Virus record (IMG/VR): IMGVR_UViG_3300046457_000143
Coordinates: 1 to 64,000 of that record
Direction: 5' to 3' (one strand)
DNA from: a virus
Length of the DNA: 64,000 nt
Positions within the stretch are counted from its first letter, which is position 1. Every line of letters starts with the position of its first letter. The translations under genes were made by a program, and so were the position numbers. Below are positions 1 to 64,000 of the stretch, piece by piece. Below the pieces are notes generated by a model. The model worked only from the letters and a program-made list of their open reading frames with translations, was not told the origin of the DNA and searched no databases.

Positions 1-269
1 TAGTTCCCTGGTTCAAGGTCGGGAAGATGTTCTTCCCGGAAGAGATGAAGCATTCCGTCATCATGGGACGGGCGATGGGCCAGATCAAACTGGTTACCCA
101 GTCGGGCATCAAGGGAAAGGACGACTTCGTGGACACCGTGTCCATGCTGGCCTTCCTCAAACCCTGGAAACCTTCCGATTCAGCGCCGGCCACCCCCGAC
201 GAAGTGAGCATCTACGAGGACGAGGAAGAACGCTCGGAACCTAGTGGGCTGTCTTCCTACATCGTGTGA
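1..269 (+). CDS. Terminase large subunit, C-terminal fragment (N4 gp68-like; 5' end outside window)
   Basis: GKDDFVDTVSML is a nuclease-domain 'DD..D' motif; acidic tail ends SSYIV; lies directly upstream of the gp67-like gene as in N4. Confidence 0.85.
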   Translation, partial: VPWFKVGKMFFPEEMKHSVIMGRAMGQIKLVTQSGIKGKDDFVDTVSMLAFLKPWKPSDSAPATPDEVSIYEDEEERSEPSGLSSYIV

Positions 270-276
270 GGTAGAG

Positions 277-981
277 ATGAATATCCAGGAACTGTTTGCC
301 GACCTCTCCTTTGGAGAGTTGTCGAGCCTCACCCTGGCTCAGGAGGGTGCCGGTCTTATCACCGACGCCGGTAAGGAGCGGGTGATCCGCTTTGCCAATG
401 AGGGGCTGCTCAAGCTCTATGCCCGGTACGTCCTGAAACAGAATGATGTGCTCATCGAGACGGTGGACTGGATCACCCAGTATCACCTGCTCAGGAAGTT
501 CGCTGAGTCGTCGGCGGGCACCTCGACCCAGCCGGTCCTGTACATCAAGGATCTGTACCGGGAGCCGTTCCAGGAAGATGTGATCCGCATCCTGAGCGTG
601 TTCAACAGCTACGGCTGCGAGCTTCCGCTGAACGACGAGGGCAACCCACTCTCGGTTTTCACGCCGCAGGGCAATGTGCTCCAGGTGCCGCGCCCGGAAT
701 GCGGGGTGGCCCTGAGTGTCAGCTACCAGGCAAAGCATCGCCTGCTGACACTTGCAGACCTGACCCAGGAGATCGAGCTGCCCGAAGTGCTCAGGCCCGC
801 CTTGCGCGCCTGGATTGCCTCCGGCATTTTTGGTCAGGTCAACACGCAGGAGTCCCAGGCGATGGCACAGGGTCATCTGGCCAGCTATGAGGCTACCTGT
901 AGCGAGGCACTGCAGCAGGATCTGGTGAGTACCAGTACTTCAACCACAAGCAACCGATTCCATAAAAACGGATGGATCTGA
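277..981 (+). CDS. Virion head-tail adaptor (N4 gp67-like)
   Basis: GAGG then ATG at 277; N-terminus LF.DLSFGELS; synteny after terminase. Confidence 0.75.
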   Translation: MNIQELFADLSFGELSSLTLAQEGAGLITDAGKERVIRFANEGLLKLYARYVLKQNDVLIETVDWITQYHLLRKFAESSAGTSTQPVLYIKDLYREPFQEDVIRILSVFNSYGCELPLNDEGNPLSVFTPQGNVLQVPRPECGVALSVSYQAKHRLLTLADLTQEIELPEVLRPALRAWIASGIFGQVNTQESQAMAQGHLASYEATCSEALQQDLVSTSTSTTSNRFHKNGWI

Positions 982-982
982 C

Positions 983-3955
983 ATGAGTTATCGAAATTCG
1001 CTGGACTGTGAGGGTGGCGCTGCGCCCCTTGTCGACAAGATGCTGGGTACCGCCTTTGGGGTGGTGAACAGTGTTGCCCAGAAACTTCCGGTCATCACGT
1101 ACCTGCAGGAGAACATCGACCGGCTGGTGACGGACGTACATACGTCACGGGATGCTGCAGCAGCGTCTGCGGTGACATCGACCCAGGAGGCACAGGCCTC
1201 TGCCGGCAGTGCCGCTGCCTCGCATGATTCGCAGGTTGCGGCAGCCGTTTCCCAGGACGCGTCTCACGCCTCGGAAGTGGCCGCTGGCACCTCGGCAGCA
1301 GCAGCGCACGCCAGTGAGCTGGCCGCAGCAGCAAGTGCAGCCGCTGCAGGCGAATCGTCCGATGCAAGTGCGGCTTCAGCTGCTGCCTCGCAGGCAGCGT
1401 TCAATACCGTGGCCAACGGCACGTCTCCCGACGCCGGTGCACTGTCAGGTACTGACAAGTTGCCACTCAGCCGGGGAGCAGGACTGCTGGGTACCTCGCT
1501 CACGAAGATCGCACAGTGGGTGACCCAGACGTATCAGGGCTTCACACAGAGCGGAACGGGCGCAGTCGCACGAACGGTGCCGGATCGGCTGCGTGATTCC
1601 GTTTCGCTGCGGGATTTTGGTGCAGTGGGTGGTGCAGGTCTGGTGGATGACACGACAGCGCTGAACGTGGCCATTGCCGTAATCCAGGCGATGGCTGCGG
1701 CCCAGAACTCGACCTACCCGCTGCCAGCCATTGATATTCCAGGCGGGCGCTACAAACTCACCGGCACGATCAATACCTACCCATGGGTCAAGTTCCGGGC
1801 GGTCGGCAGTGTGGTGTTCGACTTCAGCACACTGGATCCGTCGATGAACGGGATTGTCTGCCGCAATGAGCAGACTGTTATCCCGGAAGGCCTGATGAAG
1901 TGGGGCACGAATAGTCCTTTCCTCGATGGTTCGGGCGGCTCGATCATGATTCAGGGACCGGGCAAGGTAGCCTCGCAGGGCTGGGCAATCGTGACGGGTA
2001 ATACGACACTCGCCTCTGGTCCGGTACGGGATACAGGCGGTTGCAACGTCATCGTGACTGGCTGGCGTGGGGCACTGCGCATCGACCCGATTAACTGCTA
2101 TCTGCAGAAGTGGAAGTCGTGCCGGTTCGAACAGAACCGGGAAGATTGTGTCTATGTGTCGCCGGCCAGCGGTAACCAGACCAACAGCGGCGAGCGCATG
2201 CTGTTCGAGGATGTCGTGTTCTCTGGCGCGAACAATGCTGTCTACCACAACTGTGATGGCTTCGATTACCAGTTTGTGTCGTGCTCTTTTGACTACAACG
2301 GTACGCCGATCAAGTTCGGCCCGAACGGTCGCTACTCGACGGTACGCCTGATCGGCGGGCATACCGAAGCGTTTGATGGCCTGTTCATCGACGCAACGGC
2401 CTCCGGCCAGTACGTTGCCGCCGTGCTGGCAGGGCATGACGTTCTGGCCACGCCCTGGACATCGGGCCTGCCGTGCTCACCCAGCCGCACGCTGATTGAT
2501 GGCAACCCGGCCAATCCGCTGCGCCTGTCGGTCGACGGGCTGACCATGCCATTCCTCGTGCGGCCGTATGTGCCGGACTCGGCCATTGTTGGCGATGGTG
2601 TGGATATCTACTCCTGCGGCGGCGTCATCTTTCAGTCGTTCTATGCACCGTTCTCCCGTACCAAATCGCTCGGGCGTGACTACGACTTTTCACTCGATGC
2701 AGTTGGGACACTGGCCACCGCCATGACGGCGTGGTTTGTCGACACGACTGCTTTCATCCAGGTCAGCGTGCCGGTTGCTGATGTGCAGGCTGCGCCGGGG
2801 ATGGCGGCAGGCATGCAGGCATTGCACCTTAACGGCACGGATGCGGTGAATTCGCAGATCACGATCGGCACCAAGGCGCTGTCTCCGTGTTCTCCGGGTG
2901 AACCGCTCTATCCGGGGTGTGACTTCTACGGCGGTGCGGCAACGGGTGTGCTGAACGTGCGCCCGTTCCTGCGCTTCTACGATGCGGCAGGCAATCTGCT
3001 GTCCGATAGCAATACGTGGTTCACCTATTCGATGTCTGCGGCTTATGCAGATGCGGCGGTGCCAACGCATGGCTCGCAGGCACAGTGGTTTCCGACCAAC
3101 TACACCGTTGCGTTTGCTCCGAAGAAGGCTGCATTTTTCCGTACCTATGTGAAGGTAAGTGCCTTTTCCGGGGACATTTACCTGCGCAACGTGCGGGCCG
3201 CATTCACGTCAAACCGGTCTGCTGCTGCAGGTACGCCGGCCTTTACCGCTGCTGCCGGATCAATTCCATTTGCAAGTGGCGCCGGCATGCTGCTCTCGGA
3301 CAACACCAATTTCGTCTGGGATGCCACGAACAAGCGTCTTGGGGTGGGTACGAAGAGTCCGGCTGCCCCGCTCAATACGCTGGTGGTAGGGGCGGGTGCG
3401 ACAACTACGGCAACACGCGTGGAGAACTACAGCAACACTGCTGGTACAGGTGTTGCCAGCGAGGAAAATGCGTCAGCGACCTACGGTGCAGTGGGTTACC
3501 GGCGCATTACCTACTCTCCCACTGGTTCGGCAGTCAACCGCCACAAGATCCAGCTCAATGATGGCACAGGTCTGAAGACTGTTCTCGACATGCGGTCGGA
3601 TGGTGTGAACGGTCTGATGGTCGGTGCGGACGGGCCTAACACGAGCACGCTGCAGTCGGCAGGCTCGCTTGCCACGGTACTGCCGCTGTACAAGCTGAAT
3701 GCGACCTACGCACTGGGGCCGAATGACTATTGCGTGCTGGGAGATGGCGCAACCATTTTCCAGCTGCCTGCTATCGCCACCTGCCCTGGCCGGATTTACG
3801 CCATCAAGAATGTCGGTACGGGCACATCCACCATCACGCCTAACGGCGCTGAGACTATCGATGGGACGGCTGGCAATCTCGTCATCTCGGTGAAAAACTC
3901 GGCCGTGATGGTTCAGGCTGCAGCAACAGGCTGGCAAATCATCGGAAAGGTCTGA
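983..3955 (+). CDS. Tailspike/depolymerase, 990 aa
   Basis: N-terminal anchor, then Ala/Ser-rich linker, then FTQSGTGAVARTV..RLRDSVSLRDFGAVG..DDTTAL (typical start of a pectate-lyase-3-like beta-helix), then beta-rich C-terminal domains. Confidence 0.85.
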   Translation: MSYRNSLDCEGGAAPLVDKMLGTAFGVVNSVAQKLPVITYLQENIDRLVTDVHTSRDAAAASAVTSTQEAQASAGSAAASHDSQVAAAVSQDASHASEVAAGTSAAAAHASELAAAASAAAAGESSDASAASAAASQAAFNTVANGTSPDAGALSGTDKLPLSRGAGLLGTSLTKIAQWVTQTYQGFTQSGTGAVARTVPDRLRDSVSLRDFGAVGGAGLVDDTTALNVAIAVIQAMAAAQNSTYPLPAIDIPGGRYKLTGTINTYPWVKFRAVGSVVFDFSTLDPSMNGIVCRNEQTVIPEGLMKWGTNSPFLDGSGGSIMIQGPGKVASQGWAIVTGNTTLASGPVRDTGGCNVIVTGWRGALRIDPINCYLQKWKSCRFEQNREDCVYVSPASGNQTNSGERMLFEDVVFSGANNAVYHNCDGFDYQFVSCSFDYNGTPIKFGPNGRYSTVRLIGGHTEAFDGLFIDATASGQYVAAVLAGHDVLATPWTSGLPCSPSRTLIDGNPANPLRLSVDGLTMPFLVRPYVPDSAIVGDGVDIYSCGGVIFQSFYAPFSRTKSLGRDYDFSLDAVGTLATAMTAWFVDTTAFIQVSVPVADVQAAPGMAAGMQALHLNGTDAVNSQITIGTKALSPCSPGEPLYPGCDFYGGAATGVLNVRPFLRFYDAAGNLLSDSNTWFTYSMSAAYADAAVPTHGSQAQWFPTNYTVAFAPKKAAFFRTYVKVSAFSGDIYLRNVRAAFTSNRSAAAGTPAFTAAAGSIPFASGAGMLLSDNTNFVWDATNKRLGVGTKSPAAPLNTLVVGAGATTTATRVENYSNTAGTGVASEENASATYGAVGYRRITYSPTGSAVNRHKIQLNDGTGLKTVLDMRSDGVNGLMVGADGPNTSTLQSAGSLATVLPLYKLNATYALGPNDYCVLGDGATIFQLPAIATCPGRIYAIKNVGTGTSTITPNGAETIDGTAGNLVISVKNSAVMVQAAATGWQIIGKV

Positions 3956-3960
3956 TCATG

Positions 3961-3981
3961 GGGCTGCCTTCGGGCAGCCTT
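3961..3981 (+). terminator. Hairpin with C(UUCG)G loop after the tailspike; weak terminator or processing stem
   Basis: GGCTGCC-TTCG-GGCAGCC with only a short U tract. Confidence 0.5.
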
Positions 3982-4001
3982 CCTGAACCAGGAAAAAGAA
4001 C

Positions 4002-4331
4002 ATGACAATACTTTTCAAGCGCGGACAGACCTTTGACTTCGCGGGGCAGCTCACGAGCAAGGGCGTGCCGTATCCGCTCGCCGGCTGCACGCTGTATGCG
4101 GATATACGGACCCAGGCGAATTTCGCCTTCGTCCAGCATATGACGTGCACGATCCTGGACCTGACGACTTCGCTGGTCCAGATCTATGCGTCGGACGCGG
4201 ACTCAGCGAAGTGGCGGGCCATGCCACACCTGCTCGATGTCCGGCTGGTCAACGCGGCAGGCAAGGTGCTGATCTCCAACACCGTGGAGATTGACGTACT
4301 CGACACTGTGACGGAGGCCAATACAGCATGA
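4002..4331 (+). CDS. Small beta-sandwich tail protein (BppU N-terminal-like)
   Basis: FKRGQTF...YPLAGCTLYADIR...LLDVRLV pattern; located in tail module. Confidence 0.55.
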   Translation: MTILFKRGQTFDFAGQLTSKGVPYPLAGCTLYADIRTQANFAFVQHMTCTILDLTTSLVQIYASDADSAKWRAMPHLLDVRLVNAAGKVLISNTVEIDVLDTVTEANTA

Positions 4332-5926
4332 GCGATGTACTCGATGATGAGGTGTCCATCGAGTTCACTACGTCAGGACTGGCCGTTGGAGTGGGGACCG
4401 ATCCCGTTGAACTCGGTCTCCAGTCCAGCGTCCTGTCGACAGAACTCGAAGAAGATGCCCTGGTTGCGGAGCTCGTATCCGACAACCTGATCCTCCGTCT
4501 GTACCAGCCGGGTGGTGTCCCGCAACCTGGCGATCCGGGCTCACCTACCGGCCCAGGCGGGGGAGGTCTCACCCCGGCACAGATCGAGCTGATCACCAGG
4601 GCAATCACAGATACTGCTGTCGCAGCTGCGGTGGCCCAGGCACAGATCACGGCCGCCTCGGCTGCCGCTGCAGTACTGCAGGCTGAGGTCGATGCACGCC
4701 TGCTCGCTGACAGCATTATTGAGGCGTCGGTCACGGATGTGTCGGCAGCCCTGCAGACCGAGACCGACTCGACGGCTATCAGCATCCAGACGGTCGGTGC
4801 CCGCATTGATGAGAATGTGGCGGCCCTGCAGGATGAAAAGGTGGCCCGTGCTGACGCCGAGTCCGCTATTGCGCTGCGCATCGACCAGACCGTGGCGGTG
4901 TCGGGCGGCAATACGGCGGCCATCCATGACGAGGTGATTGCCCGTACCGACGCAGATACTGCCATTGGTATGCGTATCGATGTGGTCGTGGCGAATGTCG
5001 GACAGAACACGGCCGATATCGTTACGGAACAGCAGGCGAGAGCCGATGCCGTCAGTGCACTGGCCACGCGGGTTGATACGGTCGAGGCAGAGTCGAATGG
5101 TGTCTCCGCACAGATCACCAGTCTGCAGACGGCCCAGGCCACGCAGAATGCCGCAACGGCCAGTTCGATCAACACACTGACCACGACACTCAATGGTCAC
5201 GCGACCACAATCCAGACACAGCAGCAGTCAATTGATGGTGTGTCGGCGCAGTGGTCCGTCAAGATCGATAACAACGGGATCATCTCCGGGTTCGGCCTGA
5301 CCTCGACGCCGGTCAATGGTGTGCCGGTGACTGATCTGGCTTTCCGGGCGGACAAATTCTCCATCTGGATCCCAGGTTATCCGGGTATTGCCCCCTTCCA
5401 GGTGCAACTGGTGGATGGTGTGCCGCGTGTGACCATGGTCAACGCCATGATTGGCGACGCGACGATCACCAATGCAAAGATCGGCAATGCTGCCATCACC
5501 AACGCCAAGATCGGCAACCTCGAAGTCGACACACTGAAGCTGGGCAACAACTCGGTCACAGTACCGGCCTACATGAGCGGGGTGGGTGGTTCAGGCAACA
5601 TCAACGCAGGGGAGACCAGCGGCATCATTGGTTCCCTCACCGTCAGCTACCCCGTCGACACGTCAGTCGTCGTGCTCTTCAGCTGGCAGTCAATCGTTGG
5701 CGATATCTCGACCGACTCGCGCATCCAGATGAGCATGGATGGCAACTACTTCATCGACGTGGGGAACTCGTCGCAGGATGGTTTCCGCAGCGCCTTCACC
5801 ACCTCGGCCCGTATCTACGTCCCGGCAGGTACCCATACCTTCGCCTTCCGGGGAGCGAACCAGTGGAATGCAGGATGGTGGTCGATTGACCAGTGGTCTG
5901 CCCTGATTCTTGGAGTGATGAAATGA
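4328..5926 (+). CDS. Tail fibre protein with host-specificity-J C-terminal-like (DUF1983-like) region
   Basis: Coiled-coil E..ARADAD.A repeats; AQWSVKIDNNGIISGFGL; FRADKFSI; IGDATITNAKIGNAAITNAKI; ATGA coupling to upstream gene. Confidence 0.75.
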   Translation: MSDVLDDEVSIEFTTSGLAVGVGTDPVELGLQSSVLSTELEEDALVAELVSDNLILRLYQPGGVPQPGDPGSPTGPGGGGLTPAQIELITRAITDTAVAAAVAQAQITAASAAAAVLQAEVDARLLADSIIEASVTDVSAALQTETDSTAISIQTVGARIDENVAALQDEKVARADAESAIALRIDQTVAVSGGNTAAIHDEVIARTDADTAIGMRIDVVVANVGQNTADIVTEQQARADAVSALATRVDTVEAESNGVSAQITSLQTAQATQNAATASSINTLTTTLNGHATTIQTQQQSIDGVSAQWSVKIDNNGIISGFGLTSTPVNGVPVTDLAFRADKFSIWIPGYPGIAPFQVQLVDGVPRVTMVNAMIGDATITNAKIGNAAITNAKIGNLEVDTLKLGNNSVTVPAYMSGVGGSGNINAGETSGIIGSLTVSYPVDTSVVVLFSWQSIVGDISTDSRIQMSMDGNYFIDVGNSSQDGFRSAFTTSARIYVPAGTHTFAFRGANQWNAGWWSIDQWSALILGVMK

Positions 5927-6300
5927 CCGACGAAACACTCGACCCCACAGAGATGGTCGTCTTTCTCAAATACGACGCAACAGGCCGAATCCTGTTCAAG
6001 GGTGAAATACCCCGCAGCATGCTGGAACTGCAGGGGGATAACGTGCTGGAGGGCGATGCCGATGTCTCTCTTGACTGGATCCAGGATGGTGCGAAGGTGC
6101 CCCGTCCTGTGAATCCGGCCACCCTCAGTGGCATGACGCTGGAGAACCTGCCGAGTCCCTGCACGATCACGGTTGAAGGTATCGACCATGCGTCGACCGA
6201 TGCCACCTGTGAACTGTCGTTCAGTCAGCCTGGAATCTACACCGTCAAGGTGGTAGCCTGGCCGATGCTGGACGCTACGTTTGAGGTAACCCAGGCATGA
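5923..6300 (+). CDS. Tail-fibre accessory protein
   Basis: ATGA overlap; YDATGRIL...LENLPSPCTITVEG...PGIYTVKV. Confidence 0.6.
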   Translation: MTDETLDPTEMVVFLKYDATGRILFKGEIPRSMLELQGDNVLEGDADVSLDWIQDGAKVPRPVNPATLSGMTLENLPSPCTITVEGIDHASTDATCELSFSQPGIYTVKVVAWPMLDATFEVTQA

Positions 6301-6488
6301 AGATCCACCATGAAGTTGATCCACGACCACTCCGGAAAAAGGCCTACATGGGCATTGGTGAGCAGCTCGATGCGCTGATGAAGGGCTTTGCTGCACTTCA
6401 GGAAAAGGGCGTGGATCTGCCACCGGAAACGGTTGCCTGGATTGACCACTGCAAATCGGTCAAGGACCGCTTTAAAAAGAAGACTTGA
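6297..6488 (+). CDS. Small tail-fibre chaperone-like protein
   Basis: R.KAY..IGEQLDAL.K...W...C..VK.RF motif common beside fibre genes; ATGA overlap. Confidence 0.6.
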   Translation: MKIHHEVDPRPLRKKAYMGIGEQLDALMKGFAALQEKGVDLPPETVAWIDHCKSVKDRFKKKT

Positions 6489-6498
6489 GGACAAGAAA

Positions 6499-7584
6499 AT
6501 GACGGACGTTATCCCTCCGATTGATGTGCCTTCCGGCACATCCCCGAGCTTTGCCGACTTTCTCGGCTCCAACCCGCATCTGCTGAATCACTCCAGTGGC
6601 AGTGTGGACGGTCTGACAGCACCCCCGGAAGATGGGGATTCTGGTTCTGGTTCGTCGGCAGAGATCGATGCACTCCTCGCCCAGATCTCACCGTCGCCGG
6701 GTGCCAGCAAGATTCCCCGTGCGCGACCATCCGGCACCCTTGCTCCTTCCTGGCTCGACGTTGATGAGATGGCTGCCGCACTCGACGGCAAGGTCGGTGG
6801 AGGTGTCACGCCAGATGAAATGAACGCCGCGGTTGCTGCGGCTGGTGCTTCTGCTACCACGGCAACTCAACGTGCTGCCGATGCAGGTGCCAGCGCGAGC
6901 GCAGCGCATACCAGCGAGCTCAATGCTGCGCAGAGCGCAACGTCACTGTCCGCAGGTCTGGCCTCGTTCAACAAGAACTGGCTCGGCCCCCATGCTACGG
7001 ACCCGGTCACTGACAACCAGGGTCAGCCGCTGATCATCGGCGCACGGTACCAGAACACCACCGGCACGCCCAATGTGATCCGGGTCTACACGTCCACCGG
7101 CTGGCAGGATGAAGATGCGACGGCAGAAGCGGCCAGCGCCAACGCAACGCTGGCTGCAACCCAGGCTGCCTCGTCCGCTGCTGCGGCGTCGGGAAGTGCA
7201 GCTGCGGCGGCTGCCTCGGCTACGATCGCCCTGCGTGGTGTGTCGGCCAACACGCTGACGGCTGCACTGAACCTGGCTGCAGCAATTGGCGCCACGGCCA
7301 GTACCTCGTTCAATCTGGGTACTGCCCTGGGCGCACTGGCGCTGCAGCTGAAGGCCGACAACCAGCTGGTGGGGAACCAGAACTACGAGATCAAGCTCTT
7401 CGACGGCAGTGCGGCCGGCACGCTCCTGTATCAGGCAAGCGGCATCACCGATCAGCACTTCGCAGATAACGCCTGCTTCTTCATTCCGCCGCTCACGTCT
7501 GGCAACCTGTTCGTGCTCGTCACGAACATCGACGCCAATGCGATGACGCTGAACCTGACGATCAAGCTCCTGGGGATCCAATGA
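6499..7584 (+). CDS. Tail fibre/adaptor protein, Ala-rich
   Basis: GAGG then ATG at 6499; WLGPHATDPVTDNQGQPLIIGARY motif of podophage fibres between Ala-rich helical stretches. Confidence 0.6.
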   Translation: MTDVIPPIDVPSGTSPSFADFLGSNPHLLNHSSGSVDGLTAPPEDGDSGSGSSAEIDALLAQISPSPGASKIPRARPSGTLAPSWLDVDEMAAALDGKVGGGVTPDEMNAAVAAAGASATTATQRAADAGASASAAHTSELNAAQSATSLSAGLASFNKNWLGPHATDPVTDNQGQPLIIGARYQNTTGTPNVIRVYTSTGWQDEDATAEAASANATLAATQAASSAAAASGSAAAAAASATIALRGVSANTLTAALNLAAAIGATASTSFNLGTALGALALQLKADNQLVGNQNYEIKLFDGSAAGTLLYQASGITDQHFADNACFFIPPLTSGNLFVLVTNIDANAMTLNLTIKLLGIQ

Positions 7585-10517
7585 CCGCACTCGTCAAATA
7601 CACCGATGCGGTGCTTATCCAGAGCAGCGAGACCTGGGAGGGTGTTGGCACGAACTTCCGGGACAACCGCTCCCAGTGGTTCAATATCAATGATGCTGGC
7701 ATCTCCCTGTCAGCCGGCGCCTTCACGATTCCGCCCAGCACGCATGTGGCCAACAGTGACTGGGTGCGGGATGCCGGGCCGAACACGATCGACGCCAGCC
7801 TGCAGGAAAAGCGGGCCTTCTGCCTGAAGGGCGCAGTCACGATCAACTTCACCGGTACCACCCTTGTGTTGCGTGTGAACACGGACTGGGGCTGGGGCAA
7901 TGCCCATAAGGTCTACATCGACGGGGTGCAGCCTTCGACCATCGGCGGGATCCAGGGCTATGCGAATACGGTATCCTGCGACTCGGCAGGCTATGGCCTG
8001 GAAGGTCCGGGTTACGCTGATGTCATGGTGGCCGATGGTCTGTCCAATGGTCCGCATACCTGCGTGGTGTATGCGAACGGGACGGGGGAGGGCTACTTCG
8101 CCATCGCCGGCTTCAAGACGTACAGCTTCGCCAGCAATGCGCTGGTCAAGGCCACGGCCTGGATTGTGCCGAGTGCGACGAAGCTCCCGCAGAACATGCA
8201 GACGCTGTCGATGATCAACAAGGGCGTGAACACGGTCCTGAATGCCACCCTGTCCTATCCGGCAGGGTTGCTCGATGGCAACGCCAATGCGCTGGTCGCC
8301 GGCAGTGTCGGCTCGCTCACCGGCATCAACCCGCTGACCCAGGTGGTCATGCCGGCGTTCAACGGCGACGAGTCGAGCGGCCAGCGCACGTATCCGCTGA
8401 CGCTGTCGGCGCTCTACGCCGATCCGGCCGGTACCGTCTCCATGCCGGCCACGGCCTCGATTGGTCCGAGCAGCCCGACGCTGACCATCGGTGGCAGCAC
8501 CTGGGCGGTGGATAACGCGGCACCGGGCGGTGTCAAGCGGATCTACTCCAAGGCCAACCCCGGCACCATCAATTACCTGCAGTTCACCTTCACTGGCGAT
8601 GCGCTGACGATGACGGTGCAGCAGGACTTTGGTTACGGGGTTCTCGGGATCTACGACTCGACGGGTACCACTCTCCTTGGTTCCGTGACCTGCAATGCAC
8701 AGCAGACCCAGCTCTTTACCACGACGATCACGGGCTTTGGTGCAGGCAGCCACACGGTGCGGCTGAAGAAGACCACCACGGACACGTCCAAGTACGTGAT
8801 CTTTGTCTCGGCCTCGTGGACGACGACCTCGAACTATTCGCAGATCACCGAGACTGTGAACCTGGTGATGAATGCCCAGCAGCCGTATGCGCTGCAGCCG
8901 GTCAATGTCGGCAGCGATGGCTACTCGCTGACCTACGATCCGCCGGTGCCGGGTGCAACGGATTCGTCGGGCTCAACCGTGCGGCAGAACTCCAACCTGG
9001 CCTATACCGAGGTGCTCGAGCGTTTTCCGACCTACGCGGTGTGTTACCAGCCGGGCTACTCCGACATCCTGTCGCAGTACGACATCCTGATCGTCGATCC
9101 GTTTGCGGCGAAGACGGCCGATGTGCTCGCCTGGCAGGCCATGGGCATCGAGGTCTACGGCTACATCTCGATCGGGGAGGAGGACGGTTTTTACGTGAAC
9201 CGGTACGATTTCCTGTCGGCCAATGCGCCGTACCGGGGTGACGGTACCGGGCCGGGCGGCAATGCCGGCTACTACATGAAGGGCGGCTACCAGGGCCGGG
9301 AGTGCACCGAGTGCACGTTCGACAACCAGGCGGTGGCGGGCACCAAGTCGTGCGCGCAGGCCCAGCCGATGTATTTCATGGGGACCGGCCGGTGTGGCTC
9401 CGCCTGCAGTTACGACAGCCTGAACGGATACACCACGTTCGCGGCAGGCGGGGCATGCGGTGCAGGCTTCACGTCAGCCAACAAGTGGATCCGCCCGGAC
9501 GCGAACACCGCGTGCACGAACGCCACCTGCCCGAGCTACAAGCCGATCCACCAGCTGCAGACGGGTACGAAGTGTCCGAAGTACGAGCAGGCCGACGCCG
9601 GCTACATGCAGGATTTCAGCATCGCCAACCCCGGCACGCCGGACCAGAACGGCGTGTGGGCGGCGTACTACGCAGATGCTGGTGATGCTTCCTGGCTCGA
9701 TCGCATCATGAGCTACTACGCACCGACCGTGATCGGCGGGCCGGTGGTGGTCGCCAATGAGGTGGTGACGGTGAAGGCTGCGACGATCGCAGCAGGTGCG
9801 GTGCTGGTGTTTGACACGGCGCAGTTCCCGATCGATCCGGATGCAACGATCACGCTGACCACGCTCGATGGGGTGACGGGTGTCTACCGCAAGAACCTGG
9901 ACTACACGCTGGACATGAAGACGGGCGCCTTCGTCTTCAATGTGGGCATCGCACCTGCAGTCACGGCAGGCCAGCAGCTGAAGATCTCGTACACCAAGAA
10001 GGGCCACCACATGAACGGCATCTTCATGGATACGCCGGATGATGCTGACGTGTATCCGCTGATGGGCGATGCGATGGCGGCGCTCGTGAATAACCTGAAG
10101 GCGAGGACCGGGACGAAGCTGATCTCTAACCGGGGTTTCTCCAACCTGAACAAGTACATCCAGTCCTGCTCGGGTGTGATGTTCGAGTCCTGGCTCACCG
10201 GCTGGAATGAGAACACGGGCGCCTACTTCAAGCTGACTGACCCCGACTCGATGCAGTTCGACAAGGAGGTCAATGACCAGCTGCGTGAGTTGCGCATGAA
10301 GCACGTCTTCGATGTGTACAGCCTGAACTACTGCAATGCCGATGCCAGCGGTGACGAGTTGCGCGCATACTGCTCGACCGAAGACCGGAAGAAGGGTTAT
10401 CTGAGCTGGACCTCGACGATTGCCCTGAATTCGCCGGCACCCAACATCGTGGTGGATACGCCGTCACAGAAGATCACGACCAATGCGTTCAAGCGGTACC
10501 GCATCAAGCGCTATTAA
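7581..10517 (+). CDS. Multidomain protein with a split PelA/GH114-like glycoside hydrolase barrel
   Basis: Motifs in family order: YDILIVDP, VYGYISIGEED, YADAGDASW, GIFMDTPD, ISNRGF, GVMFES, VYSLNY; N-terminal half is beta-sandwich-like. Confidence 0.7.
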   Translation: MTALVKYTDAVLIQSSETWEGVGTNFRDNRSQWFNINDAGISLSAGAFTIPPSTHVANSDWVRDAGPNTIDASLQEKRAFCLKGAVTINFTGTTLVLRVNTDWGWGNAHKVYIDGVQPSTIGGIQGYANTVSCDSAGYGLEGPGYADVMVADGLSNGPHTCVVYANGTGEGYFAIAGFKTYSFASNALVKATAWIVPSATKLPQNMQTLSMINKGVNTVLNATLSYPAGLLDGNANALVAGSVGSLTGINPLTQVVMPAFNGDESSGQRTYPLTLSALYADPAGTVSMPATASIGPSSPTLTIGGSTWAVDNAAPGGVKRIYSKANPGTINYLQFTFTGDALTMTVQQDFGYGVLGIYDSTGTTLLGSVTCNAQQTQLFTTTITGFGAGSHTVRLKKTTTDTSKYVIFVSASWTTTSNYSQITETVNLVMNAQQPYALQPVNVGSDGYSLTYDPPVPGATDSSGSTVRQNSNLAYTEVLERFPTYAVCYQPGYSDILSQYDILIVDPFAAKTADVLAWQAMGIEVYGYISIGEEDGFYVNRYDFLSANAPYRGDGTGPGGNAGYYMKGGYQGRECTECTFDNQAVAGTKSCAQAQPMYFMGTGRCGSACSYDSLNGYTTFAAGGACGAGFTSANKWIRPDANTACTNATCPSYKPIHQLQTGTKCPKYEQADAGYMQDFSIANPGTPDQNGVWAAYYADAGDASWLDRIMSYYAPTVIGGPVVVANEVVTVKAATIAAGAVLVFDTAQFPIDPDATITLTTLDGVTGVYRKNLDYTLDMKTGAFVFNVGIAPAVTAGQQLKISYTKKGHHMNGIFMDTPDDADVYPLMGDAMAALVNNLKARTGTKLISNRGFSNLNKYIQSCSGVMFESWLTGWNENTGAYFKLTDPDSMQFDKEVNDQLRELRMKHVFDVYSLNYCNADASGDELRAYCSTEDRKKGYLSWTSTIALNSPAPNIVVDTPSQKITTNAFKRYRIKRY

Positions 10518-10526
10518 GGACAAGCC

Positions 10527-10769
10527 ATGGCTCAAGAAAACAACCCGGCAGCACCCAATCCGTTCCTGGCCAACCCACCGGTCGTGCAGGTGGTGCGTCA
10601 TGTCCGGGTCATCACAGGCGGGGAGGTGGTGGCAGAGGATCCGCAGAAACTGGTGCGGCACCTGCAACGGGCAGTCCAGCCCCGTGTGTATCCACAACGG
10701 CTGACTGTTGCACCTGATGCACGGCAGTTCCCCAACGTCACGGTGGGCAACCGGAAAACGACCTTCTGA
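10527..10769 (+). CDS. Hypothetical protein, 80 aa
   Basis: AAGGA RBS; fills the gap before a terminator. Confidence 0.65.
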   Translation: MAQENNPAAPNPFLANPPVVQVVRHVRVITGGEVVAEDPQKLVRHLQRAVQPRVYPQRLTVAPDARQFPNVTVGNRKTTF

Positions 10770-10858
10770 CACAAACAAGTTCGCCTGGAGTAGCCTGGGA
10801 CATTCACGTATCATCCTGGTAAATTCCGTGACCCAGTGAGACCCGTTCAAGGCTCACC

Positions 10859-10900
10859 AAGGGGCAACAGACAGACACCCGTCTTCTGTTGCCCCTTTTT
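10859..10900 (+). terminator. Rho-independent terminator between tail and lysis modules
   Basis: AAGGGGCAACAGA...TCTGTTGCCCCTT followed by T run. Confidence 0.7.
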
Positions 10901-10931
10901 CGTTTACAGCCAGCAAATAGGGCCGACTCAC

Positions 10932-11267
10932 ATGCCGAATGACTCGATTGAAGTGCAACTGGCCGTCCTCGTGACGCAGTTTGGGTTCATCCAGAAAGAA
11001 CTGGAGGACGCCAAGGCAGCACGCAAAGGGCAGTACGAAAAGATGGAAGAGCAGTCGCAGATGCTCACCACGATGGATGGCCGGATGAAGGTGGTAGAGG
11101 AATCCCTCAAGCAACAGGCACCGACCATCGAGGAGTTCATCACGATCAAGCACAAGGTCGTTGGCGCCGGCGTATTTGGCCGGTGGACCTGGTGGGTCAT
11201 GGCGGGCCTGATCGGATTTGCCTGCTCCTTCCGCGTGGAGATCTTCAAGTGGCTGACAAGAAGTTAA
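10932..11267 (+). CDS. Putative holin (N4 gp63-like position)
   Basis: Coiled coil plus a single C-terminal TM segment; first gene of lysis cassette. Confidence 0.65.
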   Translation: MPNDSIEVQLAVLVTQFGFIQKELEDAKAARKGQYEKMEEQSQMLTTMDGRMKVVEESLKQQAPTIEEFITIKHKVVGAGVFGRWTWWVMAGLIGFACSFRVEIFKWLTRS

Positions 11268-11506
11268 CGCTAGTCCCGAACTGGCGAAGTGCCCACACGT
11301 GGGCGTCAATGTGGTGGAGCGGTCTGGGTTTTGTCACATCTCTGCTGGACCTGCTAACGGAGATCTGGGAAAGCCTCGGCCACCAGGCAAAAGGTCATGT
11401 GCCCTATGCGGCCGCCGTCGGCATGTTCCTCTTCGCAGGAACGATGCTCGGCCGGATCCTCATCTGGGCGCATGACGAACTGGAGGGATCCGATGGCGAT
11501 CACTAG
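11249..11506 (+). CDS. Holin-like 2-TM membrane protein (N4 gp62-like position)
   Basis: GGAG then GTG at 11249; LVPNWRSAHTWAS and two hydrophobic segments. Confidence 0.65.
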   Translation: MADKKLTLVPNWRSAHTWASMWWSGLGFVTSLLDLLTEIWESLGHQAKGHVPYAAAVGMFLFAGTMLGRILIWAHDELEGSDGDH

Positions 11507-12110
11507 AAAGCATGTAGGTATCGGCGGCATAGCGGCGGCAATCATCTCTGCTGTGGTCGCTGTCGAAGGTGGCTACGTTAACGACCCCCATGATCCAGGG
11601 GGCGAGACCAATCACGGCATCACCAAGACGGTGGCCGTCCAGCACGGCTACACCGGGCCGATGAAAAACCTGAGCCAGGAACTGGCCAGCTCGATCTATT
11701 TTGAGGACTACATCAGGAAGCCCGGCTTCGAGCCGTTCCTGGCGTTGTCGCCGGCAGTGGCCCACAAACTGGTGGACGCTGGTGTGAATACCGGCACCGC
11801 CCGTCCTTCCCTCTGGCTCCAGACTGCACTTAACTCCCTGAATCGGGGCGGCCAGGACTTTCCCCCGATATTAGTTGATGGTAAAGTTGGGCCGGCAACG
11901 ATTGTGGCCTACCGCACACTTCAGCGCATAAGAGGCCGTGTTCCAGCGTGCGAAATGGTAATCAAGCTCCTCGATGCACAGCAGGCTGTGTACTACATTT
12001 CTCTAGATAAGTTGAGGGTGTACACGGTGGGCTGGATCACCAATCGTATTCAGAACGTGCCGCTTGCGCGGTGTAAGGATGACGGGGAGAGCACAGATGA
12101 CGCTACCTAG
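11493..12110 (+). CDS. GH108 N-acetylmuramidase endolysin with SAR-like N-terminus (N4 gp61-like)
   Basis: EGGYVNDPHDPGGETNHGIT; VDGKVGPAT peptidoglycan-binding motif; GGAGG RBS. Confidence 0.92.
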   Translation: MAITRKHVGIGGIAAAIISAVVAVEGGYVNDPHDPGGETNHGITKTVAVQHGYTGPMKNLSQELASSIYFEDYIRKPGFEPFLALSPAVAHKLVDAGVNTGTARPSLWLQTALNSLNRGGQDFPPILVDGKVGPATIVAYRTLQRIRGRVPACEMVIKLLDAQQAVYYISLDKLRVYTVGWITNRIQNVPLARCKDDGESTDDAT

Positions 12111-12627
12111 AATCCTGCTTTACACCGTCCTTCCCCTGGCCGTAGTGGGCGGGGCTGGATGGTGGTGCTACTCAGTCGGATTGGATCATGGCAAGTCCGA
12201 GATCCAATCCGAGTGGGATGCACAGAAGCAGGCCCAAACCAAAGCAGTAGACACACTGAAGGCGCAGTACGCCCAGAAGGAGCTGAGCCATGCTCAGGAA
12301 TCTCAACGGGCGGCTGACGCCCTGTCTTCGGCCAGCGAAGCTCATGCAAAGGAGCTTGACGCTGTGCGTTCTGACTACGCTCGCAGCCTGCAGCGCAGTG
12401 AAACCCGAGCCGCAATTTATCAACGTCAGGCCACAGGCGGTGCCGCTGAGTGCCGAGGTCTCGCAAGTCATACAGCCGAACTCGACCGATCTCTTGAAGC
12501 GGGCCGATCTCTGGTTGGAGAACTCCGAGCAACTCTTGAACTGCGTGACCGACAGCTCGTGCAGGTCGGCCAGCAACTGATGGCCGATCGCAAGCTGTTT
12601 GCTGACTCTGCTGAAGGCTCCCAATGA
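12097..12627 (+). CDS. Rz-like inner-membrane spanin
   Basis: N-terminal TM followed by coiled coil, directly after endolysin. Confidence 0.8.
   Translation: MTLPRILLYTVLPLAVVGGAGWWCYSVGLDHGKSEIQSEWDAQKQAQTKAVDTLKAQYAQKELSHAQESQRAADALSSASEAHAKELDAVRSDYARSLQRSETRAAIYQRQATGGAAECRGLASHTAELDRSLEAGRSLVGELRATLELRDRQLVQVGQQLMADRKLFADSAEGSQ
12344..12580 (+). CDS. Rz1-like outer-membrane lipoprotein spanin, fully embedded in Rz (alternative start 12290)
   Basis: Signal peptide with LAAC lipobox in an alternate frame. Confidence 0.75.
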   Translation: MQRSLTLCVLTTLAACSAVKPEPQFINVRPQAVPLSAEVSQVIQPNSTDLLKRADLWLENSEQLLNCVTDSSCRSASN

Positions 12628-14813
12628 ATAACGATCCACAGAAACTGACTGCACCACAGGTGCCGCAGAAGAAAATCACCAAGTGGGCCAATGAGCCGAC
12701 CATCGCAGATCTGCGGGGTGACTTCGATCTGGCCAAGCCGTCGCACGACACCCAGGTCACCCGCATCAATAACTGGCTGGACCAGCTGCATGTGAAGGGC
12801 AGTGCTGCGGTCAAGAAGGTCAAGGGCCGCTCCAGTGTCCAGCCCAAACTCATCCGTCGCCAGACGGAGTGGCGCTACTCGGCACTCACCGAGCCTTTCC
12901 TTGGTTCGGACAAGCTCTACCAGGTGAAGCCGGCCAATCCCGATTCGAGGGCTGCCGCCGTCCAGAATGAAACCGTGCTGAACTGGCAGTTCCGCACGAA
13001 GATGAACCGGGTCACCTTCATCGACAACTTCGTGCGCTGCACGGTGGATGAGGGCACCTCGGTTGTCCGTCTGGGCTGGAAGCGGGTGACCAAGAAGGTC
13101 AAGCAGCAGGTGCCCAAGTTCGATCATTACGAGATCGACACCCAGGAACAGCTGATGCCGTTCCAGCAGGCGCTCTCCCTGGTTCAGCAGGATCCGGAGA
13201 ACCTGGGCAGTCTCCCGCCTGAAATGCAGTCCGCCATCTCCCATTACCAGGAGACCGGTGAGATGACCTATGCGGTGCAGAACGGCACCGAGACGGTCAC
13301 GACAGATCAGCTGGTCGAGAACCGGCCGACTGCTGAAGTGCTCGACATCCGCAACTTCTTCCTCGACCCGAGCTGCAACGGCGACCCGGACAAGGCGCTC
13401 TTCGCCATTGTCACGTTCGAGACGAACAAGGCGGAGCTGCTCAAGGAGCCGGAGCGCTACAAGAATCTGGATGCGGTGAACTGGGAAGGCGCTACGGTCC
13501 AGACCGATCCGGACCACAGCACCAACACGCCCACCGATGTCCAGTTCAAGGACGCCCTTCGCAAGAAGGTCGTGGCCTATGAATACTGGGGTTTCTACGA
13601 TGTGAACGGCACCGGCGAGCTGGTACCCATCGTCGCCACCTGGATTGCGGACACGCTGGTGCGCATGGAACTGAACCCGTTCCCGGACCAGAAGATCCCG
13701 TTTGTCATCGTCCCGTACATGCCGATCAAGCGCTCGGCCTACGGCGAGCCGGATGCCGAACTGCTGGAGGACAACCAGAAGATCCTGGGTGCCACCATCC
13801 GAGGCATGATCGACCTGATGGGCCGCTCGGCCAATGGCCAGCAGGGCTTTGCCAAGGGCATGCTCGATCCCCTGAACCGTCGCCGGTACGAGAACGGACA
13901 GGACTACGAGTTCAACCCGAACATGCCGATCCAGAACGGGCTGATCGAGCACAAGTATCCGGAGATCCCGCAATCCGCACTCACCATGGTCCAGTTCATG
14001 AACCAGGATGCGGAAGCACTCACCGGCGTGAAGAGCTTCAGTGGCGGGGTGTCCGGTGCAGCGTATGGTGATGTGGCAGCCGGCATCAAGGGTGCGCTCG
14101 ACGCATCGGCCAAGCGGGAGATGGCCATTCTCCGGCGACTCGCCAAGGGCATGAGCCAGATAGGCGACAAGATCATCGCCATGAATGGCGCCTTCATGTC
14201 GGAAGAGGAGACCGTCCAGGTCACCGCCGACGAGTTTGTGACGGTGCGCCGGGATGAGCTGATCGGCAACTTCGATCTGATCGTGGACATCTCCACGGCT
14301 GAGGTGGACAACCAGCAGTCGCAGGATCTGGCGTTCATGTTGCAGACGCTTGGACCGAAGGCCGACTGGAGCTTCACGGCGATGATCCTCTCCGAGATCG
14401 CACGTCTGAAGAGAATGCCGGAACTGGCCAAGAAGATTGCCGCGTTCAAGCCACAGCCCGATCCGATGCAGCAGCAGTTGCTGCAGATGCAGATCGACAA
14501 GGAGAAGAGCGAGATCGACAAGAACAACGCTCAGGCCGAACTCTATCGTGCGCAGGCCAAGGCTGCTTCGGCTGTGGGCGACAAGACGAACCTCGACTTC
14601 GTCGAACAGGAAACCGGCACCAAGCACGCTCGGGACATGGAAAAGCAGTCGGCCCAGGCCGAAGCCAACCAGAACCTGGAAGTCACCAAGTCCCTGCTCA
14701 AGCCAAGAAAGCAGGCCAATGGTGGCGAGTCACGGCCGGATGTGCCGGCCGCCGTCGGCTACAACGCTCTTTCACGGGCACAAAGCGGCGTTCCTGCTGG
14801 ACAACCTGGCTAG
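12624..14813 (+). CDS. Portal protein (N4 gp59-like)
   Basis: WANEPT..DL; GRSSVQPKLIRRQTEWRYSALTEPFL; 729 aa; synteny. Confidence 0.92.
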   Translation: MNNDPQKLTAPQVPQKKITKWANEPTIADLRGDFDLAKPSHDTQVTRINNWLDQLHVKGSAAVKKVKGRSSVQPKLIRRQTEWRYSALTEPFLGSDKLYQVKPANPDSRAAAVQNETVLNWQFRTKMNRVTFIDNFVRCTVDEGTSVVRLGWKRVTKKVKQQVPKFDHYEIDTQEQLMPFQQALSLVQQDPENLGSLPPEMQSAISHYQETGEMTYAVQNGTETVTTDQLVENRPTAEVLDIRNFFLDPSCNGDPDKALFAIVTFETNKAELLKEPERYKNLDAVNWEGATVQTDPDHSTNTPTDVQFKDALRKKVVAYEYWGFYDVNGTGELVPIVATWIADTLVRMELNPFPDQKIPFVIVPYMPIKRSAYGEPDAELLEDNQKILGATIRGMIDLMGRSANGQQGFAKGMLDPLNRRRYENGQDYEFNPNMPIQNGLIEHKYPEIPQSALTMVQFMNQDAEALTGVKSFSGGVSGAAYGDVAAGIKGALDASAKREMAILRRLAKGMSQIGDKIIAMNGAFMSEEETVQVTADEFVTVRRDELIGNFDLIVDISTAEVDNQQSQDLAFMLQTLGPKADWSFTAMILSEIARLKRMPELAKKIAAFKPQPDPMQQQLLQMQIDKEKSEIDKNNAQAELYRAQAKAASAVGDKTNLDFVEQETGTKHARDMEKQSAQAEANQNLEVTKSLLKPRKQANGGESRPDVPAAVGYNALSRAQSGVPAGQPG

Positions 14814-14827
14814 GAAACTCCTACAAT
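14798..14827 (+). promoter_or_regulatory. Candidate sigma70 late promoter for the head operon
   Basis: TGGACA-18nt-TACAAT; N4 late genes are transcribed by host sigma70 RNAP. Confidence 0.4.
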
Positions 14828-14922
14828 CCTCACGTTATGTTTGGGGTCGCACATACAGGGCGGCCCCATTCATACGGGGACTTTTACGGATCAACCCTCA
14901 ACCTATCTTTTAGAGAGCATCC

Positions 14923-15291
14923 ATGCACTTCACAAGCCAGCTCCAGGAACTCGAACAGGCTCTGGAAACCGCCAAGAAAAATGTCGCCCTGCGTGACGCC
15001 CTGCTGAAATTGCAGGGCAACAAGGATTTCAAGAAGCTCGTGACCGAGACCTACCTGGTCAACGCAGCTGCCGACTTCGCCCGTCAGTCGGGTGATCCGG
15101 CGATGGGTGAGCGCCAGCGTGCGGACGCACTGGCCATGGCGCAGGCACCGGGCCACTTCAAGCGCTTCATGCACCTGGTCTTCGCACAGGGCCAGCAGTC
15201 GGAAGCGGATATCCCCGAGCTGGAACGCAGCATCGAGTTTGTCCAGAGCGGTGGCAACCTCGACGATCAAGACGAAAACGATCAGGAGTAA
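14923..15291 (+). CDS. Conserved hypothetical protein (N4 gp58-like)
   Basis: AL.KL..NKDFKKLV...Y; synteny. Confidence 0.7.
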   Translation: MHFTSQLQELEQALETAKKNVALRDALLKLQGNKDFKKLVTETYLVNAAADFARQSGDPAMGERQRADALAMAQAPGHFKRFMHLVFAQGQQSEADIPELERSIEFVQSGGNLDDQDENDQE

Positions 15292-15295
15292 CTAG

Positions 15296-16594
15296 ATGCC
15301 ACTCGCAGCGGGCCAGAACCCGCTGGAGTTGAGCGATGAGGATTTCCTGAAAGAGATGGGAGCCGGCTTCTCTGGCTCCACGACTCAAGCAACCGAGTCC
15401 GTTCAGGAAACCCCCACCGCTAACCCCAGCGAAGAGGCAGCGGTTGCCTCGACTGAAACCAAAGTCGAAACCCCCGAAACGAAAGTTGAACCGACTCCGG
15501 CTGAAGTAGAAGCGAAGTCGGATGTTGCATCTACGCAAGAGACCACTGGTAAACAGGGTGCGAATGATGTTAACGTTCAACCCAATCTGGAGTCGAAGGA
15601 AAGCAAGCAGGGCGAAGCAGCTGCAAGTGATACTGCAACCAAGCCGGCAGGTAAGGAGCAGGGCACCCAGGACACGTCGAAAGTCGCTGAGACCACCGAC
15701 AAGTCAGCCGAGTCCGACAGCACTGTCGACTACAAAGCGTTTTACGACCGGGTGATGACGCCCTTCAAGGCAAACGGCAAAACGATTGAGCTTCGCAATC
15801 TTGACGAAGCGATCAGCCTGATGCAGATGGGGGCGAACTACACCCGCAAGATGCAGGACATGGCGCCGCATCGCAAGACCCTGCTGATGCTCGAAAATGC
15901 GCAGCTGACGGATCCGGACAAGTTGTCGTTCTTGATCGATATCAACAACGGCGACCCCAAGGCGATCCAGAAGCTGCTCAAGGACAAGGGAGTCGATCCC
16001 CTGTCGATCGACACCAGCGAAGATTCAAACTACCTTGGCGGAAATCACAAGGTCAGTGATGAAGAAGCGAACTTTCGCACCCACCTCGACGACCTCAGTT
16101 CGCACGAGAATGGCAAAGCGACGCTTCAGACCATCAACTCGACATGGGATCAGGCTTCTAAGGATGTGCTGTGGAAAGAGCCACAGGTCATGCTGGCCAT
16201 TCACCAGCAGCGCGAGAACGGGATCTATGCCCGCATCGAAGCTGAGGTGGCGCGTCAGAAGACTCTGGGCCATGTTCCAGCTGATCTGCCGTTCATCAAT
16301 GCCTACAAGGTGGTTGGTGATGCGATGGATGCGGCAGGCGCCTTCAAAGACCTGGTAGCTCAAGCTCCCGCCCAGAAGACTCCTGCCACACCCACTGCGA
16401 CGACTCCCGAGACCAAGGTCTCCAAGGAGCCGGTAGCAACTCGTGTCGTCACTCCCAAGTCGGCTGCGGCTAACGCAGATCAGGCCGGTGCTGCTGCGGC
16501 AACGCGCAGTACCCCTCGTGAAGCAAAGCCTGTCATGAATCCCCTCGCCATGTCGGATGAGGAGTTCTTGAAGCAGATGAAAAACCGGCTCTGA
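15296..16594 (+). CDS. N4 gp57-like protein (scaffold/'tape measure')
   Basis: NPLELSDEDF and NPLAMSDEEF terminal repeats; PFKANGK; LMQMGANYTRKMQ. Confidence 0.8.
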   Translation: MPLAAGQNPLELSDEDFLKEMGAGFSGSTTQATESVQETPTANPSEEAAVASTETKVETPETKVEPTPAEVEAKSDVASTQETTGKQGANDVNVQPNLESKESKQGEAAASDTATKPAGKEQGTQDTSKVAETTDKSAESDSTVDYKAFYDRVMTPFKANGKTIELRNLDEAISLMQMGANYTRKMQDMAPHRKTLLMLENAQLTDPDKLSFLIDINNGDPKAIQKLLKDKGVDPLSIDTSEDSNYLGGNHKVSDEEANFRTHLDDLSSHENGKATLQTINSTWDQASKDVLWKEPQVMLAIHQQRENGIYARIEAEVARQKTLGHVPADLPFINAYKVVGDAMDAAGAFKDLVAQAPAQKTPATPTATTPETKVSKEPVATRVVTPKSAAANADQAGAAAATRSTPREAKPVMNPLAMSDEEFLKQMKNRL

Positions 16595-16608
16595 TAAGGG
16601 ATTGACCC

Positions 16609-17844
16609 ATGCCATTGAACTATAACGCCCCGGCCGACGGGACAAAGTCGAGCATCGACGGCGCTGGTTCCGACCAGATGCAAACCTTCATGTGGCTCAA
16701 GCAGTCACTGGTGACCGCACGCAAGGAGCAGTATTTCATGCCCCTGGCGAGCGTCACGAACATGCCGAAGAACTTCGGCAAGAAGCTCAAGGTGTACGAG
16801 TACATCCCGCTGCTCGACGACCGCAACATCAACGATCAGGGTCTCGACGCTGCAGGCGCCACCTACGCTGGCGGCAACCTGTACGGTTCGTCCAAGGACG
16901 TGGGCAAGATCACGGCGAAGCTGCCGCACCTGACCGAAAACGGCGGCCGTGTGAACCGTGTCGGTTTCACCCGTATCGAGCGCGAAGGTACGTTCCACAA
17001 GTTCGGCTTCTTCTACGAGTGGACGCAGGAGTCGATGGACTTCGACTCGGATCCGGAACTGGCCCAGCATCTGGCCACGGAACTGATGAACGGCGCCGTG
17101 CAGATGACGGAAGCCCAGCTCCAGATGGACCTGCTCGCCGCTCCTGGTGTGGTCATGTTTGCGGGCGCCGCAACGTCGAAGGCCACGGTGACGGGTGAAG
17201 TCGTGCCGGCTGCCGGTGGCAACCCGGAAATCCCGGCCTCGGTGGTGTCGTACAAGAACCTGTCGCGTCTGGACCAGATCCTGACCGACAACCGTTCGCC
17301 CACCTCGGTGACGATCATCACGGGTTCGCGCCTGGTCGACACGCAGACGCTCGGCGCACGCCGTGTGATGTATATCGGCTCGGAACTCGTGCCGGCGCTC
17401 GAAGCGATGACCGACCTGTTCGGCAATCCGGCGTTCGTGCCGATCCAGAAATACGGCGATGCCGGCACGCTGATGAATGGCGAGATCGGTGCGATCGGCA
17501 AGTGGCGCTTCATCCAGGTGCCGGAAATGCTGCACTGGGCAGGCGCTGGTGCAGCGGCGACGGATGCGAATCCGGGCTACCGCACCTCGATGGTTGGCGG
17601 CACGGAGCACTACGACGTGTTCCCGATGCTCACCATCGGTGACGACTCGTTCACGACCATCGGCTTCCAGACGGACGGCAAGACGGTCAAGTTCAACGTC
17701 ATCACCAAGATGCCGGGCAAGGACACGGCCGACAAGACCGATCCGTACGGCGAACAGGGTTTCAGCTCGATGAAGTGGTACTACGGCATTCTCATCAAGC
17801 GCCCGGAACGTCTCGGCATCATCTACACGGTCGCACCGGAATAA
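16609..17844 (+). CDS. Major capsid protein (N4 gp56 family)
   Basis: [17 protein letters not shown]; [15 protein letters not shown]; [16 protein letters not shown]; strong codon bias. Confidence 0.96.
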
Positions 17845-17936
17845 AGCCGGCGTGAAGCACTGAACCAGGAGGAAGGAGATTGTCCCCACAGTCTCTTTCC
17901 CTCTGGCTCCAAGTATCTGGAACCCAAGGAAAAGCC

Positions 17937-18587
17937 ATGAGTACCCTGAACGAAGACCTGGACGGCGAGAACGCGCAGGACGACCAGCTCACCGAAGCTG
18001 ATGAACTCAAGTTGCTGAAAGAGCGTGCCACGCTGATGGGCATCAAGTTCAGCAACAACATCTCGGTCGCCACCCTCAAGGAGAAGATCGAGGAACGCAT
18101 GTCGGGCACCACGAAGAGCGAAGCTCCGGAGCCGCAGGTCAAAGCCAATCCGCTGGCAGGTGAAGAGACCCCGGCTGATGGTCAGCCTGTCAAACGCAAG
18201 TCGCTGCGCCGGTACCTGCACGACGAGGAGATGAAGCTCCTTCGCGTGCGTATCACCTGCATGGACCCGAAGAAAGCGGATCTGCACGGTGAAGTGCTGT
18301 GTGTCTCCAACGAGTATCTCGGCAACGTGAAGAAGTTCATTCCCTACGGTGAAGCAACCGAGGGTGGCTTCCACATCGAGAACTGCCTGTACAAGACGCT
18401 GCGTGACCGGGAATTCCTGCAGGTCCGCACGCTCAAGGGCGACAAGTCCAACGGCATGACGCCGCGCATCGAGACGAAATGGGTGCGTGAATTCGCCATC
18501 GAAGTCCTGCCGCCGCTCACGCCCCAGGAGCTCGCGGACCTGAAGGTTGCACAGATCGCTGCCGGTAGCCTCGACGCGGCGAAATAA
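17937..18587 (+). CDS. Conserved hypothetical protein (N4 gp55-like)
   Basis: LKERATLMGIKFSNNI; LRVRITCMDPKK; VLPPLTPQEL; AAGGA RBS. Confidence 0.8.
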   Translation: MSTLNEDLDGENAQDDQLTEADELKLLKERATLMGIKFSNNISVATLKEKIEERMSGTTKSEAPEPQVKANPLAGEETPADGQPVKRKSLRRYLHDEEMKLLRVRITCMDPKKADLHGEVLCVSNEYLGNVKKFIPYGEATEGGFHIENCLYKTLRDREFLQVRTLKGDKSNGMTPRIETKWVREFAIEVLPPLTPQELADLKVAQIAAGSLDAAK

Positions 18588-18605
18588 AGCTCACGCCCCA
18601 ACGGG

Positions 18606-18638
18606 AAGCCCGTCCAGATATGGGCGGGCTTTTTGTTT
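18606..18638 (+). terminator. Rho-independent terminator
   Basis: AAGCCCGTCCA-GATA-TGGGCGGGCTTTTTGTTT. Confidence 0.8.
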
Positions 18639-18657
18639 CTGAACCAGGAAAAACAAG

Positions 18658-19539
18658 ATGGCTACTTACGGTATCGATACCGACGCAAACCTGCTGTACA
18701 CCCTGCTGCTGTCGGCTGAACACATCACCGTCCCGACGCTGGATCTCACCGCTCCCGTGTTCAACATTCCGGGTGACAACACCTCGGGTGCCTACCAGCA
18801 GATCAACCCGCTCACCAATGCGGACATGACGGCCGGCGCCATCGACGGTACCGGCACGTTCGACGTGCTGATGCAGGGCATGAAGGCGCAGCTGCGTGAA
18901 GAGTTCGAGAAGGGCCGCATTACCGGCGCCGAGTACACGAAGGCCTATGTCGCCCTGGTGCAGAGCACGATGCAGTTCGCCGTGCAGTACCTGCTCGGCC
19001 GGGATCAGGCCTACTGGCAGTCGGTGCTGGCCCAGTCGCAGGCAATCACTGCCCGTGTGGGCCTCGAGCAGGCCAAGATTCAGGCGTTCACCGCCCAGGT
19101 CGAGGCACGCAATGCCACGGCAGCGCTCGCCCTGACCAAGGCCAAGCTCGGCACGGAAGACGCACAGTTCGGCCAGCTCAAGTACCAGATCGACAACCTG
19201 CTGCCGGCCCAGCTCACGCAGGTGCAGGCCCAGACCCAGGTGACGAACAAGCAGGTGGCGCTCGTGGGTGAGCAGACCGAAGTGCAGCGTGCGCAGACGC
19301 TCGATGTGCGTACCGACGGCCAGACGGTGGCGGGTGCGCTCGGCAAGCAGAAGCAGCTCTACACCCAGCAGATCACGAGCTACCAGCGTGATGCGGAAGT
19401 GAAGGCGGCCAAGATCTTCAGCGATGCGTGGATCACGATGAAGACGATCGACGAAGGCATCACTGCACCGGCAGGCTTCTCCAACAGTTCGGTGGATACC
19501 GTGCTCACCGCGCTCAAGACCAACAACGGACTGGGCTGA
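18658..19539 (+). CDS. Virion structural protein (N4 gp54-like)
   Basis: GTGTFDVLM...EEFEKGRITGAEYTKAY; SYQRDAEVKAAK. Confidence 0.85.
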   Translation: MATYGIDTDANLLYTLLLSAEHITVPTLDLTAPVFNIPGDNTSGAYQQINPLTNADMTAGAIDGTGTFDVLMQGMKAQLREEFEKGRITGAEYTKAYVALVQSTMQFAVQYLLGRDQAYWQSVLAQSQAITARVGLEQAKIQAFTAQVEARNATAALALTKAKLGTEDAQFGQLKYQIDNLLPAQLTQVQAQTQVTNKQVALVGEQTEVQRAQTLDVRTDGQTVAGALGKQKQLYTQQITSYQRDAEVKAAKIFSDAWITMKTIDEGITAPAGFSNSSVDTVLTALKTNNGLG

Positions 19540-19541
19540 TC

Positions 19542-22265
19542 ATGGGGAGCATCTTCAGCAGCGGGCCGACGACCGTCGTCTCCTCGACTGTTTACAACCT
19601 CGCCGGGGACGTGAACAAGCGGAGCAATTTTCTGAAGACCACGGTCATCAGCAATGTCGTTGGGGAATCCACCATGTCCATGGGGGAGTCGATCAACCGT
19701 GCATACCTGAATGGTCCCGCCATGAAGTTGCGCTCCTTCGCCCGGTGGGCGGAGGGCAGTGCTGACTACAACCATGTGATCGGCGCCGCTGCCGGGCGGA
19801 TCACCACAGGCAACTCGCTGGATGTGAATGAGCTGGCCCGCCAGATCCCGCATGACGCTGGCTACACGGTGTCCCTGCAGCAGAGCGATCTGGGGCCGGC
19901 CGACAGTGCGTGGTGGGCTGACCAGTACGTGGCGGAGCATCATCCTGAACGCCTGCTGACCGACTGGCATGCGGACTATGACGTGCCGTCCAACACGGTC
20001 ACGATCACCTACGCGGACCACACCACCGAAACGTTTCACCCGGTCGGGCTGGACATGAATGCCCGGTACATCTTTGCGGCCTACACCCTGATCACGGGCA
20101 AGGCAGTCGGGGCTGTGACGCCGGGCAATACCGTTTCCCTTGGCTCCGCTGGCAGCTTTCCGGCGACGGCCGGCTGGACGCTCGATTCGAACCTGGCTAC
20201 CAGCAAGGTGGTGAACCTGCGCAAGACCGTGACACGGGTCGTCAGCTACTCGGATGGCCGTCCGGTCGAAACCAGCACCACGGTCGACACAACCAGCATG
20301 ACCTATGCCGAGACGCATACGGTCTACGAAAGGACGGACTTCAAGGGCATTGATCTGGCCAACCCCACCCGGACCTACTCGATCCGCTCGATCATGAGCC
20401 AGGACCAGACGGTCAGTGCCGTGGCGGGGGCGCCTTCCGTGGCCACGATGACGGACACGGCAGGCGGTGGGGTGACCCAGACGATCACGATCACCACCGT
20501 GGTGGAGTCGGCCAGGTTCGCCCGGTCCTACCGCATTGACACGCAGGACATCACGAACAACACGATCTCCCCGGTCAAGGTGTTCATCTACCAGCTCGGT
20601 GCGGGCAATGCCGTGCTCGATGCAATGTTCAACCTGCCCGTCCAGTTCGGCTCGTTCTTCCCGTACATCCCGATCCGGATCAATAACCAGTTTGTCTCCG
20701 AGTCCTATCTGCCCGATGTCTATGCGATTGCAAAGAAGGCCTACAAGAAGTCAGTAGGAGGTCAACTGGACGACACCATCGCCCAGATCGCAGACAACGC
20801 CTCCATTGGCGATATCGACTACACCTATGCGGTGTTCGGCGTCTCCCTGAACGTGGCGGAAGTGAAGTGCAAGAGCTACATCTACACGTTCTTCAAGGCG
20901 ATCATGGAGTCCCAGTCGTATGACAGCCGGGCCTATGAGCGATGGAAGACTGACTGGAATGATGCCAAGGCCTCATGGGAAGCCTATGGCGCATGGTTGA
21001 GAGCCAACTGGGGGACGGGTACCGACAATGTGGCCACCATGCCGCAGATACGGCCGTACCCGTCACTGCCGCAGCAGTCGGTGAGTATGTATGTCCCGGC
21101 TGACTCCCCGATGAACTACAACATCCAGATGTTCTGGAACAGTGTTGAAGAGTCGACCGGTGCCGGCATGCACTCGCCGGATCACGCAGTGGGGGACATG
21201 TGGTGGGTGATCAACCCGACCGAGAGTTTCGACCAGACCACCTACTTTGTTGGGGACTCGGACATCGTTCCCTACGTCGATGCGATCAGGGTCGAGTCGG
21301 TGACCCTGTATTCCCAGGTCAGTGCGAACAACTGGACAGCGCTCACGCTGCGCGGACTGGTGCACCGCAACCTGATCTATGGGGGCAATGCAGTCTTCAC
21401 TTCCGCTGTGGATGCGCTCAACGACAGGGAAGAGTCTGGCTTCATCATTCCCCTGCAGGAAGATATCTACCGCACGACGCCGCTGGTGGATGCTACCCAG
21501 ATGGCCACGGCCTGCTGCTATCTCGTCTTCAACTGCTACAAGGTGGTGAAGAAGAAGTGGTACCAGACGGGGCTGTTTACCGTGATCATCATCATCGTCA
21601 TTATCATCATCACGTGGCTGACGTGGGGTAGTGGCACCGGCCCAGCCTCGGCCGGGTTGCTCGGCACCAATGCCGGGGTGGGTGCGGCGCTCGGCTTTAC
21701 CGGCACCCTGGCGATCGTGGTCGGCGCCATTGTCAATGCGGTCGCTGCGATGGTGCTGGTGAAGCTGATCGGTGTGGCTGCGGACAAGATCTTCGGTGAG
21801 AAGATCGGCTCTATCGTGGGCGCCATAGCAGCCGTGGTGGCCATCGTGGTTGGCACCAGTTACGCCAATAGCGGCAACTGGACCACTGCCATGTCCTCAC
21901 TCACCAGTCCTTCCAACCTGCTCCAGCTCACCAGTGCTGTGGCAGGGGGTGTGTCTGGCTACATCGGTTCCGAGACACAGGACATAATTAAAGAGACCAG
22001 CGATATGCTGGAGTCGTACAATGAAAAGATGGCGGATGTGCAGGATGCCTATCAAGCCACCGGCATGACTGACCTCGCACAGTTCGACCCCATGCAGCTC
22101 ACGGATGCCGGTGCCCCGAAGCGGCCCGATCACATCTACGAGCCAGCAGCCAGCTTCCTCAACAGAACACTGATGACCGGTAGCGACATTGCGGACCTGC
22201 AGAACATGCTGATCTCGCAATTCACGTCATTGACTCTGGACCCCAATCAGAACCTCGTTACCTGA
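19542..22265 (+). CDS. N4 gp53-like structural/ejection protein with TM segments
   Basis: VSSTVYNLAGD; KKKWYQTG followed by very hydrophobic stretches; synteny. Confidence 0.8.
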   Translation: MGSIFSSGPTTVVSSTVYNLAGDVNKRSNFLKTTVISNVVGESTMSMGESINRAYLNGPAMKLRSFARWAEGSADYNHVIGAAAGRITTGNSLDVNELARQIPHDAGYTVSLQQSDLGPADSAWWADQYVAEHHPERLLTDWHADYDVPSNTVTITYADHTTETFHPVGLDMNARYIFAAYTLITGKAVGAVTPGNTVSLGSAGSFPATAGWTLDSNLATSKVVNLRKTVTRVVSYSDGRPVETSTTVDTTSMTYAETHTVYERTDFKGIDLANPTRTYSIRSIMSQDQTVSAVAGAPSVATMTDTAGGGVTQTITITTVVESARFARSYRIDTQDITNNTISPVKVFIYQLGAGNAVLDAMFNLPVQFGSFFPYIPIRINNQFVSESYLPDVYAIAKKAYKKSVGGQLDDTIAQIADNASIGDIDYTYAVFGVSLNVAEVKCKSYIYTFFKAIMESQSYDSRAYERWKTDWNDAKASWEAYGAWLRANWGTGTDNVATMPQIRPYPSLPQQSVSMYVPADSPMNYNIQMFWNSVEESTGAGMHSPDHAVGDMWWVINPTESFDQTTYFVGDSDIVPYVDAIRVESVTLYSQVSANNWTALTLRGLVHRNLIYGGNAVFTSAVDALNDREESGFIIPLQEDIYRTTPLVDATQMATACCYLVFNCYKVVKKKWYQTGLFTVIIIIVIIIITWLTWGSGTGPASAGLLGTNAGVGAALGFTGTLAIVVGAIVNAVAAMVLVKLIGVAADKIFGEKIGSIVGAIAAVVAIVVGTSYANSGNWTTAMSSLTSPSNLLQLTSAVAGGVSGYIGSETQDIIKETSDMLESYNEKMADVQDAYQATGMTDLAQFDPMQLTDAGAPKRPDHIYEPAASFLNRTLMTGSDIADLQNMLISQFTSLTLDPNQNLVT

Positions 22266-22275
22266 CAGGTGCTCT

Positions 22276-22725
22276 ATGGCATTGCCGCAAACCTATAACT
22301 TCGGACAGGGCGATAACGTCACGCCCTACCCGTTCCAGATGCCGGCCGGCTCCGGCCAGCCGTGGGACTTCAGTGGTATCAATTCCTACGGCATGGGTGG
22401 CACGCCCACGCTCGGGGCGAATGCTGCCGGTACGATTGCCGGCGCTACCCCCAAGGGTTTTTTCGACGGATCCGGTCTCGGCATGAACCTGCCGACGCTG
22501 CAACTCGGGCTGGACACCGTCGGCAAGCTCGGCAGTCTCTACGCCGGTATCTCGGCGCTGGGCCTGGCCAAAGACCAGTTTGGCTTCCAGAAAAACATGG
22601 CCGAGAAGAACTACACCAACTCGGTCTCGAGCTACAACACGTCGCTGGAAGACCGGGCCAATGCCCGTGCTTCGGTGGACGGCTCCAATGCCGCGGCGTA
22701 CATCGCTGCCCACAAACTCACGTAA
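22276..22725 (+). CDS. Virion protein (N4 gp52-like)
   Basis: LAKDQFGFQK..NY.NSV.SYNT.LEDR. Confidence 0.8.
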   Translation: MALPQTYNFGQGDNVTPYPFQMPAGSGQPWDFSGINSYGMGGTPTLGANAAGTIAGATPKGFFDGSGLGMNLPTLQLGLDTVGKLGSLYAGISALGLAKDQFGFQKNMAEKNYTNSVSSYNTSLEDRANARASVDGSNAAAYIAAHKLT

Positions 22726-22734
22726 GGAGAAGCC

Positions 22735-24834
22735 ATGGCTGTCCTGACCTGGCGCAACGTGGATGCGCCCTCGGATCGCGGCAACTCGGCCATCAATGGG
22801 CTGACTGCTGCGGCCAACCTGTTCAATACCGGTGCCTCGGGCATCGGGGATGCGATCGGCAACTTCGGCAAGGCGCAAACCACGCTGGCCAACAACGCTG
22901 CCGTGCAGGCTGCATCCCGGCTTCAGGATGCAGACCAGCTGAAGGCTGCACTCGCTGACGGCTCGCTTCTGTCGGGCCTTCAGGGAGTGGATCCTTCCCG
23001 TGTCGATGCGGCAACGGTGGGCGACATCAACACCCGTGTGTCGAACCTGCTGCTTGACCGTGGCCGGGATCTGAACAACCAGACCACGTCTCAAGCCCTG
23101 CATGACACCCAGTACACGCAGAACCGGCTGGAGACGAATAACGCACTGACCGACGCAGCCCGTCCTGCACTAAATGCACTCTTTCTCGCCTCGAAGAGCC
23201 GGGATCCGAAAGCGATTGCTGCGGCGCAGGCTGATCCGGCTCTGGCCCAGTTGCCGTCTGATGTGCTTACGAAGTTCCTGACGGATGCAACCGCCCAGGA
23301 ACAGGGCCGGGCATCACTCACCGGAACCGATCTCACGAACCGGGGAACGGGAATCAGCAATGATGCCCGTGCGCTCGACCTCAAGATCAACCAGCGCAAT
23401 GACGCTGCGCAGCAGGGTGCGCTTCAGGTCATGAACCAGCTCCGGGATGCAGCCTCCGGAGGTGAGGCACTCTCGCAGTACAGCAGCATCGCCAACTCGC
23501 TCGATCCGCAGGTGGCGGCAAGCGTGCGGGCACAGCTCGAGCAGCGCTGGGGTCCGATCTTCGGCGGTGGCAGCGGAGCAGGTTCTTCCCCTGGCTCAGG
23601 TGGTACGGGCGCGGCCGGCTCCATTGCAGGTGCAGCCGGTGGTGGACTGGCCCCGCTTGGCGGTGCACCGCTCGCTGTGGGTGATGCTGGCACGGCTACG
23701 GGTGGCGAGTACAACGTCACCTTCGGCTACAAGAAGACTGATGTGCCGATCACCTCGATGTCGATTGGCGATCTGACGAAGAAGGGTGGACTGCAGGATC
23801 AGATGATCAATGATCCGAGCCTGAAGAACTCACCCATTGGTAAATATCAGATCAACAAGGAGACACTGCTCGACTTTGCTGGCCGGCTCGGTATCAAGCC
23901 GGGCACGAAGTTCACGCCTGACGTGCAGGACCAGCTGGGCGAGGCGATCTTCAATGATCGCAAGTCGCAGGATCTGTCCAAGACCTGGGAATCGTTGAAG
24001 AATATCCCCGGTGCCAGTACACCGGGTGCGTTCAAGAACAAGTCCTGGGCCGAGGTCAAGGACTTCATCGCACAGCAGGAAGGCACGGCCAAGGCCCAGA
24101 CGGCGGCTGAAGTGCGCAACGAAGGCAAGACGCTGCTCGACAGTCTGGCGAACCTGAAGATCAACCAGGGCCAGAAGATCCAGCTGAACCAGGCCAACGG
24201 TGTGGAGAAGGCACTGGCTGTCTCCCGCACGGGAGATGCCGGCAGCGAGGCCAGCAACCTGATCACTACCGTGCCGGCATTCAAGGGTGCGGACGCCGGG
24301 TGGCTTACGGACGAGATCAACACCGTGATGAAGCGGGGGAACTTCACTGCTCCGCAGGCGGCAACGCTCATCCAGCAGCACCTGAAGTCGAACCAGGGGA
24401 CGCTGGCCAACTTTGCCGACAGGGTACGCACACTGGGTGGCCTCACTGATGGCTTCACGGGCACGGACGCTTCGCCCAATCTGCCAAGTGGTCAGCGTAT
24501 CAATGACCGTGCCTTGCTGGCAGCAGCTGACTCGAATGCCCAGGGTCAGGGTGTGGCACAGCTTGCCCAGACGCAGGGCATGCAGGCAACCCAGGCGCAG
24601 GTCGATGCAGCCAATGTCGCGCTCCAGCAGGCACAGGAGCAGTTGATCAATGCCCGCCAGCGGGCGGCCGCCAACCCGAACTGGAAGGGCTTGGCGGACT
24701 ATGAAGCGCAGTACCGGCAGGCTATTATCCAGGCCCGACTGCTTCTTGCTGGTGGTGCCAACAATGCCCCTGTAAACTTGGTGCCAGGCTACAACGATCA
24801 AGCAGCACGCAGAGCAGCGGCAACCGTCCGCTGA
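22735..24834 (+). CDS. Internal virion/ejection protein (N4 gp51-like) with lysozyme-like domain
   Basis: LTWRNVDAP N-terminus; YNVTFG...MSIGD...GKYQINKETL...FTPDVQDQLG. Confidence 0.75.
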   Translation: MAVLTWRNVDAPSDRGNSAINGLTAAANLFNTGASGIGDAIGNFGKAQTTLANNAAVQAASRLQDADQLKAALADGSLLSGLQGVDPSRVDAATVGDINTRVSNLLLDRGRDLNNQTTSQALHDTQYTQNRLETNNALTDAARPALNALFLASKSRDPKAIAAAQADPALAQLPSDVLTKFLTDATAQEQGRASLTGTDLTNRGTGISNDARALDLKINQRNDAAQQGALQVMNQLRDAASGGEALSQYSSIANSLDPQVAASVRAQLEQRWGPIFGGGSGAGSSPGSGGTGAAGSIAGAAGGGLAPLGGAPLAVGDAGTATGGEYNVTFGYKKTDVPITSMSIGDLTKKGGLQDQMINDPSLKNSPIGKYQINKETLLDFAGRLGIKPGTKFTPDVQDQLGEAIFNDRKSQDLSKTWESLKNIPGASTPGAFKNKSWAEVKDFIAQQEGTAKAQTAAEVRNEGKTLLDSLANLKINQGQKIQLNQANGVEKALAVSRTGDAGSEASNLITTVPAFKGADAGWLTDEINTVMKRGNFTAPQAATLIQQHLKSNQGTLANFADRVRTLGGLTDGFTGTDASPNLPSGQRINDRALLAAADSNAQGQGVAQLAQTQGMQATQAQVDAANVALQQAQEQLINARQRAAANPNWKGLADYEAQYRQAIIQARLLLAGGANNAPVNLVPGYNDQAARRAAATVR

Positions 24835-24852
24835 TCATCTGAACTGTCAATG

Positions 24853-24883
24853 AAGCCTCATCCAGAAATGGGTGGGGCTTTTC
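24853..24883 (+). terminator. Rho-independent terminator upstream of the vRNAP gene
   Basis: AAGCCTCATCCA-GAAA-TGGGTGGGGCTTTT; G-U pairs indicate + orientation. Confidence 0.7.
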
Positions 24884-24941
24884 TCGTATCTCGCGGTAAA
24901 CTTCCGATACTTCAAACTTATCTCTAATTGCAGGGACCGCA

Positions 24942-27900
24942 ATGGCAGACCTGAACAATTTGCTGGCCAGTGCAGCCGGCTCCACGCCGACTTCAGCCGA
25001 CCTCGCCTACGAACAGGCACGACAACAGGGTGATGGCCAGCTCGCCCGTGGCCTGGGTAGCCTGGGCGCTGGTATCAGCGCAGGCCTGGGCAAGCTCGGT
25101 GACCTGACGAACAGTCACCTCGTTACGCCTTCGTCTACCGCTCCGGTACCGGTGCAGAACCCGAACTCACTCGATGCTGTCTCGGCCCGAGTCACAGCTT
25201 CCCTGGCTCCGCTTGCGCCGAACAAGCAGGCAAGTGTTGCCGAGAAGATGTCGGGTCTCACGGGTGAGAGCTACTACCCCATCGCAGTGGCAGACAGTCG
25301 CCAGTCCGATGCAGGTCTTCAGTCCGCAGGCGAGGTCGAGAAAGACCTGCGCACGATGGACCAGATCTCGTTCGTGCTCAAGTACGGCAACGAAGGCCAG
25401 AAGATGCTCGACCGCTACAACTCGGCAAGCCGGGATGTGAGCCAGCAGAACATCAATGACCGCAACTGGGGCGAGACGCTCAAGGATTCGGCCAACTCCC
25501 TGGTGACTGCGCCCATCACTGGACTCACCTCCATTGCAGCCTGGGGTGCCGGCCAGCTGAATGCAGGCGTCGGTGCGGAGATTGCAAAGAACACTGCCGA
25601 CTTCGCCAGCAAGATGCAGGGGCTGAAGTCCCAGAAAGCACAGGACACAGCCGCGCAGAACGCAGCCATCTCCCCGCTGCAGGATCGGGATAACGAGCAG
25701 CAGTATCAGGCTGATCTGAAGTCGGGTTCGTCCAATATCGTGGCAACCGCCCGTAAGGTTGGCCGGGACTTCATGGCAGGTGCTGCGAACGAGTTCAGTA
25801 ATCCGACGACACTGGCTGAAGGCTCGGCCAATGCCCTCGGCTCACTGCTCGTGTCGGCACCCATTGGTGGCGCAATTTCGAAGGTGGCGGCCCCGATCAC
25901 CAAGGCACTGCTGCCGGAATCGGCCCGGCTCGGTATTGCACTGTCGGCCGATACCTCCCGTGCGCTCGGTGAGCGCTCCGCTTCCCGCCTGCTCGATGCG
26001 GCGATCCAGAAGGGTGAGACCCATCTGCCGATGGCAGCCTCGGTGGCCTTGCAGGAAGGGGGCGGTGCCTACCAGCAGACGGCATCTGATGTCATGGGCA
26101 CGGACCTCGACACGCTCGCACAGCAGTCGCCAACCTTCCAGAAGCTGGTCGCTGGCGGCATGAAGCCGGAAGACGCACGTGCGGAGCTCGCCAACCAGGC
26201 GGGGCAGGCGGCTGCACCGAAGCAGGCCGCCGTCGGCGCACTGACCGGCTGGGCCGTGGCGCCGTTTGAAGCCCATCCGTTCCAGGTCGGTAGCGCTCGG
26301 GCATTCGTCCAGAATGCGCTGGTCAAGGAACCGCTCGAAGAGGGTGTGCAGAACGCTACTGGCCAGTTCTTCCAGAACCAGGCCGAGCGTGACACGGGCG
26401 TCGATCCGGCCAAGGATCTGTTCGACTCGGTCGGCCGCCAGGCAGCACAGGGTGCGATCTACGGTGCAGCGGCGGCGGGTACCACGGCAGCGCCGGGTGC
26501 AGCACTCTCGACCACGGCACGGGCAGCACTCGGTGCCGGTGCACTGACGGTCAAGGGTGCGAAGGCACTGGCAGACCGTGCCCCGGATGCGCTCAGTGCA
26601 GTGGCCGACAGCACACCGCGCAACCTGCAGGACGTAAAGGACACCCTGTCCTCGGTCTATGACGCTGCCGCCAATGTCGGTGGCAAGGTGGCCGATGTCG
26701 CCTCGAAGGCCGGCAATGCAGCAGCGGACCTGTCGTTTGGCTACGCGCCGAACGTGTCCGGTAAGGTGGCTGACGCCTACGACTACACCAAGGCGAAAGC
26801 CCAGAAGGGTATCGATGCGGTGAAGTCGAAGTTCCCGGATGTGAAGGATGCGGCCGGCAATGTGGCCGATGCGGTGACGGGTGCTGTCACCGGAGCCAGG
26901 GAGAAGGCGGCCGACGCTGCGGATGTGAACTTCGGCGGCGTGGTGCGCAATGCAGCTTCCCTGGCTCGCAGTGGTCTGTCAGCTGTGAAGCCCTACATCA
27001 GCCGGGTGACCGACTACTTCGCCAATCGTGGCGACGCCGTCATGAAGGTCAACGAGCGCAACTCGCCGGTGTCCGACGAGACGATGGCTGGTGCCTCGCA
27101 GGAGCTGGCCGCACAGAATGGCCAGCTCGATGCGCTGAAGCAGGAGATCGCAGATACACCGGACGTGGGCGATGACGTGAAGGCCCGTGCCACGGATTAT
27201 GCCGAGCGCGCCGCACGCATCACGCAGCTCCCTCCCGAACAAACGGCTACGTGGCATCCGGCAGTGCAGGCGGTGGTGGGCAACACGACCGATCGCTATG
27301 CAGCGATCCAGCGCATGCAGTCGTTCCTGGCCGACACGAAGCACAGCGATGCAGACCGCCTGGCGGTGGCTGCCCAGCTTCAGGCCGAGAAGGAAGATCT
27401 GCATGGTCTGGCCGACGCCAACCCTCGCCAGCTCGATGGGCTGCCGGAAGATCACGGTCTGCGTTCGTATGCACAGGGTGCGGCCGCATTCGTGCAGGGG
27501 ATCAGCCAGACGCCGGGGATGAGCCGTGCCGATCGTGCAGCGGTGCCGCTGATCAAGCGGGCTGCCGAGATCATCAAGCCGCTGACTGAAGAACGGGTCA
27601 ACACGCCTGAAGGTCAGGCTGATGCGAAGACGATTGCCAATCTGGCGGAAGTTGCTCCGACTGAGTTGCCGGAAGGTTCGATCCAGACGGCACTGAAGCA
27701 TGCTTCAAAGCTCGGTCTGAACCCGAACCAGAAGCGTTCGTTGCAGACAGCCGATGGTCTGCTTAAGTCGGCCAAGGATCACTTCGACCGTCTGGTGGCC
27801 AATGGTGACAAGCCGCTAAGTCCGAAGGATCTGGTGACCAAACAGGTGACCGCCGGTGAGTCGGACCACCCCTTCAAGAAGTCGGCGGCGCAACACGCCC

Positions 27901-30900
27901 AGCGGATTGCGGAGTCGTACCGTGCGGGTGATCTCGACACTGCCCGGCTCCAGCTTCTCGATCTCCAGAAGTTTGCCCACAGCCAGCAGAACAAGCTCGC
28001 TGCGATCAACCAGGCGCTGGCTGGCGGGAATACGGATAAGAGTAACGCGGTCCACTACGAGGCTCTCTCGGGGAATGCTGACCGTTCGTTCTATACCAGC
28101 GAGGAGGGTGTCTGGGTTGACCCGGTTCACTTCGGATCGGTTCGTCTTGCCCGTCGGGTAGCCTCCGAGGCCAGGTTCCTCACTGATCTGTCGAACCACC
28201 TTGCAACGGCGTACCCTGATCTGGGTGTTGAACATCTGGCAAATACCTCGCTGGATTCCCGTCTGGCAGACGGTACGGTTAGTGAAGTGGTGCAGGGCTT
28301 CAAGAGTGGCGCCCGGTCGGTCAATTCTGGTACGTCCGAGGCAAAGAGCCAAGAGACGAAACAACCCGTTACGACTGCCGAGACTGTAGCAAAGGCCGAG
28401 GTAAAAGATGCTGCCGCAACGGCCGCTGAACCTGTAAACACTGCCGCAGCAGTGCAGGAAGTCAAGGAAGCGCCGGCAGTCAAAGTCGAGCAGGCAACTG
28501 AGACAGCTCCTTCTTCTGGCTCACAGACCAAGGAAACTTCCAATCAAGGAACCAAGGAGGAAGTGAAGCCCCGCAAGCCTACTGTCCTGACTGCACTGAA
28601 GGATGCCTCGGATGCCGATCTCATTGCCCAGTTCGCAGATCTCTCCGGCCAGGCCAGGCGCTCGGTCGGTGAGCAGGCCGTGATGGAAGCCGTGCGCAAG
28701 GAGTTGGGCCGCCGTGGTATCGAGGCAGCCTCCGAGTCCGACCCGAAGCAGGGTGTGGCCGCAGCGTTCCCCTTCCTGGTTCAGCCTGGCGCCGAAGGCA
28801 ATGCCTTCACGAACAGCTTCCGTCTGGCCAAGGCCGATGCGAAGGGTAACCCGCCGTCGAACATCCTCACGCACGAGGCGCCGCTCGCCGGTATCGGGGA
28901 TGGCGTGAAGCAGCAGATCCGTGTGATGCCGGCCAAGGCAGGCAAGGGTGTGTACGAGTCGTACAAGTCGGTCTTCAATGGCGCCAATGAAGTCGCCAAA
29001 ATCATGCGCGCCAACCTGCAGCACTTCCTCACCGAGAACGAGGATCGCAAGAGTGGCAAGAAGCGCACGCCGGTAGGTGAGCGTTTCCGGGATGGTGTCG
29101 AGGCGCACCGCTGGCAGGCTGGCAAGGTGCTGAACCTGACCGAGGACACGGGCACGACCTTCCACTACAACGAGCAGCTCCTGCAAGGCTCGGTACTCGC
29201 TGGCATGAGCTGGTGGCTGACCTCCGGCCAGCAGGGCGGTGTCTACGATGAGAAGGGTGCAGCCGAGAATCTCGGTGTGGGTGAGCAGGTCGTCGGTGAC
29301 GACATCATGAACCGGGTGAAGGGCACCACGTCCACGCTCGATGCACTCGACTCGCTGGCGGCCAAGATCACCCAGTACTGGGGTGTGCGTGCGAATGTCG
29401 ACGCACAGGAAGGTCTCGCTCAGGGCATCCCCCTGTCGATGGCCGCTGAAGTGCTGCGTGGCCTGACCGCTGCGGGCTATCTGGAAGTGGATAACTTCTA
29501 CGTCCATCCGACCGAAGTCGACACGATCTTCGACAACCCGACGGCTGACGAGATCAAGGAGATGGGCCTCAAGCACATCCAGCGTCTGGTGACGGTAAAG
29601 ACCGACAACGAGCGCAACAGCAAGGACAAGCGGGAAGTCCTCAACAGCGAGATGCTGGCGAACCTGCGCAAGTATCCGGACCTGATCGAGCGTGCAGTGC
29701 TGAATGATCCCACGCCGGCGTACTACTTCAGCGGTGCCCGCCCGAAGGTGGCCACCGAGCAGATGCGCAACGAGTTCGTGAAGAACACGCAGGACCAGCT
29801 CACGGCAATAAAGAATGAGCAGGAGACGCCGAACTACCTGAACGGGACCATGGCGAACCTGTACTTCGACATGGGCCGTGATGTTGCGCTGCGCTGGTTC
29901 GGTGCTGGTGACCTGACCGATCGCACGCTCAATGTGAACCACGAGCTGAGCCTTGTCGGCCAGAACCGCTCCATCTCGCAGGCCTTCGACGAGTTCGAGA
30001 ACCTGCATGCGGCACTCACCGGCGAAGCGGAACTGAAGGGTATCCCCGTCACCGATGTGCCGACGCACTACGGCTACAACATGAGCCGGGTGGGCCGGAT
30101 GCAGATGCTCGGCAAGTTCAATCCGCAAAGCACGAAGTTCATTCGTGAGGTCATGCTGCCGACCCGTAGCACGCTCGACCTGTCCAACGCCGACCAGCGC
30201 CGGGCATTCGATCTGGGTCTCGCCCAGGCACTCGGTATCAAGGTCCACAACGAGACCTATGAAGTCGTGCAGGCCAAGCTGGAGACGCTCCTCGGCAAGA
30301 CCTTCAAGCCGGCCGTCGATCACCTTCAGCAATGGCTGAATGGCAAGGCCGACTTCGACACCTTGCCCATCGAGAATGCGTTCCGTGCGGCGGGGCTGCC
30401 CATCTCTCCCCTGGCTCTGCATGCGCTCACGGAGTGGGCACGTCATGAGAATGCGAGCGCTGATGAGCGCAAGGCTTTCACCACGACTGCCTACCTCGAA
30501 GCTGACGGCATGACCAATGGTCCGGTTAACGCCATGGCGCTGCTCTCGGTCGGCCCGTTCGATGAACAGTGGGTGACCAACATGCGCCGGGGTGGTCTTG
30601 TCATTGGCGGCAATGAGTCGAACACCTCGCAGTGGATCCGCAACCAGCCGGACAATGCCGACCTGTACGCGGTGGCCACCGATCGCCTGAAGAGTCACAT
30701 CACGGATCTGAAGGCCTACTTCGCCAACCGGCAGATGGTCGACCTGCAGAACCAGATGGAGCACATGCAGTCGCTGATGAACCTGTTCCTGCCGGATCTG
30801 GAATATGACGGCAAGACGCTCTCGATCGGCCGGGGTGTGGCGAAGAACCCGCTGACCATCACCATCTACGGCTCAGGTGAGCGGGGCATTGCCGGCAAGA

Positions 30901-33900
30901 TCGCCCGCACGATGACCGCCGAGATCTACGCGCGTATGAGCAATGCAGCGCAGCTGATGGCTGATGCTGAGCGGGGCAAGCAAGAGATCACGCCGGCGCA
31001 GGCATTCTTTCCGAATGACCCGATGGCCGCGGAGAACTGGAACCGCTTCAAGCAGCACATGAACGCACTCACCAACAGCGTGGCCATGAGCTACGACGGT
31101 GACTACACGTTCGAGGAAAAGCCGACGAAGCCTAACGAAACGGGCGGTGATCCGCAGGCCTATACGCTGGCCACCGACGAGCTGAAGAACCTGACGACCA
31201 ACATCCAGCACCTGTTCGTGAAGCCGCTGACGAGAGCCATCGGTGACACGGTCGGCAATACCGACAAGGGTGCGACGATGGTCCGCATGGCCACGCAGTC
31301 ACAGTCGATCATCCTGAAGCGCCTGTTCCTCAACGGTGTCGAAGCGGCACTGGAAAAGCGTGCTGCGGCTGACCCGACCTTCAAGAAGAGCGACTTCCTG
31401 TCGGCCAGGGAAGTGCGGGCCGTGCTCGACTCGCTGGAGGCTTACCACCCACTGCTGCAGTCCGACGACCAGACGTTCTTCGTGGCCGGTAACTCATCGA
31501 GCTACACGAACAGCTCGCCGTTCGGTATGGCGCTCGATGACTCGTTCCGCTCGCCGGGCTTCGTCTATGGCCCGGACAATGCTGGTGTGGCGGGTATCCC
31601 GTTCCTGAACATCGGTATGGGCGACGGCCGGATGATGCAGATCCTGGCCAACGATCCGCGCATTGCCCGCACGCTCAAGATATTCGACGGCATGAACATG
31701 CCGCTCGACTCGATCATGGAGCAGAGCCGCGCCGCCAACGAGGCGGTCCTCGAGAGCTGGAAGGGCAATCCGCTTCAGGTGGTGCTCGATTCGTTCCGCC
31801 CGTTCATGGAGCAGGTGGAGAAAGACGGCATCGGCTCGCTCAAGATGACCCCGGATGAAGAGCTGGCACTGGCCAAGGCAATCTTCGGCCTCAATGTGAA
31901 GGCCGGTGAAGTGACCCTGGAGGAATCGTTCGACCGCATGAAGGAGTTGGTCTCCTACGTGGAGCGTGGCGCCATGCAGGTGGAAGCCCGTCACCGGGTG
32001 CTCGACCAGCTCAATCTCTCCCTGGATCAGATGTCCTCGGCAGGGGCGCCGCATGTCGTTGAAAACAAACTGCAAATTTCGGGTACCGATAAGGAGATCG
32101 CTGACCAGATGGCGAAGCTGTACGCCGATGAGCTGGCGAAGATCAAGGTTGAGCGCGGTCTCGTCAAGGAAGATGCCCCGCAGCGTGCTCCCGAAGAAAC
32201 GGCTGCACATACCGCAGCAGTGGAGTCGGAAAACATCGCCGGCCAGATCAACCAGTATGGCCGTGTCAACAAGGCCACCGGTGTCCGGGTGCTCTCGCCG
32301 TCGGCCATCAAGAAGCTGACGAAGGGTCTGGAGAATATCCCGGCCCATCAGAAGGCACTGCTCAACGAGATCCGCCTGTCGTTGTCGACGAAGGGCTACT
32401 CGGTGGTGACGGGTACCGCTGAGCAGCTGGCCGCTTACGCGCGGAACCAGGGGGACGAACAGTCCGTCTCGCTCAACCGTGGCGACTCGGGTGTGACGCT
32501 GCCGGCCAGCAAGCGGATCTATATCCTGAACCCGGATAGCGAGGTGCTCACGCACGAACTCATCCATGCGGCAACGTATGAGACGGTGCTGGCCTACTAT
32601 GAGGCCTACGAAGCAGACACTGGCCGGGCAGGTGATCCGGCGTATCCGGGTGGCCAGAACTCGGGTGAGGTCATCAACGCCATCCAGCGTATCGAGCAGA
32701 TGCTCGAACAGTTCCGCAACCTGGATGTGTCGAAAGAATCGCTCGGCACGCAGCAGGCCTACGCCGACGCCATGGCGGCGATCAACCAGGCCTCCGGTCA
32801 GGACGCCATCTCCAAGGCCCGTGCGCTGAACGAGTTCATGGCCTGGGCACTGGCGAACAAGAATCTGGCGGAGCTCGCCGGCAGGACCAAGGTCTCTCCC
32901 CTGGTTCAGCTGGCGAAAGCCGCATTCGATGCGATCAAGTCGCTGATCTGGGGCCGCAAGCGTGTGGCCGATCCGAAGCCGGGTGACGATCTGTTCAGCA
33001 ACCTGCTGTTCAACTCGTCGATCGTGATGCGATCGCAGCCGACACCGCAACAGGCGCTCTCGGCCACGGCGCTCTATCACTCCTCGAGCTACGGCACCAA
33101 CAGCCGGCTGGCGGACTACAACCAGACGTTCGCCCGCATGCTGGAGAACTTCCGCACGCAGCCGGATCGCAAGGACCAGCCCACCACGTTCAAGGCGCAG
33201 GTCAACTTCGCCGCCGTGCAGGCAGCAGGCCTTGCCGTCTCGCTGCGTGGACTGGGCTTCCTGACGACGCCACAGGAAGCCTCGACCTTCGAGCTGGTGG
33301 CCGCCGTCCTCGGCACGCAGATGCACCTGGATGCCAACTCCCTTGCTCTGGCTCAGGAACTGTACCAGCACGTCGTGAAGAACCTCGAAACCGAGCACTT
33401 CATGCGGACCAAGTCTGAAGAGAACGATCAGGGGGACCGCCACCAGGCGCAGCAGAAGTACAACGCCATCATCGGTGACTTCGGTTCGACCAAAGACCGC
33501 AGTGGACGCAGCTCGCTGCTGCCGGTGTTCATTGGTCTGGCCATTGTCGATGACCAGTTCCGGGACATCCTGAACACGATCGGTCTGCCGGAGAAGATGA
33601 AGAGCACGGCGAACTCCAGGGTCGATGCGATGCTGGAGAACTTCTTCGGTGGCCTGACGCAGCGGCTGGCCGAGCGCACCGCAGGTCTGAAGAATGAGCC
33701 GACCGTGGGTGCTGCGATCGACGCACTGCTGCAGCACGTCATGAAGGTGGCGGCCGAGCGTGAGGACTACATGAGCGTCACGGGTGCCGAGACGTTCCTC
33801 GACACGCTCGACCGCAAGGTGGTAGAGGCGGTGACGGCACTGTCCGACAAGGGCGTCGATGCGATGCAGAAGATCATCGACGATCCGAAGTCCTCGCCCA

Positions 33901-36446
33901 TGGCAAGGAACGCCGCCAAGTATGCGCAGCTCTCGTTCAAGATGGCGACCGAGAAGGGCGGCAATGAAGTGGCCGAGTCGGTGGTGGAGCTGATGAACCG
34001 GGCCAATGCGTGGCAGCCGCTGCATGACCTCGTCTATGACTTCGTCGGCCGCACTGAACAGAACGCTCCGGTCTACGACATGCTGAAGCTCGTGCATAGC
34101 CAGGTCTCACAGGATCGTCAGAACTACCGTGAGCAGGTGCCGTCGATCATCGCCTCGAAGTTCACGCGTGAGCTGGAGGATCACGAGTGGACGACGCTGC
34201 ACCGGGCACTGACGAAGACCGACATTGCCTCGCTGCGTCAGTCGCTGTCGAACGCCGAGATCACCGAGATCCTGGGTGATGCCAAGCAGCATTCGGCAGC
34301 GATCGATGCACTGGAAAAGCAGCTCCAGGATGCCGAGCCGAAGTGGTTCGCCGCACGCCAGAAGAAGGCGCAGCAGCTCGCCCGCTACATGATGACCAGT
34401 GAAGTCGGCCAGAACCTGCTGAGGAATGCCCATGCGGTGGCGCACCTCTGGGGCGAGAACAACCGTCCGAAGAGCGCCGGCGAGCATATCGTCAGCATGG
34501 TCGACCAGCTGACCACGCTCTATGCGCTGGAGCATCTCACGCCGACCGAGCGGAGCAATCTCCTTTCCCTGGTTCAACAGGAGGCCGCAGGCATCGCCTA
34601 CTCGACGGACTACCTGACAGGCCAGCGTGCGGAAGAGCAGCGCAAGATGAACACCCGCAGCGGCCGCGCACTGGCCAATGCCTTCAAGGGCTACGTGCCC
34701 GAGCAGACCGCTGGCGGTGTGCATCTGGTCGTGGCGGATGACAAGGAATACCAGCAGTGGACCGAACGGGCCTACGAGCGCCTCGGTGACTATCAGGGTT
34801 CCACCGCTGATGGAACCAAGGGAAGGATGGGGTATTACTTCTCCGGCACGTCCCCGAAGAATGTGTTCCTGCAGGGGATGTTCCAGAACGTGCGGCATAC
34901 CGCAGGTGGCGTGGACATCCTCACGGGTTACAACAACTCGACGATGACGGCGGGCCGCATCACCGACCGGGAGCAGGTAGCACGTATTGCCCTGAACCTG
35001 CGCTTCGAGAAGGGCAACGAGCCGCTCATGCCAATCTACGACCGCAACGGCGGCGTGGTCGGCTTCGAGCGTTCGATCGACCCGGAGATGCTGGCGAAGA
35101 TCCAGACGCCGCAGAACATGGCCAACCAGATCGGTGCCTGGCGTGGCCGGCAGGTCGAGGAGGAGAAAGCGCAGCGTTTCAACAATGCGTTGATCGATGC
35201 CCTGCACGACCGCTACAAGTCGGACATGAAGCAGAGCGGCAGCAATGCGCTCGGCTACGTGAACCTGTTCGACAAGGCTTACCTCAAGACCAATCCGGTG
35301 ATTGCCGATGCAGTCAAGCTCTGGACGCCGGAGACCCGCTCGGCCATCAAGGCAGCATTTGGCGAAGATGCTTTCTGGGTGCCCAAGGACATGCTGCACG
35401 ATGTAACGGGTTACCGTCAGGCATCAGTGGGTGACGTGTGGACGGGTAACTCCCGCTGGTCCAAGGAGACTCAGGACTTTGTGCGCCGGACTCTCATTGG
35501 TATGTTCGGCAACAAGGCCTACGAATACTTCGTCAACGGCGAGAAGATGTTGCAGAACTTCATTGGTGATGCCAAGACACTGATCGTAGTGAAGAGTGTT
35601 GTGGTGCCGATGGTCAACGCAATGGGCAATGTGTTGCAACTCATGAGCCGCGGAGTGCCGATCAAGCACATCATGACCAGTGTTCCGAAGAAGATTGCCG
35701 AGACTAACCTGTATGTGAAGCAACGTCAGAAGCAGATCGAGATCGAGGCAGATCTGCGCACTGCAACTGATGACGTGGTGCAGACCCGTCAGCTTCAGAC
35801 TCAGTGGCAGGTGATTGAGGATGGCTTCAAGCGTCTGTCGATCTACCCGCTCATTGCCAATGGTGAGTTCACGGCGATTTCGGATGCCTCGAAGGTGGGT
35901 TCAGATGATGTTGCTCTGACTTCGGGCAAGTGGCACTCGTTCATGGAGGCACAGGTTGCGAAGTTGCCGAAGTCCTTCCAGACCGCTGCACGGTACGCCC
36001 TGGTGACCAAGGACACCGCACTGTACAAGGGTCTGCAGAAATCTGTGGAGTATGGCGACTTCATCGCCAAGGCTGTGCTGTATGACGACCTGACGGGTCG
36101 CAAGGGGCTGAACCAGGAGAAGGCACTGGGCCGGATCACCGAGGAGTTCGTGAACTACGACAAGCTGCCGGGACGTTTCCGGGGCTACCTCGAATCCGTG
36201 GGCCTGCTGTGGTTCTACAACTTCAAGATCCGGGCGACGAAGACGGCCATGTCGATGCTGCGCAATAATCCGGTGCATTCGATGCTGGCCTACAGCCTAC
36301 CGCTGCCGGACCTGTTCAGCTCGGTGGGCACGCCGCTCTCGGACAACTTCATTGCGAAGCTGTTCTCCGGACAGATCGGGTATAGCTGGGGGCTGGGCCA
36401 GCTGCTCCATGCTCCGCAGATGAACCCGTGGGTGAACATCCTGTAA
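24942..36446 (+). CDS. Virion-encapsidated RNA polymerase (N4 gp50), 3834 aa
   Basis: RVGRMQM; motif A EADGMTNG; motif B RGVAKNPLTITIYG; motif C IFDG; no Cys seen on reading; size and position. Confidence 0.97.
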   Translation: MADLNNLLASAAGSTPTSADLAYEQARQQGDGQLARGLGSLGAGISAGLGKLGDLTNSHLVTPSSTAPVPVQNPNSLDAVSARVTASLAPLAPNKQASVAEKMSGLTGESYYPIAVADSRQSDAGLQSAGEVEKDLRTMDQISFVLKYGNEGQKMLDRYNSASRDVSQQNINDRNWGETLKDSANSLVTAPITGLTSIAAWGAGQLNAGVGAEIAKNTADFASKMQGLKSQKAQDTAAQNAAISPLQDRDNEQQYQADLKSGSSNIVATARKVGRDFMAGAANEFSNPTTLAEGSANALGSLLVSAPIGGAISKVAAPITKALLPESARLGIALSADTSRALGERSASRLLDAAIQKGETHLPMAASVALQEGGGAYQQTASDVMGTDLDTLAQQSPTFQKLVAGGMKPEDARAELANQAGQAAAPKQAAVGALTGWAVAPFEAHPFQVGSARAFVQNALVKEPLEEGVQNATGQFFQNQAERDTGVDPAKDLFDSVGRQAAQGAIYGAAAAGTTAAPGAALSTTARAALGAGALTVKGAKALADRAPDALSAVADSTPRNLQDVKDTLSSVYDAAANVGGKVADVASKAGNAAADLSFGYAPNVSGKVADAYDYTKAKAQKGIDAVKSKFPDVKDAAGNVADAVTGAVTGAREKAADAADVNFGGVVRNAASLARSGLSAVKPYISRVTDYFANRGDAVMKVNERNSPVSDETMAGASQELAAQNGQLDALKQEIADTPDVGDDVKARATDYAERAARITQLPPEQTATWHPAVQAVVGNTTDRYAAIQRMQSFLADTKHSDADRLAVAAQLQAEKEDLHGLADANPRQLDGLPEDHGLRSYAQGAAAFVQGISQTPGMSRADRAAVPLIKRAAEIIKPLTEERVNTPEGQADAKTIANLAEVAPTELPEGSIQTALKHASKLGLNPNQKRSLQTADGLLKSAKDHFDRLVANGDKPLSPKDLVTKQVTAGESDHPFKKSAAQHAQRIAESYRAGDLDTARLQLLDLQKFAHSQQNKLAAINQALAGGNTDKSNAVHYEALSGNADRSFYTSEEGVWVDPVHFGSVRLARRVASEARFLTDLSNHLATAYPDLGVEHLANTSLDSRLADGTVSEVVQGFKSGARSVNSGTSEAKSQETKQPVTTAETVAKAEVKDAAATAAEPVNTAAAVQEVKEAPAVKVEQATETAPSSGSQTKETSNQGTKEEVKPRKPTVLTALKDASDADLIAQFADLSGQARRSVGEQAVMEAVRKELGRRGIEAASESDPKQGVAAAFPFLVQPGAEGNAFTNSFRLAKADAKGNPPSNILTHEAPLAGIGDGVKQQIRVMPAKAGKGVYESYKSVFNGANEVAKIMRANLQHFLTENEDRKSGKKRTPVGERFRDGVEAHRWQAGKVLNLTEDTGTTFHYNEQLLQGSVLAGMSWWLTSGQQGGVYDEKGAAENLGVGEQVVGDDIMNRVKGTTSTLDALDSLAAKITQYWGVRANVDAQEGLAQGIPLSMAAEVLRGLTAAGYLEVDNFYVHPTEVDTIFDNPTADEIKEMGLKHIQRLVTVKTDNERNSKDKREVLNSEMLANLRKYPDLIERAVLNDPTPAYYFSGARPKVATEQMRNEFVKNTQDQLTAIKNEQETPNYLNGTMANLYFDMGRDVALRWFGAGDLTDRTLNVNHELSLVGQNRSISQAFDEFENLHAALTGEAELKGIPVTDVPTHYGYNMSRVGRMQMLGKFNPQSTKFIREVMLPTRSTLDLSNADQRRAFDLGLAQALGIKVHNETYEVVQAKLETLLGKTFKPAVDHLQQWLNGKADFDTLPIENAFRAAGLPISPLALHALTEWARHENASADERKAFTTTAYLEADGMTNGPVNAMALLSVGPFDEQWVTNMRRGGLVIGGNESNTSQWIRNQPDNADLYAVATDRLKSHITDLKAYFANRQMVDLQNQMEHMQSLMNLFLPDLEYDGKTLSIGRGVAKNPLTITIYGSGERGIAGKIARTMTAEIYARMSNAAQLMADAERGKQEITPAQAFFPNDPMAAENWNRFKQHMNALTNSVAMSYDGDYTFEEKPTKPNETGGDPQAYTLATDELKNLTTNIQHLFVKPLTRAIGDTVGNTDKGATMVRMATQSQSIILKRLFLNGVEAALEKRAAADPTFKKSDFLSAREVRAVLDSLEAYHPLLQSDDQTFFVAGNSSSYTNSSPFGMALDDSFRSPGFVYGPDNAGVAGIPFLNIGMGDGRMMQILANDPRIARTLKIFDGMNMPLDSIMEQSRAANEAVLESWKGNPLQVVLDSFRPFMEQVEKDGIGSLKMTPDEELALAKAIFGLNVKAGEVTLEESFDRMKELVSYVERGAMQVEARHRVLDQLNLSLDQMSSAGAPHVVENKLQISGTDKEIADQMAKLYADELAKIKVERGLVKEDAPQRAPEETAAHTAAVESENIAGQINQYGRVNKATGVRVLSPSAIKKLTKGLENIPAHQKALLNEIRLSLSTKGYSVVTGTAEQLAAYARNQGDEQSVSLNRGDSGVTLPASKRIYILNPDSEVLTHELIHAATYETVLAYYEAYEADTGRAGDPAYPGGQNSGEVINAIQRIEQMLEQFRNLDVSKESLGTQQAYADAMAAINQASGQDAISKARALNEFMAWALANKNLAELAGRTKVSPLVQLAKAAFDAIKSLIWGRKRVADPKPGDDLFSNLLFNSSIVMRSQPTPQQALSATALYHSSSYGTNSRLADYNQTFARMLENFRTQPDRKDQPTTFKAQVNFAAVQAAGLAVSLRGLGFLTTPQEASTFELVAAVLGTQMHLDANSLALAQELYQHVVKNLETEHFMRTKSEENDQGDRHQAQQKYNAIIGDFGSTKDRSGRSSLLPVFIGLAIVDDQFRDILNTIGLPEKMKSTANSRVDAMLENFFGGLTQRLAERTAGLKNEPTVGAAIDALLQHVMKVAAEREDYMSVTGAETFLDTLDRKVVEAVTALSDKGVDAMQKIIDDPKSSPMARNAAKYAQLSFKMATEKGGNEVAESVVELMNRANAWQPLHDLVYDFVGRTEQNAPVYDMLKLVHSQVSQDRQNYREQVPSIIASKFTRELEDHEWTTLHRALTKTDIASLRQSLSNAEITEILGDAKQHSAAIDALEKQLQDAEPKWFAARQKKAQQLARYMMTSEVGQNLLRNAHAVAHLWGENNRPKSAGEHIVSMVDQLTTLYALEHLTPTERSNLLSLVQQEAAGIAYSTDYLTGQRAEEQRKMNTRSGRALANAFKGYVPEQTAGGVHLVVADDKEYQQWTERAYERLGDYQGSTADGTKGRMGYYFSGTSPKNVFLQGMFQNVRHTAGGVDILTGYNNSTMTAGRITDREQVARIALNLRFEKGNEPLMPIYDRNGGVVGFERSIDPEMLAKIQTPQNMANQIGAWRGRQVEEEKAQRFNNALIDALHDRYKSDMKQSGSNALGYVNLFDKAYLKTNPVIADAVKLWTPETRSAIKAAFGEDAFWVPKDMLHDVTGYRQASVGDVWTGNSRWSKETQDFVRRTLIGMFGNKAYEYFVNGEKMLQNFIGDAKTLIVVKSVVVPMVNAMGNVLQLMSRGVPIKHIMTSVPKKIAETNLYVKQRQKQIEIEADLRTATDDVVQTRQLQTQWQVIEDGFKRLSIYPLIANGEFTAISDASKVGSDDVALTSGKWHSFMEAQVAKLPKSFQTAARYALVTKDTALYKGLQKSVEYGDFIAKAVLYDDLTGRKGLNQEKALGRITEEFVNYDKLPGRFRGYLESVGLLWFYNFKIRATKTAMSMLRNNPVHSMLAYSLPLPDLFSSVGTPLSDNFIAKLFSGQIGYSWGLGQLLHAPQMNPWVNIL

Positions 36447-36449
36447 ATG

Positions 36450-36483
36450 AAAAAGGCCTCCAGCAATGGAGGCCTTCTTGTTT
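36450..36483. terminator. Bidirectional terminator where late and middle operons converge
   Basis: AAAAAGGCCTCCA-GCAA-TGGAGGCCTTCTTGTTT. Confidence 0.85.
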
Positions 36484-36604
36484 GGGTGGGGAATCGAGCA
36501 TAGGGTCTCGATTCCCCTGACCGTCTTTAGCTTAGTGTCCAACTGTGTTGCCACGGTCGTCCGGACATCTCCACTCTCTCAGGGCGAAGGATCACATCTT
36601 ACAA

Positions 36605-36778
36605 CTATCGGCGGGGCCGTCTCTTCTCTGGCTCAGGTGCTTTGCTGGCGAGCCAGCAGACGATCCCGATGATGGCGAGTATCGCCAGATAGGGGGCCAT
36701 CGAGACCACCATCGCCGTGATGGCGATGAAGGCGATCACGAAGACCACCACTATCAACAGGACCGACAGCACGTTCAT
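36605..36778 (-). CDS. Small 2-TM membrane protein, 57 aa (missing from ORF track)
   Basis: MNVLSVLLIVVVFVIAFIAITAMVVSMAPYLAILAIIGIVCWLASKAPEPEKRRPRR; TGATG coupling to upstream gene. Confidence 0.75.
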   Translation of the reverse strand: MNVLSVLLIVVVFVIAFIAITAMVVSMAPYLAILAIIGIVCWLASKAPEPEKRRPRR

Positions 36779-37311
36779 CAGCCGTTGCTGATGCGCTTGA
36801 GGTTCGGGAACAGCGAGCGGCCAGCGGGCTTGGCTTCAGCGGCCGGCTGTGCACCGGTTTCGCCGTCGCCGGTGTCGGCTTGCTGCTGCGGCTCGTCACC
36901 AGCTTCCGCCGTATTCGTCGGCTCCGTCGAGCCGGTATTCTGGTCGGAGCCGGTCGAGCCAGCGAGCTGTTCCTGCGTGAACTGCTGGGCGCCTTCCTGG
37001 ACGGCCTGGTTGCTCACCGGGGGCTGTTCCTGCTTCCCCTGGTTCAGCTCCGGGCTGCCCTTGGGCGCCGCAATGGTAACGCCTGCCTTGGGCGTGAAGG
37101 CCGGAGCCGGGGTCGGTGCCGGCGCTGCGGCCTTCGCCTTGTTCTGTGCTGCCGGCACGATGTCGATGTTGGCCGTGAAGCCGGCATCGCCGCGCGTGGA
37201 GCGCAGATCGATGGTGATCTCCATGCCTTCCTTGATCGAGACCTGTTGCTCGATGTGGGCGCGGATAGCGGCTTCGATTTCTGCCTGAACGATGATGATC
37301 TGCATGGTCAT
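36778..37311 (-). CDS. Conserved hypothetical protein (N4 gp47-like)
   Basis: MQIIIVQAEIEAAIR...IDLRSTRG..GFTA; disordered middle; SLFPNLK tail. Confidence 0.75.
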   Translation of the reverse strand: MTMQIIIVQAEIEAAIRAHIEQQVSIKEGMEITIDLRSTRGDAGFTANIDIVPAAQNKAKAAAPAPTPAPAFTPKAGVTIAAPKGSPELNQGKQEQPPVSNQAVQEGAQQFTQEQLAGSTGSDQNTGSTEPTNTAEAGDEPQQQADTGDGETGAQPAAEAKPAGRSLFPNLKRISNG

Positions 37312-37886
37312 ACCTTTGCGAAAAGTCGCATGAGTGTTTGAAACGCGGGAGTCCGTACTCCCGCATGAATGGCTGCTATGGCGTCGGCGCAATGCTCTGA
37401 CTCGTTCTTCAGGTCACCCTTCCTGTGCTTGGCCCCGTTCTTTTCCTGCCGGGGCCATGGCGCATCCGGGTACTCCATTACTGCTGCATCGATCATCTGC
37501 TTCTTGGTGGCGTTGCGATTGCCCGTGAGGGATTCCTTCACGTCCAGCGCATCCACCTGGATGATCTCGATGCCTGCGAGCCGCATGGCACCCAAGATTC
37601 CACAGACAATCCCGTAAGACTTCATGCCGTAGGCAGACTGGCTGCCTACCGGCACTTCCGCAAAAACCACGTTGCACTTCTGAGCCAGGGGAAAGATGCC
37701 CCGGCACAGCTCGGTGGCGAGATGCACGTCACTGGAGTTCTTGCGTACCTGCTTGCCGTCCAGATCCTCACCTTTAATGATGAGGATCTGGTTCAGCTCG
37801 AACACGCCAGAGTCCAGATCCAGCATCCCTTCGGCCAGACCCCAGTTGCGGTAACTAGGGTCCATGCCCAGAACGCGGACCTTCAT
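37308..37886 (-). CDS. RuvC-like Holliday junction resolvase
   Basis: VLGMDPS; FAEVPVGSQ; ATKKQMI; EHCADAIAA. Confidence 0.85.
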   Translation of the reverse strand: MKVRVLGMDPSYRNWGLAEGMLDLDSGVFELNQILIIKGEDLDGKQVRKNSSDVHLATELCRGIFPLAQKCNVVFAEVPVGSQSAYGMKSYGIVCGILGAMRLAGIEIIQVDALDVKESLTGNRNATKKQMIDAAVMEYPDAPWPRQEKNGAKHRKGDLKNESEHCADAIAAIHAGVRTPAFQTLMRLFAKV

Positions 37887-37892
37887 GGCGCT

Positions 37893-38660
37893 TTACTTGC
37901 TGCCGAACAGCGACTTGCGCGGCGCTGCTGCTGCACCGCCTGCTGCCGGTGCGCCCGACTTGGGCGACTGCGGCGGGCCGCCTGCGGTACCAGCCTGCTT
38001 GCCGTCGTACTTGCGGCCGTCCTTGACCTTGTCCCTGTTCAGGTCCAGCCAGGCGTCCCAGAACACCGGTGCATCGGCGCCGTTGCGGGCTTCCGCGCAG
38101 GTGAGCTTCAGCTCCGGGTGGAAGACCTTGTCGGTCGTGTTTTCTTCACGTTCTTCCGGACCCGGCACGTACACGCCGGCATCGTTCTTCACGTTCTTGT
38201 TCACGAGGCGGCGCAGGATGCCGAGAGCGACCTTCTGGCCCGTGCAATCGACGAGGTGCGGCATGGCCTTGTTGACCTGTTTGCCGTCTTCCCAGACCTG
38301 CACGACCTTGTCTTCGGCGTCCTGCTCGGCCAGACCCTTGCCGGTAGCGATCAGGCAGATGTCGTCGACCATCGTGAAGCCGGGCAGGGGAGACTTCTTG
38401 CCGGTCTTGTTGCCGCTGCGATCCTTGGCTTCGAACCAGTTCTCGCCGTTCTTGTTGGTGACCCAGAACACCTCGCGGTATTCCTTGCCGCCTTCTTCAC
38501 CGATGAAGGTGACCGAACGTGCGCCGCCATCCGAGGTGCCGGCGAACATCGCCTTGATGGTCATCTCGTAGATGTTGGAGTTGCGCGGCTGGTAGCCGCC
38601 CAGGCGGTCCTGCGATTCTTCCAGGCCATCGGTGCTGAGTTTTCCGAACAGAGTGCTCAT
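37893..38660 (-). CDS. Single-stranded DNA-binding protein/late activator (N4 gp45-like)
   Basis: LEESQDRLGG; YREVFWVTN; LPGF; C-terminal RKSLFG. Confidence 0.85.
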   Translation of the reverse strand: MSTLFGKLSTDGLEESQDRLGGYQPRNSNIYEMTIKAMFAGTSDGGARSVTFIGEEGGKEYREVFWVTNKNGENWFEAKDRSGNKTGKKSPLPGFTMVDDICLIATGKGLAEQDAEDKVVQVWEDGKQVNKAMPHLVDCTGQKVALGILRRLVNKNVKNDAGVYVPGPEEREENTTDKVFHPELKLTCAEARNGADAPVFWDAWLDLNRDKVKDGRKYDGKQAGTAGGPPQSPKSGAPAAGGAAAAPRKSLFGSK

Positions 38661-38731
38661 AATGTTTTCTTTATTTCCGTTTTGTTGATGTTTGAGTTCG
38701 CCGTTTGTGTGTAGAGAACCCGGTTGGTTGC

Positions 38732-39451
38732 TCAGCCGCCGTAATACGACTTCAGCCGGCCAAACACTTGCTTCAGATCGTTGTCGATATAAAGCTCGTT
38801 GCGATTCCAGAGACCCAGGGCGGAGCGCATCTTTTCCCCCTGGCTCTCCTTGGTGACGCGGGTACAGAAGACGTACTTGACGCCATCCTCGCGCTCCTCG
38901 TCGGTGATGTGCAGCAGATCGTTCTCGATGCTTTCGAGCTTCTTGACCGGCATCTGCTTGGTGCCGAGGATCGTGGTGAAGTCCGCTTCCACGCCGATCT
39001 TGCCGACGGCGCCCTTGATGGGCACCTTCGTCTCGAACGTGGCGGTCTGCTCGTTCACCTGCGTGTCCTCGTGGGCCATGATTGCGTAGTCCTTCGTGCC
39101 GGCCTTGATCTTGTGGATCAGATCCCGGTAGAAGTTGCCGTAGGCGCCCCACGCAGCCTGCGTGTTCACTGCGCCGACCACGTACTGGCGCTCGTACATC
39201 GACATGAGGAACGTGATCGTGTCGAGCACTGCACCCTTCACGTCATTCGTGCCTTCGATCTCGTCGATGTGGTTGAGCACTTCGTATGCGTCGGCCACTT
39301 CGACACTGGCCATGAACTTGTCCCGGAATGGGAGTTCCTTTAGGTCGGTGTTCAGATACACCATCGAGTCCTGCTCCAGGTTCCGAAGCGAGGTGGATTT
39401 CCCCGTGTTCGGTTTGCCCATGATCAGCACGATGTTCTTGTTCTGAGCCAT
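38732..39451 (-). CDS. Sak4-like AAA ATPase (N4 gp44-like)
   Basis: GKPNTGKSTSLRNL; VLDTITFLM. Confidence 0.85.
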   Translation of the reverse strand: MAQNKNIVLIMGKPNTGKSTSLRNLEQDSMVYLNTDLKELPFRDKFMASVEVADAYEVLNHIDEIEGTNDVKGAVLDTITFLMSMYERQYVVGAVNTQAAWGAYGNFYRDLIHKIKAGTKDYAIMAHEDTQVNEQTATFETKVPIKGAVGKIGVEADFTTILGTKQMPVKKLESIENDLLHITDEEREDGVKYVFCTRVTKESQGEKMRSALGLWNRNELYIDNDLKQVFGRLKSYYGG

Positions 39452-39521
39452 GTATTGCTCCCTTGAATGCGTGTTGGCCCAGTCGCCAACCCCAAACAAC
39501 AGGGTCGGCGGCCGATCCGGT

Positions 39522-41699
39522 TTATGCAGCTTTCTTGTTGAAGCGCTTGGCGACAGACACGAAGATCGTTTGACGGATCTCGTCCTCGGTCAGCCCGTTG
39601 CTGAGCTTCGCGTTGAAGGCCAGCGTCGCCTGCTGCACCGAATACAGATCCATGTCCGAATCCACCAGTGCCATGGCGAACTTGAGCAGGTTGTTATTGC
39701 GGTTGCCGCTGGCGATACGCTGCGCAAACCAGCGCTCGAGGTTGTCCATCGAGGCGATCTTTTTCATCTCCTCGTTGTGCGCCTCGTTCTTCGCCGTCTT
39801 CGGGATGAATGGCAGCGCATCGAGGATTTCGCCATCGAGGCTGTAGTGGTACTGACCCCCGGCAAAGCTCTCCCACTTCTTGCTTCTCTGGTTCGCTGCT
39901 TCATCGGTCGGGAACGGCAGCCACTCCATGATGGAATTCATGAAGGCCTTGTACTCGTCCGATGACAGCTCCAGCCGGTAGTTGATCGGCAGCACCAGCC
40001 GGAAGCGATCGCCGTTGCCGTCCTTGCGGTGGCGCTTGGTGGTGTAGGTCATGAACTTGTATTCCTTCATCAGCTCATGCACTACTTCCAGCGTCACGCC
40101 CTGGTCGATGTCGAGCACCACCAGGTTGAAGCCCGGCACCACGTTTTCCTCGGCCCGGTGGCCACCCTTCAGGAAGTGGTTGCACCAGTGCAGCGGATCG
40201 CCGTTGTCCTGCGCACCGTTGGTGAGCACATGCAACTGGTCAAACGGGATCGACTCCGAGAGGTAGTTGTAGGCCCAGTGCTCGCCATAGGAGAGGGTGA
40301 CCTCATTGAGATCCGTCTCCTGCAAAGTCTCACCTCTGTACAGCTCGATGCCGTCAGCGAAAGACTTCTTGATGATGATGTGGTTCTTGTAGCCATGGGC
40401 AATGGCCATCGTCATCATTTCGTTGCGCGCCGCCTGGCCGGTCTTGTAGTACGGCAGGTTCTCGTGCAGATCCGCGTGCGTGACTTCCTTGCCGCAGGTG
40501 GCGATGTACTTCGCCAGCTTCACGTAGGCTTTCTCGCGGTTCAGGATCTGCTCGAAGCTCTTGCCGCATTCCTCGACCAGCAGGATGGCGCTCATCAGAT
40601 GCTCCATCTCGACGGTCATCGACTTGTCGACGAACGCCAGCGCACCAGCGAGTTTGACGGCCTTCCAGTAACGGTGGCCGAGCTCCGCCTTGCGCACTTC
40701 CTCGTGCTCCGGCATGGTGGCGGCGGCCGCCTCACAGGCCAGGCGATACTGGATCAGACGCACGCCGACCGGTTCATCGACTTCCATGCGCCAGCCGTGC
40801 ATCGCCGGGTCTGCCAGGTCATGGAAGTGGGTGGCCCACTTCTTCACGTTGGCGTCGTTCGACGGGGAGGTGAGCTTCTTGTAGATCGCCTCGGCCGTTT
40901 CCCTGGTCTCGGGTTTCGTGACCTGATGGCCCCAGCCGAACAGGCAGCGCCGTGCGTAACCCGTATCCAGCATCGAGTAGAAAGCATCCTCCGTGATGGA
41001 GCCGTCGAGCAGCTTGGCGGGTGTGCCGAAGAGCAGCATGTTGGTCGGCGTCTTGCCGTCCATCTCCTGCCCACGGGTGTTTTCCGCCGTGTTCTTGGTC
41101 AGCTTCTGCTTTACCAGCCCCTGGTCGTAGAGTTCGAGGAACAGGTTCAGCACCTCGACTTCCTTGATCAGGTTGGAGCCGATTTCATCGATCTGAAGAT
41201 TGATGGAACCGGCCTGCGCCAGGATCAGCTTGCTGCGCAGCTGCTTGACTGCCGGCACGGTGCCCGAGTCGAACGTGAAGGCGTAGTGGCCAGCACGGGT
41301 GTATTCACCCTTGACCGCTTCGAACTCCTCGTTCGGATCCGACGCATTGCGCACGGCCCGGTTATTGGCGATGGTCCACAGATGCTTCTCTGCGATCACG
41401 CCCATCGTGTCCTCCATGAACCGCTCCTTGAAGCCGGCCATGAATTCGTTCTCGATGATGTTGACCGAGTGCCCCTTGCCGTAGCCCGAGGTGGCGAGCG
41501 CCAGTGCGTAGATGTTCACCGGAATCTCACCACGGTCCTTCGTAACAATCGTCGCCCGCATGTTGCTGGCGAGCTTGCCCAGGAAGTAGGCGACTTCTGT
41601 GCGGAAAAATCCGCGATCCGTGTTCTGCGTTTTATTGCAGAGCACATCGACCATCTCTTCGATGGCGGGGTGGTGGGTAACTCCGGTGAGATCAATCAT
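39522..41699 (-). CDS. DNA primase (N4 gp43-like)
   Basis: SGYGKGHS; IDEIGSNL; VLDID; YTTKRH; RFRLVLP; GNRNN (PriCT-like). Confidence 0.88.
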   Translation of the reverse strand: MIDLTGVTHHPAIEEMVDVLCNKTQNTDRGFFRTEVAYFLGKLASNMRATIVTKDRGEIPVNIYALALATSGYGKGHSVNIIENEFMAGFKERFMEDTMGVIAEKHLWTIANNRAVRNASDPNEEFEAVKGEYTRAGHYAFTFDSGTVPAVKQLRSKLILAQAGSINLQIDEIGSNLIKEVEVLNLFLELYDQGLVKQKLTKNTAENTRGQEMDGKTPTNMLLFGTPAKLLDGSITEDAFYSMLDTGYARRCLFGWGHQVTKPETRETAEAIYKKLTSPSNDANVKKWATHFHDLADPAMHGWRMEVDEPVGVRLIQYRLACEAAAATMPEHEEVRKAELGHRYWKAVKLAGALAFVDKSMTVEMEHLMSAILLVEECGKSFEQILNREKAYVKLAKYIATCGKEVTHADLHENLPYYKTGQAARNEMMTMAIAHGYKNHIIIKKSFADGIELYRGETLQETDLNEVTLSYGEHWAYNYLSESIPFDQLHVLTNGAQDNGDPLHWCNHFLKGGHRAEENVVPGFNLVVLDIDQGVTLEVVHELMKEYKFMTYTTKRHRKDGNGDRFRLVLPINYRLELSSDEYKAFMNSIMEWLPFPTDEAANQRSKKWESFAGGQYHYSLDGEILDALPFIPKTAKNEAHNEEMKKIASMDNLERWFAQRIASGNRNNNLLKFAMALVDSDMDLYSVQQATLAFNAKLSNGLTEDEIRQTIFVSVAKRFNKKAA

Positions 41700-42676
41700 G
41701 GCGTTTTCAGGTAACGGTCCTTCTGTGTGCAGACATTGAATGACTCACAGTACGAGCAGCGTTTGACTTCGCCGGGTACCGTGATGACAATTCCCTTGCC
41801 TCCCTTGTCGACCTTCCAGAACTGGTTCGCTTCGTGAAGCGCATCAAAATTCTTGGTCGATTTCCCCGAGGTCTTGGTGGGGTCGCTGTAATACTTGAAC
41901 TTCGGTGCCGAGCGCCAGAGTTCTTCTTCCGTGCACTCCGGCAGTTCGCTCTCCGGCGTGTTCCAGTACTTCTGGATCAGCGAGAGCTTCCAGGTGACCC
42001 ACGCTTCCGTCTCTTCGAGAGAAAGCAATGGCACGTCCTTGTAGGCCACCCGCTGCGGCGGATACTTCGGGTTGGACTTCGCATCCGCCGAACTCCAGTC
42101 CGTGAACAGGAAGTTGATGCGAATGAAGTCCTCGGTGATCTTGTCCGGGTTCAGCCAGCGATAGATCGAACCCTGCAGGCGGTAGTCGTCGTCCTTGCCG
42201 CCATAGATCCAGGTCCACACGGAGGTGGACTTGTAGTCCTGCACGATGCCTTCAGCCACCATGTCGAACTTGCCGCCGACGATGTAGACACGGCCATTGA
42301 CGTTGACTACCCTCTTGGCCCGCTGCTCCAGATAGATCGGGATCGTCCCTTCCTCTGGCTCATCGGGGTTGATACGGATGCGGTCGATCACATCGTCCGG
42401 ATAGCCGAGCAGCCGCAGTGATTCGCGGTGACCCTTGAGCCAGGCCTTCTCGATGGAATCGTGAATGGCCTTGCCAAGCGAGCTGGCAATGAAGTCGGCC
42501 ACATCGGGCATCACCTTCTGGTGAGCCGGGATGCGGTGCGGGAGTACGAGGTGACGGAGAGGGCGCATCAGCCGGGTGGCGCTGACGTAGTTCTCATCGT
42601 TCTGATAGTCGTACTCGTCATGCAGAAGCCACACTGCCATCGGCAGCGAGACATCATTGTTGTTGGTGACGAGCAT
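41696..42676 (-). CDS. PD-(D/E)XK/Cas4-like nuclease (N4 gp42-like)
   Basis: GGKFD...DYKSTS; QGSIYRWL; C-terminal C..C....C. Confidence 0.85.
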   Translation of the reverse strand: MLVTNNNDVSLPMAVWLLHDEYDYQNDENYVSATRLMRPLRHLVLPHRIPAHQKVMPDVADFIASSLGKAIHDSIEKAWLKGHRESLRLLGYPDDVIDRIRINPDEPEEGTIPIYLEQRAKRVVNVNGRVYIVGGKFDMVAEGIVQDYKSTSVWTWIYGGKDDDYRLQGSIYRWLNPDKITEDFIRINFLFTDWSSADAKSNPKYPPQRVAYKDVPLLSLEETEAWVTWKLSLIQKYWNTPESELPECTEEELWRSAPKFKYYSDPTKTSGKSTKNFDALHEANQFWKVDKGGKGIVITVPGEVKRCSYCESFNVCTQKDRYLKTP

Positions 42677-42724
42677 GAGGAGTCCTCAATGGTGAATGGG
42701 TAGAAGCGGAACCAGGGAAAGACT

Positions 42725-43069
42725 TCAGGGGATCTTGAATGCCTTGCTTACCTGGGCAGCGAATTCCCGTTCCTTCTGGGTCACCGGTTTTCCCTCAGCC
42801 AGCTCCAGCTCACGCAGGGAACGCCTGGCGTAGTGCACGCGCTTCTCAGCGTCGTACTTCGCTTTCTGCCCCGGCTTGCCATTGCCCAGACGGGCAGCGG
42901 CGGTGCGCCAGATCGCCTTGAATTCACAGGCTTCGTTGAAGTCCATGTTCAGGGCGGCGATGATGTCCTCGCACTCAGCCTGGTAGGGCAGCTGCTCTTC
43001 CCGCTGCGGATGATCCACCTGGGCCAGGTAGTAATTCACCCGGCCGCCTGTGAGCTTGGCGCCGCTCAT
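42725..43069 (-). CDS. DUF3310-like hypothetical protein
   Basis: ECEDII.ALNMDF.E...FKAIWR...YDAEK..HYA. Confidence 0.6.
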   Translation of the reverse strand: MSGAKLTGGRVNYYLAQVDHPQREEQLPYQAECEDIIAALNMDFNEACEFKAIWRTAAARLGNGKPGQKAKYDAEKRVHYARRSLRELELAEGKPVTQKEREFAAQVSKAFKIP

Positions 43070-43434
43070 TGCAGCGATACTCCGGCCGACTTGACGACCT
43101 CCAGCGCCGCAGCCTTCTTCACCACCGGGCGGTGCAGGAACTCTTCCTCGGTCATGAAACCGAGGCTGATGATGTTCTGGAACACCACGTCGATGACCTG
43201 GATTTCAGCGAACGCTTCATCACCCAGCTTGTGCTTGAGCACCATCTGCGCTTCGACCTGTGCACGGGCGAGCTCGGCAGCACCGATGCGGTCTTCCTTG
43301 CTGGTGATGCGGGCATTCAGGCGCGCAAAGGTCGGCTGACCCTTGGGCTGATTCTTCTCGTCGAGTACGACGAAGGTGATCTCGGCAGCGATCAGGAAGT
43401 GAAACCGCTTGCCGTTCTGGACGGTTGATTTCAT
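43066..43434 (-). CDS. Hypothetical protein (N4 gp40-like position)
   Basis: C-terminal DVVFQNIISLGFMTEEEF; GAGG RBS. Confidence 0.7.
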   Translation of the reverse strand: MKSTVQNGKRFHFLIAAEITFVVLDEKNQPKGQPTFARLNARITSKEDRIGAAELARAQVEAQMVLKHKLGDEAFAEIQVIDVVFQNIISLGFMTEEEFLHRPVVKKAAALEVVKSAGVSLQ

Positions 43435-43483
43435 GTGGGCCTCTTCTAAAGGGAAAGAAGGGGAGCACCGCGTTGGCTGCTCC

Positions 43484-43502
43484 CCTCAAACTTATATCTA
43501 AT
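43484..43502 (-). promoter_or_regulatory. Candidate middle promoter, ATTAGATATnnnTTTGAGG
   Basis: 16 fixed bases identical at 43484, 53937 and 57880, all intergenic and upstream of - strand genes. Confidence 0.6.
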
Positions 43503-43561
43503 GGATGGATGATAAAGGACTGATTCCGCAGTGTCCAGCGGTTAACGACACCCAAAGAAAG

Positions 43562-46219
43562 CTATGCAGGTTCGGCGGTCAGGATCTCTGCGATCTCCTC
43601 TTCCCTGGCCCCATTGGGGATGCCGATCTCGTCGGCCCAGGTCGGGAAGAACACGGACAGCTCGCCGCCGAGTTTGACCTCGTCGTGCCAGATATCCGGG
43701 TGGTCCTGCCACTGCACGGCCTTGACCAGGTGCTCATTCATGAAGGCGAGTGCGGCCAGATCCTCCCGGACCAGGTAATACTGCGCATCGTGAATGTGTG
43801 AGACCGGCCGGATGTCGTGCCGGTACTTCGACCCCCGCACCTTTTCCATGAATTCGACGCAGGCACGGGTGTTGAGCAGACACCAGCTCTGGCCCATGGC
43901 ATTGCCGGCTGTGCGGCCTTCCGCCTCGGCTTCCCGTGGCGTCTTGCTCGTGCCCCGGATAACCTGAGCCAGACGGGGAGTGCGGACCCGCAGCCCGAAA
44001 GCCACGGTGACGTAGCCGTCTTTGGCCGCCTGGTCGAGCCGGTCCTGCACCCACTTGATGCTGACGTGGTAGAGCGACTTGTAGGCCGCCTCAATGGCCG
44101 TGGCCAGCGTGAGCGTGAAGCCACAGTTCTTCATCAGCGTCGAGAAGGTGCCCTGATACGTCAGCGCAAAGGTGGGCGCCTTCGAGTCCTGCCGGTAGTC
44201 CTTGTACTTCACCTCGATGGAGTTGATGCTCGCCACCGAGTTGGGATCGATGTCGGGCATCTTGTCCCCGAAGTACGCGTGAGCACGTAGACAGTGACCG
44301 TCATAGCCATCGGTGTAGACCTTCAGCTTGTTCGGATCCTTCGTCGTGAGCGCACTGATGCGATCTTCGAGGGATGCGAAGTCCAGTCCCGTGAAGATCC
44401 AGCCGGGCGGCGCCTGGAAGCAGTACTTGATCAGCTTGCCGAGCGAGAGCTTGCCCTTCTTCACGAACTTGGCCAGCACCGGGTAGGCAGCGAGGAGCGC
44501 CGCGGAGATCGCCATCACCACGTTGGCCGGCAGATTCTGCATGTTCGGGTCGTTCGAACTCAGGCGGCCGGAGACCGTGCCGCCCAGGTTGTAGTTGCCG
44601 AACAGGTACCACCAGCCGTCCGGCCCCTGCTGCGCATTCTTCAGCGCCGGGATGAAGCTGGTCAGGATCTTGTCCACCGCCGCATGCTCAATCAGTGCGG
44701 CAAACATGGCCTGCACATCAGGATCCTTCGAGTGGTTCTTCAGCTTGTCGAGCGTGTCGCCATCGCACGAAGGCTGCCCGGTTTTCGTCAGCGAGATGAC
44801 TGGCAGGCCCAGCATGCCGTACAGCAGATCCTGCATCTGCGTGGACGAGCGTGGATTGAACACCACATCATCTGGCACTTCGGCCAGCGTGATGCGCTTC
44901 TTCTTCCACTTGCCGTGCATCTTCTCGATGTACTTTTCCTTCAGCCGGTACTCGAATTGCTCGATGACCTTTGTCCCCTTGAGACGGACCATCACATCGT
45001 CATACACCGCCTGTAATGCGGTATCGACTTCCATGACTGCAGGCATATAGACGGGCATGCCCGTCAGCTGCATCTGGATGATGTCCTTGGTCCCCGGCTT
45101 GAACAGCTTCTCGTAGGTGTTGAGTTGCTGGTCTGCCACCATCGTGGGGTAGTGCTTGTCGTGCGTGTACCAGGTCGAGAGGCCGTCGATCAGGTTGTAT
45201 TCGAGCAGCTGCGTGAGCGGGATCCGGGTGATGTCGTTGATCTCGGTCTGCGCGTAGTTGCCGGCGAATGCCTGTGCCTGCGTCTTCAGACTCAGGTCGT
45301 TACCGGCACACGAATTCGTCGCAAAGTACGTGATGAGCAGCGAGCAGTCCCAGTTCTTCAGCAGCACTTCCTGACCATGGAGCAACCCCTCGGTGTCGAG
45401 GATGTGATCCATGTAGAGCTGGTAGATCAGGATGTACACGTCGAAGGCGATCCGGTGATAGATCGCCCGCTGACTCATCCGCTCAAAGAAGTGCCGCAGC
45501 AGCTTCCTGCGGTGTTCGTTGCGCACCTGACGGCCGAACGGGGCAGACGTGGCGCCCTCGATGGGCACGTAGTCGACCGGGAAGGCAATTCCTTCTCCTT
45601 GGTTCCAGGCGAAGCTGATCGTGCCGATTCCGGCGTTGTAGTGCTTCAGGCCGAACGTCTCGATGTCCACCGTGAGTGGGACGTTCATGGCGAGGAGCCG
45701 CTCCAGCCACGCCTCGATCTCGCCGTCGGTCGTGGGATATTCCGCGAACCTGATGAGGTCGTGGCCGGGGGCGTTGTAGGCGCCGGTGGCGTGACCAACC
45801 AGCGCATCCATCGCCTGCTTGATCCGTTCCTTGCATCCCTTCGGATCATGGAACATGGTCCGGTACGAGGGGATGTAGAGCACCTTCTGCGGCCCGTACT
45901 TGCTGTCCATCACGTAGCCAAGATTGGCATCGGCCTTCGCAGCGCCGGTGAGCGCCTTGAAGTAGCCGGAGTCGGACACCAGGATGTACTGGCACTTGTT
46001 GTCGTCGATGACTTCCTGCAGCTGCTCGGTGAGGTAGCGCTGCATCTCACCGACCGAGGTTTTCTTGCCGGTGAAGTGCAGGTCCAGCACCATCACGTCT
46101 TCCTTATCCACCACTGAGCCAGAGGGGAAATAGACCCGCTCGATCTCGCTGATCTGGATCTGCCCGACCAGCAGGCAGACGGGATAGGTGGGTTGCTGCT
46201 CCCAGACGTGGTGGCGCAT
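43562..46219 (-). CDS. Family A DNA polymerase with 3'-5' exonuclease (N4 gp39-like)
   Basis: DIET; SGRLSS.DPNMQN; DFASLEDR; RQDSKAPTFALTY; HIHDA. Confidence 0.95.
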   Translation of the reverse strand: MRHHVWEQQPTYPVCLLVGQIQISEIERVYFPSGSVVDKEDVMVLDLHFTGKKTSVGEMQRYLTEQLQEVIDDNKCQYILVSDSGYFKALTGAAKADANLGYVMDSKYGPQKVLYIPSYRTMFHDPKGCKERIKQAMDALVGHATGAYNAPGHDLIRFAEYPTTDGEIEAWLERLLAMNVPLTVDIETFGLKHYNAGIGTISFAWNQGEGIAFPVDYVPIEGATSAPFGRQVRNEHRRKLLRHFFERMSQRAIYHRIAFDVYILIYQLYMDHILDTEGLLHGQEVLLKNWDCSLLITYFATNSCAGNDLSLKTQAQAFAGNYAQTEINDITRIPLTQLLEYNLIDGLSTWYTHDKHYPTMVADQQLNTYEKLFKPGTKDIIQMQLTGMPVYMPAVMEVDTALQAVYDDVMVRLKGTKVIEQFEYRLKEKYIEKMHGKWKKKRITLAEVPDDVVFNPRSSTQMQDLLYGMLGLPVISLTKTGQPSCDGDTLDKLKNHSKDPDVQAMFAALIEHAAVDKILTSFIPALKNAQQGPDGWWYLFGNYNLGGTVSGRLSSNDPNMQNLPANVVMAISAALLAAYPVLAKFVKKGKLSLGKLIKYCFQAPPGWIFTGLDFASLEDRISALTTKDPNKLKVYTDGYDGHCLRAHAYFGDKMPDIDPNSVASINSIEVKYKDYRQDSKAPTFALTYQGTFSTLMKNCGFTLTLATAIEAAYKSLYHVSIKWVQDRLDQAAKDGYVTVAFGLRVRTPRLAQVIRGTSKTPREAEAEGRTAGNAMGQSWCLLNTRACVEFMEKVRGSKYRHDIRPVSHIHDAQYYLVREDLAALAFMNEHLVKAVQWQDHPDIWHDEVKLGGELSVFFPTWADEIGIPNGAREEEIAEILTAEPA

Positions 46220-46236
46220 GGCGTGAAGTTCCTTCT

Positions 46237-46776
46237 TCAGTAAATCATTCGACTGATTGCATACAGCTCGATCCTCGGCAGGATCCGCTGGTACATCTTC
46301 AAGTCCCGATCGTTCAGACATGCGGCCTCCTCGAAAGGAACAGTACGGGGGGTCTGCCGGTCACGCTCATTGAGATAGCTGATGAGCACTTCAGGCAGAC
46401 GGTTGCGAAAATCCTGGGTGTCGGTGTAGCCATTCAGGCACTTGTAGAGCATCTGCTGGATCGACTGACGGTCCCGGTCGATGTAGGTCCGGTCGGCCAG
46501 GTGGTCATCCATGTCCGACCAGAGCGTCAGGTGCAGCGTCGGGTAATGCCGGTTCTGGGGGATGGCGAATGCCCGTGCCGAGCGGTACACCGTGCCCTTG
46601 TACATAAAGGCGAGCACCCCATGCGACGGGGCAATCTCTTCCTGCCGCTCGACCATGCGGTCGATGGCGGTTTGCAGCCGGCGATTCTCGGCGGCGAACA
46701 TCTGCGCCAGCATCCCGTCGATGAACTTCGACAGGGCGTTTTCCGGCGTCGTTGGGGTTGGTCCTCGGCGGGGCAT
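46237..46776 (-). CDS. Conserved hypothetical protein (N4 gp38-like)
   Basis: Lies between helicase and polymerase; QDFRNRLPE; GAGG RBS. Confidence 0.7.
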   Translation of the reverse strand: MPRRGPTPTTPENALSKFIDGMLAQMFAAENRRLQTAIDRMVERQEEIAPSHGVLAFMYKGTVYRSARAFAIPQNRHYPTLHLTLWSDMDDHLADRTYIDRDRQSIQQMLYKCLNGYTDTQDFRNRLPEVLISYLNERDRQTPRTVPFEEAACLNDRDLKMYQRILPRIELYAISRMIY

Positions 46777-46791
46777 AGCTCTTCCTCTGGT

Positions 46792-48102
46792 TCAGGTAAT
46801 GAGGCCTCCAAACTTGGACGCCAGTTCGCCATAACAGACGACACGGCGGCGTGCACGGGAGAAGGCGACGTAAAGCAGGCGGGCTGCCTGATCGGGGTTG
46901 CGGCAGGTGGACAGGTCACCCAGGTCGAGAAAGACCGTCTCGTAGGTGCTGCCCTGGGCCTTGTGCGTGGTGGCTGCATCACGCTGGCGAAGGTCGGGAA
47001 AACCGTTCTTCAGTGCGTAATAGGTCCGCCACAGCTTCTTGCCCTTGTAGTACTTGAGCAGGCTGTCATAGTGGTCCCGGTCCACCGGAATCATCACGTC
47101 CCGGTACACCTCGTTGTACCGGTTTTGCAGCACCGCACGGACACACTCGAGCTCGGCATCGCCTTCGTTGATGTCGACCATTTCATTGGTCGGATTCAGC
47201 TCGACGATCTCGACTTCCTCTTCGGCGTGCATGGTGCCGTTTTTTACGACGCAGCCGCCGTTGTTGACCAGGAACTCGCCCACGGTGAAGTCATCGCCCA
47301 GTCCCCGGAGATCCCGGATGTGCTGGTTGTAGAGCTTCACGCGGTTGTTCGTGTAGCAGAGGATGCGGCTGTCAAACGTCTGCTGTTTGAACGTGCGCTC
47401 GATCTCGGCTTCCATCTGGGCGGAGTCGAGCAGGTCGATCACACCCGGCACGATCCGGATCGGATGAAAGACACCGTCGTTGACCGTCTGGCGAAGCTGC
47501 GCATTGGTCGCCTGCAGATCCGGGTTGTTGGTCCGCATCTGCTCGGTCAGCTCGAAGAAGTTCGTTGTCGCCTGCGGGCCATAGACCGGGCTGACGGCTT
47601 CCATCACCGGGTTGAGCTGGCGATCGTCCCCGACGAACACGATCTTGCAGTTCAGCGTGCCTTCACGAATCATGTTCAGCAGACCTGTGTCGATCATCGA
47701 GGCCTCGTCGATGAAGATGATCTTGTTGCGGTGAATCGTCCACTGCTTGCCCCGGTCCAGATAGGTCTTGCCACTGGACCAGTCCTCCCTGATGACGAGA
47801 TTCATGAAGGAGTGGATGGTGGAAGTGGGGCGCTTGGCCGCTTCGGCCAGCACTTCGGCGGCCTTGTTGGTGGTTGCCGTCATCACCACTTCCGTGTATT
47901 CGGGCTTCACGTCGATCATCTTGCAGGTGTTCAGATAACTGGGCATGACCTGGTCAATCAGATGCGACATGAGGTACGTTTTACCCACACCACCGGGGCC
48001 GGAGATGCGGATCTCTTTCTCAGGGCTGAACAGGAAGTCCATGAAGCCATCAGCCGCTGCCTTTTGTCCCTGGTTCAGCGGGACGGTTTTCAGTTGTTCC
48101 AT
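46792..48102 (-). CDS. SF1B Dda-like DNA helicase (N4 gp37-like)
   Basis: GPGGVGKT; IDEASM; GDDRQLNPV; THKAQGST; YVAFSRAR. Confidence 0.93.
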   Translation of the reverse strand: MEQLKTVPLNQGQKAAADGFMDFLFSPEKEIRISGPGGVGKTYLMSHLIDQVMPSYLNTCKMIDVKPEYTEVVMTATTNKAAEVLAEAAKRPTSTIHSFMNLVIREDWSSGKTYLDRGKQWTIHRNKIIFIDEASMIDTGLLNMIREGTLNCKIVFVGDDRQLNPVMEAVSPVYGPQATTNFFELTEQMRTNNPDLQATNAQLRQTVNDGVFHPIRIVPGVIDLLDSAQMEAEIERTFKQQTFDSRILCYTNNRVKLYNQHIRDLRGLGDDFTVGEFLVNNGGCVVKNGTMHAEEEVEIVELNPTNEMVDINEGDAELECVRAVLQNRYNEVYRDVMIPVDRDHYDSLLKYYKGKKLWRTYYALKNGFPDLRQRDAATTHKAQGSTYETVFLDLGDLSTCRNPDQAARLLYVAFSRARRRVVCYGELASKFGGLIT

Positions 48103-48163
48103 GTAGGAGTCCTAATAGGGATACGCCCCTGACCGGAGCCAGGGGGACAAACAGATGGGGGAG

Positions 48164-48679
48164 TTACTGCGGGTCGTCGAAGACGGGGATGCGCTGCGGT
48201 ACGAACTGTTCGAGGTTGGCCTTGAAGTAGTCCGGTCCCTTCATGATCTTGCCGTTGGCGTCCACGATGGCCTTGCCATCGACGAACTTCGACCAGTTGG
48301 AGTCGTTGACTTCAGCGAGTGCTTCGACAACCGGGAAACCGCAATGCTGGCCCACACCGGAGGCGGTGACCACCTGATCGCACAGTGAGTCCAGAAAGTC
48401 CTTGCGGTCTTCCGGCAGGACCGTGATGACACGATCGTTCGCTTTCAGGTGACTGGCTAATGCCTTGAGGGCAACTCTCGCCTCGTGCAGTAGCACCGCA
48501 GTCTGGGGATTACACGGAGTAATCTCATCGACCATTTCACCAACTTCTTCGAAGTGGACGCCGGTTTGCGTATGGAACTGCTTGCTGGTTGGATTTGGAC
48601 GGGCTTCCTTGAACCAGTCAAGAGTTGCGCTCAGGGTATTACTTTGCTGTTTTTGGTCTTGGTTTGACACTTGAATCAC
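48164..48679 (-). CDS. MazG-like/all-alpha NTP pyrophosphohydrolase
   Basis: EEVGE; DSLCD; EVNDSNWSK; GKIMKGPDY. Confidence 0.85.
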   Translation of the reverse strand: MIQVSNQDQKQQSNTLSATLDWFKEARPNPTSKQFHTQTGVHFEEVGEMVDEITPCNPQTAVLLHEARVALKALASHLKANDRVITVLPEDRKDFLDSLCDQVVTASGVGQHCGFPVVEALAEVNDSNWSKFVDGKAIVDANGKIMKGPDYFKANLEQFVPQRIPVFDDPQ

Positions 48680-48977
48680 CGTTGGCTAGGAACTCCTTGA
48701 CCAACAGGTTGCGCACAAGATCCTTGATCGAGATATGCGGCCCTAGTTGTTTGACCAACCAGTCCTGTTGTTTTGGAGTTAATGATTTAAAGACATCCTC
48801 CATAAAGGTGCGTCGAGTGTCAGCAGGGCTGATCCCAAGTGCCTTTAAGCGGAGGGTGATCGTTGTTGGATGACACTCCAACAGCTTTGCAATGGTGGAC
48901 AAGGACAATCCGACGCTGTTTAGTCGGATGATGTCCTCGTCCGTTGCCTTTCGGTTAGCCCGGTAGACGCCTGACAT
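48639..48977 (-). CDS. Helix-turn-helix DNA-binding protein
   Basis: GLSLSTIAKLLECHPTTITLRL; GAGGAG RBS. Confidence 0.8.
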   Translation of the reverse strand: MSGVYRANRKATDEDIIRLNSVGLSLSTIAKLLECHPTTITLRLKALGISPADTRRTFMEDVFKSLTPKQQDWLVKQLGPHISIKDLVRNLLVKEFLANGDSSVKPRPKTAK

Positions 48978-49068
48978 GACTGTGAATCTCCTCAAAATAA
49001 CCTCTAGTTTGACATGACTAGAACTATCTTGGAAGTCAAGCAGGTTTACTGTGGCTTACCGCACAAAG

Positions 49069-51090
49069 CTAGGCAGCCAACTTCTTCTTGAGGCGGTAGA
49101 CCTGGTCCTTAGACAGGCCCGTCTTTCTGGCCACCTCGATGTTGCTAAGTCCCTGATCAAGCAGGGCAAGTGCTTCCGTCTGCTTGTCCCCGGTGGTGAT
49201 CACCTCGGTCTTCTGGCCCTTGGGGGTGCTTTTGCTCACGGCCTTCACAGGCTTGGGAGCGTTTACCGGTGCGGGTTTCGCGCCGAGTACTGCATCGAGT
49301 GTGACGGCTGTGTTCTCCGGCAGACCCAATGCTGTCCAGCTCTTGCGGGACTGCTTCTTGAGTGCCTTCAGATCTTGCGCAGCTGCCGCACGTTCGATTT
49401 CAGTTTTTGCCTTGTTGACTGCCTGAAGGAGGGCGGTAGCCTTGTCTTTCTGGCTCAACGTGCCGGTGCTTTCCACGGTCGATTCTGCCTTGTCCCCCAA
49501 TGTTTCTTTGGGGTCATTTGACATAATAAAGATTATCGAAGCCAAATCGTGGGGCTGTTCGGCAGGGGTTTCCGGTGCCTCGACAGCCGGCTTGACCAGA
49601 TCTTCAGCCTTGACATCGGGCGCTACCGGCAGCTTCGCCTCCAGTGCTTCGGTCATGTCGAGTGCCGAGGCGGCACCGCTGATCGGCGCCGGGATCTGTT
49701 CCGCTGAACGCAGGCCCGTGTCCGTGTAGGTCACGTTGGTGCCGCTGTGGCCGCCGACTTCGACGAGCTGCGTGATACCGATGTGGTTGCCACGCAGCAC
49801 GTTGTTCAGCAGCACCGCGCCTTCCGGATCCTGCGAGATCGACACACCCTGATCCACCAGTTGACGCAGTCTGTCCGGCAGCTCAGCGAGGATGTGGTAA
49901 CCCGCCACCCGCATCTTCGTGTGCTCGTACTCCGGCACCGCAAACACGTCTTCCGGACGGAGCTTGGCCATGATCGTCACGTTGCCGCTGAAGCTGCGCA
50001 CGTAGCTCATCACGCCTACATGCAGACCGTTCGAGCACGAGTTGCGGCGGTTCGGATCGACCAGGTGCGGCAACAGGTAGACGTAGCTGCCGACCTTCTG
50101 ACGGATCTTGCCCGTGTGCACGTCGACGAAGACACCCTTCTCGGCACGGTTCAGCTTCTTGTAGATGACGATGGAACCGTCATCGGCAATCGGCAGATCG
50201 CCCTTCTCGATGAATTTCATCAGGTCTTCGACGCTGTGCCCACGCTGGTCGATGATGGCCGACAGGCGCTCGATGAAGCGCGTGAATCCAGCGTAGTTCT
50301 GGAGCTTCTCCGACTGGCGAAGGTGACGGGCGAGCTTCTGCGCATCCGGCACGATGGCACCGGTCTCCGTGTGCAGGGCGACGATCGTTTCCGTCTTCTC
50401 GTCGAGCGGCGTGTGAAACTCGGCACGCTCCGTGCCCACACTGTTGCCGACCAGCTGCTGCATGCGGTCTTTTGCGACCGCCAGCTTTTCGGCATTGGTC
50501 ACTTCCCTGACGTACCCGGTGGCAGGATCGACCTTGACGCTGAGGTTTGTCGGGTAGACTAGCGTGGCCTGACCGGTAGTTGCGTTTTCCTTTTGCGTAG
50601 CCGTAGCTTCATCAGCCACAGCCGGCGTCGGATCTGCAGGTTCATCCTCTTCCTTGGTTCCCTGGTTCGTCGCTTCCTTGGGCACATGGTGAATGCCCAT
50701 GCCCGAGTCCACCACTTCGAACTTCGACTCCGGCTGGCCCGGAAATACGCCGATCGAGAGCGGCGAGATGTACGCCACTTCTTCCGGCACGGCCACCGGC
50801 GACTCCGTGTTGACGAGCTTCTTCAGGAAGCTCTTGGCCACCTTGAAGAACTTGATCACACCACCGGTACCCTTCTCCGCTGCGCCGAACTCGCTGCGCA
50901 CGATGTGCACCGGCGTGATATCGACAGCTGCCGGCTTTCCCTGTGCGAGCAGCTCCTTGGAGGCACTCACGATACCCGGCAGGCGTGCATCACCCTGAGC
51001 CAGGGTGAGCGTGCTGCCGTCCTGGAAATACAGCACGGCGTAACGGGTATCGACCGACAGTGCCACGATGGTGACGAGGTTATTGTTCAT
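49069..51090 (-). CDS. rIIB: rIIB-like protein
   Basis: LPIADDGSIVIYKK; VDPNRRNSCSNGLHV; PEDVFAVP...KMRV; C-terminal HTH. Confidence 0.88.
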   Translation of the reverse strand: MNNNLVTIVALSVDTRYAVLYFQDGSTLTLAQGDARLPGIVSASKELLAQGKPAAVDITPVHIVRSEFGAAEKGTGGVIKFFKVAKSFLKKLVNTESPVAVPEEVAYISPLSIGVFPGQPESKFEVVDSGMGIHHVPKEATNQGTKEEDEPADPTPAVADEATATQKENATTGQATLVYPTNLSVKVDPATGYVREVTNAEKLAVAKDRMQQLVGNSVGTERAEFHTPLDEKTETIVALHTETGAIVPDAQKLARHLRQSEKLQNYAGFTRFIERLSAIIDQRGHSVEDLMKFIEKGDLPIADDGSIVIYKKLNRAEKGVFVDVHTGKIRQKVGSYVYLLPHLVDPNRRNSCSNGLHVGVMSYVRSFSGNVTIMAKLRPEDVFAVPEYEHTKMRVAGYHILAELPDRLRQLVDQGVSISQDPEGAVLLNNVLRGNHIGITQLVEVGGHSGTNVTYTDTGLRSAEQIPAPISGAASALDMTEALEAKLPVAPDVKAEDLVKPAVEAPETPAEQPHDLASIIFIMSNDPKETLGDKAESTVESTGTLSQKDKATALLQAVNKAKTEIERAAAAQDLKALKKQSRKSWTALGLPENTAVTLDAVLGAKPAPVNAPKPVKAVSKSTPKGQKTEVITTGDKQTEALALLDQGLSNIEVARKTGLSKDQVYRLKKKLAA

Positions 51091-53569
51091 CTGCTTTTCC
51101 TTTCATGGCGCTCATGACGAGCGATTTGATTGCCGCTTTGCGGTCGGGAAACTTCTTGATCATTTCAAGCGGTTCGCTGAACGTGAAAAGGAACCGGCCG
51201 AGCATTTCGTCCTTCTTGATGAGCTGCACCTTCTGGACGAAAGCCGGCTCTTCCAGCTTCTGCTGCTTGATGGCAAGGATCGGTGCACAGTCATCGGCCG
51301 ACTTGCCGAGGTAGCTGGCAAGGTCGCTGACCTTCGCGTATTCGAGGCGATTGCACAGACGCTCCATCGCCGGATCGACACGCAACTTGTCGTAGCCGGG
51401 CAGCTTCACGCCGAGGTACTGCAGCAGCTCAACCTGATCCGGACGAACGTTGTACTGTTCTTCCAGCGCATTGAGCCGATGCTTGGTGCGGTACGTGGTG
51501 AATGCCGGATCCTGCACTGCATCCCACAGCTTGCGGCCGAGGTAGCGGGTGACATCGATGGCCCCACGCTTGATGGCCATGTTCTTCTCGATGCCGTTGC
51601 GCACGACCACACCGTGTTCCCTCTCCTCCTGGCTCAGATCCACGTAACCACCGTAGTGACTGAGCGAACCAGTGGAAGAGACACTGTCCACGTCGATATA
51701 GAAAAGCGGCGTGTCAGTCGTCACCAGGCCAGACTTCATCTGCTTGATGCGGTAGATGTCCATCTTGCGAACACCCTCGTCCGTGTAGACGTTCGAGAGC
51801 GACATCAGCGCATTGGCCGTCTTCTGCTTCGACCCGGTAGCAACCGTCACCGGACTCTTGCGATTGGCGTTGCGCCGCTCGTTTTCCTCCCGGATCTCCG
51901 CTGCTCCGTCATCCCACTCATGGTTGAGTGTCAGGTCAACGACCGTCATCCCGGCATCGGTAAATGCCTTGACGATGGCGTCCTTGTTCTTGCAGATCGG
52001 CTCGATCTTGTAGACCCAGGTCTGCGGACGTTCCATGATCGCCATGTCCGGGCAGCACTCGATGCTCATCTGGAGCTTGCGGGTGCGACTCGTCACGAAC
52101 ACGGTCGGCCGGTCGATGAGCATCCGGATCCGGTCGAACTCCTCGACATCCATGTAGCTCATCAGGGGTTGCCACCTGACCACAGCACCGGAGTGGATGA
52201 ACCGTTTGGCGTGGTACATCTGCTCGGGCTTGAGCAGTTCCCGGTTCGCCAGGAACACACGCGAGAGTGGGCGCAGGATGAAGTGACGGGCAAAGGCCTG
52301 CTTCATCTCGACCTGGCGCGTCCAGTGTGCACCCCGAAGACGGGTACGCAGGTGGTGATAGGCCTTCGTGGCGGCCTTGTTGCTGAAGACCGTCGCACGC
52401 TTGAAACCTGCATGCTCGGCTTCCCGCAAGGCACGCTCGTACTTCGCCCACTTCGCTGCACCGATCGGGTTGGACAGATATCGCTGCACCGCATACGGCT
52501 CGATGAAGTTGGAGAGGGGTGCCCGCGCTTCCAGTGTCTGGCGACTGGACAGTCCCTGCTTCAGCTTGTCGATGGCGTTTTTGATCGCACCGGGGATCTG
52601 CCTGAGAATGTCTTCCTCGATGCGGGCAACGAGGGCGACACACAGATCGACAATGCCGTTCTCCGTCATCTTCGAGCTCGAGAGCGACTCACGGGAAGGC
52701 GTGAGTGCCAGCGTGCCTGGTGCGGCCTGGATGACCATACGGCCGAAGCCGACGATCTCCATGAACTCCAGCAGGAGCTTGGTGGCCTCATGCGTGCCTG
52801 GCGTCATCAGCATCGGGTAGATCACCGCACCGTAACGCACGAACAGCTTGTGGTTGCCCATGTAACGGTCGTACCAGTTGTCGCTGTTCACATCGTAGGA
52901 ACCAGGAGTGGAATCCAGCCCCAGGATCCTGAGCTTCATCGGCTCTTCGAAGTGACCTTCACGCATGAGCGTGGCGTTCATGTCGCCGTGCATCACCACG
53001 TAACGGATGTAGAGCAGGATCTGGTCGACGTGTTCTGCCTGCAACTGGATCCTGACCGTGATGCCGCTTTCTTCGGTCGGCACCGACATGACTGTCTGGA
53101 TGGCTGGCAGGCCACCCGTTTCAACGCTGGCTTTCGTCAGGTTGTAGATGGTCTTCGTTCCCTGGTTCTGGTTGATCACCCGGAACGATTCGACATAGGC
53201 CCACGGCGACTTGGCACCGAGGCCAAAACCACCGGTGACCATGAGCTTCTTGCGCTTGTCGCTGCCGCCATACGTGCCATAGACGACCGGGAACTTCTCC
53301 TTGGGGATGCCAAGGCCGGCGTCCTTGATGACCAGCTCCAGTGACTCGGTGATGGTGATCTGCAGCGGCGTGTCCGTCGTGCCAGCTTCGATGTTGGCGT
53401 CCCATGCGTTGCACAGGACTTCACGGATCATGGCGAGCTGCTGGTTCGAGTACAGGTTGGACGAAAGCATCATCAGGAAGCCTGCGTCCTCGACCATGCC
53501 AACCGCTACTGTTTCCTGCGCACCGAGCGTGGCTGCGGTGGCTTGCCCTTGGGCGTCTGCGACTTCCAT
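51080..53569 (-). CDS. rIIA: rIIA-like protein (GHKL ATPase N-terminus)
   Basis: LYSN..AMIREVLCNAWDA; DAGLGI; GGFGLGAKSPWAY. Confidence 0.9.
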   Translation of the reverse strand: MEVADAQGQATAATLGAQETVAVGMVEDAGFLMMLSSNLYSNQQLAMIREVLCNAWDANIEAGTTDTPLQITITESLELVIKDAGLGIPKEKFPVVYGTYGGSDKRKKLMVTGGFGLGAKSPWAYVESFRVINQNQGTKTIYNLTKASVETGGLPAIQTVMSVPTEESGITVRIQLQAEHVDQILLYIRYVVMHGDMNATLMREGHFEEPMKLRILGLDSTPGSYDVNSDNWYDRYMGNHKLFVRYGAVIYPMLMTPGTHEATKLLLEFMEIVGFGRMVIQAAPGTLALTPSRESLSSSKMTENGIVDLCVALVARIEEDILRQIPGAIKNAIDKLKQGLSSRQTLEARAPLSNFIEPYAVQRYLSNPIGAAKWAKYERALREAEHAGFKRATVFSNKAATKAYHHLRTRLRGAHWTRQVEMKQAFARHFILRPLSRVFLANRELLKPEQMYHAKRFIHSGAVVRWQPLMSYMDVEEFDRIRMLIDRPTVFVTSRTRKLQMSIECCPDMAIMERPQTWVYKIEPICKNKDAIVKAFTDAGMTVVDLTLNHEWDDGAAEIREENERRNANRKSPVTVATGSKQKTANALMSLSNVYTDEGVRKMDIYRIKQMKSGLVTTDTPLFYIDVDSVSSTGSLSHYGGYVDLSQEEREHGVVVRNGIEKNMAIKRGAIDVTRYLGRKLWDAVQDPAFTTYRTKHRLNALEEQYNVRPDQVELLQYLGVKLPGYDKLRVDPAMERLCNRLEYAKVSDLASYLGKSADDCAPILAIKQQKLEEPAFVQKVQLIKKDEMLGRFLFTFSEPLEMIKKFPDRKAAIKSLVMSAMKGKADEQ

Positions 53570-53572
53570 TTG

Positions 53573-53911
53573 CTAGTTCCTTGTGAGAGGGGTGAATTGA
53601 AACTTGAGAGGCGGTTTGTAGTGCTCTTCCCAATCGGCATCGACGATCCAGCTGCGTACCCATGCAGGCTCGTGGGACCGGCGTAATCCGTGCTCGTCTA
53701 TGAACGACTCGATAGACGGGTGTTGCATTTCGACGTAGTGCCTGAACGGCGGCTGGGCCTGGTCATGCGGAAACGGCAGCAGGACAAAGCCATGCAGGGC
53801 CAGCGCCAGGATCATCTGGTTGTTCCATTCGGCGCCCCCGTTGTTCCAGCCGGGGCCAGTGCCGACAAACACCTTGTCTATCGTTTCTCGGTACTCCTGT
53901 TCGGTTTTCAT
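53573..53911 (-). CDS. Hypothetical protein
   Basis: AAGGAG RBS; downstream of promoter motif. Confidence 0.7.
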   Translation of the reverse strand: MKTEQEYRETIDKVFVGTGPGWNNGGAEWNNQMILALALHGFVLLPFPHDQAQPPFRHYVEMQHPSIESFIDEHGLRRSHEPAWVRSWIVDADWEEHYKPPLKFQFTPLTRN

Positions 53912-53936
53912 GGTGGGTTTCTCCTTTGAGTAGCTA

Positions 53937-53955
53937 CCTCAAAGAAATATCTAAT
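53937..53955 (-). promoter_or_regulatory. Candidate middle promoter (copy 2)
   Basis: CCTCAAAgaaATATCTAAT on + strand. Confidence 0.6.
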
Positions 53956-53963
53956 CAAAGGAC

Positions 53964-53994
53964 AAAAAAGAGGGGCACCGGTTAAAGTGCCCCT
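53964..53994 (-). terminator. Rho-independent terminator downstream of thyX
   Basis: AGGGGCAC-loop-GTGCCCCT followed by CTTTTTT on - strand. Confidence 0.8.
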
Positions 53995-54058
53995 AAAACG
54001 GTTGGCATGTTGGGGCTTGCACCCCGAAAAAACAATTCAACCTCCCACAAACTTAATT

Positions 54059-55045
54059 CTAACCAGGTACGAACTCTCCCGGCAACATCTTTCGGTACTG
54101 TTGCCATCCGGTGAAGTTGCCGTGCAGCTCCGGATGCTTGTAGGCAGGCCCAAGTGTCCGGGGGTCCGCGTAGGTGAAAACTTCGTCCGGTGTGGCCTGA
54201 TGCTCTGCCGGCGAAGCGTGCAGCGGCTCGGCCACCACCAGCCTGTCATGCAGGCCGGCGTCTTCCTCGACGGTGGTCCTGCGGCCGTCATGGGTGAGAT
54301 AGCTGACACGGGCACAGCGGGCGGTACTGACCTTGCGTAGCACCTTGTAGATCTCTTCCTTGCGAGGCATGTCGCGGGTGGCGCGGCCTTCCTGGCAATA
54401 CCGGGTAGCTTCGACCCAGTCTTCAGCGAGGTTGATGTAGGGCAGGTGCCACTCGCCTACATTGACCAGCTGGGGAACTGACAGCAGCATCGCGTGCTGC
54501 ATCAGGTCTGACAGCTCCTTGATCTCCGGCTGCGCATCGGCATGCGAGCGGAGATTGAAGAAGTTGGCATAGCTCGTGGCCGTACAGACCACATTGATGT
54601 GTGCCCATGGTTCGAGCAGCCGGTTAGCGATCTGCTTGTGCAAGCCGATTTCCATCATCGCTTTCACATGCTTGACCACGTCATCCAGTGCATCGAGCCA
54701 GTGACAGGAAGCGAGCAGCTTTGCTTCCGGGTCCAGCTCTTCACGGGCCTGCATGCCCGGTTGATTCTTACCCCAGTGCAGCGGTACGACAGGATCACGC
54801 AGAATGTCCTCGATCATCCGGTTCACCGGAATGGCACGGCTGGATGAGGCATTGCGTGAAAAACCCTTGTCGTACATCAGCCCGTCATGCAGCGCTTCGT
54901 AGATGACCGCCTCCGGAGTCGAACTCAGGATGCGGTGCGTCAGCTCTTCCGCATGAATGAATCGCGGATAGCGAAGCTGGAACGTAGTCAACCGCTGGCC
55001 AGAGGGGCTGATGGAGTCTGCAATGGTTTTGACGGTGATGGTCAT
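54059..55045 (-). CDS. thyX: Flavin-dependent thymidylate synthase
   Basis: YPRFIHAEELTHR; SRNASSSRAIP; HKQIANRLLEP; SY...HASPAEHQA. Confidence 0.9.
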   Translation of the reverse strand: MTITVKTIADSISPSGQRLTTFQLRYPRFIHAEELTHRILSSTPEAVIYEALHDGLMYDKGFSRNASSSRAIPVNRMIEDILRDPVVPLHWGKNQPGMQAREELDPEAKLLASCHWLDALDDVVKHVKAMMEIGLHKQIANRLLEPWAHINVVCTATSYANFFNLRSHADAQPEIKELSDLMQHAMLLSVPQLVNVGEWHLPYINLAEDWVEATRYCQEGRATRDMPRKEEIYKVLRKVSTARCARVSYLTHDGRRTTVEEDAGLHDRLVVAEPLHASPAEHQATPDEVFTYADPRTLGPAYKHPELHGNFTGWQQYRKMLPGEFVPG

Positions 55046-55530
55046 TGATAACGGTCCTTCAATAGACGGAGATTGTTCAGGGTGAATTGAATCCCGCCTA
55101 CGAACCCCTGCACCTGTTGATACATCTCAAGTTGCTGCCGTCTTGTGGTTGCGGCCTGGAGATCGTCGGTGAGGTTCAACGCTGCTTTTAACTGTCCCAG
55201 CTCGTCCCCGTTACAACCGAACTTGCCGAGACGTTCGTACCGCTCACCCACGGCGATAAGGCTGCCCAAAGCAGGCAAGAAGACTTCTTTCTCAAGAGTC
55301 TGCTTACCTTCTTCGTCAGCGAACGCTGCGAGTGATGCCCCGACCAGTGTCCGGAAGGACACGGTCAGGTACTCTTCTTCCCCGCCCCGGCCTTGCACAA
55401 TCGCTTCCAGATGTGCGTGGGGAATCAGTGCGAGATTCAGCTCCTCCTCCTTGCTGTTGCGAAAGAGGATCGACTGACGCACGAACTTCTTGCGTGACTG
55501 GTGAAATTGGGGGCGTGGCATATCAATCAA
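55042..55530 (-). CDS. Hypothetical helical protein
   Basis: Coupled ORF; ERYERLGKFGCNGDEL motif. Confidence 0.7.
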   Translation of the reverse strand: MIDMPRPQFHQSRKKFVRQSILFRNSKEEELNLALIPHAHLEAIVQGRGGEEEYLTVSFRTLVGASLAAFADEEGKQTLEKEVFLPALGSLIAVGERYERLGKFGCNGDELGQLKAALNLTDDLQAATTRRQQLEMYQQVQGFVGGIQFTLNNLRLLKDRYQ

Positions 55531-55769
55531 CCTTTCTTGTAAAGCGGTGTTCCAACTGGAACGTCTTCAGCCTTGTAGACCACAATGGTCCAGGCATCGG
55601 TACCCGGCATGGCACTGGCAACGCCTGCCTGCTTGAAACCTTCCGGATGCTCCGGGACTGGCAGACCCAGTTCCTTGCGGCAGCGGCCCACAGCACCCAG
55701 GATTAGCTGGGCGGCCGCCTCGACACCGTCAGTGAAGGTGGTGGCTGCCTGTTTATCTTTCTGGATCAT
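55527..55769 (-). CDS. Hypothetical protein
   Basis: Coupled ORF with GGAG RBS; PVGTPLY tail. Confidence 0.65.
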   Translation of the reverse strand: MIQKDKQAATTFTDGVEAAAQLILGAVGRCRKELGLPVPEHPEGFKQAGVASAMPGTDAWTIVVYKAEDVPVGTPLYKKG

Positions 55770-55776
55770 TGACTGA

Positions 55777-55995
55777 TCACTCCCAGCCTGCGATTTCGGT
55801 CACACGGGCGAGCTCGTCTTCCGTCACCTGTTCCGGCTCTCCTGCTGCAGCCAGATCGTTCATGAAGTCGTGCAGCTTGTCGCTGGCCCGATCGCTGATG
55901 CCATCCGGGCACAGCGCCTTCTCAAGCGCACCGAGTGCACCCCAGTACGCTATGCGTGCAGCGACGGCCGCACGTAACAGTTCAAGGTTGTCCAT
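55777..55995 (-). CDS. Hypothetical protein
   Basis: AAGGA RBS; tiles with neighbouring genes. Confidence 0.65.
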   Translation of the reverse strand: MDNLELLRAAVAARIAYWGALGALEKALCPDGISDRASDKLHDFMNDLAAAGEPEQVTEDELARVTEIAGWE

Positions 55996-56143
55996 CTTTA
56001 CGTCCTTCGAGTTTGGCCAGATCCTTTTCGCACTGCTCGTAGATGGCCTTGGCCTTGGCTTGATCGCCGTCTTCGAGCGCCTGGTAGAGCTGCGAGCCGG
56101 GAGCGACCTTCACATCCCGGTACGTCTTGCAGTTGCGGTGCAT
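55982..56143 (-). CDS. Hypothetical protein, 53 aa (missing from ORF track)
   Basis: MHRNCKTYRDVKVAPGSQLYQALEDGDQAKAKAIYEQCEKDLAKLEGRKDGQP; GGAGG RBS; TGATG coupling. Confidence 0.7.
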   Translation of the reverse strand: MHRNCKTYRDVKVAPGSQLYQALEDGDQAKAKAIYEQCEKDLAKLEGRKDGQP

Positions 56144-56634
56144 CAGAACCTCCGTTTTCCCTGATAGAAGGCGAGCTTGGCTTTCGCCCGCTCGGTTTTC
56201 TTGCTGGCCAGGGCGCCGTTCTTTGCCCTTGGTTCCGGTTCATCCTGAGCCAGCGGAGGAAGACGGGCTTCCATGGCCAGCAGCTCGTCGATCAGACCGG
56301 GGTTGCTGAACGGTCCCTGAACGCCGATCCCTTTGATTCGTACCGGCTCGGTGTAGATGTCGTCGATGATCATCATCTGGACCTCACCTTTTTCCATCCA
56401 GATCTTGCGGCCGATGCACACCGAGGTGAGGTCACCGTAGCCAGGCGTGGCGAAGTCCACGCCCAACACAAGCTGTTCGAGAAAGGACTTGCCAGGTTCG
56501 CGGATCTGCGAAGCGAGCATGCGTTTCTCGATCTCTGCAAAGTCGAGCTGGTCGAGCCATTCGAGCGTCCTGCGGTGATAGTTCTCCAGCATGATCTCGG
56601 GCTTGTAGAGGGAGACGAATTCGCTGAATTTCAT
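56143..56634 (-). CDS. Hypothetical protein
   Basis: ATGA coupling; LDFAEIEKR motif. Confidence 0.65.
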   Translation of the reverse strand: MKFSEFVSLYKPEIMLENYHRRTLEWLDQLDFAEIEKRMLASQIREPGKSFLEQLVLGVDFATPGYGDLTSVCIGRKIWMEKGEVQMMIIDDIYTEPVRIKGIGVQGPFSNPGLIDELLAMEARLPPLAQDEPEPRAKNGALASKKTERAKAKLAFYQGKRRF

Positions 56635-56870
56635 TCGTCCACCAGCGTGCACATGTTGACCGGCCAGAGCCCGCCGTCTTCGTCGACCACGAGCATCACG
56701 CCGTTGGCGTTCGTGCGCGTGAGCTGGCTGTTCCAGTCCACCACGCTGCCGCTGCCGCCGCTGTAGTCCGGCACACCAGCATCGCTCCAGCCCGTCACTT
56801 CCGCCGTCACGTTCACGGTATCCGCGGTGCCCACGATGCGCAGCCCGGTGGGTGCTCTCATCTGTTTCAT
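56631..56870 (-). CDS. Hypothetical protein
   Basis: GGAG RBS; genome-typical codon usage. Confidence 0.7.
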   Translation of the reverse strand: MKQMRAPTGLRIVGTADTVNVTAEVTGWSDAGVPDYSGGSGSVVDWNSQLTRTNANGVMLVVDEDGGLWPVNMCTLVDE

Positions 56871-56879
56871 CCCTGGCTC

Positions 56880-57194
56880 CTAGCTGTGGTGGGTGTATTT
56901 CGTACCGTCTTCACGGGAGACGGCTGCCATCGTGAAGCCACGCGTGCCCTGCGGAGCGTCGGCATCGCGGTACGTCAGACAGACCTCTACATCGTCCATG
57001 CCCGACTTGCCGACCTGAATGCCACCGTTGACATGGGAATCCTTGGTCGAGCTGGTCATTCCGTAGAACACCATGTAGCCGAGCGCCTTGAGAAAGGCTT
57101 CGTGTTGCTGCGCTGCCTGGGGGAACTTGCCGTGATCGAAGACCAGCTTCTCGCTGTCGAAGTGGATCTCGAGAGTCCGTTTGACGAATGCCAT
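56880..57194 (-). CDS. Hypothetical protein
   Basis: AAGGAG RBS. Confidence 0.7.
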   Translation of the reverse strand: MAFVKRTLEIHFDSEKLVFDHGKFPQAAQQHEAFLKALGYMVFYGMTSSTKDSHVNGGIQVGKSGMDDVEVCLTYRDADAPQGTRGFTMAAVSREDGTKYTHHS

Positions 57195-57209
57195 GTCCTG
57201 CTCCTTGGT

Positions 57210-57665
57210 TCAGGCCGCTACTGCGTCCTGTGCAACTTCGATCGGCATGTGGTAGATCGGGCAATTGCCGTCCTTTTCCTCGCCGTACCAGCACAACAGG
57301 TGTTGGCCCGCCTGGTTGCGCTTCCACATCTTGCCGGGGTACACACCGGAAGGGATCGACGTGTCGTAGCTCGATAGCTTCTTGAAGTCCTGCGGATCGA
57401 GCAGTGCCTTGCCGTCACGGATGAAAATCATCTGACGGTCAGGCTGCGACCAGTGTTTGCCGAGCGGATCGGTCATCTCGGGGATGATGTCGACACCGTT
57501 CATCGGCTTGGCCGTACCGTCGATCGCTTCCTTGCGCTTGACATCGGCACGCACGTTGCGAATGTGTTGCAGCAGGCTTTCCTCGCTGAACGGATGGCCT
57601 TCGATGGTGTGGTGGTTGCCCAGCCACGTCTCAATCTGGTCCAGCAGTTTGTCGTTCGTCTTCAC
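57210..57665 (-). CDS. Hypothetical phage protein (GTG start at 57665 preferred over 57713)
   Basis: GGGAG RBS; IPEMTDPLGKHWSQP...YDTSIPSGVYPGKMWK. Confidence 0.7.
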   Translation of the reverse strand: MKTNDKLLDQIETWLGNHHTIEGHPFSEESLLQHIRNVRADVKRKEAIDGTAKPMNGVDIIPEMTDPLGKHWSQPDRQMIFIRDGKALLDPQDFKKLSSYDTSIPSGVYPGKMWKRNQAGQHLLCWYGEEKDGNCPIYHMPIEVAQDAVAA

Positions 57666-57727
57666 TGATTTCTCCCGTTTACCAATAGAAAAGGGGCGAG
57701 AATCTTTCGACACTCACCCCTGATGAA

Positions 57728-57865
57728 TCATCTTGGAGCACTCTGACAACCGGGCCGAATCCCATTTGTTCCGCGTTGACAGTGGACCACGCTCACGCAA
57801 TGCCCTGCGTAAGACTCTTAGGTGGCCTTGCCTCCAGCGGCGTCAGCCAGAGTGCTCGAAGATGA
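57728..57865 (-). ncRNA. Candidate structured RNA or leader closed by an 18-bp stem
   Basis: TCATCTTGGAGCACTCTG (57728-57745) and CAGAGTGCTCGAAGATGA (57848-57865) pair at 17/18 positions; nested internal stems. Confidence 0.55.
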
Positions 57866-57879
57866 CAACCTTGCTTGCT

Positions 57880-57898
57880 CCTCAAAGTTATATCTAAT
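57880..57898 (-). promoter_or_regulatory. Candidate middle promoter (copy 3)
   Basis: CCTCAAAgttATATCTAAT on + strand. Confidence 0.6.
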
Positions 57899-57906
57899 AT
57901 ACGATC

Positions 57907-57932
57907 AATAAAAAGCCCCTGTCAAGGGACTT
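57907..57932 (-). terminator. Rho-independent terminator
   Basis: AAGTCCCT-TGAC-AGGGGCTTTTTATT on - strand. Confidence 0.7.
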
Positions 57933-57983
57933 GCTGGCGGGGGAACCCCAAACAAACAAAGATGGGGTGCCCCCGCTGTGACC

Positions 57984-58187
57984 TCAGTCGTCCACTTCTG
58001 CTGTGGCCTTCGCCCGGTATCTGACGAATGCGTACTTGAACTGCCGGTCCATGTTGTCCCGGCAGGGGCCGCACCACCAGCGGTACTCCGTATCGAGCAG
58101 GGACCAGGCGTTATCGCACCCGCAGCTGCTACACCGAGGCAATAGCTGAGACGGGCTCGTCTCGCTGGTTTTGGTACTTTCCGTCAT
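57984..58187 (-). CDS. Small Zn-finger protein
   Basis: CSSCGC...WCGPC; AAGGAG precedes ATG at 58187; overlaps the 3' end of dcd. Confidence 0.5.
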   Translation of the reverse strand: MTESTKTSETSPSQLLPRCSSCGCDNAWSLLDTEYRWWCGPCRDNMDRQFKYAFVRYRAKATAEVDD

Positions 58188-58653
58188 ACCGTTGATGCTC
58201 CTTCGTCTGGTGAAACACGACCTGAGCGATCGCGGCGCCCTGCGGAATGACCAGGCCACCGCTGCCGTGGTAGACGAGTTCGAGTGTCAGGAATCCCTTC
58301 CACCCTGGCTCGATCACGGTATTGAATACGCTCAGGCCTTGCCGTGCCCAGGTGGACTTGTCGTGCACGATGCCGATCATGTCGGTCGGCATGTCGAACT
58401 CTTCGATGGCCGAGGCGATGATGAACTGACCGTGCGAGCGGCGGTAAGCGGTCACCTTCCCTTCCTGGTTCCGCTCGGTCGAGATCACGTACCGCTCGCT
58501 CCAGCTCTTCTGCACGAACTGGATCTCCTGCTTGATACGGATGTCGTATCCCGCTTCACCCAGGCCACGGCTGACGCCATGCTCGTGCACCTTGTAGCCG
58601 ATCATGTCCTTGATCGGCTGCCTGAGAACCAGTCCTACTCCGTTTATCACCAT
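58129..58653 (-). CDS. dcd: dCTP deaminase (N4 gp26-like)
   Basis: GYDIRI; HDKSTWARQGL; IEPGWKGFLTLE; YDGKYQNQ. Confidence 0.92.
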   Translation of the reverse strand: MVINGVGLVLRQPIKDMIGYKVHEHGVSRGLGEAGYDIRIKQEIQFVQKSWSERYVISTERNQEGKVTAYRRSHGQFIIASAIEEFDMPTDMIGIVHDKSTWARQGLSVFNTVIEPGWKGFLTLELVYHGSGGLVIPQGAAIAQVVFHQTKEHQRYDGKYQNQRDEPVSAIASV

Positions 58654-58659
58654 GTTGGG

Positions 58660-59805
58660 TCACTCGCTGATGTGGACTACGTCACCGAAGCTGGGCGTGT
58701 GTCCGTGCTTGCTCTTCAGACACACCCACAGAACCGGAATCTCATCCAGACCGGTGGGGTCCATCGGTGAGCATTCCATGTCGGAAAAGATGATAGCAGC
58801 GGTCGGCTTCTCTTCCAACATATCTCTACGGACACAGTCCAGACTCGTACCTCCCCGACCGATGATTTCGAGTTTCTCGAACTCGTCGTCTTCTTCCCAC
58901 ACGTCGATCCGCTGGATCTTCGTGTCGAACTGGACCACGGAAAGTTTTTCCGGTCGGAACGTGTCTTTCACAAACTTGAGTTCGGATTTGAACCGCACCG
59001 CATGACTCATGCGGATCGATCCTGACACGTCGATGTACCAGCGCAGGTTTTCCAGCCGGCCCATCTCCAGCTTGCGGCCGGGCAGGTAGATGTCATCGAA
59101 GCGGCGATTGGGCTTGGCCCAGGTGTAGTCCTCGTCGAGCAGCTCCGAGAACCAGCGCTGCAGCACGGTCTGCCAGGGAATGACCGGCTTCAGGAACTGT
59201 TCAACCAGCTCCCTGATATCACCGGGGACATGCCCTGCCCCGCTCATCTTCGCGTGCTGGATGGCGGTCACCACCTTGGACACCACCTGATTCTTCTTGG
59301 CGTTGTCCATCGGGAACATGTCCACGCCGGTGCCCGGCCCCCATGCGCCGAAGTTCGGTACTCGGGGTTGGGCCATGATCTTGTCGTAGACATCTTCTTC
59401 GGCCATGCCGTCGTACTGGCTATCGAGCAATCCGCCGAACTTGAAGTCGCACCGCTCCTTCTCCAGATCGCCGTTGATGATGTAGTCGCAGGCCTGATTC
59501 CATCCTTCCGGATCGCGGTTGCCGGCCCGCACCATGTGCAGCCGTGCGACGTGCCACAGCTCATGACGCAGCACCGTGTTGCGGTTCTCCGGAGCCAGGG
59601 TGAGAAACCAGTCCGGGTTCCACCAGAGGTTGATGCCGTCGGTGGCCGCCGTGGGAATCTCCCGCGTCCAGGCGAACTCCAGGCTCGACATGATCGAGCC
59701 GAGGAAAGCCGCCGTATCCGACTTGAGAAACACACTGCTCTTCGTAATGTCGAGCAGCTTGTTCAGGACGCGTAGATCCATGCTGGCCGGGTCGGCAGCT
59801 TGCAT
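58660..59805 (-). CDS. HEXXH metallopeptidase-like plus VWA domain protein (N4 gp25-like)
   Basis: TAATDG; HELWH; DVSGS MIDAS motif; GRGGT; FSD. Confidence 0.9.
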   Translation of the reverse strand: MQAADPASMDLRVLNKLLDITKSSVFLKSDTAAFLGSIMSSLEFAWTREIPTAATDGINLWWNPDWFLTLAPENRNTVLRHELWHVARLHMVRAGNRDPEGWNQACDYIINGDLEKERCDFKFGGLLDSQYDGMAEEDVYDKIMAQPRVPNFGAWGPGTGVDMFPMDNAKKNQVVSKVVTAIQHAKMSGAGHVPGDIRELVEQFLKPVIPWQTVLQRWFSELLDEDYTWAKPNRRFDDIYLPGRKLEMGRLENLRWYIDVSGSIRMSHAVRFKSELKFVKDTFRPEKLSVVQFDTKIQRIDVWEEDDEFEKLEIIGRGGTSLDCVRRDMLEEKPTAAIIFSDMECSPMDPTGLDEIPVLWVCLKSKHGHTPSFGDVVHISE

Positions 59806-59820
59806 ACTCTTCTCCTTGGT

Positions 59821-60036
59821 TCAAAAAATGGCAATGCGGCCGTCGCTGTCCTGGCCATCGAGACGATTGCCCCACTTGATGTCCAGCTGCGCCGGGCGGG
59901 GATAGATCCACGAGACACTGCGGCAGCTCTCGGTCTGACATTCCAGACCCAGGTTTGCCTCCGCATCGCTCGTGAAGATCTTGAACAGCTCCCCGCCGCA
60001 ACCCCCGCACTTCATCTGCTTGAGGTCGGTGTACAT
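59821..60036 (-). CDS. Small Zn-ribbon protein, 71 aa
   Basis: CGGCG...C.TESC; sits exactly between the ATPase and VWA genes. Confidence 0.65.
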   Translation of the reverse strand: MYTDLKQMKCGGCGGELFKIFTSDAEANLGLECQTESCRSVSWIYPRPAQLDIKWGNRLDGQDSDGRIAIF

Positions 60037-60038
60037 GC

Positions 60039-61082
60039 TCAGATCGTCAGATACTTGGCCAGCTCGCTCATCGCCTTCGTGAACGAAGGGTGCTGGCGCA
60101 GGTTCGGATGACGGACCATGGTCGAGCGGAAGAACAGGATCCGCATCGAGATGCCGAATTCCTGCCGGTTCACGTAGGTGCACACGTCGTCGAAGTTCAC
60201 GACGTTGATGTTTTCCATCAGGTGAGCGATGGTCGCCCACTTGGATGAAGCCGAGTCCGGGATGCGGAGATTCTTCGGATCCTTGACCACCATATCGATG
60301 GTGACCAGATCCTTCCACACGTTGGCGAACGTGATGAACTCGGTGGCAATGCCGCTGGTGAGCGCACCGGTGAGGAGCGGCGCCTTGTCGGTCAGGTCGC
60401 CCTGATAGTTCGGCAGCTGGCACAGGCTGTTCACGAACTCCCAGGTACGCGGACAGGCGAAGGTCTTCTCCGTGTGCGACGGGTTGAAGTCCATCAGCTT
60501 GTTCTCGAACTGCGACAGGAAGCCGATGATGCGCTGGTCGTAGTTGTTGGCGAACGCGACATCGTAGAGCCACTCCTGGAAGTTCACTTCCAGCTCCAGA
60601 TGCACGACACGGCTTTGCATGGCCGTGCTGATCTGGTTGACGATCGCCCGGTCGGTGGACAGGTTGCCCGCTGCCGTGATCACGCAGTTCGGGTGCAGCT
60701 TGAACTGGCCGACCATGCGGTCGAGCACCAGCTTGTAGGCCGCAGCCTGCACGCTCTTGGCCGATGAGTTGAATTCATCGAGAAAGAGCATCCAGCCAGC
60801 GAAGTCCTTCGGCACCGGCGTGTCTTCCAGCGGGAAGAGATCCTTGAACGGGAGAAACTGCGCAAACCCGTCGTGAAAGCGGGGCAGTCCGGAGAGATCT
60901 TCCGGAGCCGAGGTGGAGAGCCGGTGGTCGATGACCTTCAGATCGAAGTCCTTGGCCACCAGCTTCATGATGCTGGACTTGCCTACGCCCGGCGATGCGG
61001 TGACGAAGGGGACCAGTCCAGCTTGCAGTGCGTCAGCGATAAAGCTGCGGAGTTGACGGGGTGAACAACGATATGCGTCCAT
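60039..61082 (-). CDS. MoxR-like AAA+ ATPase (N4 gp24-like)
   Basis: SPGVGKS; LFLDEFN; AAGN; CPRTWEF. Confidence 0.9.
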   Translation of the reverse strand: MDAYRCSPRQLRSFIADALQAGLVPFVTASPGVGKSSIMKLVAKDFDLKVIDHRLSTSAPEDLSGLPRFHDGFAQFLPFKDLFPLEDTPVPKDFAGWMLFLDEFNSSAKSVQAAAYKLVLDRMVGQFKLHPNCVITAAGNLSTDRAIVNQISTAMQSRVVHLELEVNFQEWLYDVAFANNYDQRIIGFLSQFENKLMDFNPSHTEKTFACPRTWEFVNSLCQLPNYQGDLTDKAPLLTGALTSGIATEFITFANVWKDLVTIDMVVKDPKNLRIPDSASSKWATIAHLMENINVVNFDDVCTYVNRQEFGISMRILFFRSTMVRHPNLRQHPSFTKAMSELAKYLTI

Positions 61083-61096
61083 GCCTTCCAGGTTCC

Positions 61097-61741
61097 TTAT
61101 TGTGCGACCTCCGTGCGCAGAACCTTGCCGGCGTGGATCGCCTGGCACAGCTCGTCATAGGCTGCCAGGAGTTTTTCCTGGGTCAGCTCACGGAAGTCAG
61201 AAATTGTTTTCTCAGGCATGAAATCAGCGATTCCAAACCTTCCTCGGGCCTTCAGTCGGACTGAGTCGCCCCAAAAAACCGGCATGACAGGTGCAATCAG
61301 ACGGGTGTCACGACATCGCGTGACTGCCTCCATCCAGCGATCTGCCAGCCAGTGCTGCTCATTGGTCCATCGCCACTCCGGGTGCTGCTCGAGAGTGAGT
61401 CGGTGAAAGAAACACACCTCGACGTTGTGCAACCAGTCGATCTGACCTTCACCACAGGTGGACTGAACGAGGTATTCATTGCCCCGACAGGTCACACGGA
61501 CCTGCTTGAGCCATCCCATACGGAACTCCAGGCGCCGGTGACCCGAGATCAGGAGCAGGTCTCCTTTCCTCAGTACGTCATCGCCGCCTGCGAGATCCAG
61601 GGAAACAAAGCCGGTGTGCGTCCCAAAGGTACGGGGCGTCTCCGATGCAGCATTGGCCATCCCATGAATCCGGGAGACACAGAACTGCAGCAGATAGTCC
61701 GTGATCATCTGGTGCGAAATGTCGTGGTGGCAGCGGTTCAC
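61097..61741 (-). CDS. Hypothetical protein
   Basis: AAGGAG RBS then GTG; 214 aa. Confidence 0.7.
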   Translation of the reverse strand: MNRCHHDISHQMITDYLLQFCVSRIHGMANAASETPRTFGTHTGFVSLDLAGGDDVLRKGDLLLISGHRRLEFRMGWLKQVRVTCRGNEYLVQSTCGEGQIDWLHNVEVCFFHRLTLEQHPEWRWTNEQHWLADRWMEAVTRCRDTRLIAPVMPVFWGDSVRLKARGRFGIADFMPEKTISDFRELTQEKLLAAYDELCQAIHAGKVLRTEVAQ

Positions 61742-61846
61742 GTTAGGACTCCTTGTTTGTCATGGCACAAATGGTGCCATAGCAATCTTCGAACCCAATG
61801 TGTGCTGTCACACATTCACACTGTTCACTCCATCTGACACCACAGA

Positions 61847-62056
61847 TCAGTAGTTCCCATCCAGCAGGATGTGGGCAGCTGCCTTCGACAGATTGACATT
61901 GACTATCTCATCCATCGGAAGTGTCTGATGCAAACCCAGTTTGGCCAGCTCAGCTTCGAGCATCTCTTTGGCTTCTGCCTGCGTGGATGCCACCATGACG
62001 GCAGCAGTACCCACCGGCCAAAAGCCTTTGAACCCCGTACAGGTGTATAGCTTCAT
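61847..62056 (-). CDS. Hypothetical protein
   Basis: F.GFWPVGTAAVMVA...ILLDGNY. Confidence 0.7.
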   Translation of the reverse strand: MKLYTCTGFKGFWPVGTAAVMVASTQAEAKEMLEAELAKLGLHQTLPMDEIVNVNLSKAAAHILLDGNY

Positions 62057-62430
62057 AGGTCACTCACGTCCTTGGCGAGCAGCTTTTCCTTCGTCAGCAT
62101 ATCCAGAGGACTGTCCCCGCCGTTGTAGTAGATGCAGTTGTAGGGCTGGATCGTGGTGAGATCCAGATCGAAGCCGCTGGCCGCTGCCAGCTCGATGAAC
62201 TGTTTAAGACCTTGCGGAGCCAGGGAGCCGAGATGCAGCCCGTAGATGTTCTCGCGCTCACTCAGCGACTTGTTCGAGTTGTAGTCGACATAGAGCAGCG
62301 TGCCGTCATAGGTGACGGACAGTTCGCTCTTTTCGTTCCATAGGTTCTCGTTCGCTTCCTCGCTTTCTTCCTCGCTCAGAGGCTTCAGCAGGACGGCGAC
62401 GAAGCCGTACTGACGCACTGTGCTGCTCAT
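62053..62430 (-). CDS. Hypothetical protein
   Basis: AAGGAG RBS; ATGA overlaps at both ends. Confidence 0.7.
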   Translation of the reverse strand: MSSTVRQYGFVAVLLKPLSEEESEEANENLWNEKSELSVTYDGTLLYVDYNSNKSLSERENIYGLHLGSLAPQGLKQFIELAAASGFDLDLTTIQPYNCIYYNGGDSPLDMLTKEKLLAKDVSDL

Positions 62431-62786
62431 ACCTTCTCCTTGGCTCGGCTGGCTCGCCGGCGTTGATTCTTCAGATGGGAAACCAGCTCCAGGTGAACTG
62501 GGTTACAGCAGAGCCGGTGGAAACACAGGTGATCGATCTGCTTCTTGCCGGGGATGTAGCCGAAGTAGTGGGTGTACACCACGAGGTGCACAGCCACGGT
62601 CTGCCCATTCAGGGACATGCGGCCGTAACCACCGCCCTTCCCTTCCCCGCTTGTCGGCCCTTGCCAGATGTGGCAGGGACTGGGCATGCCGTCGACCTCG
62701 AAGCCCATGTCCACCACCAGCACCCGCTCCATGATCCGTTCGATGATGGAGACCCGGCGCTCGGTCTGTGGAGCCAGGGTGCTCAT
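62427..62786 (-). CDS. HNH endonuclease (N4 gp22-like)
   Basis: CHIWQG; GGYGRM; IDHLC..RLCCNPVHLELV. Confidence 0.88.
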   Translation of the reverse strand: MSTLAPQTERRVSIIERIMERVLVVDMGFEVDGMPSPCHIWQGPTSGEGKGGGYGRMSLNGQTVAVHLVVYTHYFGYIPGKKQIDHLCFHRLCCNPVHLELVSHLKNQRRRASRAKEKV

Positions 62787-63133
62787 CGCCGGATACCCTC
62801 CTCCCACTGTCTGGCCAGGTGATTCAGCCAGCGACGCCGGAAGGCCTGCACGTTCACCGTATTGAGCAGCTGATTGTCGATCCCGATGCGCTGCAGGTAG
62901 CAGTGGACGGTGCAACCCTCAGGCAGGCGAGACTCCACGATCCGGGTAGCCGCAAAAGCCTGGGCAGGGGAAATACGACCCAGCTGCTTTGCTCTTGCTA
63001 TCGCATGGCAGATGAACCCTTCGGCACCATCCAAGGAGCCTGTGCCACTCCACAGGAACTTCTTCGCTTCGCGGAACGGGTTGCCCGTGGTGAAGTCCGG
63101 CCCGTAGAGCTGTGTCATGTTCATCGTTTCCAC
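62783..63133 (-). CDS. Hypothetical protein (paralog of the partial gene at the window end)
   Basis: FICHAI; C-terminal QAFRRRWLNHLARQWEEGIRR. Confidence 0.7.
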   Translation of the reverse strand: METMNMTQLYGPDFTTGNPFREAKKFLWSGTGSLDGAEGFICHAIARAKQLGRISPAQAFAATRIVESRLPEGCTVHCYLQRIGIDNQLLNTVNVQAFRRRWLNHLARQWEEGIRR

Positions 63134-63144
63134 CTTGAGGACTC

Positions 63145-63894
63145 CTATATGTCACGCATAAAGAATTGATGGATGACGCTGTTCAGCAGACGAATGCCGA
63201 TCGGTGTCTGTTCAGCCTGCTCCTGCATGCGCTGTACGATCACGCGGGATGCCACCTTGTCGTTCGTGTTCGGGTACAGCGCCTTGTACTGCTGGTACAG
63301 ATCAACCTTGCAGATATGCTTCTGCAATTCATCGAGGGGCACCTCATCCGTGCAGAACACGAGCGGTACCCGGCCGATGAACTCCGTGCGCAGACCTGCA
63401 TCCTTCAGCCCCTGCAGGCTGTCGATGCGCTGGTTGCTGTAGGCGCCGGCGAAGATGAACAGCGAGTTGTCGATCCGGAACGGCTCGTACTTGCCGTAGT
63501 CCGTGAAGATCGACGTGTACTTGCTCTCCAGCGCGGTCAGGAACTCGTCCTGCACCATCGAGCGGTACGACTCGGTCTGCTCGCCGTTGCGCTGGAACAG
63601 CTTGTCGAACTCGTCGACGAAGATGATGTTCGGCGTCGTCCACGTCTCACGCAGCTTGCGCAGTGCCTTCGACAGACTGTTGCCCGACAGGCCTTCGGCG
63701 GTGAGACCGGCTGCGTTCACTTCGATGACCGGCAGCTTGTATTCCTTGGCGACCTGGCCGATCAGATACGTCTTGCCCGAGCCAGATGGACCAGTGAAAT
63801 GGAAGTGCGGCCGGATCGCCGCTTCCGATTCATGGAACACGCGCATGATGTGGTCGAGCTGGCGCACGACCCGTTCTTGTTGCGGGAATATCAC
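63145..63894 (-). CDS. Truncated ClpX/HslU-like AAA+ ATPase
   Basis: GPSGSGKT; IIFVDEFDKL; VQDEFL; LFIFAGAY; GLRTEFIGRVP; GTG start in a GTGA overlap. Confidence 0.85.
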   Translation of the reverse strand: MIFPQQERVVRQLDHIMRVFHESEAAIRPHFHFTGPSGSGKTYLIGQVAKEYKLPVIEVNAAGLTAEGLSGNSLSKALRKLRETWTTPNIIFVDEFDKLFQRNGEQTESYRSMVQDEFLTALESKYTSIFTDYGKYEPFRIDNSLFIFAGAYSNQRIDSLQGLKDAGLRTEFIGRVPLVFCTDEVPLDELQKHICKVDLYQQYKALYPNTNDKVASRVIVQRMQEQAEQTPIGIRLLNSVIHQFFMRDI

Positions 63895-64000
63895 CTTCTC
63901 TCTCCTTGGTTCCATTTGGCCGCAAGGTGGGCCAACCAAAGAAAGCGATGGCCTTGGATGGCCAGGTCGTTGATGTCGCCCAGAAGCACGCCCGCCTCGT
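63891..64000 (-). CDS. Hypothetical protein, 3' fragment
   Basis: ...EAGVLLGDINDLAIQGHRFLWLAHLAAKWNQGERR*. Confidence 0.65.
   Translation of the reverse strand, partial: EAGVLLGDINDLAIQGHRFLWLAHLAAKWNQGERR

Follow-up and report, generated by a model that had tools for sequence, protein, structure and literature searches.

INTRODUCTION

Several primases are known to begin synthesis at defined words in the template. The primase-polymerase of NrS-1, an AEP enzyme, recognizes the template site 5'-TTTGGTTA-3' and initiates with the base immediately upstream (PMC8718748, citing Zhu et al. 2017); we know of no other long AEP-primase site that has been mapped. In AEP primases the recognition site is bound by a helix-bundle domain (PMC2965215, PMC8718748), which lies beside the catalytic domain and without which the enzyme neither binds template nor forms dinucleotides (PMC2965215). 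The helix bundle of pRN1 ORF904 likewise recognizes a template word, and the primers made by such enzymes come in a defined unit length, about 8 nt (PMC8718748). According to PMC12839067, the gp4 primase of T7 acts at 5'-(G/T)(G/T)GTC-3', with flanking sequence modulating how sites are used.

The element described here, from a soil N4-like phage, is a non-palindromic sequence of about 18 letters (15 to 18 bp) in which 9 to 10 pyrimidines precede TGGYTC, optionally extended by M-G. With the NrS-1 site it shares a pyrimidine run, the letters TGGTT, and one variable base; the base in question gives TGGTTC in N4 and the present clade, TGGTTT in LUZ7, TGGTTA in Vibrio phage 1.261.O, and TTTTGGTTC in low-GC relatives. 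The NrS-1 site is read by an AEP primase that carries a helical domain for template binding, as the present element would be, here putatively by gp43, and the position just 5' of the site, where NrS-1 is described as starting, is occupied here by the pyrimidine tract. However, the NrS-1 8-mer occurs only once, in a small TGGTTA cluster beside the primase gene and with no genome-wide enrichment in the NrS-1 genome, whereas copies of the present element are scattered along the genome, about 1 per kb. The two proteins also differ in domain order, the gp43 ATPase being N-terminal, and could not be aligned by sequence (BLASTP E of 0.14 or worse). Furthermore, NrS-1 also uses GTG(A/G) (PMC8718748).

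The PriCT_1 helical domain of gp43 occupies a position equivalent to the helix bundle of pRN1 ORF904. In contrast, the ORF904 word is only three letters long (5'-GTG-3') and lies on a plasmid, and its helicase is C-terminal and of superfamily 3 rather than N-terminal and MCM-like; we know of no genome-wide selection on that word. The T4 primase gp61 uses 5'-GYT-3'. Like T7 gp4 and T4 gp61 sites, the present element has a short template word, usable on either strand, whose 3' part would stay uncopied; in the T7 and T4 systems a template pyrimidine gives the first primer purine, as may be the case here, and the core here contains G-Y-T. The T7 word TGGTC yields the primer ACCA; a start inside the present word would give RCCA, which is close to it. 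Unlike AEP-type gp43, both enzymes are of the DnaG/TOPRIM type, and their sites lack a long tract of defined length. Finally, Chi and DNA uptake sequences are also short non-palindromic words that occur at high copy in coding DNA, in permissive frames, and are kept by selection or drive. Those words, however, belong to a cellular genome and its enzymes, and Chi is strand-polar; the word studied here is specific to the phage and symmetric between strands, and E. coli, which hosts the model phage, shows no enrichment of it.

RESULTS

The phage is represented by a complete contig of 77,934 bp, of which 77,807 bp are unique after removal of a 127-bp assembly overlap; the window is the stretch of 64,000 nucleotides from its first position. 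A preliminary description of the window had claimed at least 26 copies of the 9-mer CCCTGGYTC against about 2 expected by chance. All 26 were recovered at the positions and on the strands claimed (Table 1), and dinucleotide shuffles gave 1.64 ± 1.37 copies with a maximum of 5. The whole contig holds 28 unique copies, including two beyond the window at 74442(-) and 74471(+). The 22 coding copies compare with about 5 when proteins were fixed and synonymous codons shuffled, and with about 2 when codon order was shuffled, so the enrichment survives the very shuffles by which the preliminary description had proposed to refute it. Copies occupy genes in both orientations, as had been noted, and use several reading frames. 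One-off variants are indeed frequent (TCCTGGYTC, 18 versus 3.8 expected; CCTTGGYTC, 19 versus 2.1; CTCTGGYTC, 9 versus 1.4), and the extended pyrimidine tract seen at them is real and enriched. Two earlier points require amendment: the 9-mer is only the 3'-terminal part of a more extended element, and the two inverted pairs (26893/26959 and 48068/48136) exist, but pairs within 120 bp occur at chance level (16 versus 13.5 expected). Our literature searches found no published report of the element, which agrees with the remark that no such motif has been described for N4.

The degenerate form YYYTGGYTC is present in 83 copies in the genome, compared with 15 expected. At least 8 pyrimidines precede 35 of the 146 TGGYTC hexamers (0.3 expected), and TGGYTC without an upstream pyrimidine is depleted (26 versus 56.5 expected). 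The tract length has its mode at 9 to 10 nt in this phage and in the relatives L001 to L003; in RG-2014 the mode is exactly 9. Within the tract, C and T replace each other with almost no restriction, and information reaches background at position -10; the sole degenerate position of the core is likewise a pyrimidine. A pyrimidine-only tract directly 5' of TGGYTC is compatible with a primer that starts with a purine. The constraint is on base class, as expected if a pyrimidine template gave a purine product and unlike base-specific reading. Because the tract is constrained only to be pyrimidine, a base-reading DNA-organizing protein, one option raised earlier, fits poorly.

Shuffles, frame usage, and gene-internal copies in both orientations all support a dispersed signal at the DNA level. 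Each of the six frame-by-orientation contexts is enriched in the present phage, N4, and LUZ7. Raw strand counts are uneven (55:28 here, 23:13 in N4, 25:11 in RG-2014, and 25:10 in Meara), but this 2:1 bias vanishes under synonymous-codon control. Enrichment is the same for both orientations and both gene blocks (2.3- to 3.1-fold in N4 and 3.0- to 3.2-fold in LUZ7). There was no clustering or preferred spacing of sites, whose distances are near random. Their density, 83 sites in 77.8 kb, corresponds to about 1 per 1.9 kb per strand, which is within the usual length range of Okazaki fragments. About 80% of copies lie inside open reading frames (ORFs), in both orientations; in a minority, about 14 in the genome and about 9 of these in the window, the copy takes in the Shine-Dalgarno purines and lies 7 to 9 nt ahead of a start codon. 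In comparisons with relatives, the core is conserved at 47 to 62% of aligned sites versus 25 to 38% for control hexamers, about a twofold difference. The intergenic copy at 48136 is an example.

Table 1. Copies of the element in the window and the gene of its proposed reader
Feature	Position	Strand	Remarks
Exact CCCTGGTTC	6..14	+	before ORF 27-269, within assembly overlap (= 77813)
Exact	332..340	+	sense, ORF 244-981(+)
Exact	13177..13185	+	sense, ORF 12624-14813(+)
Exact	23589..23597	+	sense, ORF 22735-24834(+)
Exact	24390..24398	-	antisense, ORF 22735-24834(+)
Exact	25201..25209	+	sense, vRNAP ORF 24942-36446(+)
Exact	26893..26901	-	antisense, vRNAP ORF
Exact	26959..26967	+	sense, vRNAP ORF
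Exact	30409..30417	+	sense, vRNAP ORF
Exact	32444..32452	-	antisense, vRNAP ORF
Exact	32899..32907	+	sense, vRNAP ORF
Exact	34567..34575	+	sense, vRNAP ORF; tract 11 nt
Exact	37037..37045	+	antisense, ORF 36778-37392(-)
Exact	37682..37690	-	sense, a (-) ORF; retained in L001
Exact	38838..38846	+	antisense, SSB-like/Sak4-like ORFs (-); not retained in relatives
Exact	42709..42717	-	intergenic, 33 nt ahead of start of exonuclease ORF 41696-42676(-)
Exact	48068..48076	+	antisense, 26 nt into helicase ORF 46792-48102(-); retained in L001, L003
Exact	48136..48144	-	intergenic ahead of helicase ORF; retained in L001-L003 despite divergent flanks
Exact	50660..50668	+	antisense, rIIB-like ORF 49069-51090(-); tandem with 50652
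Exact	50997..51005	-	sense, rIIB-like ORF; not retained in relatives
Exact	53160..53168	+	antisense, rIIA-like ORF 51080-53569(-); retained in L001-L003
Exact	56871..56879	+	complement abuts ATG of ORF 56631-56870(-); start-region type
Exact	58303..58311	+	antisense, ORF 58129-58653(-)
Exact	59592..59600	-	sense, ORF 58660-59805(-)
Exact	62217..62225	-	sense, ORF 62053-62430(-)
Exact	62771..62779	-	sense, ORF 62427-62915(-)
Degenerate TCCTGGTTC	3985..3993	-	complement and purines 8 nt ahead of ATG, ORF 4002-4331(+); start-region type
Degenerate TTCTGGTTC, two overlapping (6639, 6645)	6639..6653	+	ORF 6388-7584(+)
Degenerate TCCTGGCTC	6748..6756	+	ORF 6388-7584(+)
Degenerate TTCTGGTTC	7374..7382	-	
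Degenerate CCTTGGTTC	8675..8683	+	ORF 7581-10517(+)
Degenerate TCCTGGCTC	9690..9698	+	
Degenerate TCCTGGCTC	10188..10196	+	
Degenerate TCCTGGCTC	11672..11680	-	
Degenerate CTCTGGCTC	11811..11819	+	tract 10 nt
Degenerate CCTTGGTTC	12899..12907	+	
Degenerate TCCTGGTTC	14000..14008	-	
Degenerate CTCTGGCTC	15370..15378	+	
Degenerate TCCTGGTTC	17862..17870	-	start-region type, ORF 17880-18587(+); tract 12 nt
Degenerate CTCTGGCTC	17901..17909	+	tract 12 nt
Degenerate TCCTGGTTC	18641..18649	-	start-region type, 8 nt ahead of ATG, ORF 18658-19539(+)
Degenerate CCTTGGCTC	20138..20146	+	
Degenerate TCCTGGCTC	20396..20404	-	
Degenerate TTCTGGTTC	27725..27733	-	vRNAP ORF
Degenerate TCTTGGCTC	28346..28354	-	vRNAP ORF
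Degenerate TTCTGGCTC	28514..28522	+	vRNAP ORF
Degenerate CCTTGGTTC	28549..28557	-	vRNAP ORF
Degenerate TCCTGGTTC	28774..28782	+	vRNAP ORF
Degenerate CTCTGGCTC	33346..33354	+	vRNAP ORF
Degenerate CCTTGGTTC	34813..34821	-	vRNAP ORF
Degenerate TCCTGGTTC	36110..36118	-	vRNAP ORF
Degenerate CTCTGGCTC	36626..36634	+	
Degenerate CTCTGGTTC	39886..39894	+	within primase ORF; retained in L001, L002
Degenerate CTCTGGCTC	42353..42361	+	exonuclease ORF; retained in L001, L002
Degenerate CCTTGGTTC	45597..45605	+	DNA polymerase ORF; = CCCTGGTTC in L002, L003
Degenerate CTCTGGCTC	46116..46124	-	DNA polymerase ORF
Degenerate CTCTGGTTC	46785..46793	+	start-region type, ORF 46237-46776(-); retained in L001
Degenerate TTCTGGCTC	49448..49456	+	
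Degenerate CCTTGGTTC	50652..50660	+	8-bp tandem with 50660
Degenerate TCCTGGCTC	51627..51635	+	tract 13 nt; not retained in relatives
Degenerate TCCTGGTTC	52899..52907	-	not retained in relatives
Degenerate CCTTGGTTC	56227..56235	+	retained in L003
Degenerate CCTTGGTTC	57203..57211	+	start-region type, ORF 56880-57194(-)
Degenerate TCCTGGTTC	58463..58471	+	tract 11 nt
Degenerate CCTTGGTTC	59814..59822	+	start-region type, ORF 58660-59805(-)
Degenerate CCTTGGCTC	62438..62446	+	start-region type, ORF 62053-62430(-)
Degenerate CCTTGGTTC	63904..63912	+	tract 13 nt; GTG start codon follows after 9 nt, so probably start-region type
Proposed reader, N4 gp43-type primase, 725 aa	39522..41699	-	phrog_2135 'DNA primase', PriCT_1, fold

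The signal is a lineage trait with lineage-specific dialects. GAACCA ranks first among the 2,080 hexamers of N4 (220 versus 93 expected). LUZ7 has AAACCA and AAGCCA at ranks 1 and 2, with GAACCA depleted, and TAACCA is the top hexamer of the N4-like Vibrio phage 1.261.O. For N4 and LUZ7 the signal consists of the hexamer alone, with about 4 sites in each kb. GAACCA was not enriched in 150 kb of E. coli (57 versus 93 expected, rank 2,044 of 2,080) or in T7 (31 versus 38 expected), and two Schitoviridae that carry gp43, VBP32 and DSS3phi2, showed no such enrichment. The same core is found across phages of 38 to 60% GC, whose hosts must differ widely.

The gp43 homologue combines an N-terminal MCM-like AAA+ ATPase (Walker A G72-x-G-K-G76, Walker B D171-E172), an AEP primase domain with an invariant D530-x-D532, and the Pfam PriCT_1 helical domain at residues 659 to 719. 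In a structure model of moderate quality (mean pLDDT of 68), the C-terminal half was closest in fold to the AEP domain of the S-2L PrimPol (Foldseek probability of 1.0, with a weak E of 0.013), followed by LigD polymerase domains and the MPXV E5 primase. The N-terminal half matched MCM ATPases with Z of 10 to 11 over 240 to 270 aligned residues (rmsd of 4.4 to 6.3 Å). Since gp43 is confined to the N4-like family, its presence alongside the signal does not distinguish it from the rest of the core genes.

DISCUSSION

We tentatively propose that the element is the preferred template recognition and initiation site of the phage's own gp43-type primase. Among the options listed in the preliminary description, which had coupled a primase with an injection signal, the primase signal is the best fit. 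A short, dispersed word that is equally enriched in both orientations agrees with use on either single strand, and the genome encodes an AEP catalytic domain with an adjacent helical domain. We infer three parts of this reading, namely gp43 as the reader, the start point of synthesis, and the purine primer product. On single-stranded template exposed at the fork, the PriCT domain of the MCM-like helicase/AEP primase would bind 5'-TGGYTC(M-G)-3'. Synthesis would then begin at the first base 5' of the bound word and proceed through the 9- to 10-nt pyrimidine tract, and the resulting short all-purine primer of unit length would be extended by DNA polymerase A. Because either strand can be the lagging-strand template, sites would be selected on both strands throughout the genome. 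They may be placed at the least cost, in reading frames where the encoded peptide does no harm and within the purine-rich Shine-Dalgarno stretches that precede starts. Evidence against this reading comes from T7, where primase sites are only weakly enriched (GGGTC, 94 versus 57; others, ~1.1- to 1.2-fold) and without strand bias, so primase recognition alone does not predict so strong a signal. The lack of enrichment in VBP32 and DSS3phi2, both of which carry gp43, also counts against it.

It is conceivable, but rather unlikely, that the word serves in addition as a mark of self-identity with which the gp43 replisome primes efficiently on phage DNA only. The contrast behind this idea is the density of sites, about 4.0 per kb in N4 versus 0.67 per kb in E. 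coli. Under this reading the helicase-primase would depend on a long and rare word, maintained densely in the phage and missing from the host. Within each lineage the PriCT domain would coevolve with the dialect, be it G-, A-, or T-ARCCA and be it the hexamer alone or one with a Y9 tract. If true, this would be the first virus family with a genome-wide oligomer composition shaped by its own primase.

A phage protein that binds duplex DNA, either organizing or protective or as a global regulator, is an improbable reader; the GAACCAAG arrays of 5' leaders would be its operators of high affinity and the dispersed single copies secondary sites. Such a protein would suit the length and non-palindromic form of the motif, the positional conservation of some sites, the same-core arrays just before parA-like and other genes, and the overlap of about 14 copies with translation start regions. 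However, nearly free choice of C or T at nine tract positions is unusual for base-specific reading by a protein, the sites are neither clustered nor phased, and an operator of the typical kind would be longer and sparser than the bare hexamer of N4 and LUZ7. For the small HTH proteins of the phage, the only match is to a PHROG family without assigned function, and, to our knowledge, they are not family-wide in N4-like phages, whereas the word is.

We also consider it improbable that the sites are used by the T7-like phage RNAPII for initiation on single-stranded DNA, with GARCCA as a minimal promoter and the purine run as the initially transcribed sequence, producing short RNAs that might act as primers, or else helping to pull the genome into the cell. 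Polymerases of the T7 type begin with purine-rich sequence (GGGAGA), which resembles GARCCA followed by GGGRRR. In the N4 literature, RNAPII is membrane bound and has a minimal promoter from -7 to +2 on single-stranded template, and genome entry requires middle transcription. Yet inside genes both orientations are equally enriched, and the published N4 middle promoters are AT-rich. ONT-cappable-seq of LUZ7 identified four middle starts, all with GC-rich hairpins, compared with some 326 AARCCA sites, and the published LUZ7 transcript start sites include no such motif. A T7-like promoter in the usual sense was rejected, as about 80% of the copies fall within ORFs, in either orientation, rather than upstream and co-oriented.

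Two further explanations are very improbable. One is that there is no selected signal, only a context-specific bias of mutation or repair or a codon-pair preference, as the uniform, roughly threefold enrichment in every context of N4 and LUZ7 might suggest. Reverse-complement symmetry rules out codon-pair effects, and neither the host nor a phage sharing that host is enriched. In addition, sister lineages differ in flanking bases and deplete each other's variant, a sharp mode at 9 to 10 nt is hard to obtain from mutation bias, and cores are conserved above the control. The other is an RNA-level element, whose purine form would extend the ribosome-binding region and be base-paired in mRNA by the pyrimidine form, with regulation or coupling of translation as the outcome. 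The start-region copies and the 48136/48068 pair, which brackets the helicase start, are in its favor. However, most copies are internal, both orientations are enriched relative to transcription, pair distances are at chance, and none of the 36 listed N4 copies of GARCCARRR is at a start region. The simpler view of the element as a Shine-Dalgarno or translation initiation region was rejected on the ~80% of copies and the 36 of 36 listed N4 copies that do not fit it.

A polar signal like Chi or KOPS, as suggested in the preliminary description, whether its reader were an enzyme of the host or a helicase-nuclease of the phage traveling from a genome end (the Dda/RecD-like helicase with the gp42-like exonuclease), is scarcely credible: the phage does encode an SF1 helicase and a RecB-family exonuclease, and raw counts are strand biased, but polarity is gone and orientation ratios are equal once coding constraints are modeled, GAACCA is depleted in E. 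coli, the N4 host, and not enriched in T7, and one core spans phages of very different GC content and hosts.

Centromere or operator arrays of the ParG or omega type were rejected as a description of the element, the dispersed copies being single and unclustered. As a separate observation, a few 5' leaders contain GAACCAAG arrays with an 8-bp period, which priming does not explain; these lie outside the window, at 68500-68560, 69854-69886, and 74927-74943.

An overrepresented word selected at the DNA level

The source phage, which comes from a rhizosphere metagenome, is a divergent N4-like member of the Schitoviridae with 59% GC. That metagenome, in contig form, was the single sequencing run listed as containing the phage, and no RNA run was among the hits. 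The window takes in bases 1 to 64,000 of a 77,934-bp contig with a terminal overlap of 127 bp, such that the copy of the motif at 6 is also the copy at 77813 and the unique length is 77,807 bp. The overlap reflects assembly from a circularly permuted or terminally redundant genome. All 26 copies of CCCTGGYTC (complement, GARCCAGGG) that the preliminary description had placed in the window were recovered, each at its exact coordinate and strand. Dinucleotide-preserving shuffles of the window yielded 1.64 ± 1.37 copies (maximum, 5), and over the whole genome the unique copies number 28.

The motif had been proposed to be a dispersed signal acting at the DNA level, which codon-preserving shuffles support. 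There were 22 coding copies, compared to about 5 expected when proteins were held fixed and synonymous codons were permuted within genes, and about 2 expected when codon order was permuted. Sense copies fall mostly in the frame xCC-CTG-GYT-C (S/T/P-L-A/V) and antisense copies in the frame that reads N-Q-G, the frames where the word does least harm, and enrichment was found in all three frames and in both orientations. Because the enrichment persists despite codon shuffling, in every frame and orientation, the signal acts on nucleic acid and not on proteins.

Coordinates of features in the source phage contig and, in the last row, in Nitratiruptor phage NrS-1
Feature	Position	Strand	Remark
Terminal overlap	1-127 and 77808-77934		Identical
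Late-type genes	1-36.4 kb and >74.1 kb	+	
Early and middle genes	Between 36.4 and 74.1 kb	-	
Virion RNA polymerase (vRNAP) ORF	24942-36446	+	3834 codons
gp43 primase homolog	39522-41699	-	phrog_2135
Two-unit tandem	50652-50668		Inside rIIB-like ORF
GAACCAAG tandem arrays	68500-68560, 69854-69886, 74927-74943		8-bp period; outside window
Inverted repeat GAGCCAGGG-N20-CCCTGGTTC	74442-74479		Intergenic; beyond window
TGGTTA cluster (NrS-1)	17166-17440	Both	Four sites, including one full TTTGGTTA

Anatomy of the element

CCCTGGYTC is only the 3'-terminal part of a longer element. One-off variants, previously noted as frequent, were indeed enriched (TCCTGGYTC, 18 versus 3.8; CCTTGGYTC, 19 versus 2.1; CTCTGGYTC, 9 versus 1.4), with T tolerated at motif positions 1 to 3 and M-G preferred downstream of TGGYTC. 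The degenerate form YYYTGGYTC is present in 83 genomic copies (15 expected), of which the window accounts for 68, and the 11-mers that recur most often in the genome are without exception versions of it. The extended pyrimidine tract of the preliminary description was also borne out, since the positions upstream of the motif are rich in pyrimidine. At least eight consecutive pyrimidines precede 35 of the 146 TGGYTC hexamers (0.3 expected), while TGGYTC lacking an upstream pyrimidine is depleted (26 versus 56.5 expected). Tract length is bimodal, with a second mode of 9 to 10 nt in the source phage and three IMG/VR relatives (L001 to L003); in Delftia phage RG-2014 (17 sites), that mode stands at 9 nt precisely. 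C and T are nearly interchangeable at each tract position, and information falls to background by position -10. The element is therefore Y9-10 followed by TGGYTC (and M-G), about 18 nt in length, half of which is constrained by base class alone. This high-GC form, with its class-only tract of 9 to 10 nt, is a new observation.

Lineage-specific versions of the word

Among IMG/VR relatives gathered by their helicase (89 to 35% identity; 38 to 58% GC), YYYTGGYTC was enriched, mostly 2- to 5-fold, and took the form TTTTGGYTC in low-GC members. Codon-preserving nulls for the two orientations gave the same picture in RG-2014 (12 versus 1.8 and 15 versus 3.7) and Pseudomonas phage Meara (10 versus 1.1 and 9 versus 3.9), and N4 was likewise enriched in both orientations. 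In an unbiased ranking of all 2,080 hexamers, GAACCA ranked first in the complete N4 genome (220 versus 93; z = 13), where AAACCA was depleted. Phage LUZ7 showed the reverse, with AAACCA first (z = 17), AAGCCA second (z = 10), and GAACCA depleted, and TAACCA ranked first in Vibrio phage 1.261.O. N4 and LUZ7 carry the word as a bare hexamer, about 4 per kb, and its flanks hold no information. In the high-GC clade of the source phage, the bare hexamer reaches only 1.1- to 1.4-fold, and selection is on the long-tract form.

Vibrio phage VBP32 had no such enrichment in the hexamer ranking. Roseophage DSS3phi2 initially offered AAGCTC as a sister version; however, AAGCT overall is not enriched and AAGCTT is avoided, so the top hexamer of this phage is an artifact of palindrome avoidance. 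The HindIII-type palindrome AAGCTT is all but absent from DSS3phi2, so that Markov models overstate how far AAGCTC and AAGCTG are enriched. Not all gp43-bearing lineages share the trait. As a separate observation, palindromes head the hexamer enrichment in RG-2014 (GAGCTC, 78 versus 35; GATATC; GAATTC), contrary to the avoidance that restriction sites usually show.

The word is not a property of the host. In 150 kb of Escherichia coli K-12, GAACCA was depleted (57 versus 93 expected; rank, 2,044 of 2,080), and site density is about sixfold higher in N4 than in this host. In the same 150 kb, GAACCA (0.61-fold) and GAGCCA (0.68-fold) are among the more depleted hexamers. GAACCA was also not enriched in T7, which infects E. 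coli as well (31 versus 38). Together, depletion in E. coli and the lack of enrichment in T7 indicate that the word is a trait of the phage lineage, owed neither to the host nor to host repair systems, which points to a phage-encoded reader with drifting specificity.

In the three relatives with 70 to 84% nucleotide identity to the source phage (L001 to L003), the TGGYTC core was intact at 47 to 62% of aligned sites, compared to 25 to 38% for control hexamers (P = 0.03 to 0.07 per relative, the three comparisons not being independent). At retained sites, substitutions remain within the consensus; around the intergenic site at 48136 the sequence has diverged, but the site itself persists in all three relatives. 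Other sites have been lost, which suggests turnover under modest purifying selection.

Placement, spacing, and strand symmetry

Around nine copies in the window (about 14 genome-wide) lie with the complement GARCCARGR and additional purines 7 to 9 nt ahead of start codons, where Shine-Dalgarno purines supply the tract. The arrangement in RG-2014 is the same, and this embedding of the motif in start regions is newly described here. The other ~80% of copies are single and lie within ORFs in either orientation.

There is no clustering of copies: the number of pairs within 120 bp was near expectation in the source phage (16 versus 13.5), N4 (129 versus 137), and LUZ7 (149 versus 170), and none of the three favored any spacing or orientation class among pairs. 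Both inverted pairs of the preliminary description, with their ~67-bp separation, do exist, but on this evidence they are unremarkable in frequency. Regular spacing was considered and set aside, as the coefficient of variation (0.90) did not differ significantly from that under random placement (0.98).

Raw counts are biased 2:1 along the genome axis. The bias disappeared when each orientation was given its own synonymous-shuffle null: ratios to expectation were equal between orientations in N4 (2.3- to 3.1-fold) and LUZ7 (3.0- to 3.2-fold), for genes on either strand. The raw bias is due to purine-rich sense strands and to the start-region copies. This symmetry under codon control, also new, argues against one-directional replication, against a signal for the direction of injection, and against the polarity of the Chi/KOPS-like site suggested earlier.

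gp43 as the candidate reader

Three sequence-reading proteins are found family-wide: vRNAP, which reads hairpin promoters, RNAPII, and the primase gp43. The gp43 family is confined to the Schitoviridae. Enterobacter phage SonariX (PQ898399.1; 248 kb) was rejected as a non-N4-like carrier, because this "partial genome" seems to combine sequence from several phages; one end holds an N4-like block in which a gp43-type primase lies beside a 10.9-kb vRNAP-sized ORF.

An alignment of 11 gp43 sequences revealed invariant Walker A, Walker B, and DxD motifs, along with a PriCT_1 region. Single-sequence and profile searches against solved structures returned nothing significant, and NCBIfam gave no match. 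Folds were compared using an AlphaFold model (mean pLDDT, 68). The C-terminal half best matched the AEP domain of S-2L PrimPol (probability, 1.0; E = 0.013), followed by LigD polymerase domains and the MPXV E5 primase, while residues 10 to 387 matched MCM ATPase domains in many chains (Z = 10 to 11; 240 to 270 residues aligned; root mean square deviation, 4.4 to 6.3 Å). Taken together with PriCT_1, these matches indicate that gp43 unites an MCM-like helicase, an AEP primase, and a helical PriCT domain in one chain, a build newly described here. The modeled order, from an N-terminal MCM-like AAA+ ATPase through the AEP primase to PriCT_1, is unusual.

Characterized AEP primases offer precedents. 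These enzymes require a helix-bundle domain adjoining the catalytic domain to bind template and form dinucleotides (PMC2965215), and this domain binds the recognition site, such as GTG for pRN1 (PMC8718748). The AEP primase-polymerase of phage NrS-1 recognizes 5'-TTTGGTTA-3' and initiates at the first upstream base (PMC8718748). This site, a pyrimidine run followed by TGGTT and one base, has the same architecture as the motif here and is identical to the version in Vibrio phage 1.261.O; a random 8-mer would match YYTGGYTN about once in 2,000. However, the NrS-1 enzyme and gp43 cannot be aligned by sequence, and the full 8-mer occurs once in the NrS-1 genome, so the parallel is one of function and not of close homology. 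The TGGTTA cluster that contains it directly follows the primase-polymerase gene and is plausibly an origin region. T7 gave only a weak positive control, its primase sites being little enriched, which shows that a word can be recognized by a primase without being enriched.

The reading we favor, tentatively, is that the motif is the site at which gp43 recognizes its template and initiates, a development of the primase signal suggested earlier. PriCT would bind TGGYTC(M-G) on single-stranded template, synthesis would begin at the adjoining 5' base, and copying of the Y9-10 tract would yield a primer of unit length made of purines only. Such a mechanism would account for a constraint on pyrimidine class alone, a defined tract length, and the single degenerate Y of the core, as well as for strand symmetry, dispersed single sites, lineage-specific versions, absence from the host, and placement at the lowest coding cost. 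It leaves unexplained the tandem arrays in gene leaders and two gp43-bearing lineages that lack enrichment.

Among the alternatives, a protein that binds the motif as duplex DNA is unlikely. Initiation by RNAPII on single-stranded template is another unlikely reading: the sites are strand symmetric, N4 middle promoters are AT-rich, and start-site mapping in LUZ7 gives four middle promoters only, all hairpin-type. Mutation or repair bias is improbable given that the word follows the phage lineage, with depletion in E. coli and no enrichment in T7. Equally improbable is an RNA-level element of start regions, where a minority of copies lie. A Chi/KOPS-like signal is the least credible in light of strand symmetry under codon control. 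On comparison of the flanking bases, we also discarded a sigma-54 -24/-12 element (one copy only with fitting spacing), the 16S rRNA 5' end (TGGCTCAG, not common to N4, mostly TGGTTC, or LUZ7, TGGYTT), the tRNA T-arm GGTTCGA (wrong downstream base), Dcm/Vsr effects at CCWGG (no account of GAACCA or of nonenteric hosts), and the gyrase cleavage consensus (one base off).

N4 is a classic model phage. In the literature searched on N4-like phages, we found no description of such a motif, in line with the preliminary description, and neither a template specificity for N4 gp43 nor a mechanism of lagging-strand priming in N4. If priming by gp43 is the correct reading, the whole family would gain a testable recognition sequence (TGGTTC in N4, TGGYTT in LUZ7, and Y9-TGGYTC in the source phage) and a predicted all-purine primer of unit length, and a replication enzyme would, unusually, have left a strong mark on coding sequence. 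Synonymous recoding or codon optimization of N4-like therapeutic phages could delete sites unknowingly. The word is also a simple signature with which to spot Schitoviridae contigs and sort them by lineage.

Arrays and an inverted repeat

The GAACCAAG arrays lie in three 5' leaders, those of a parA-like gene, an ORF ending at 69863 (-), and an ORF starting at 74954 (+). These arrays and the two-unit tandem in the rIIB-like ORF have a core in common with the dispersed motif, are not accounted for by priming, and may be operator or centromere-like sites. The inverted repeat is built from two exact copies of the motif where minus-strand early genes and plus-strand genes diverge, and it probably lies near the physical genome ends.
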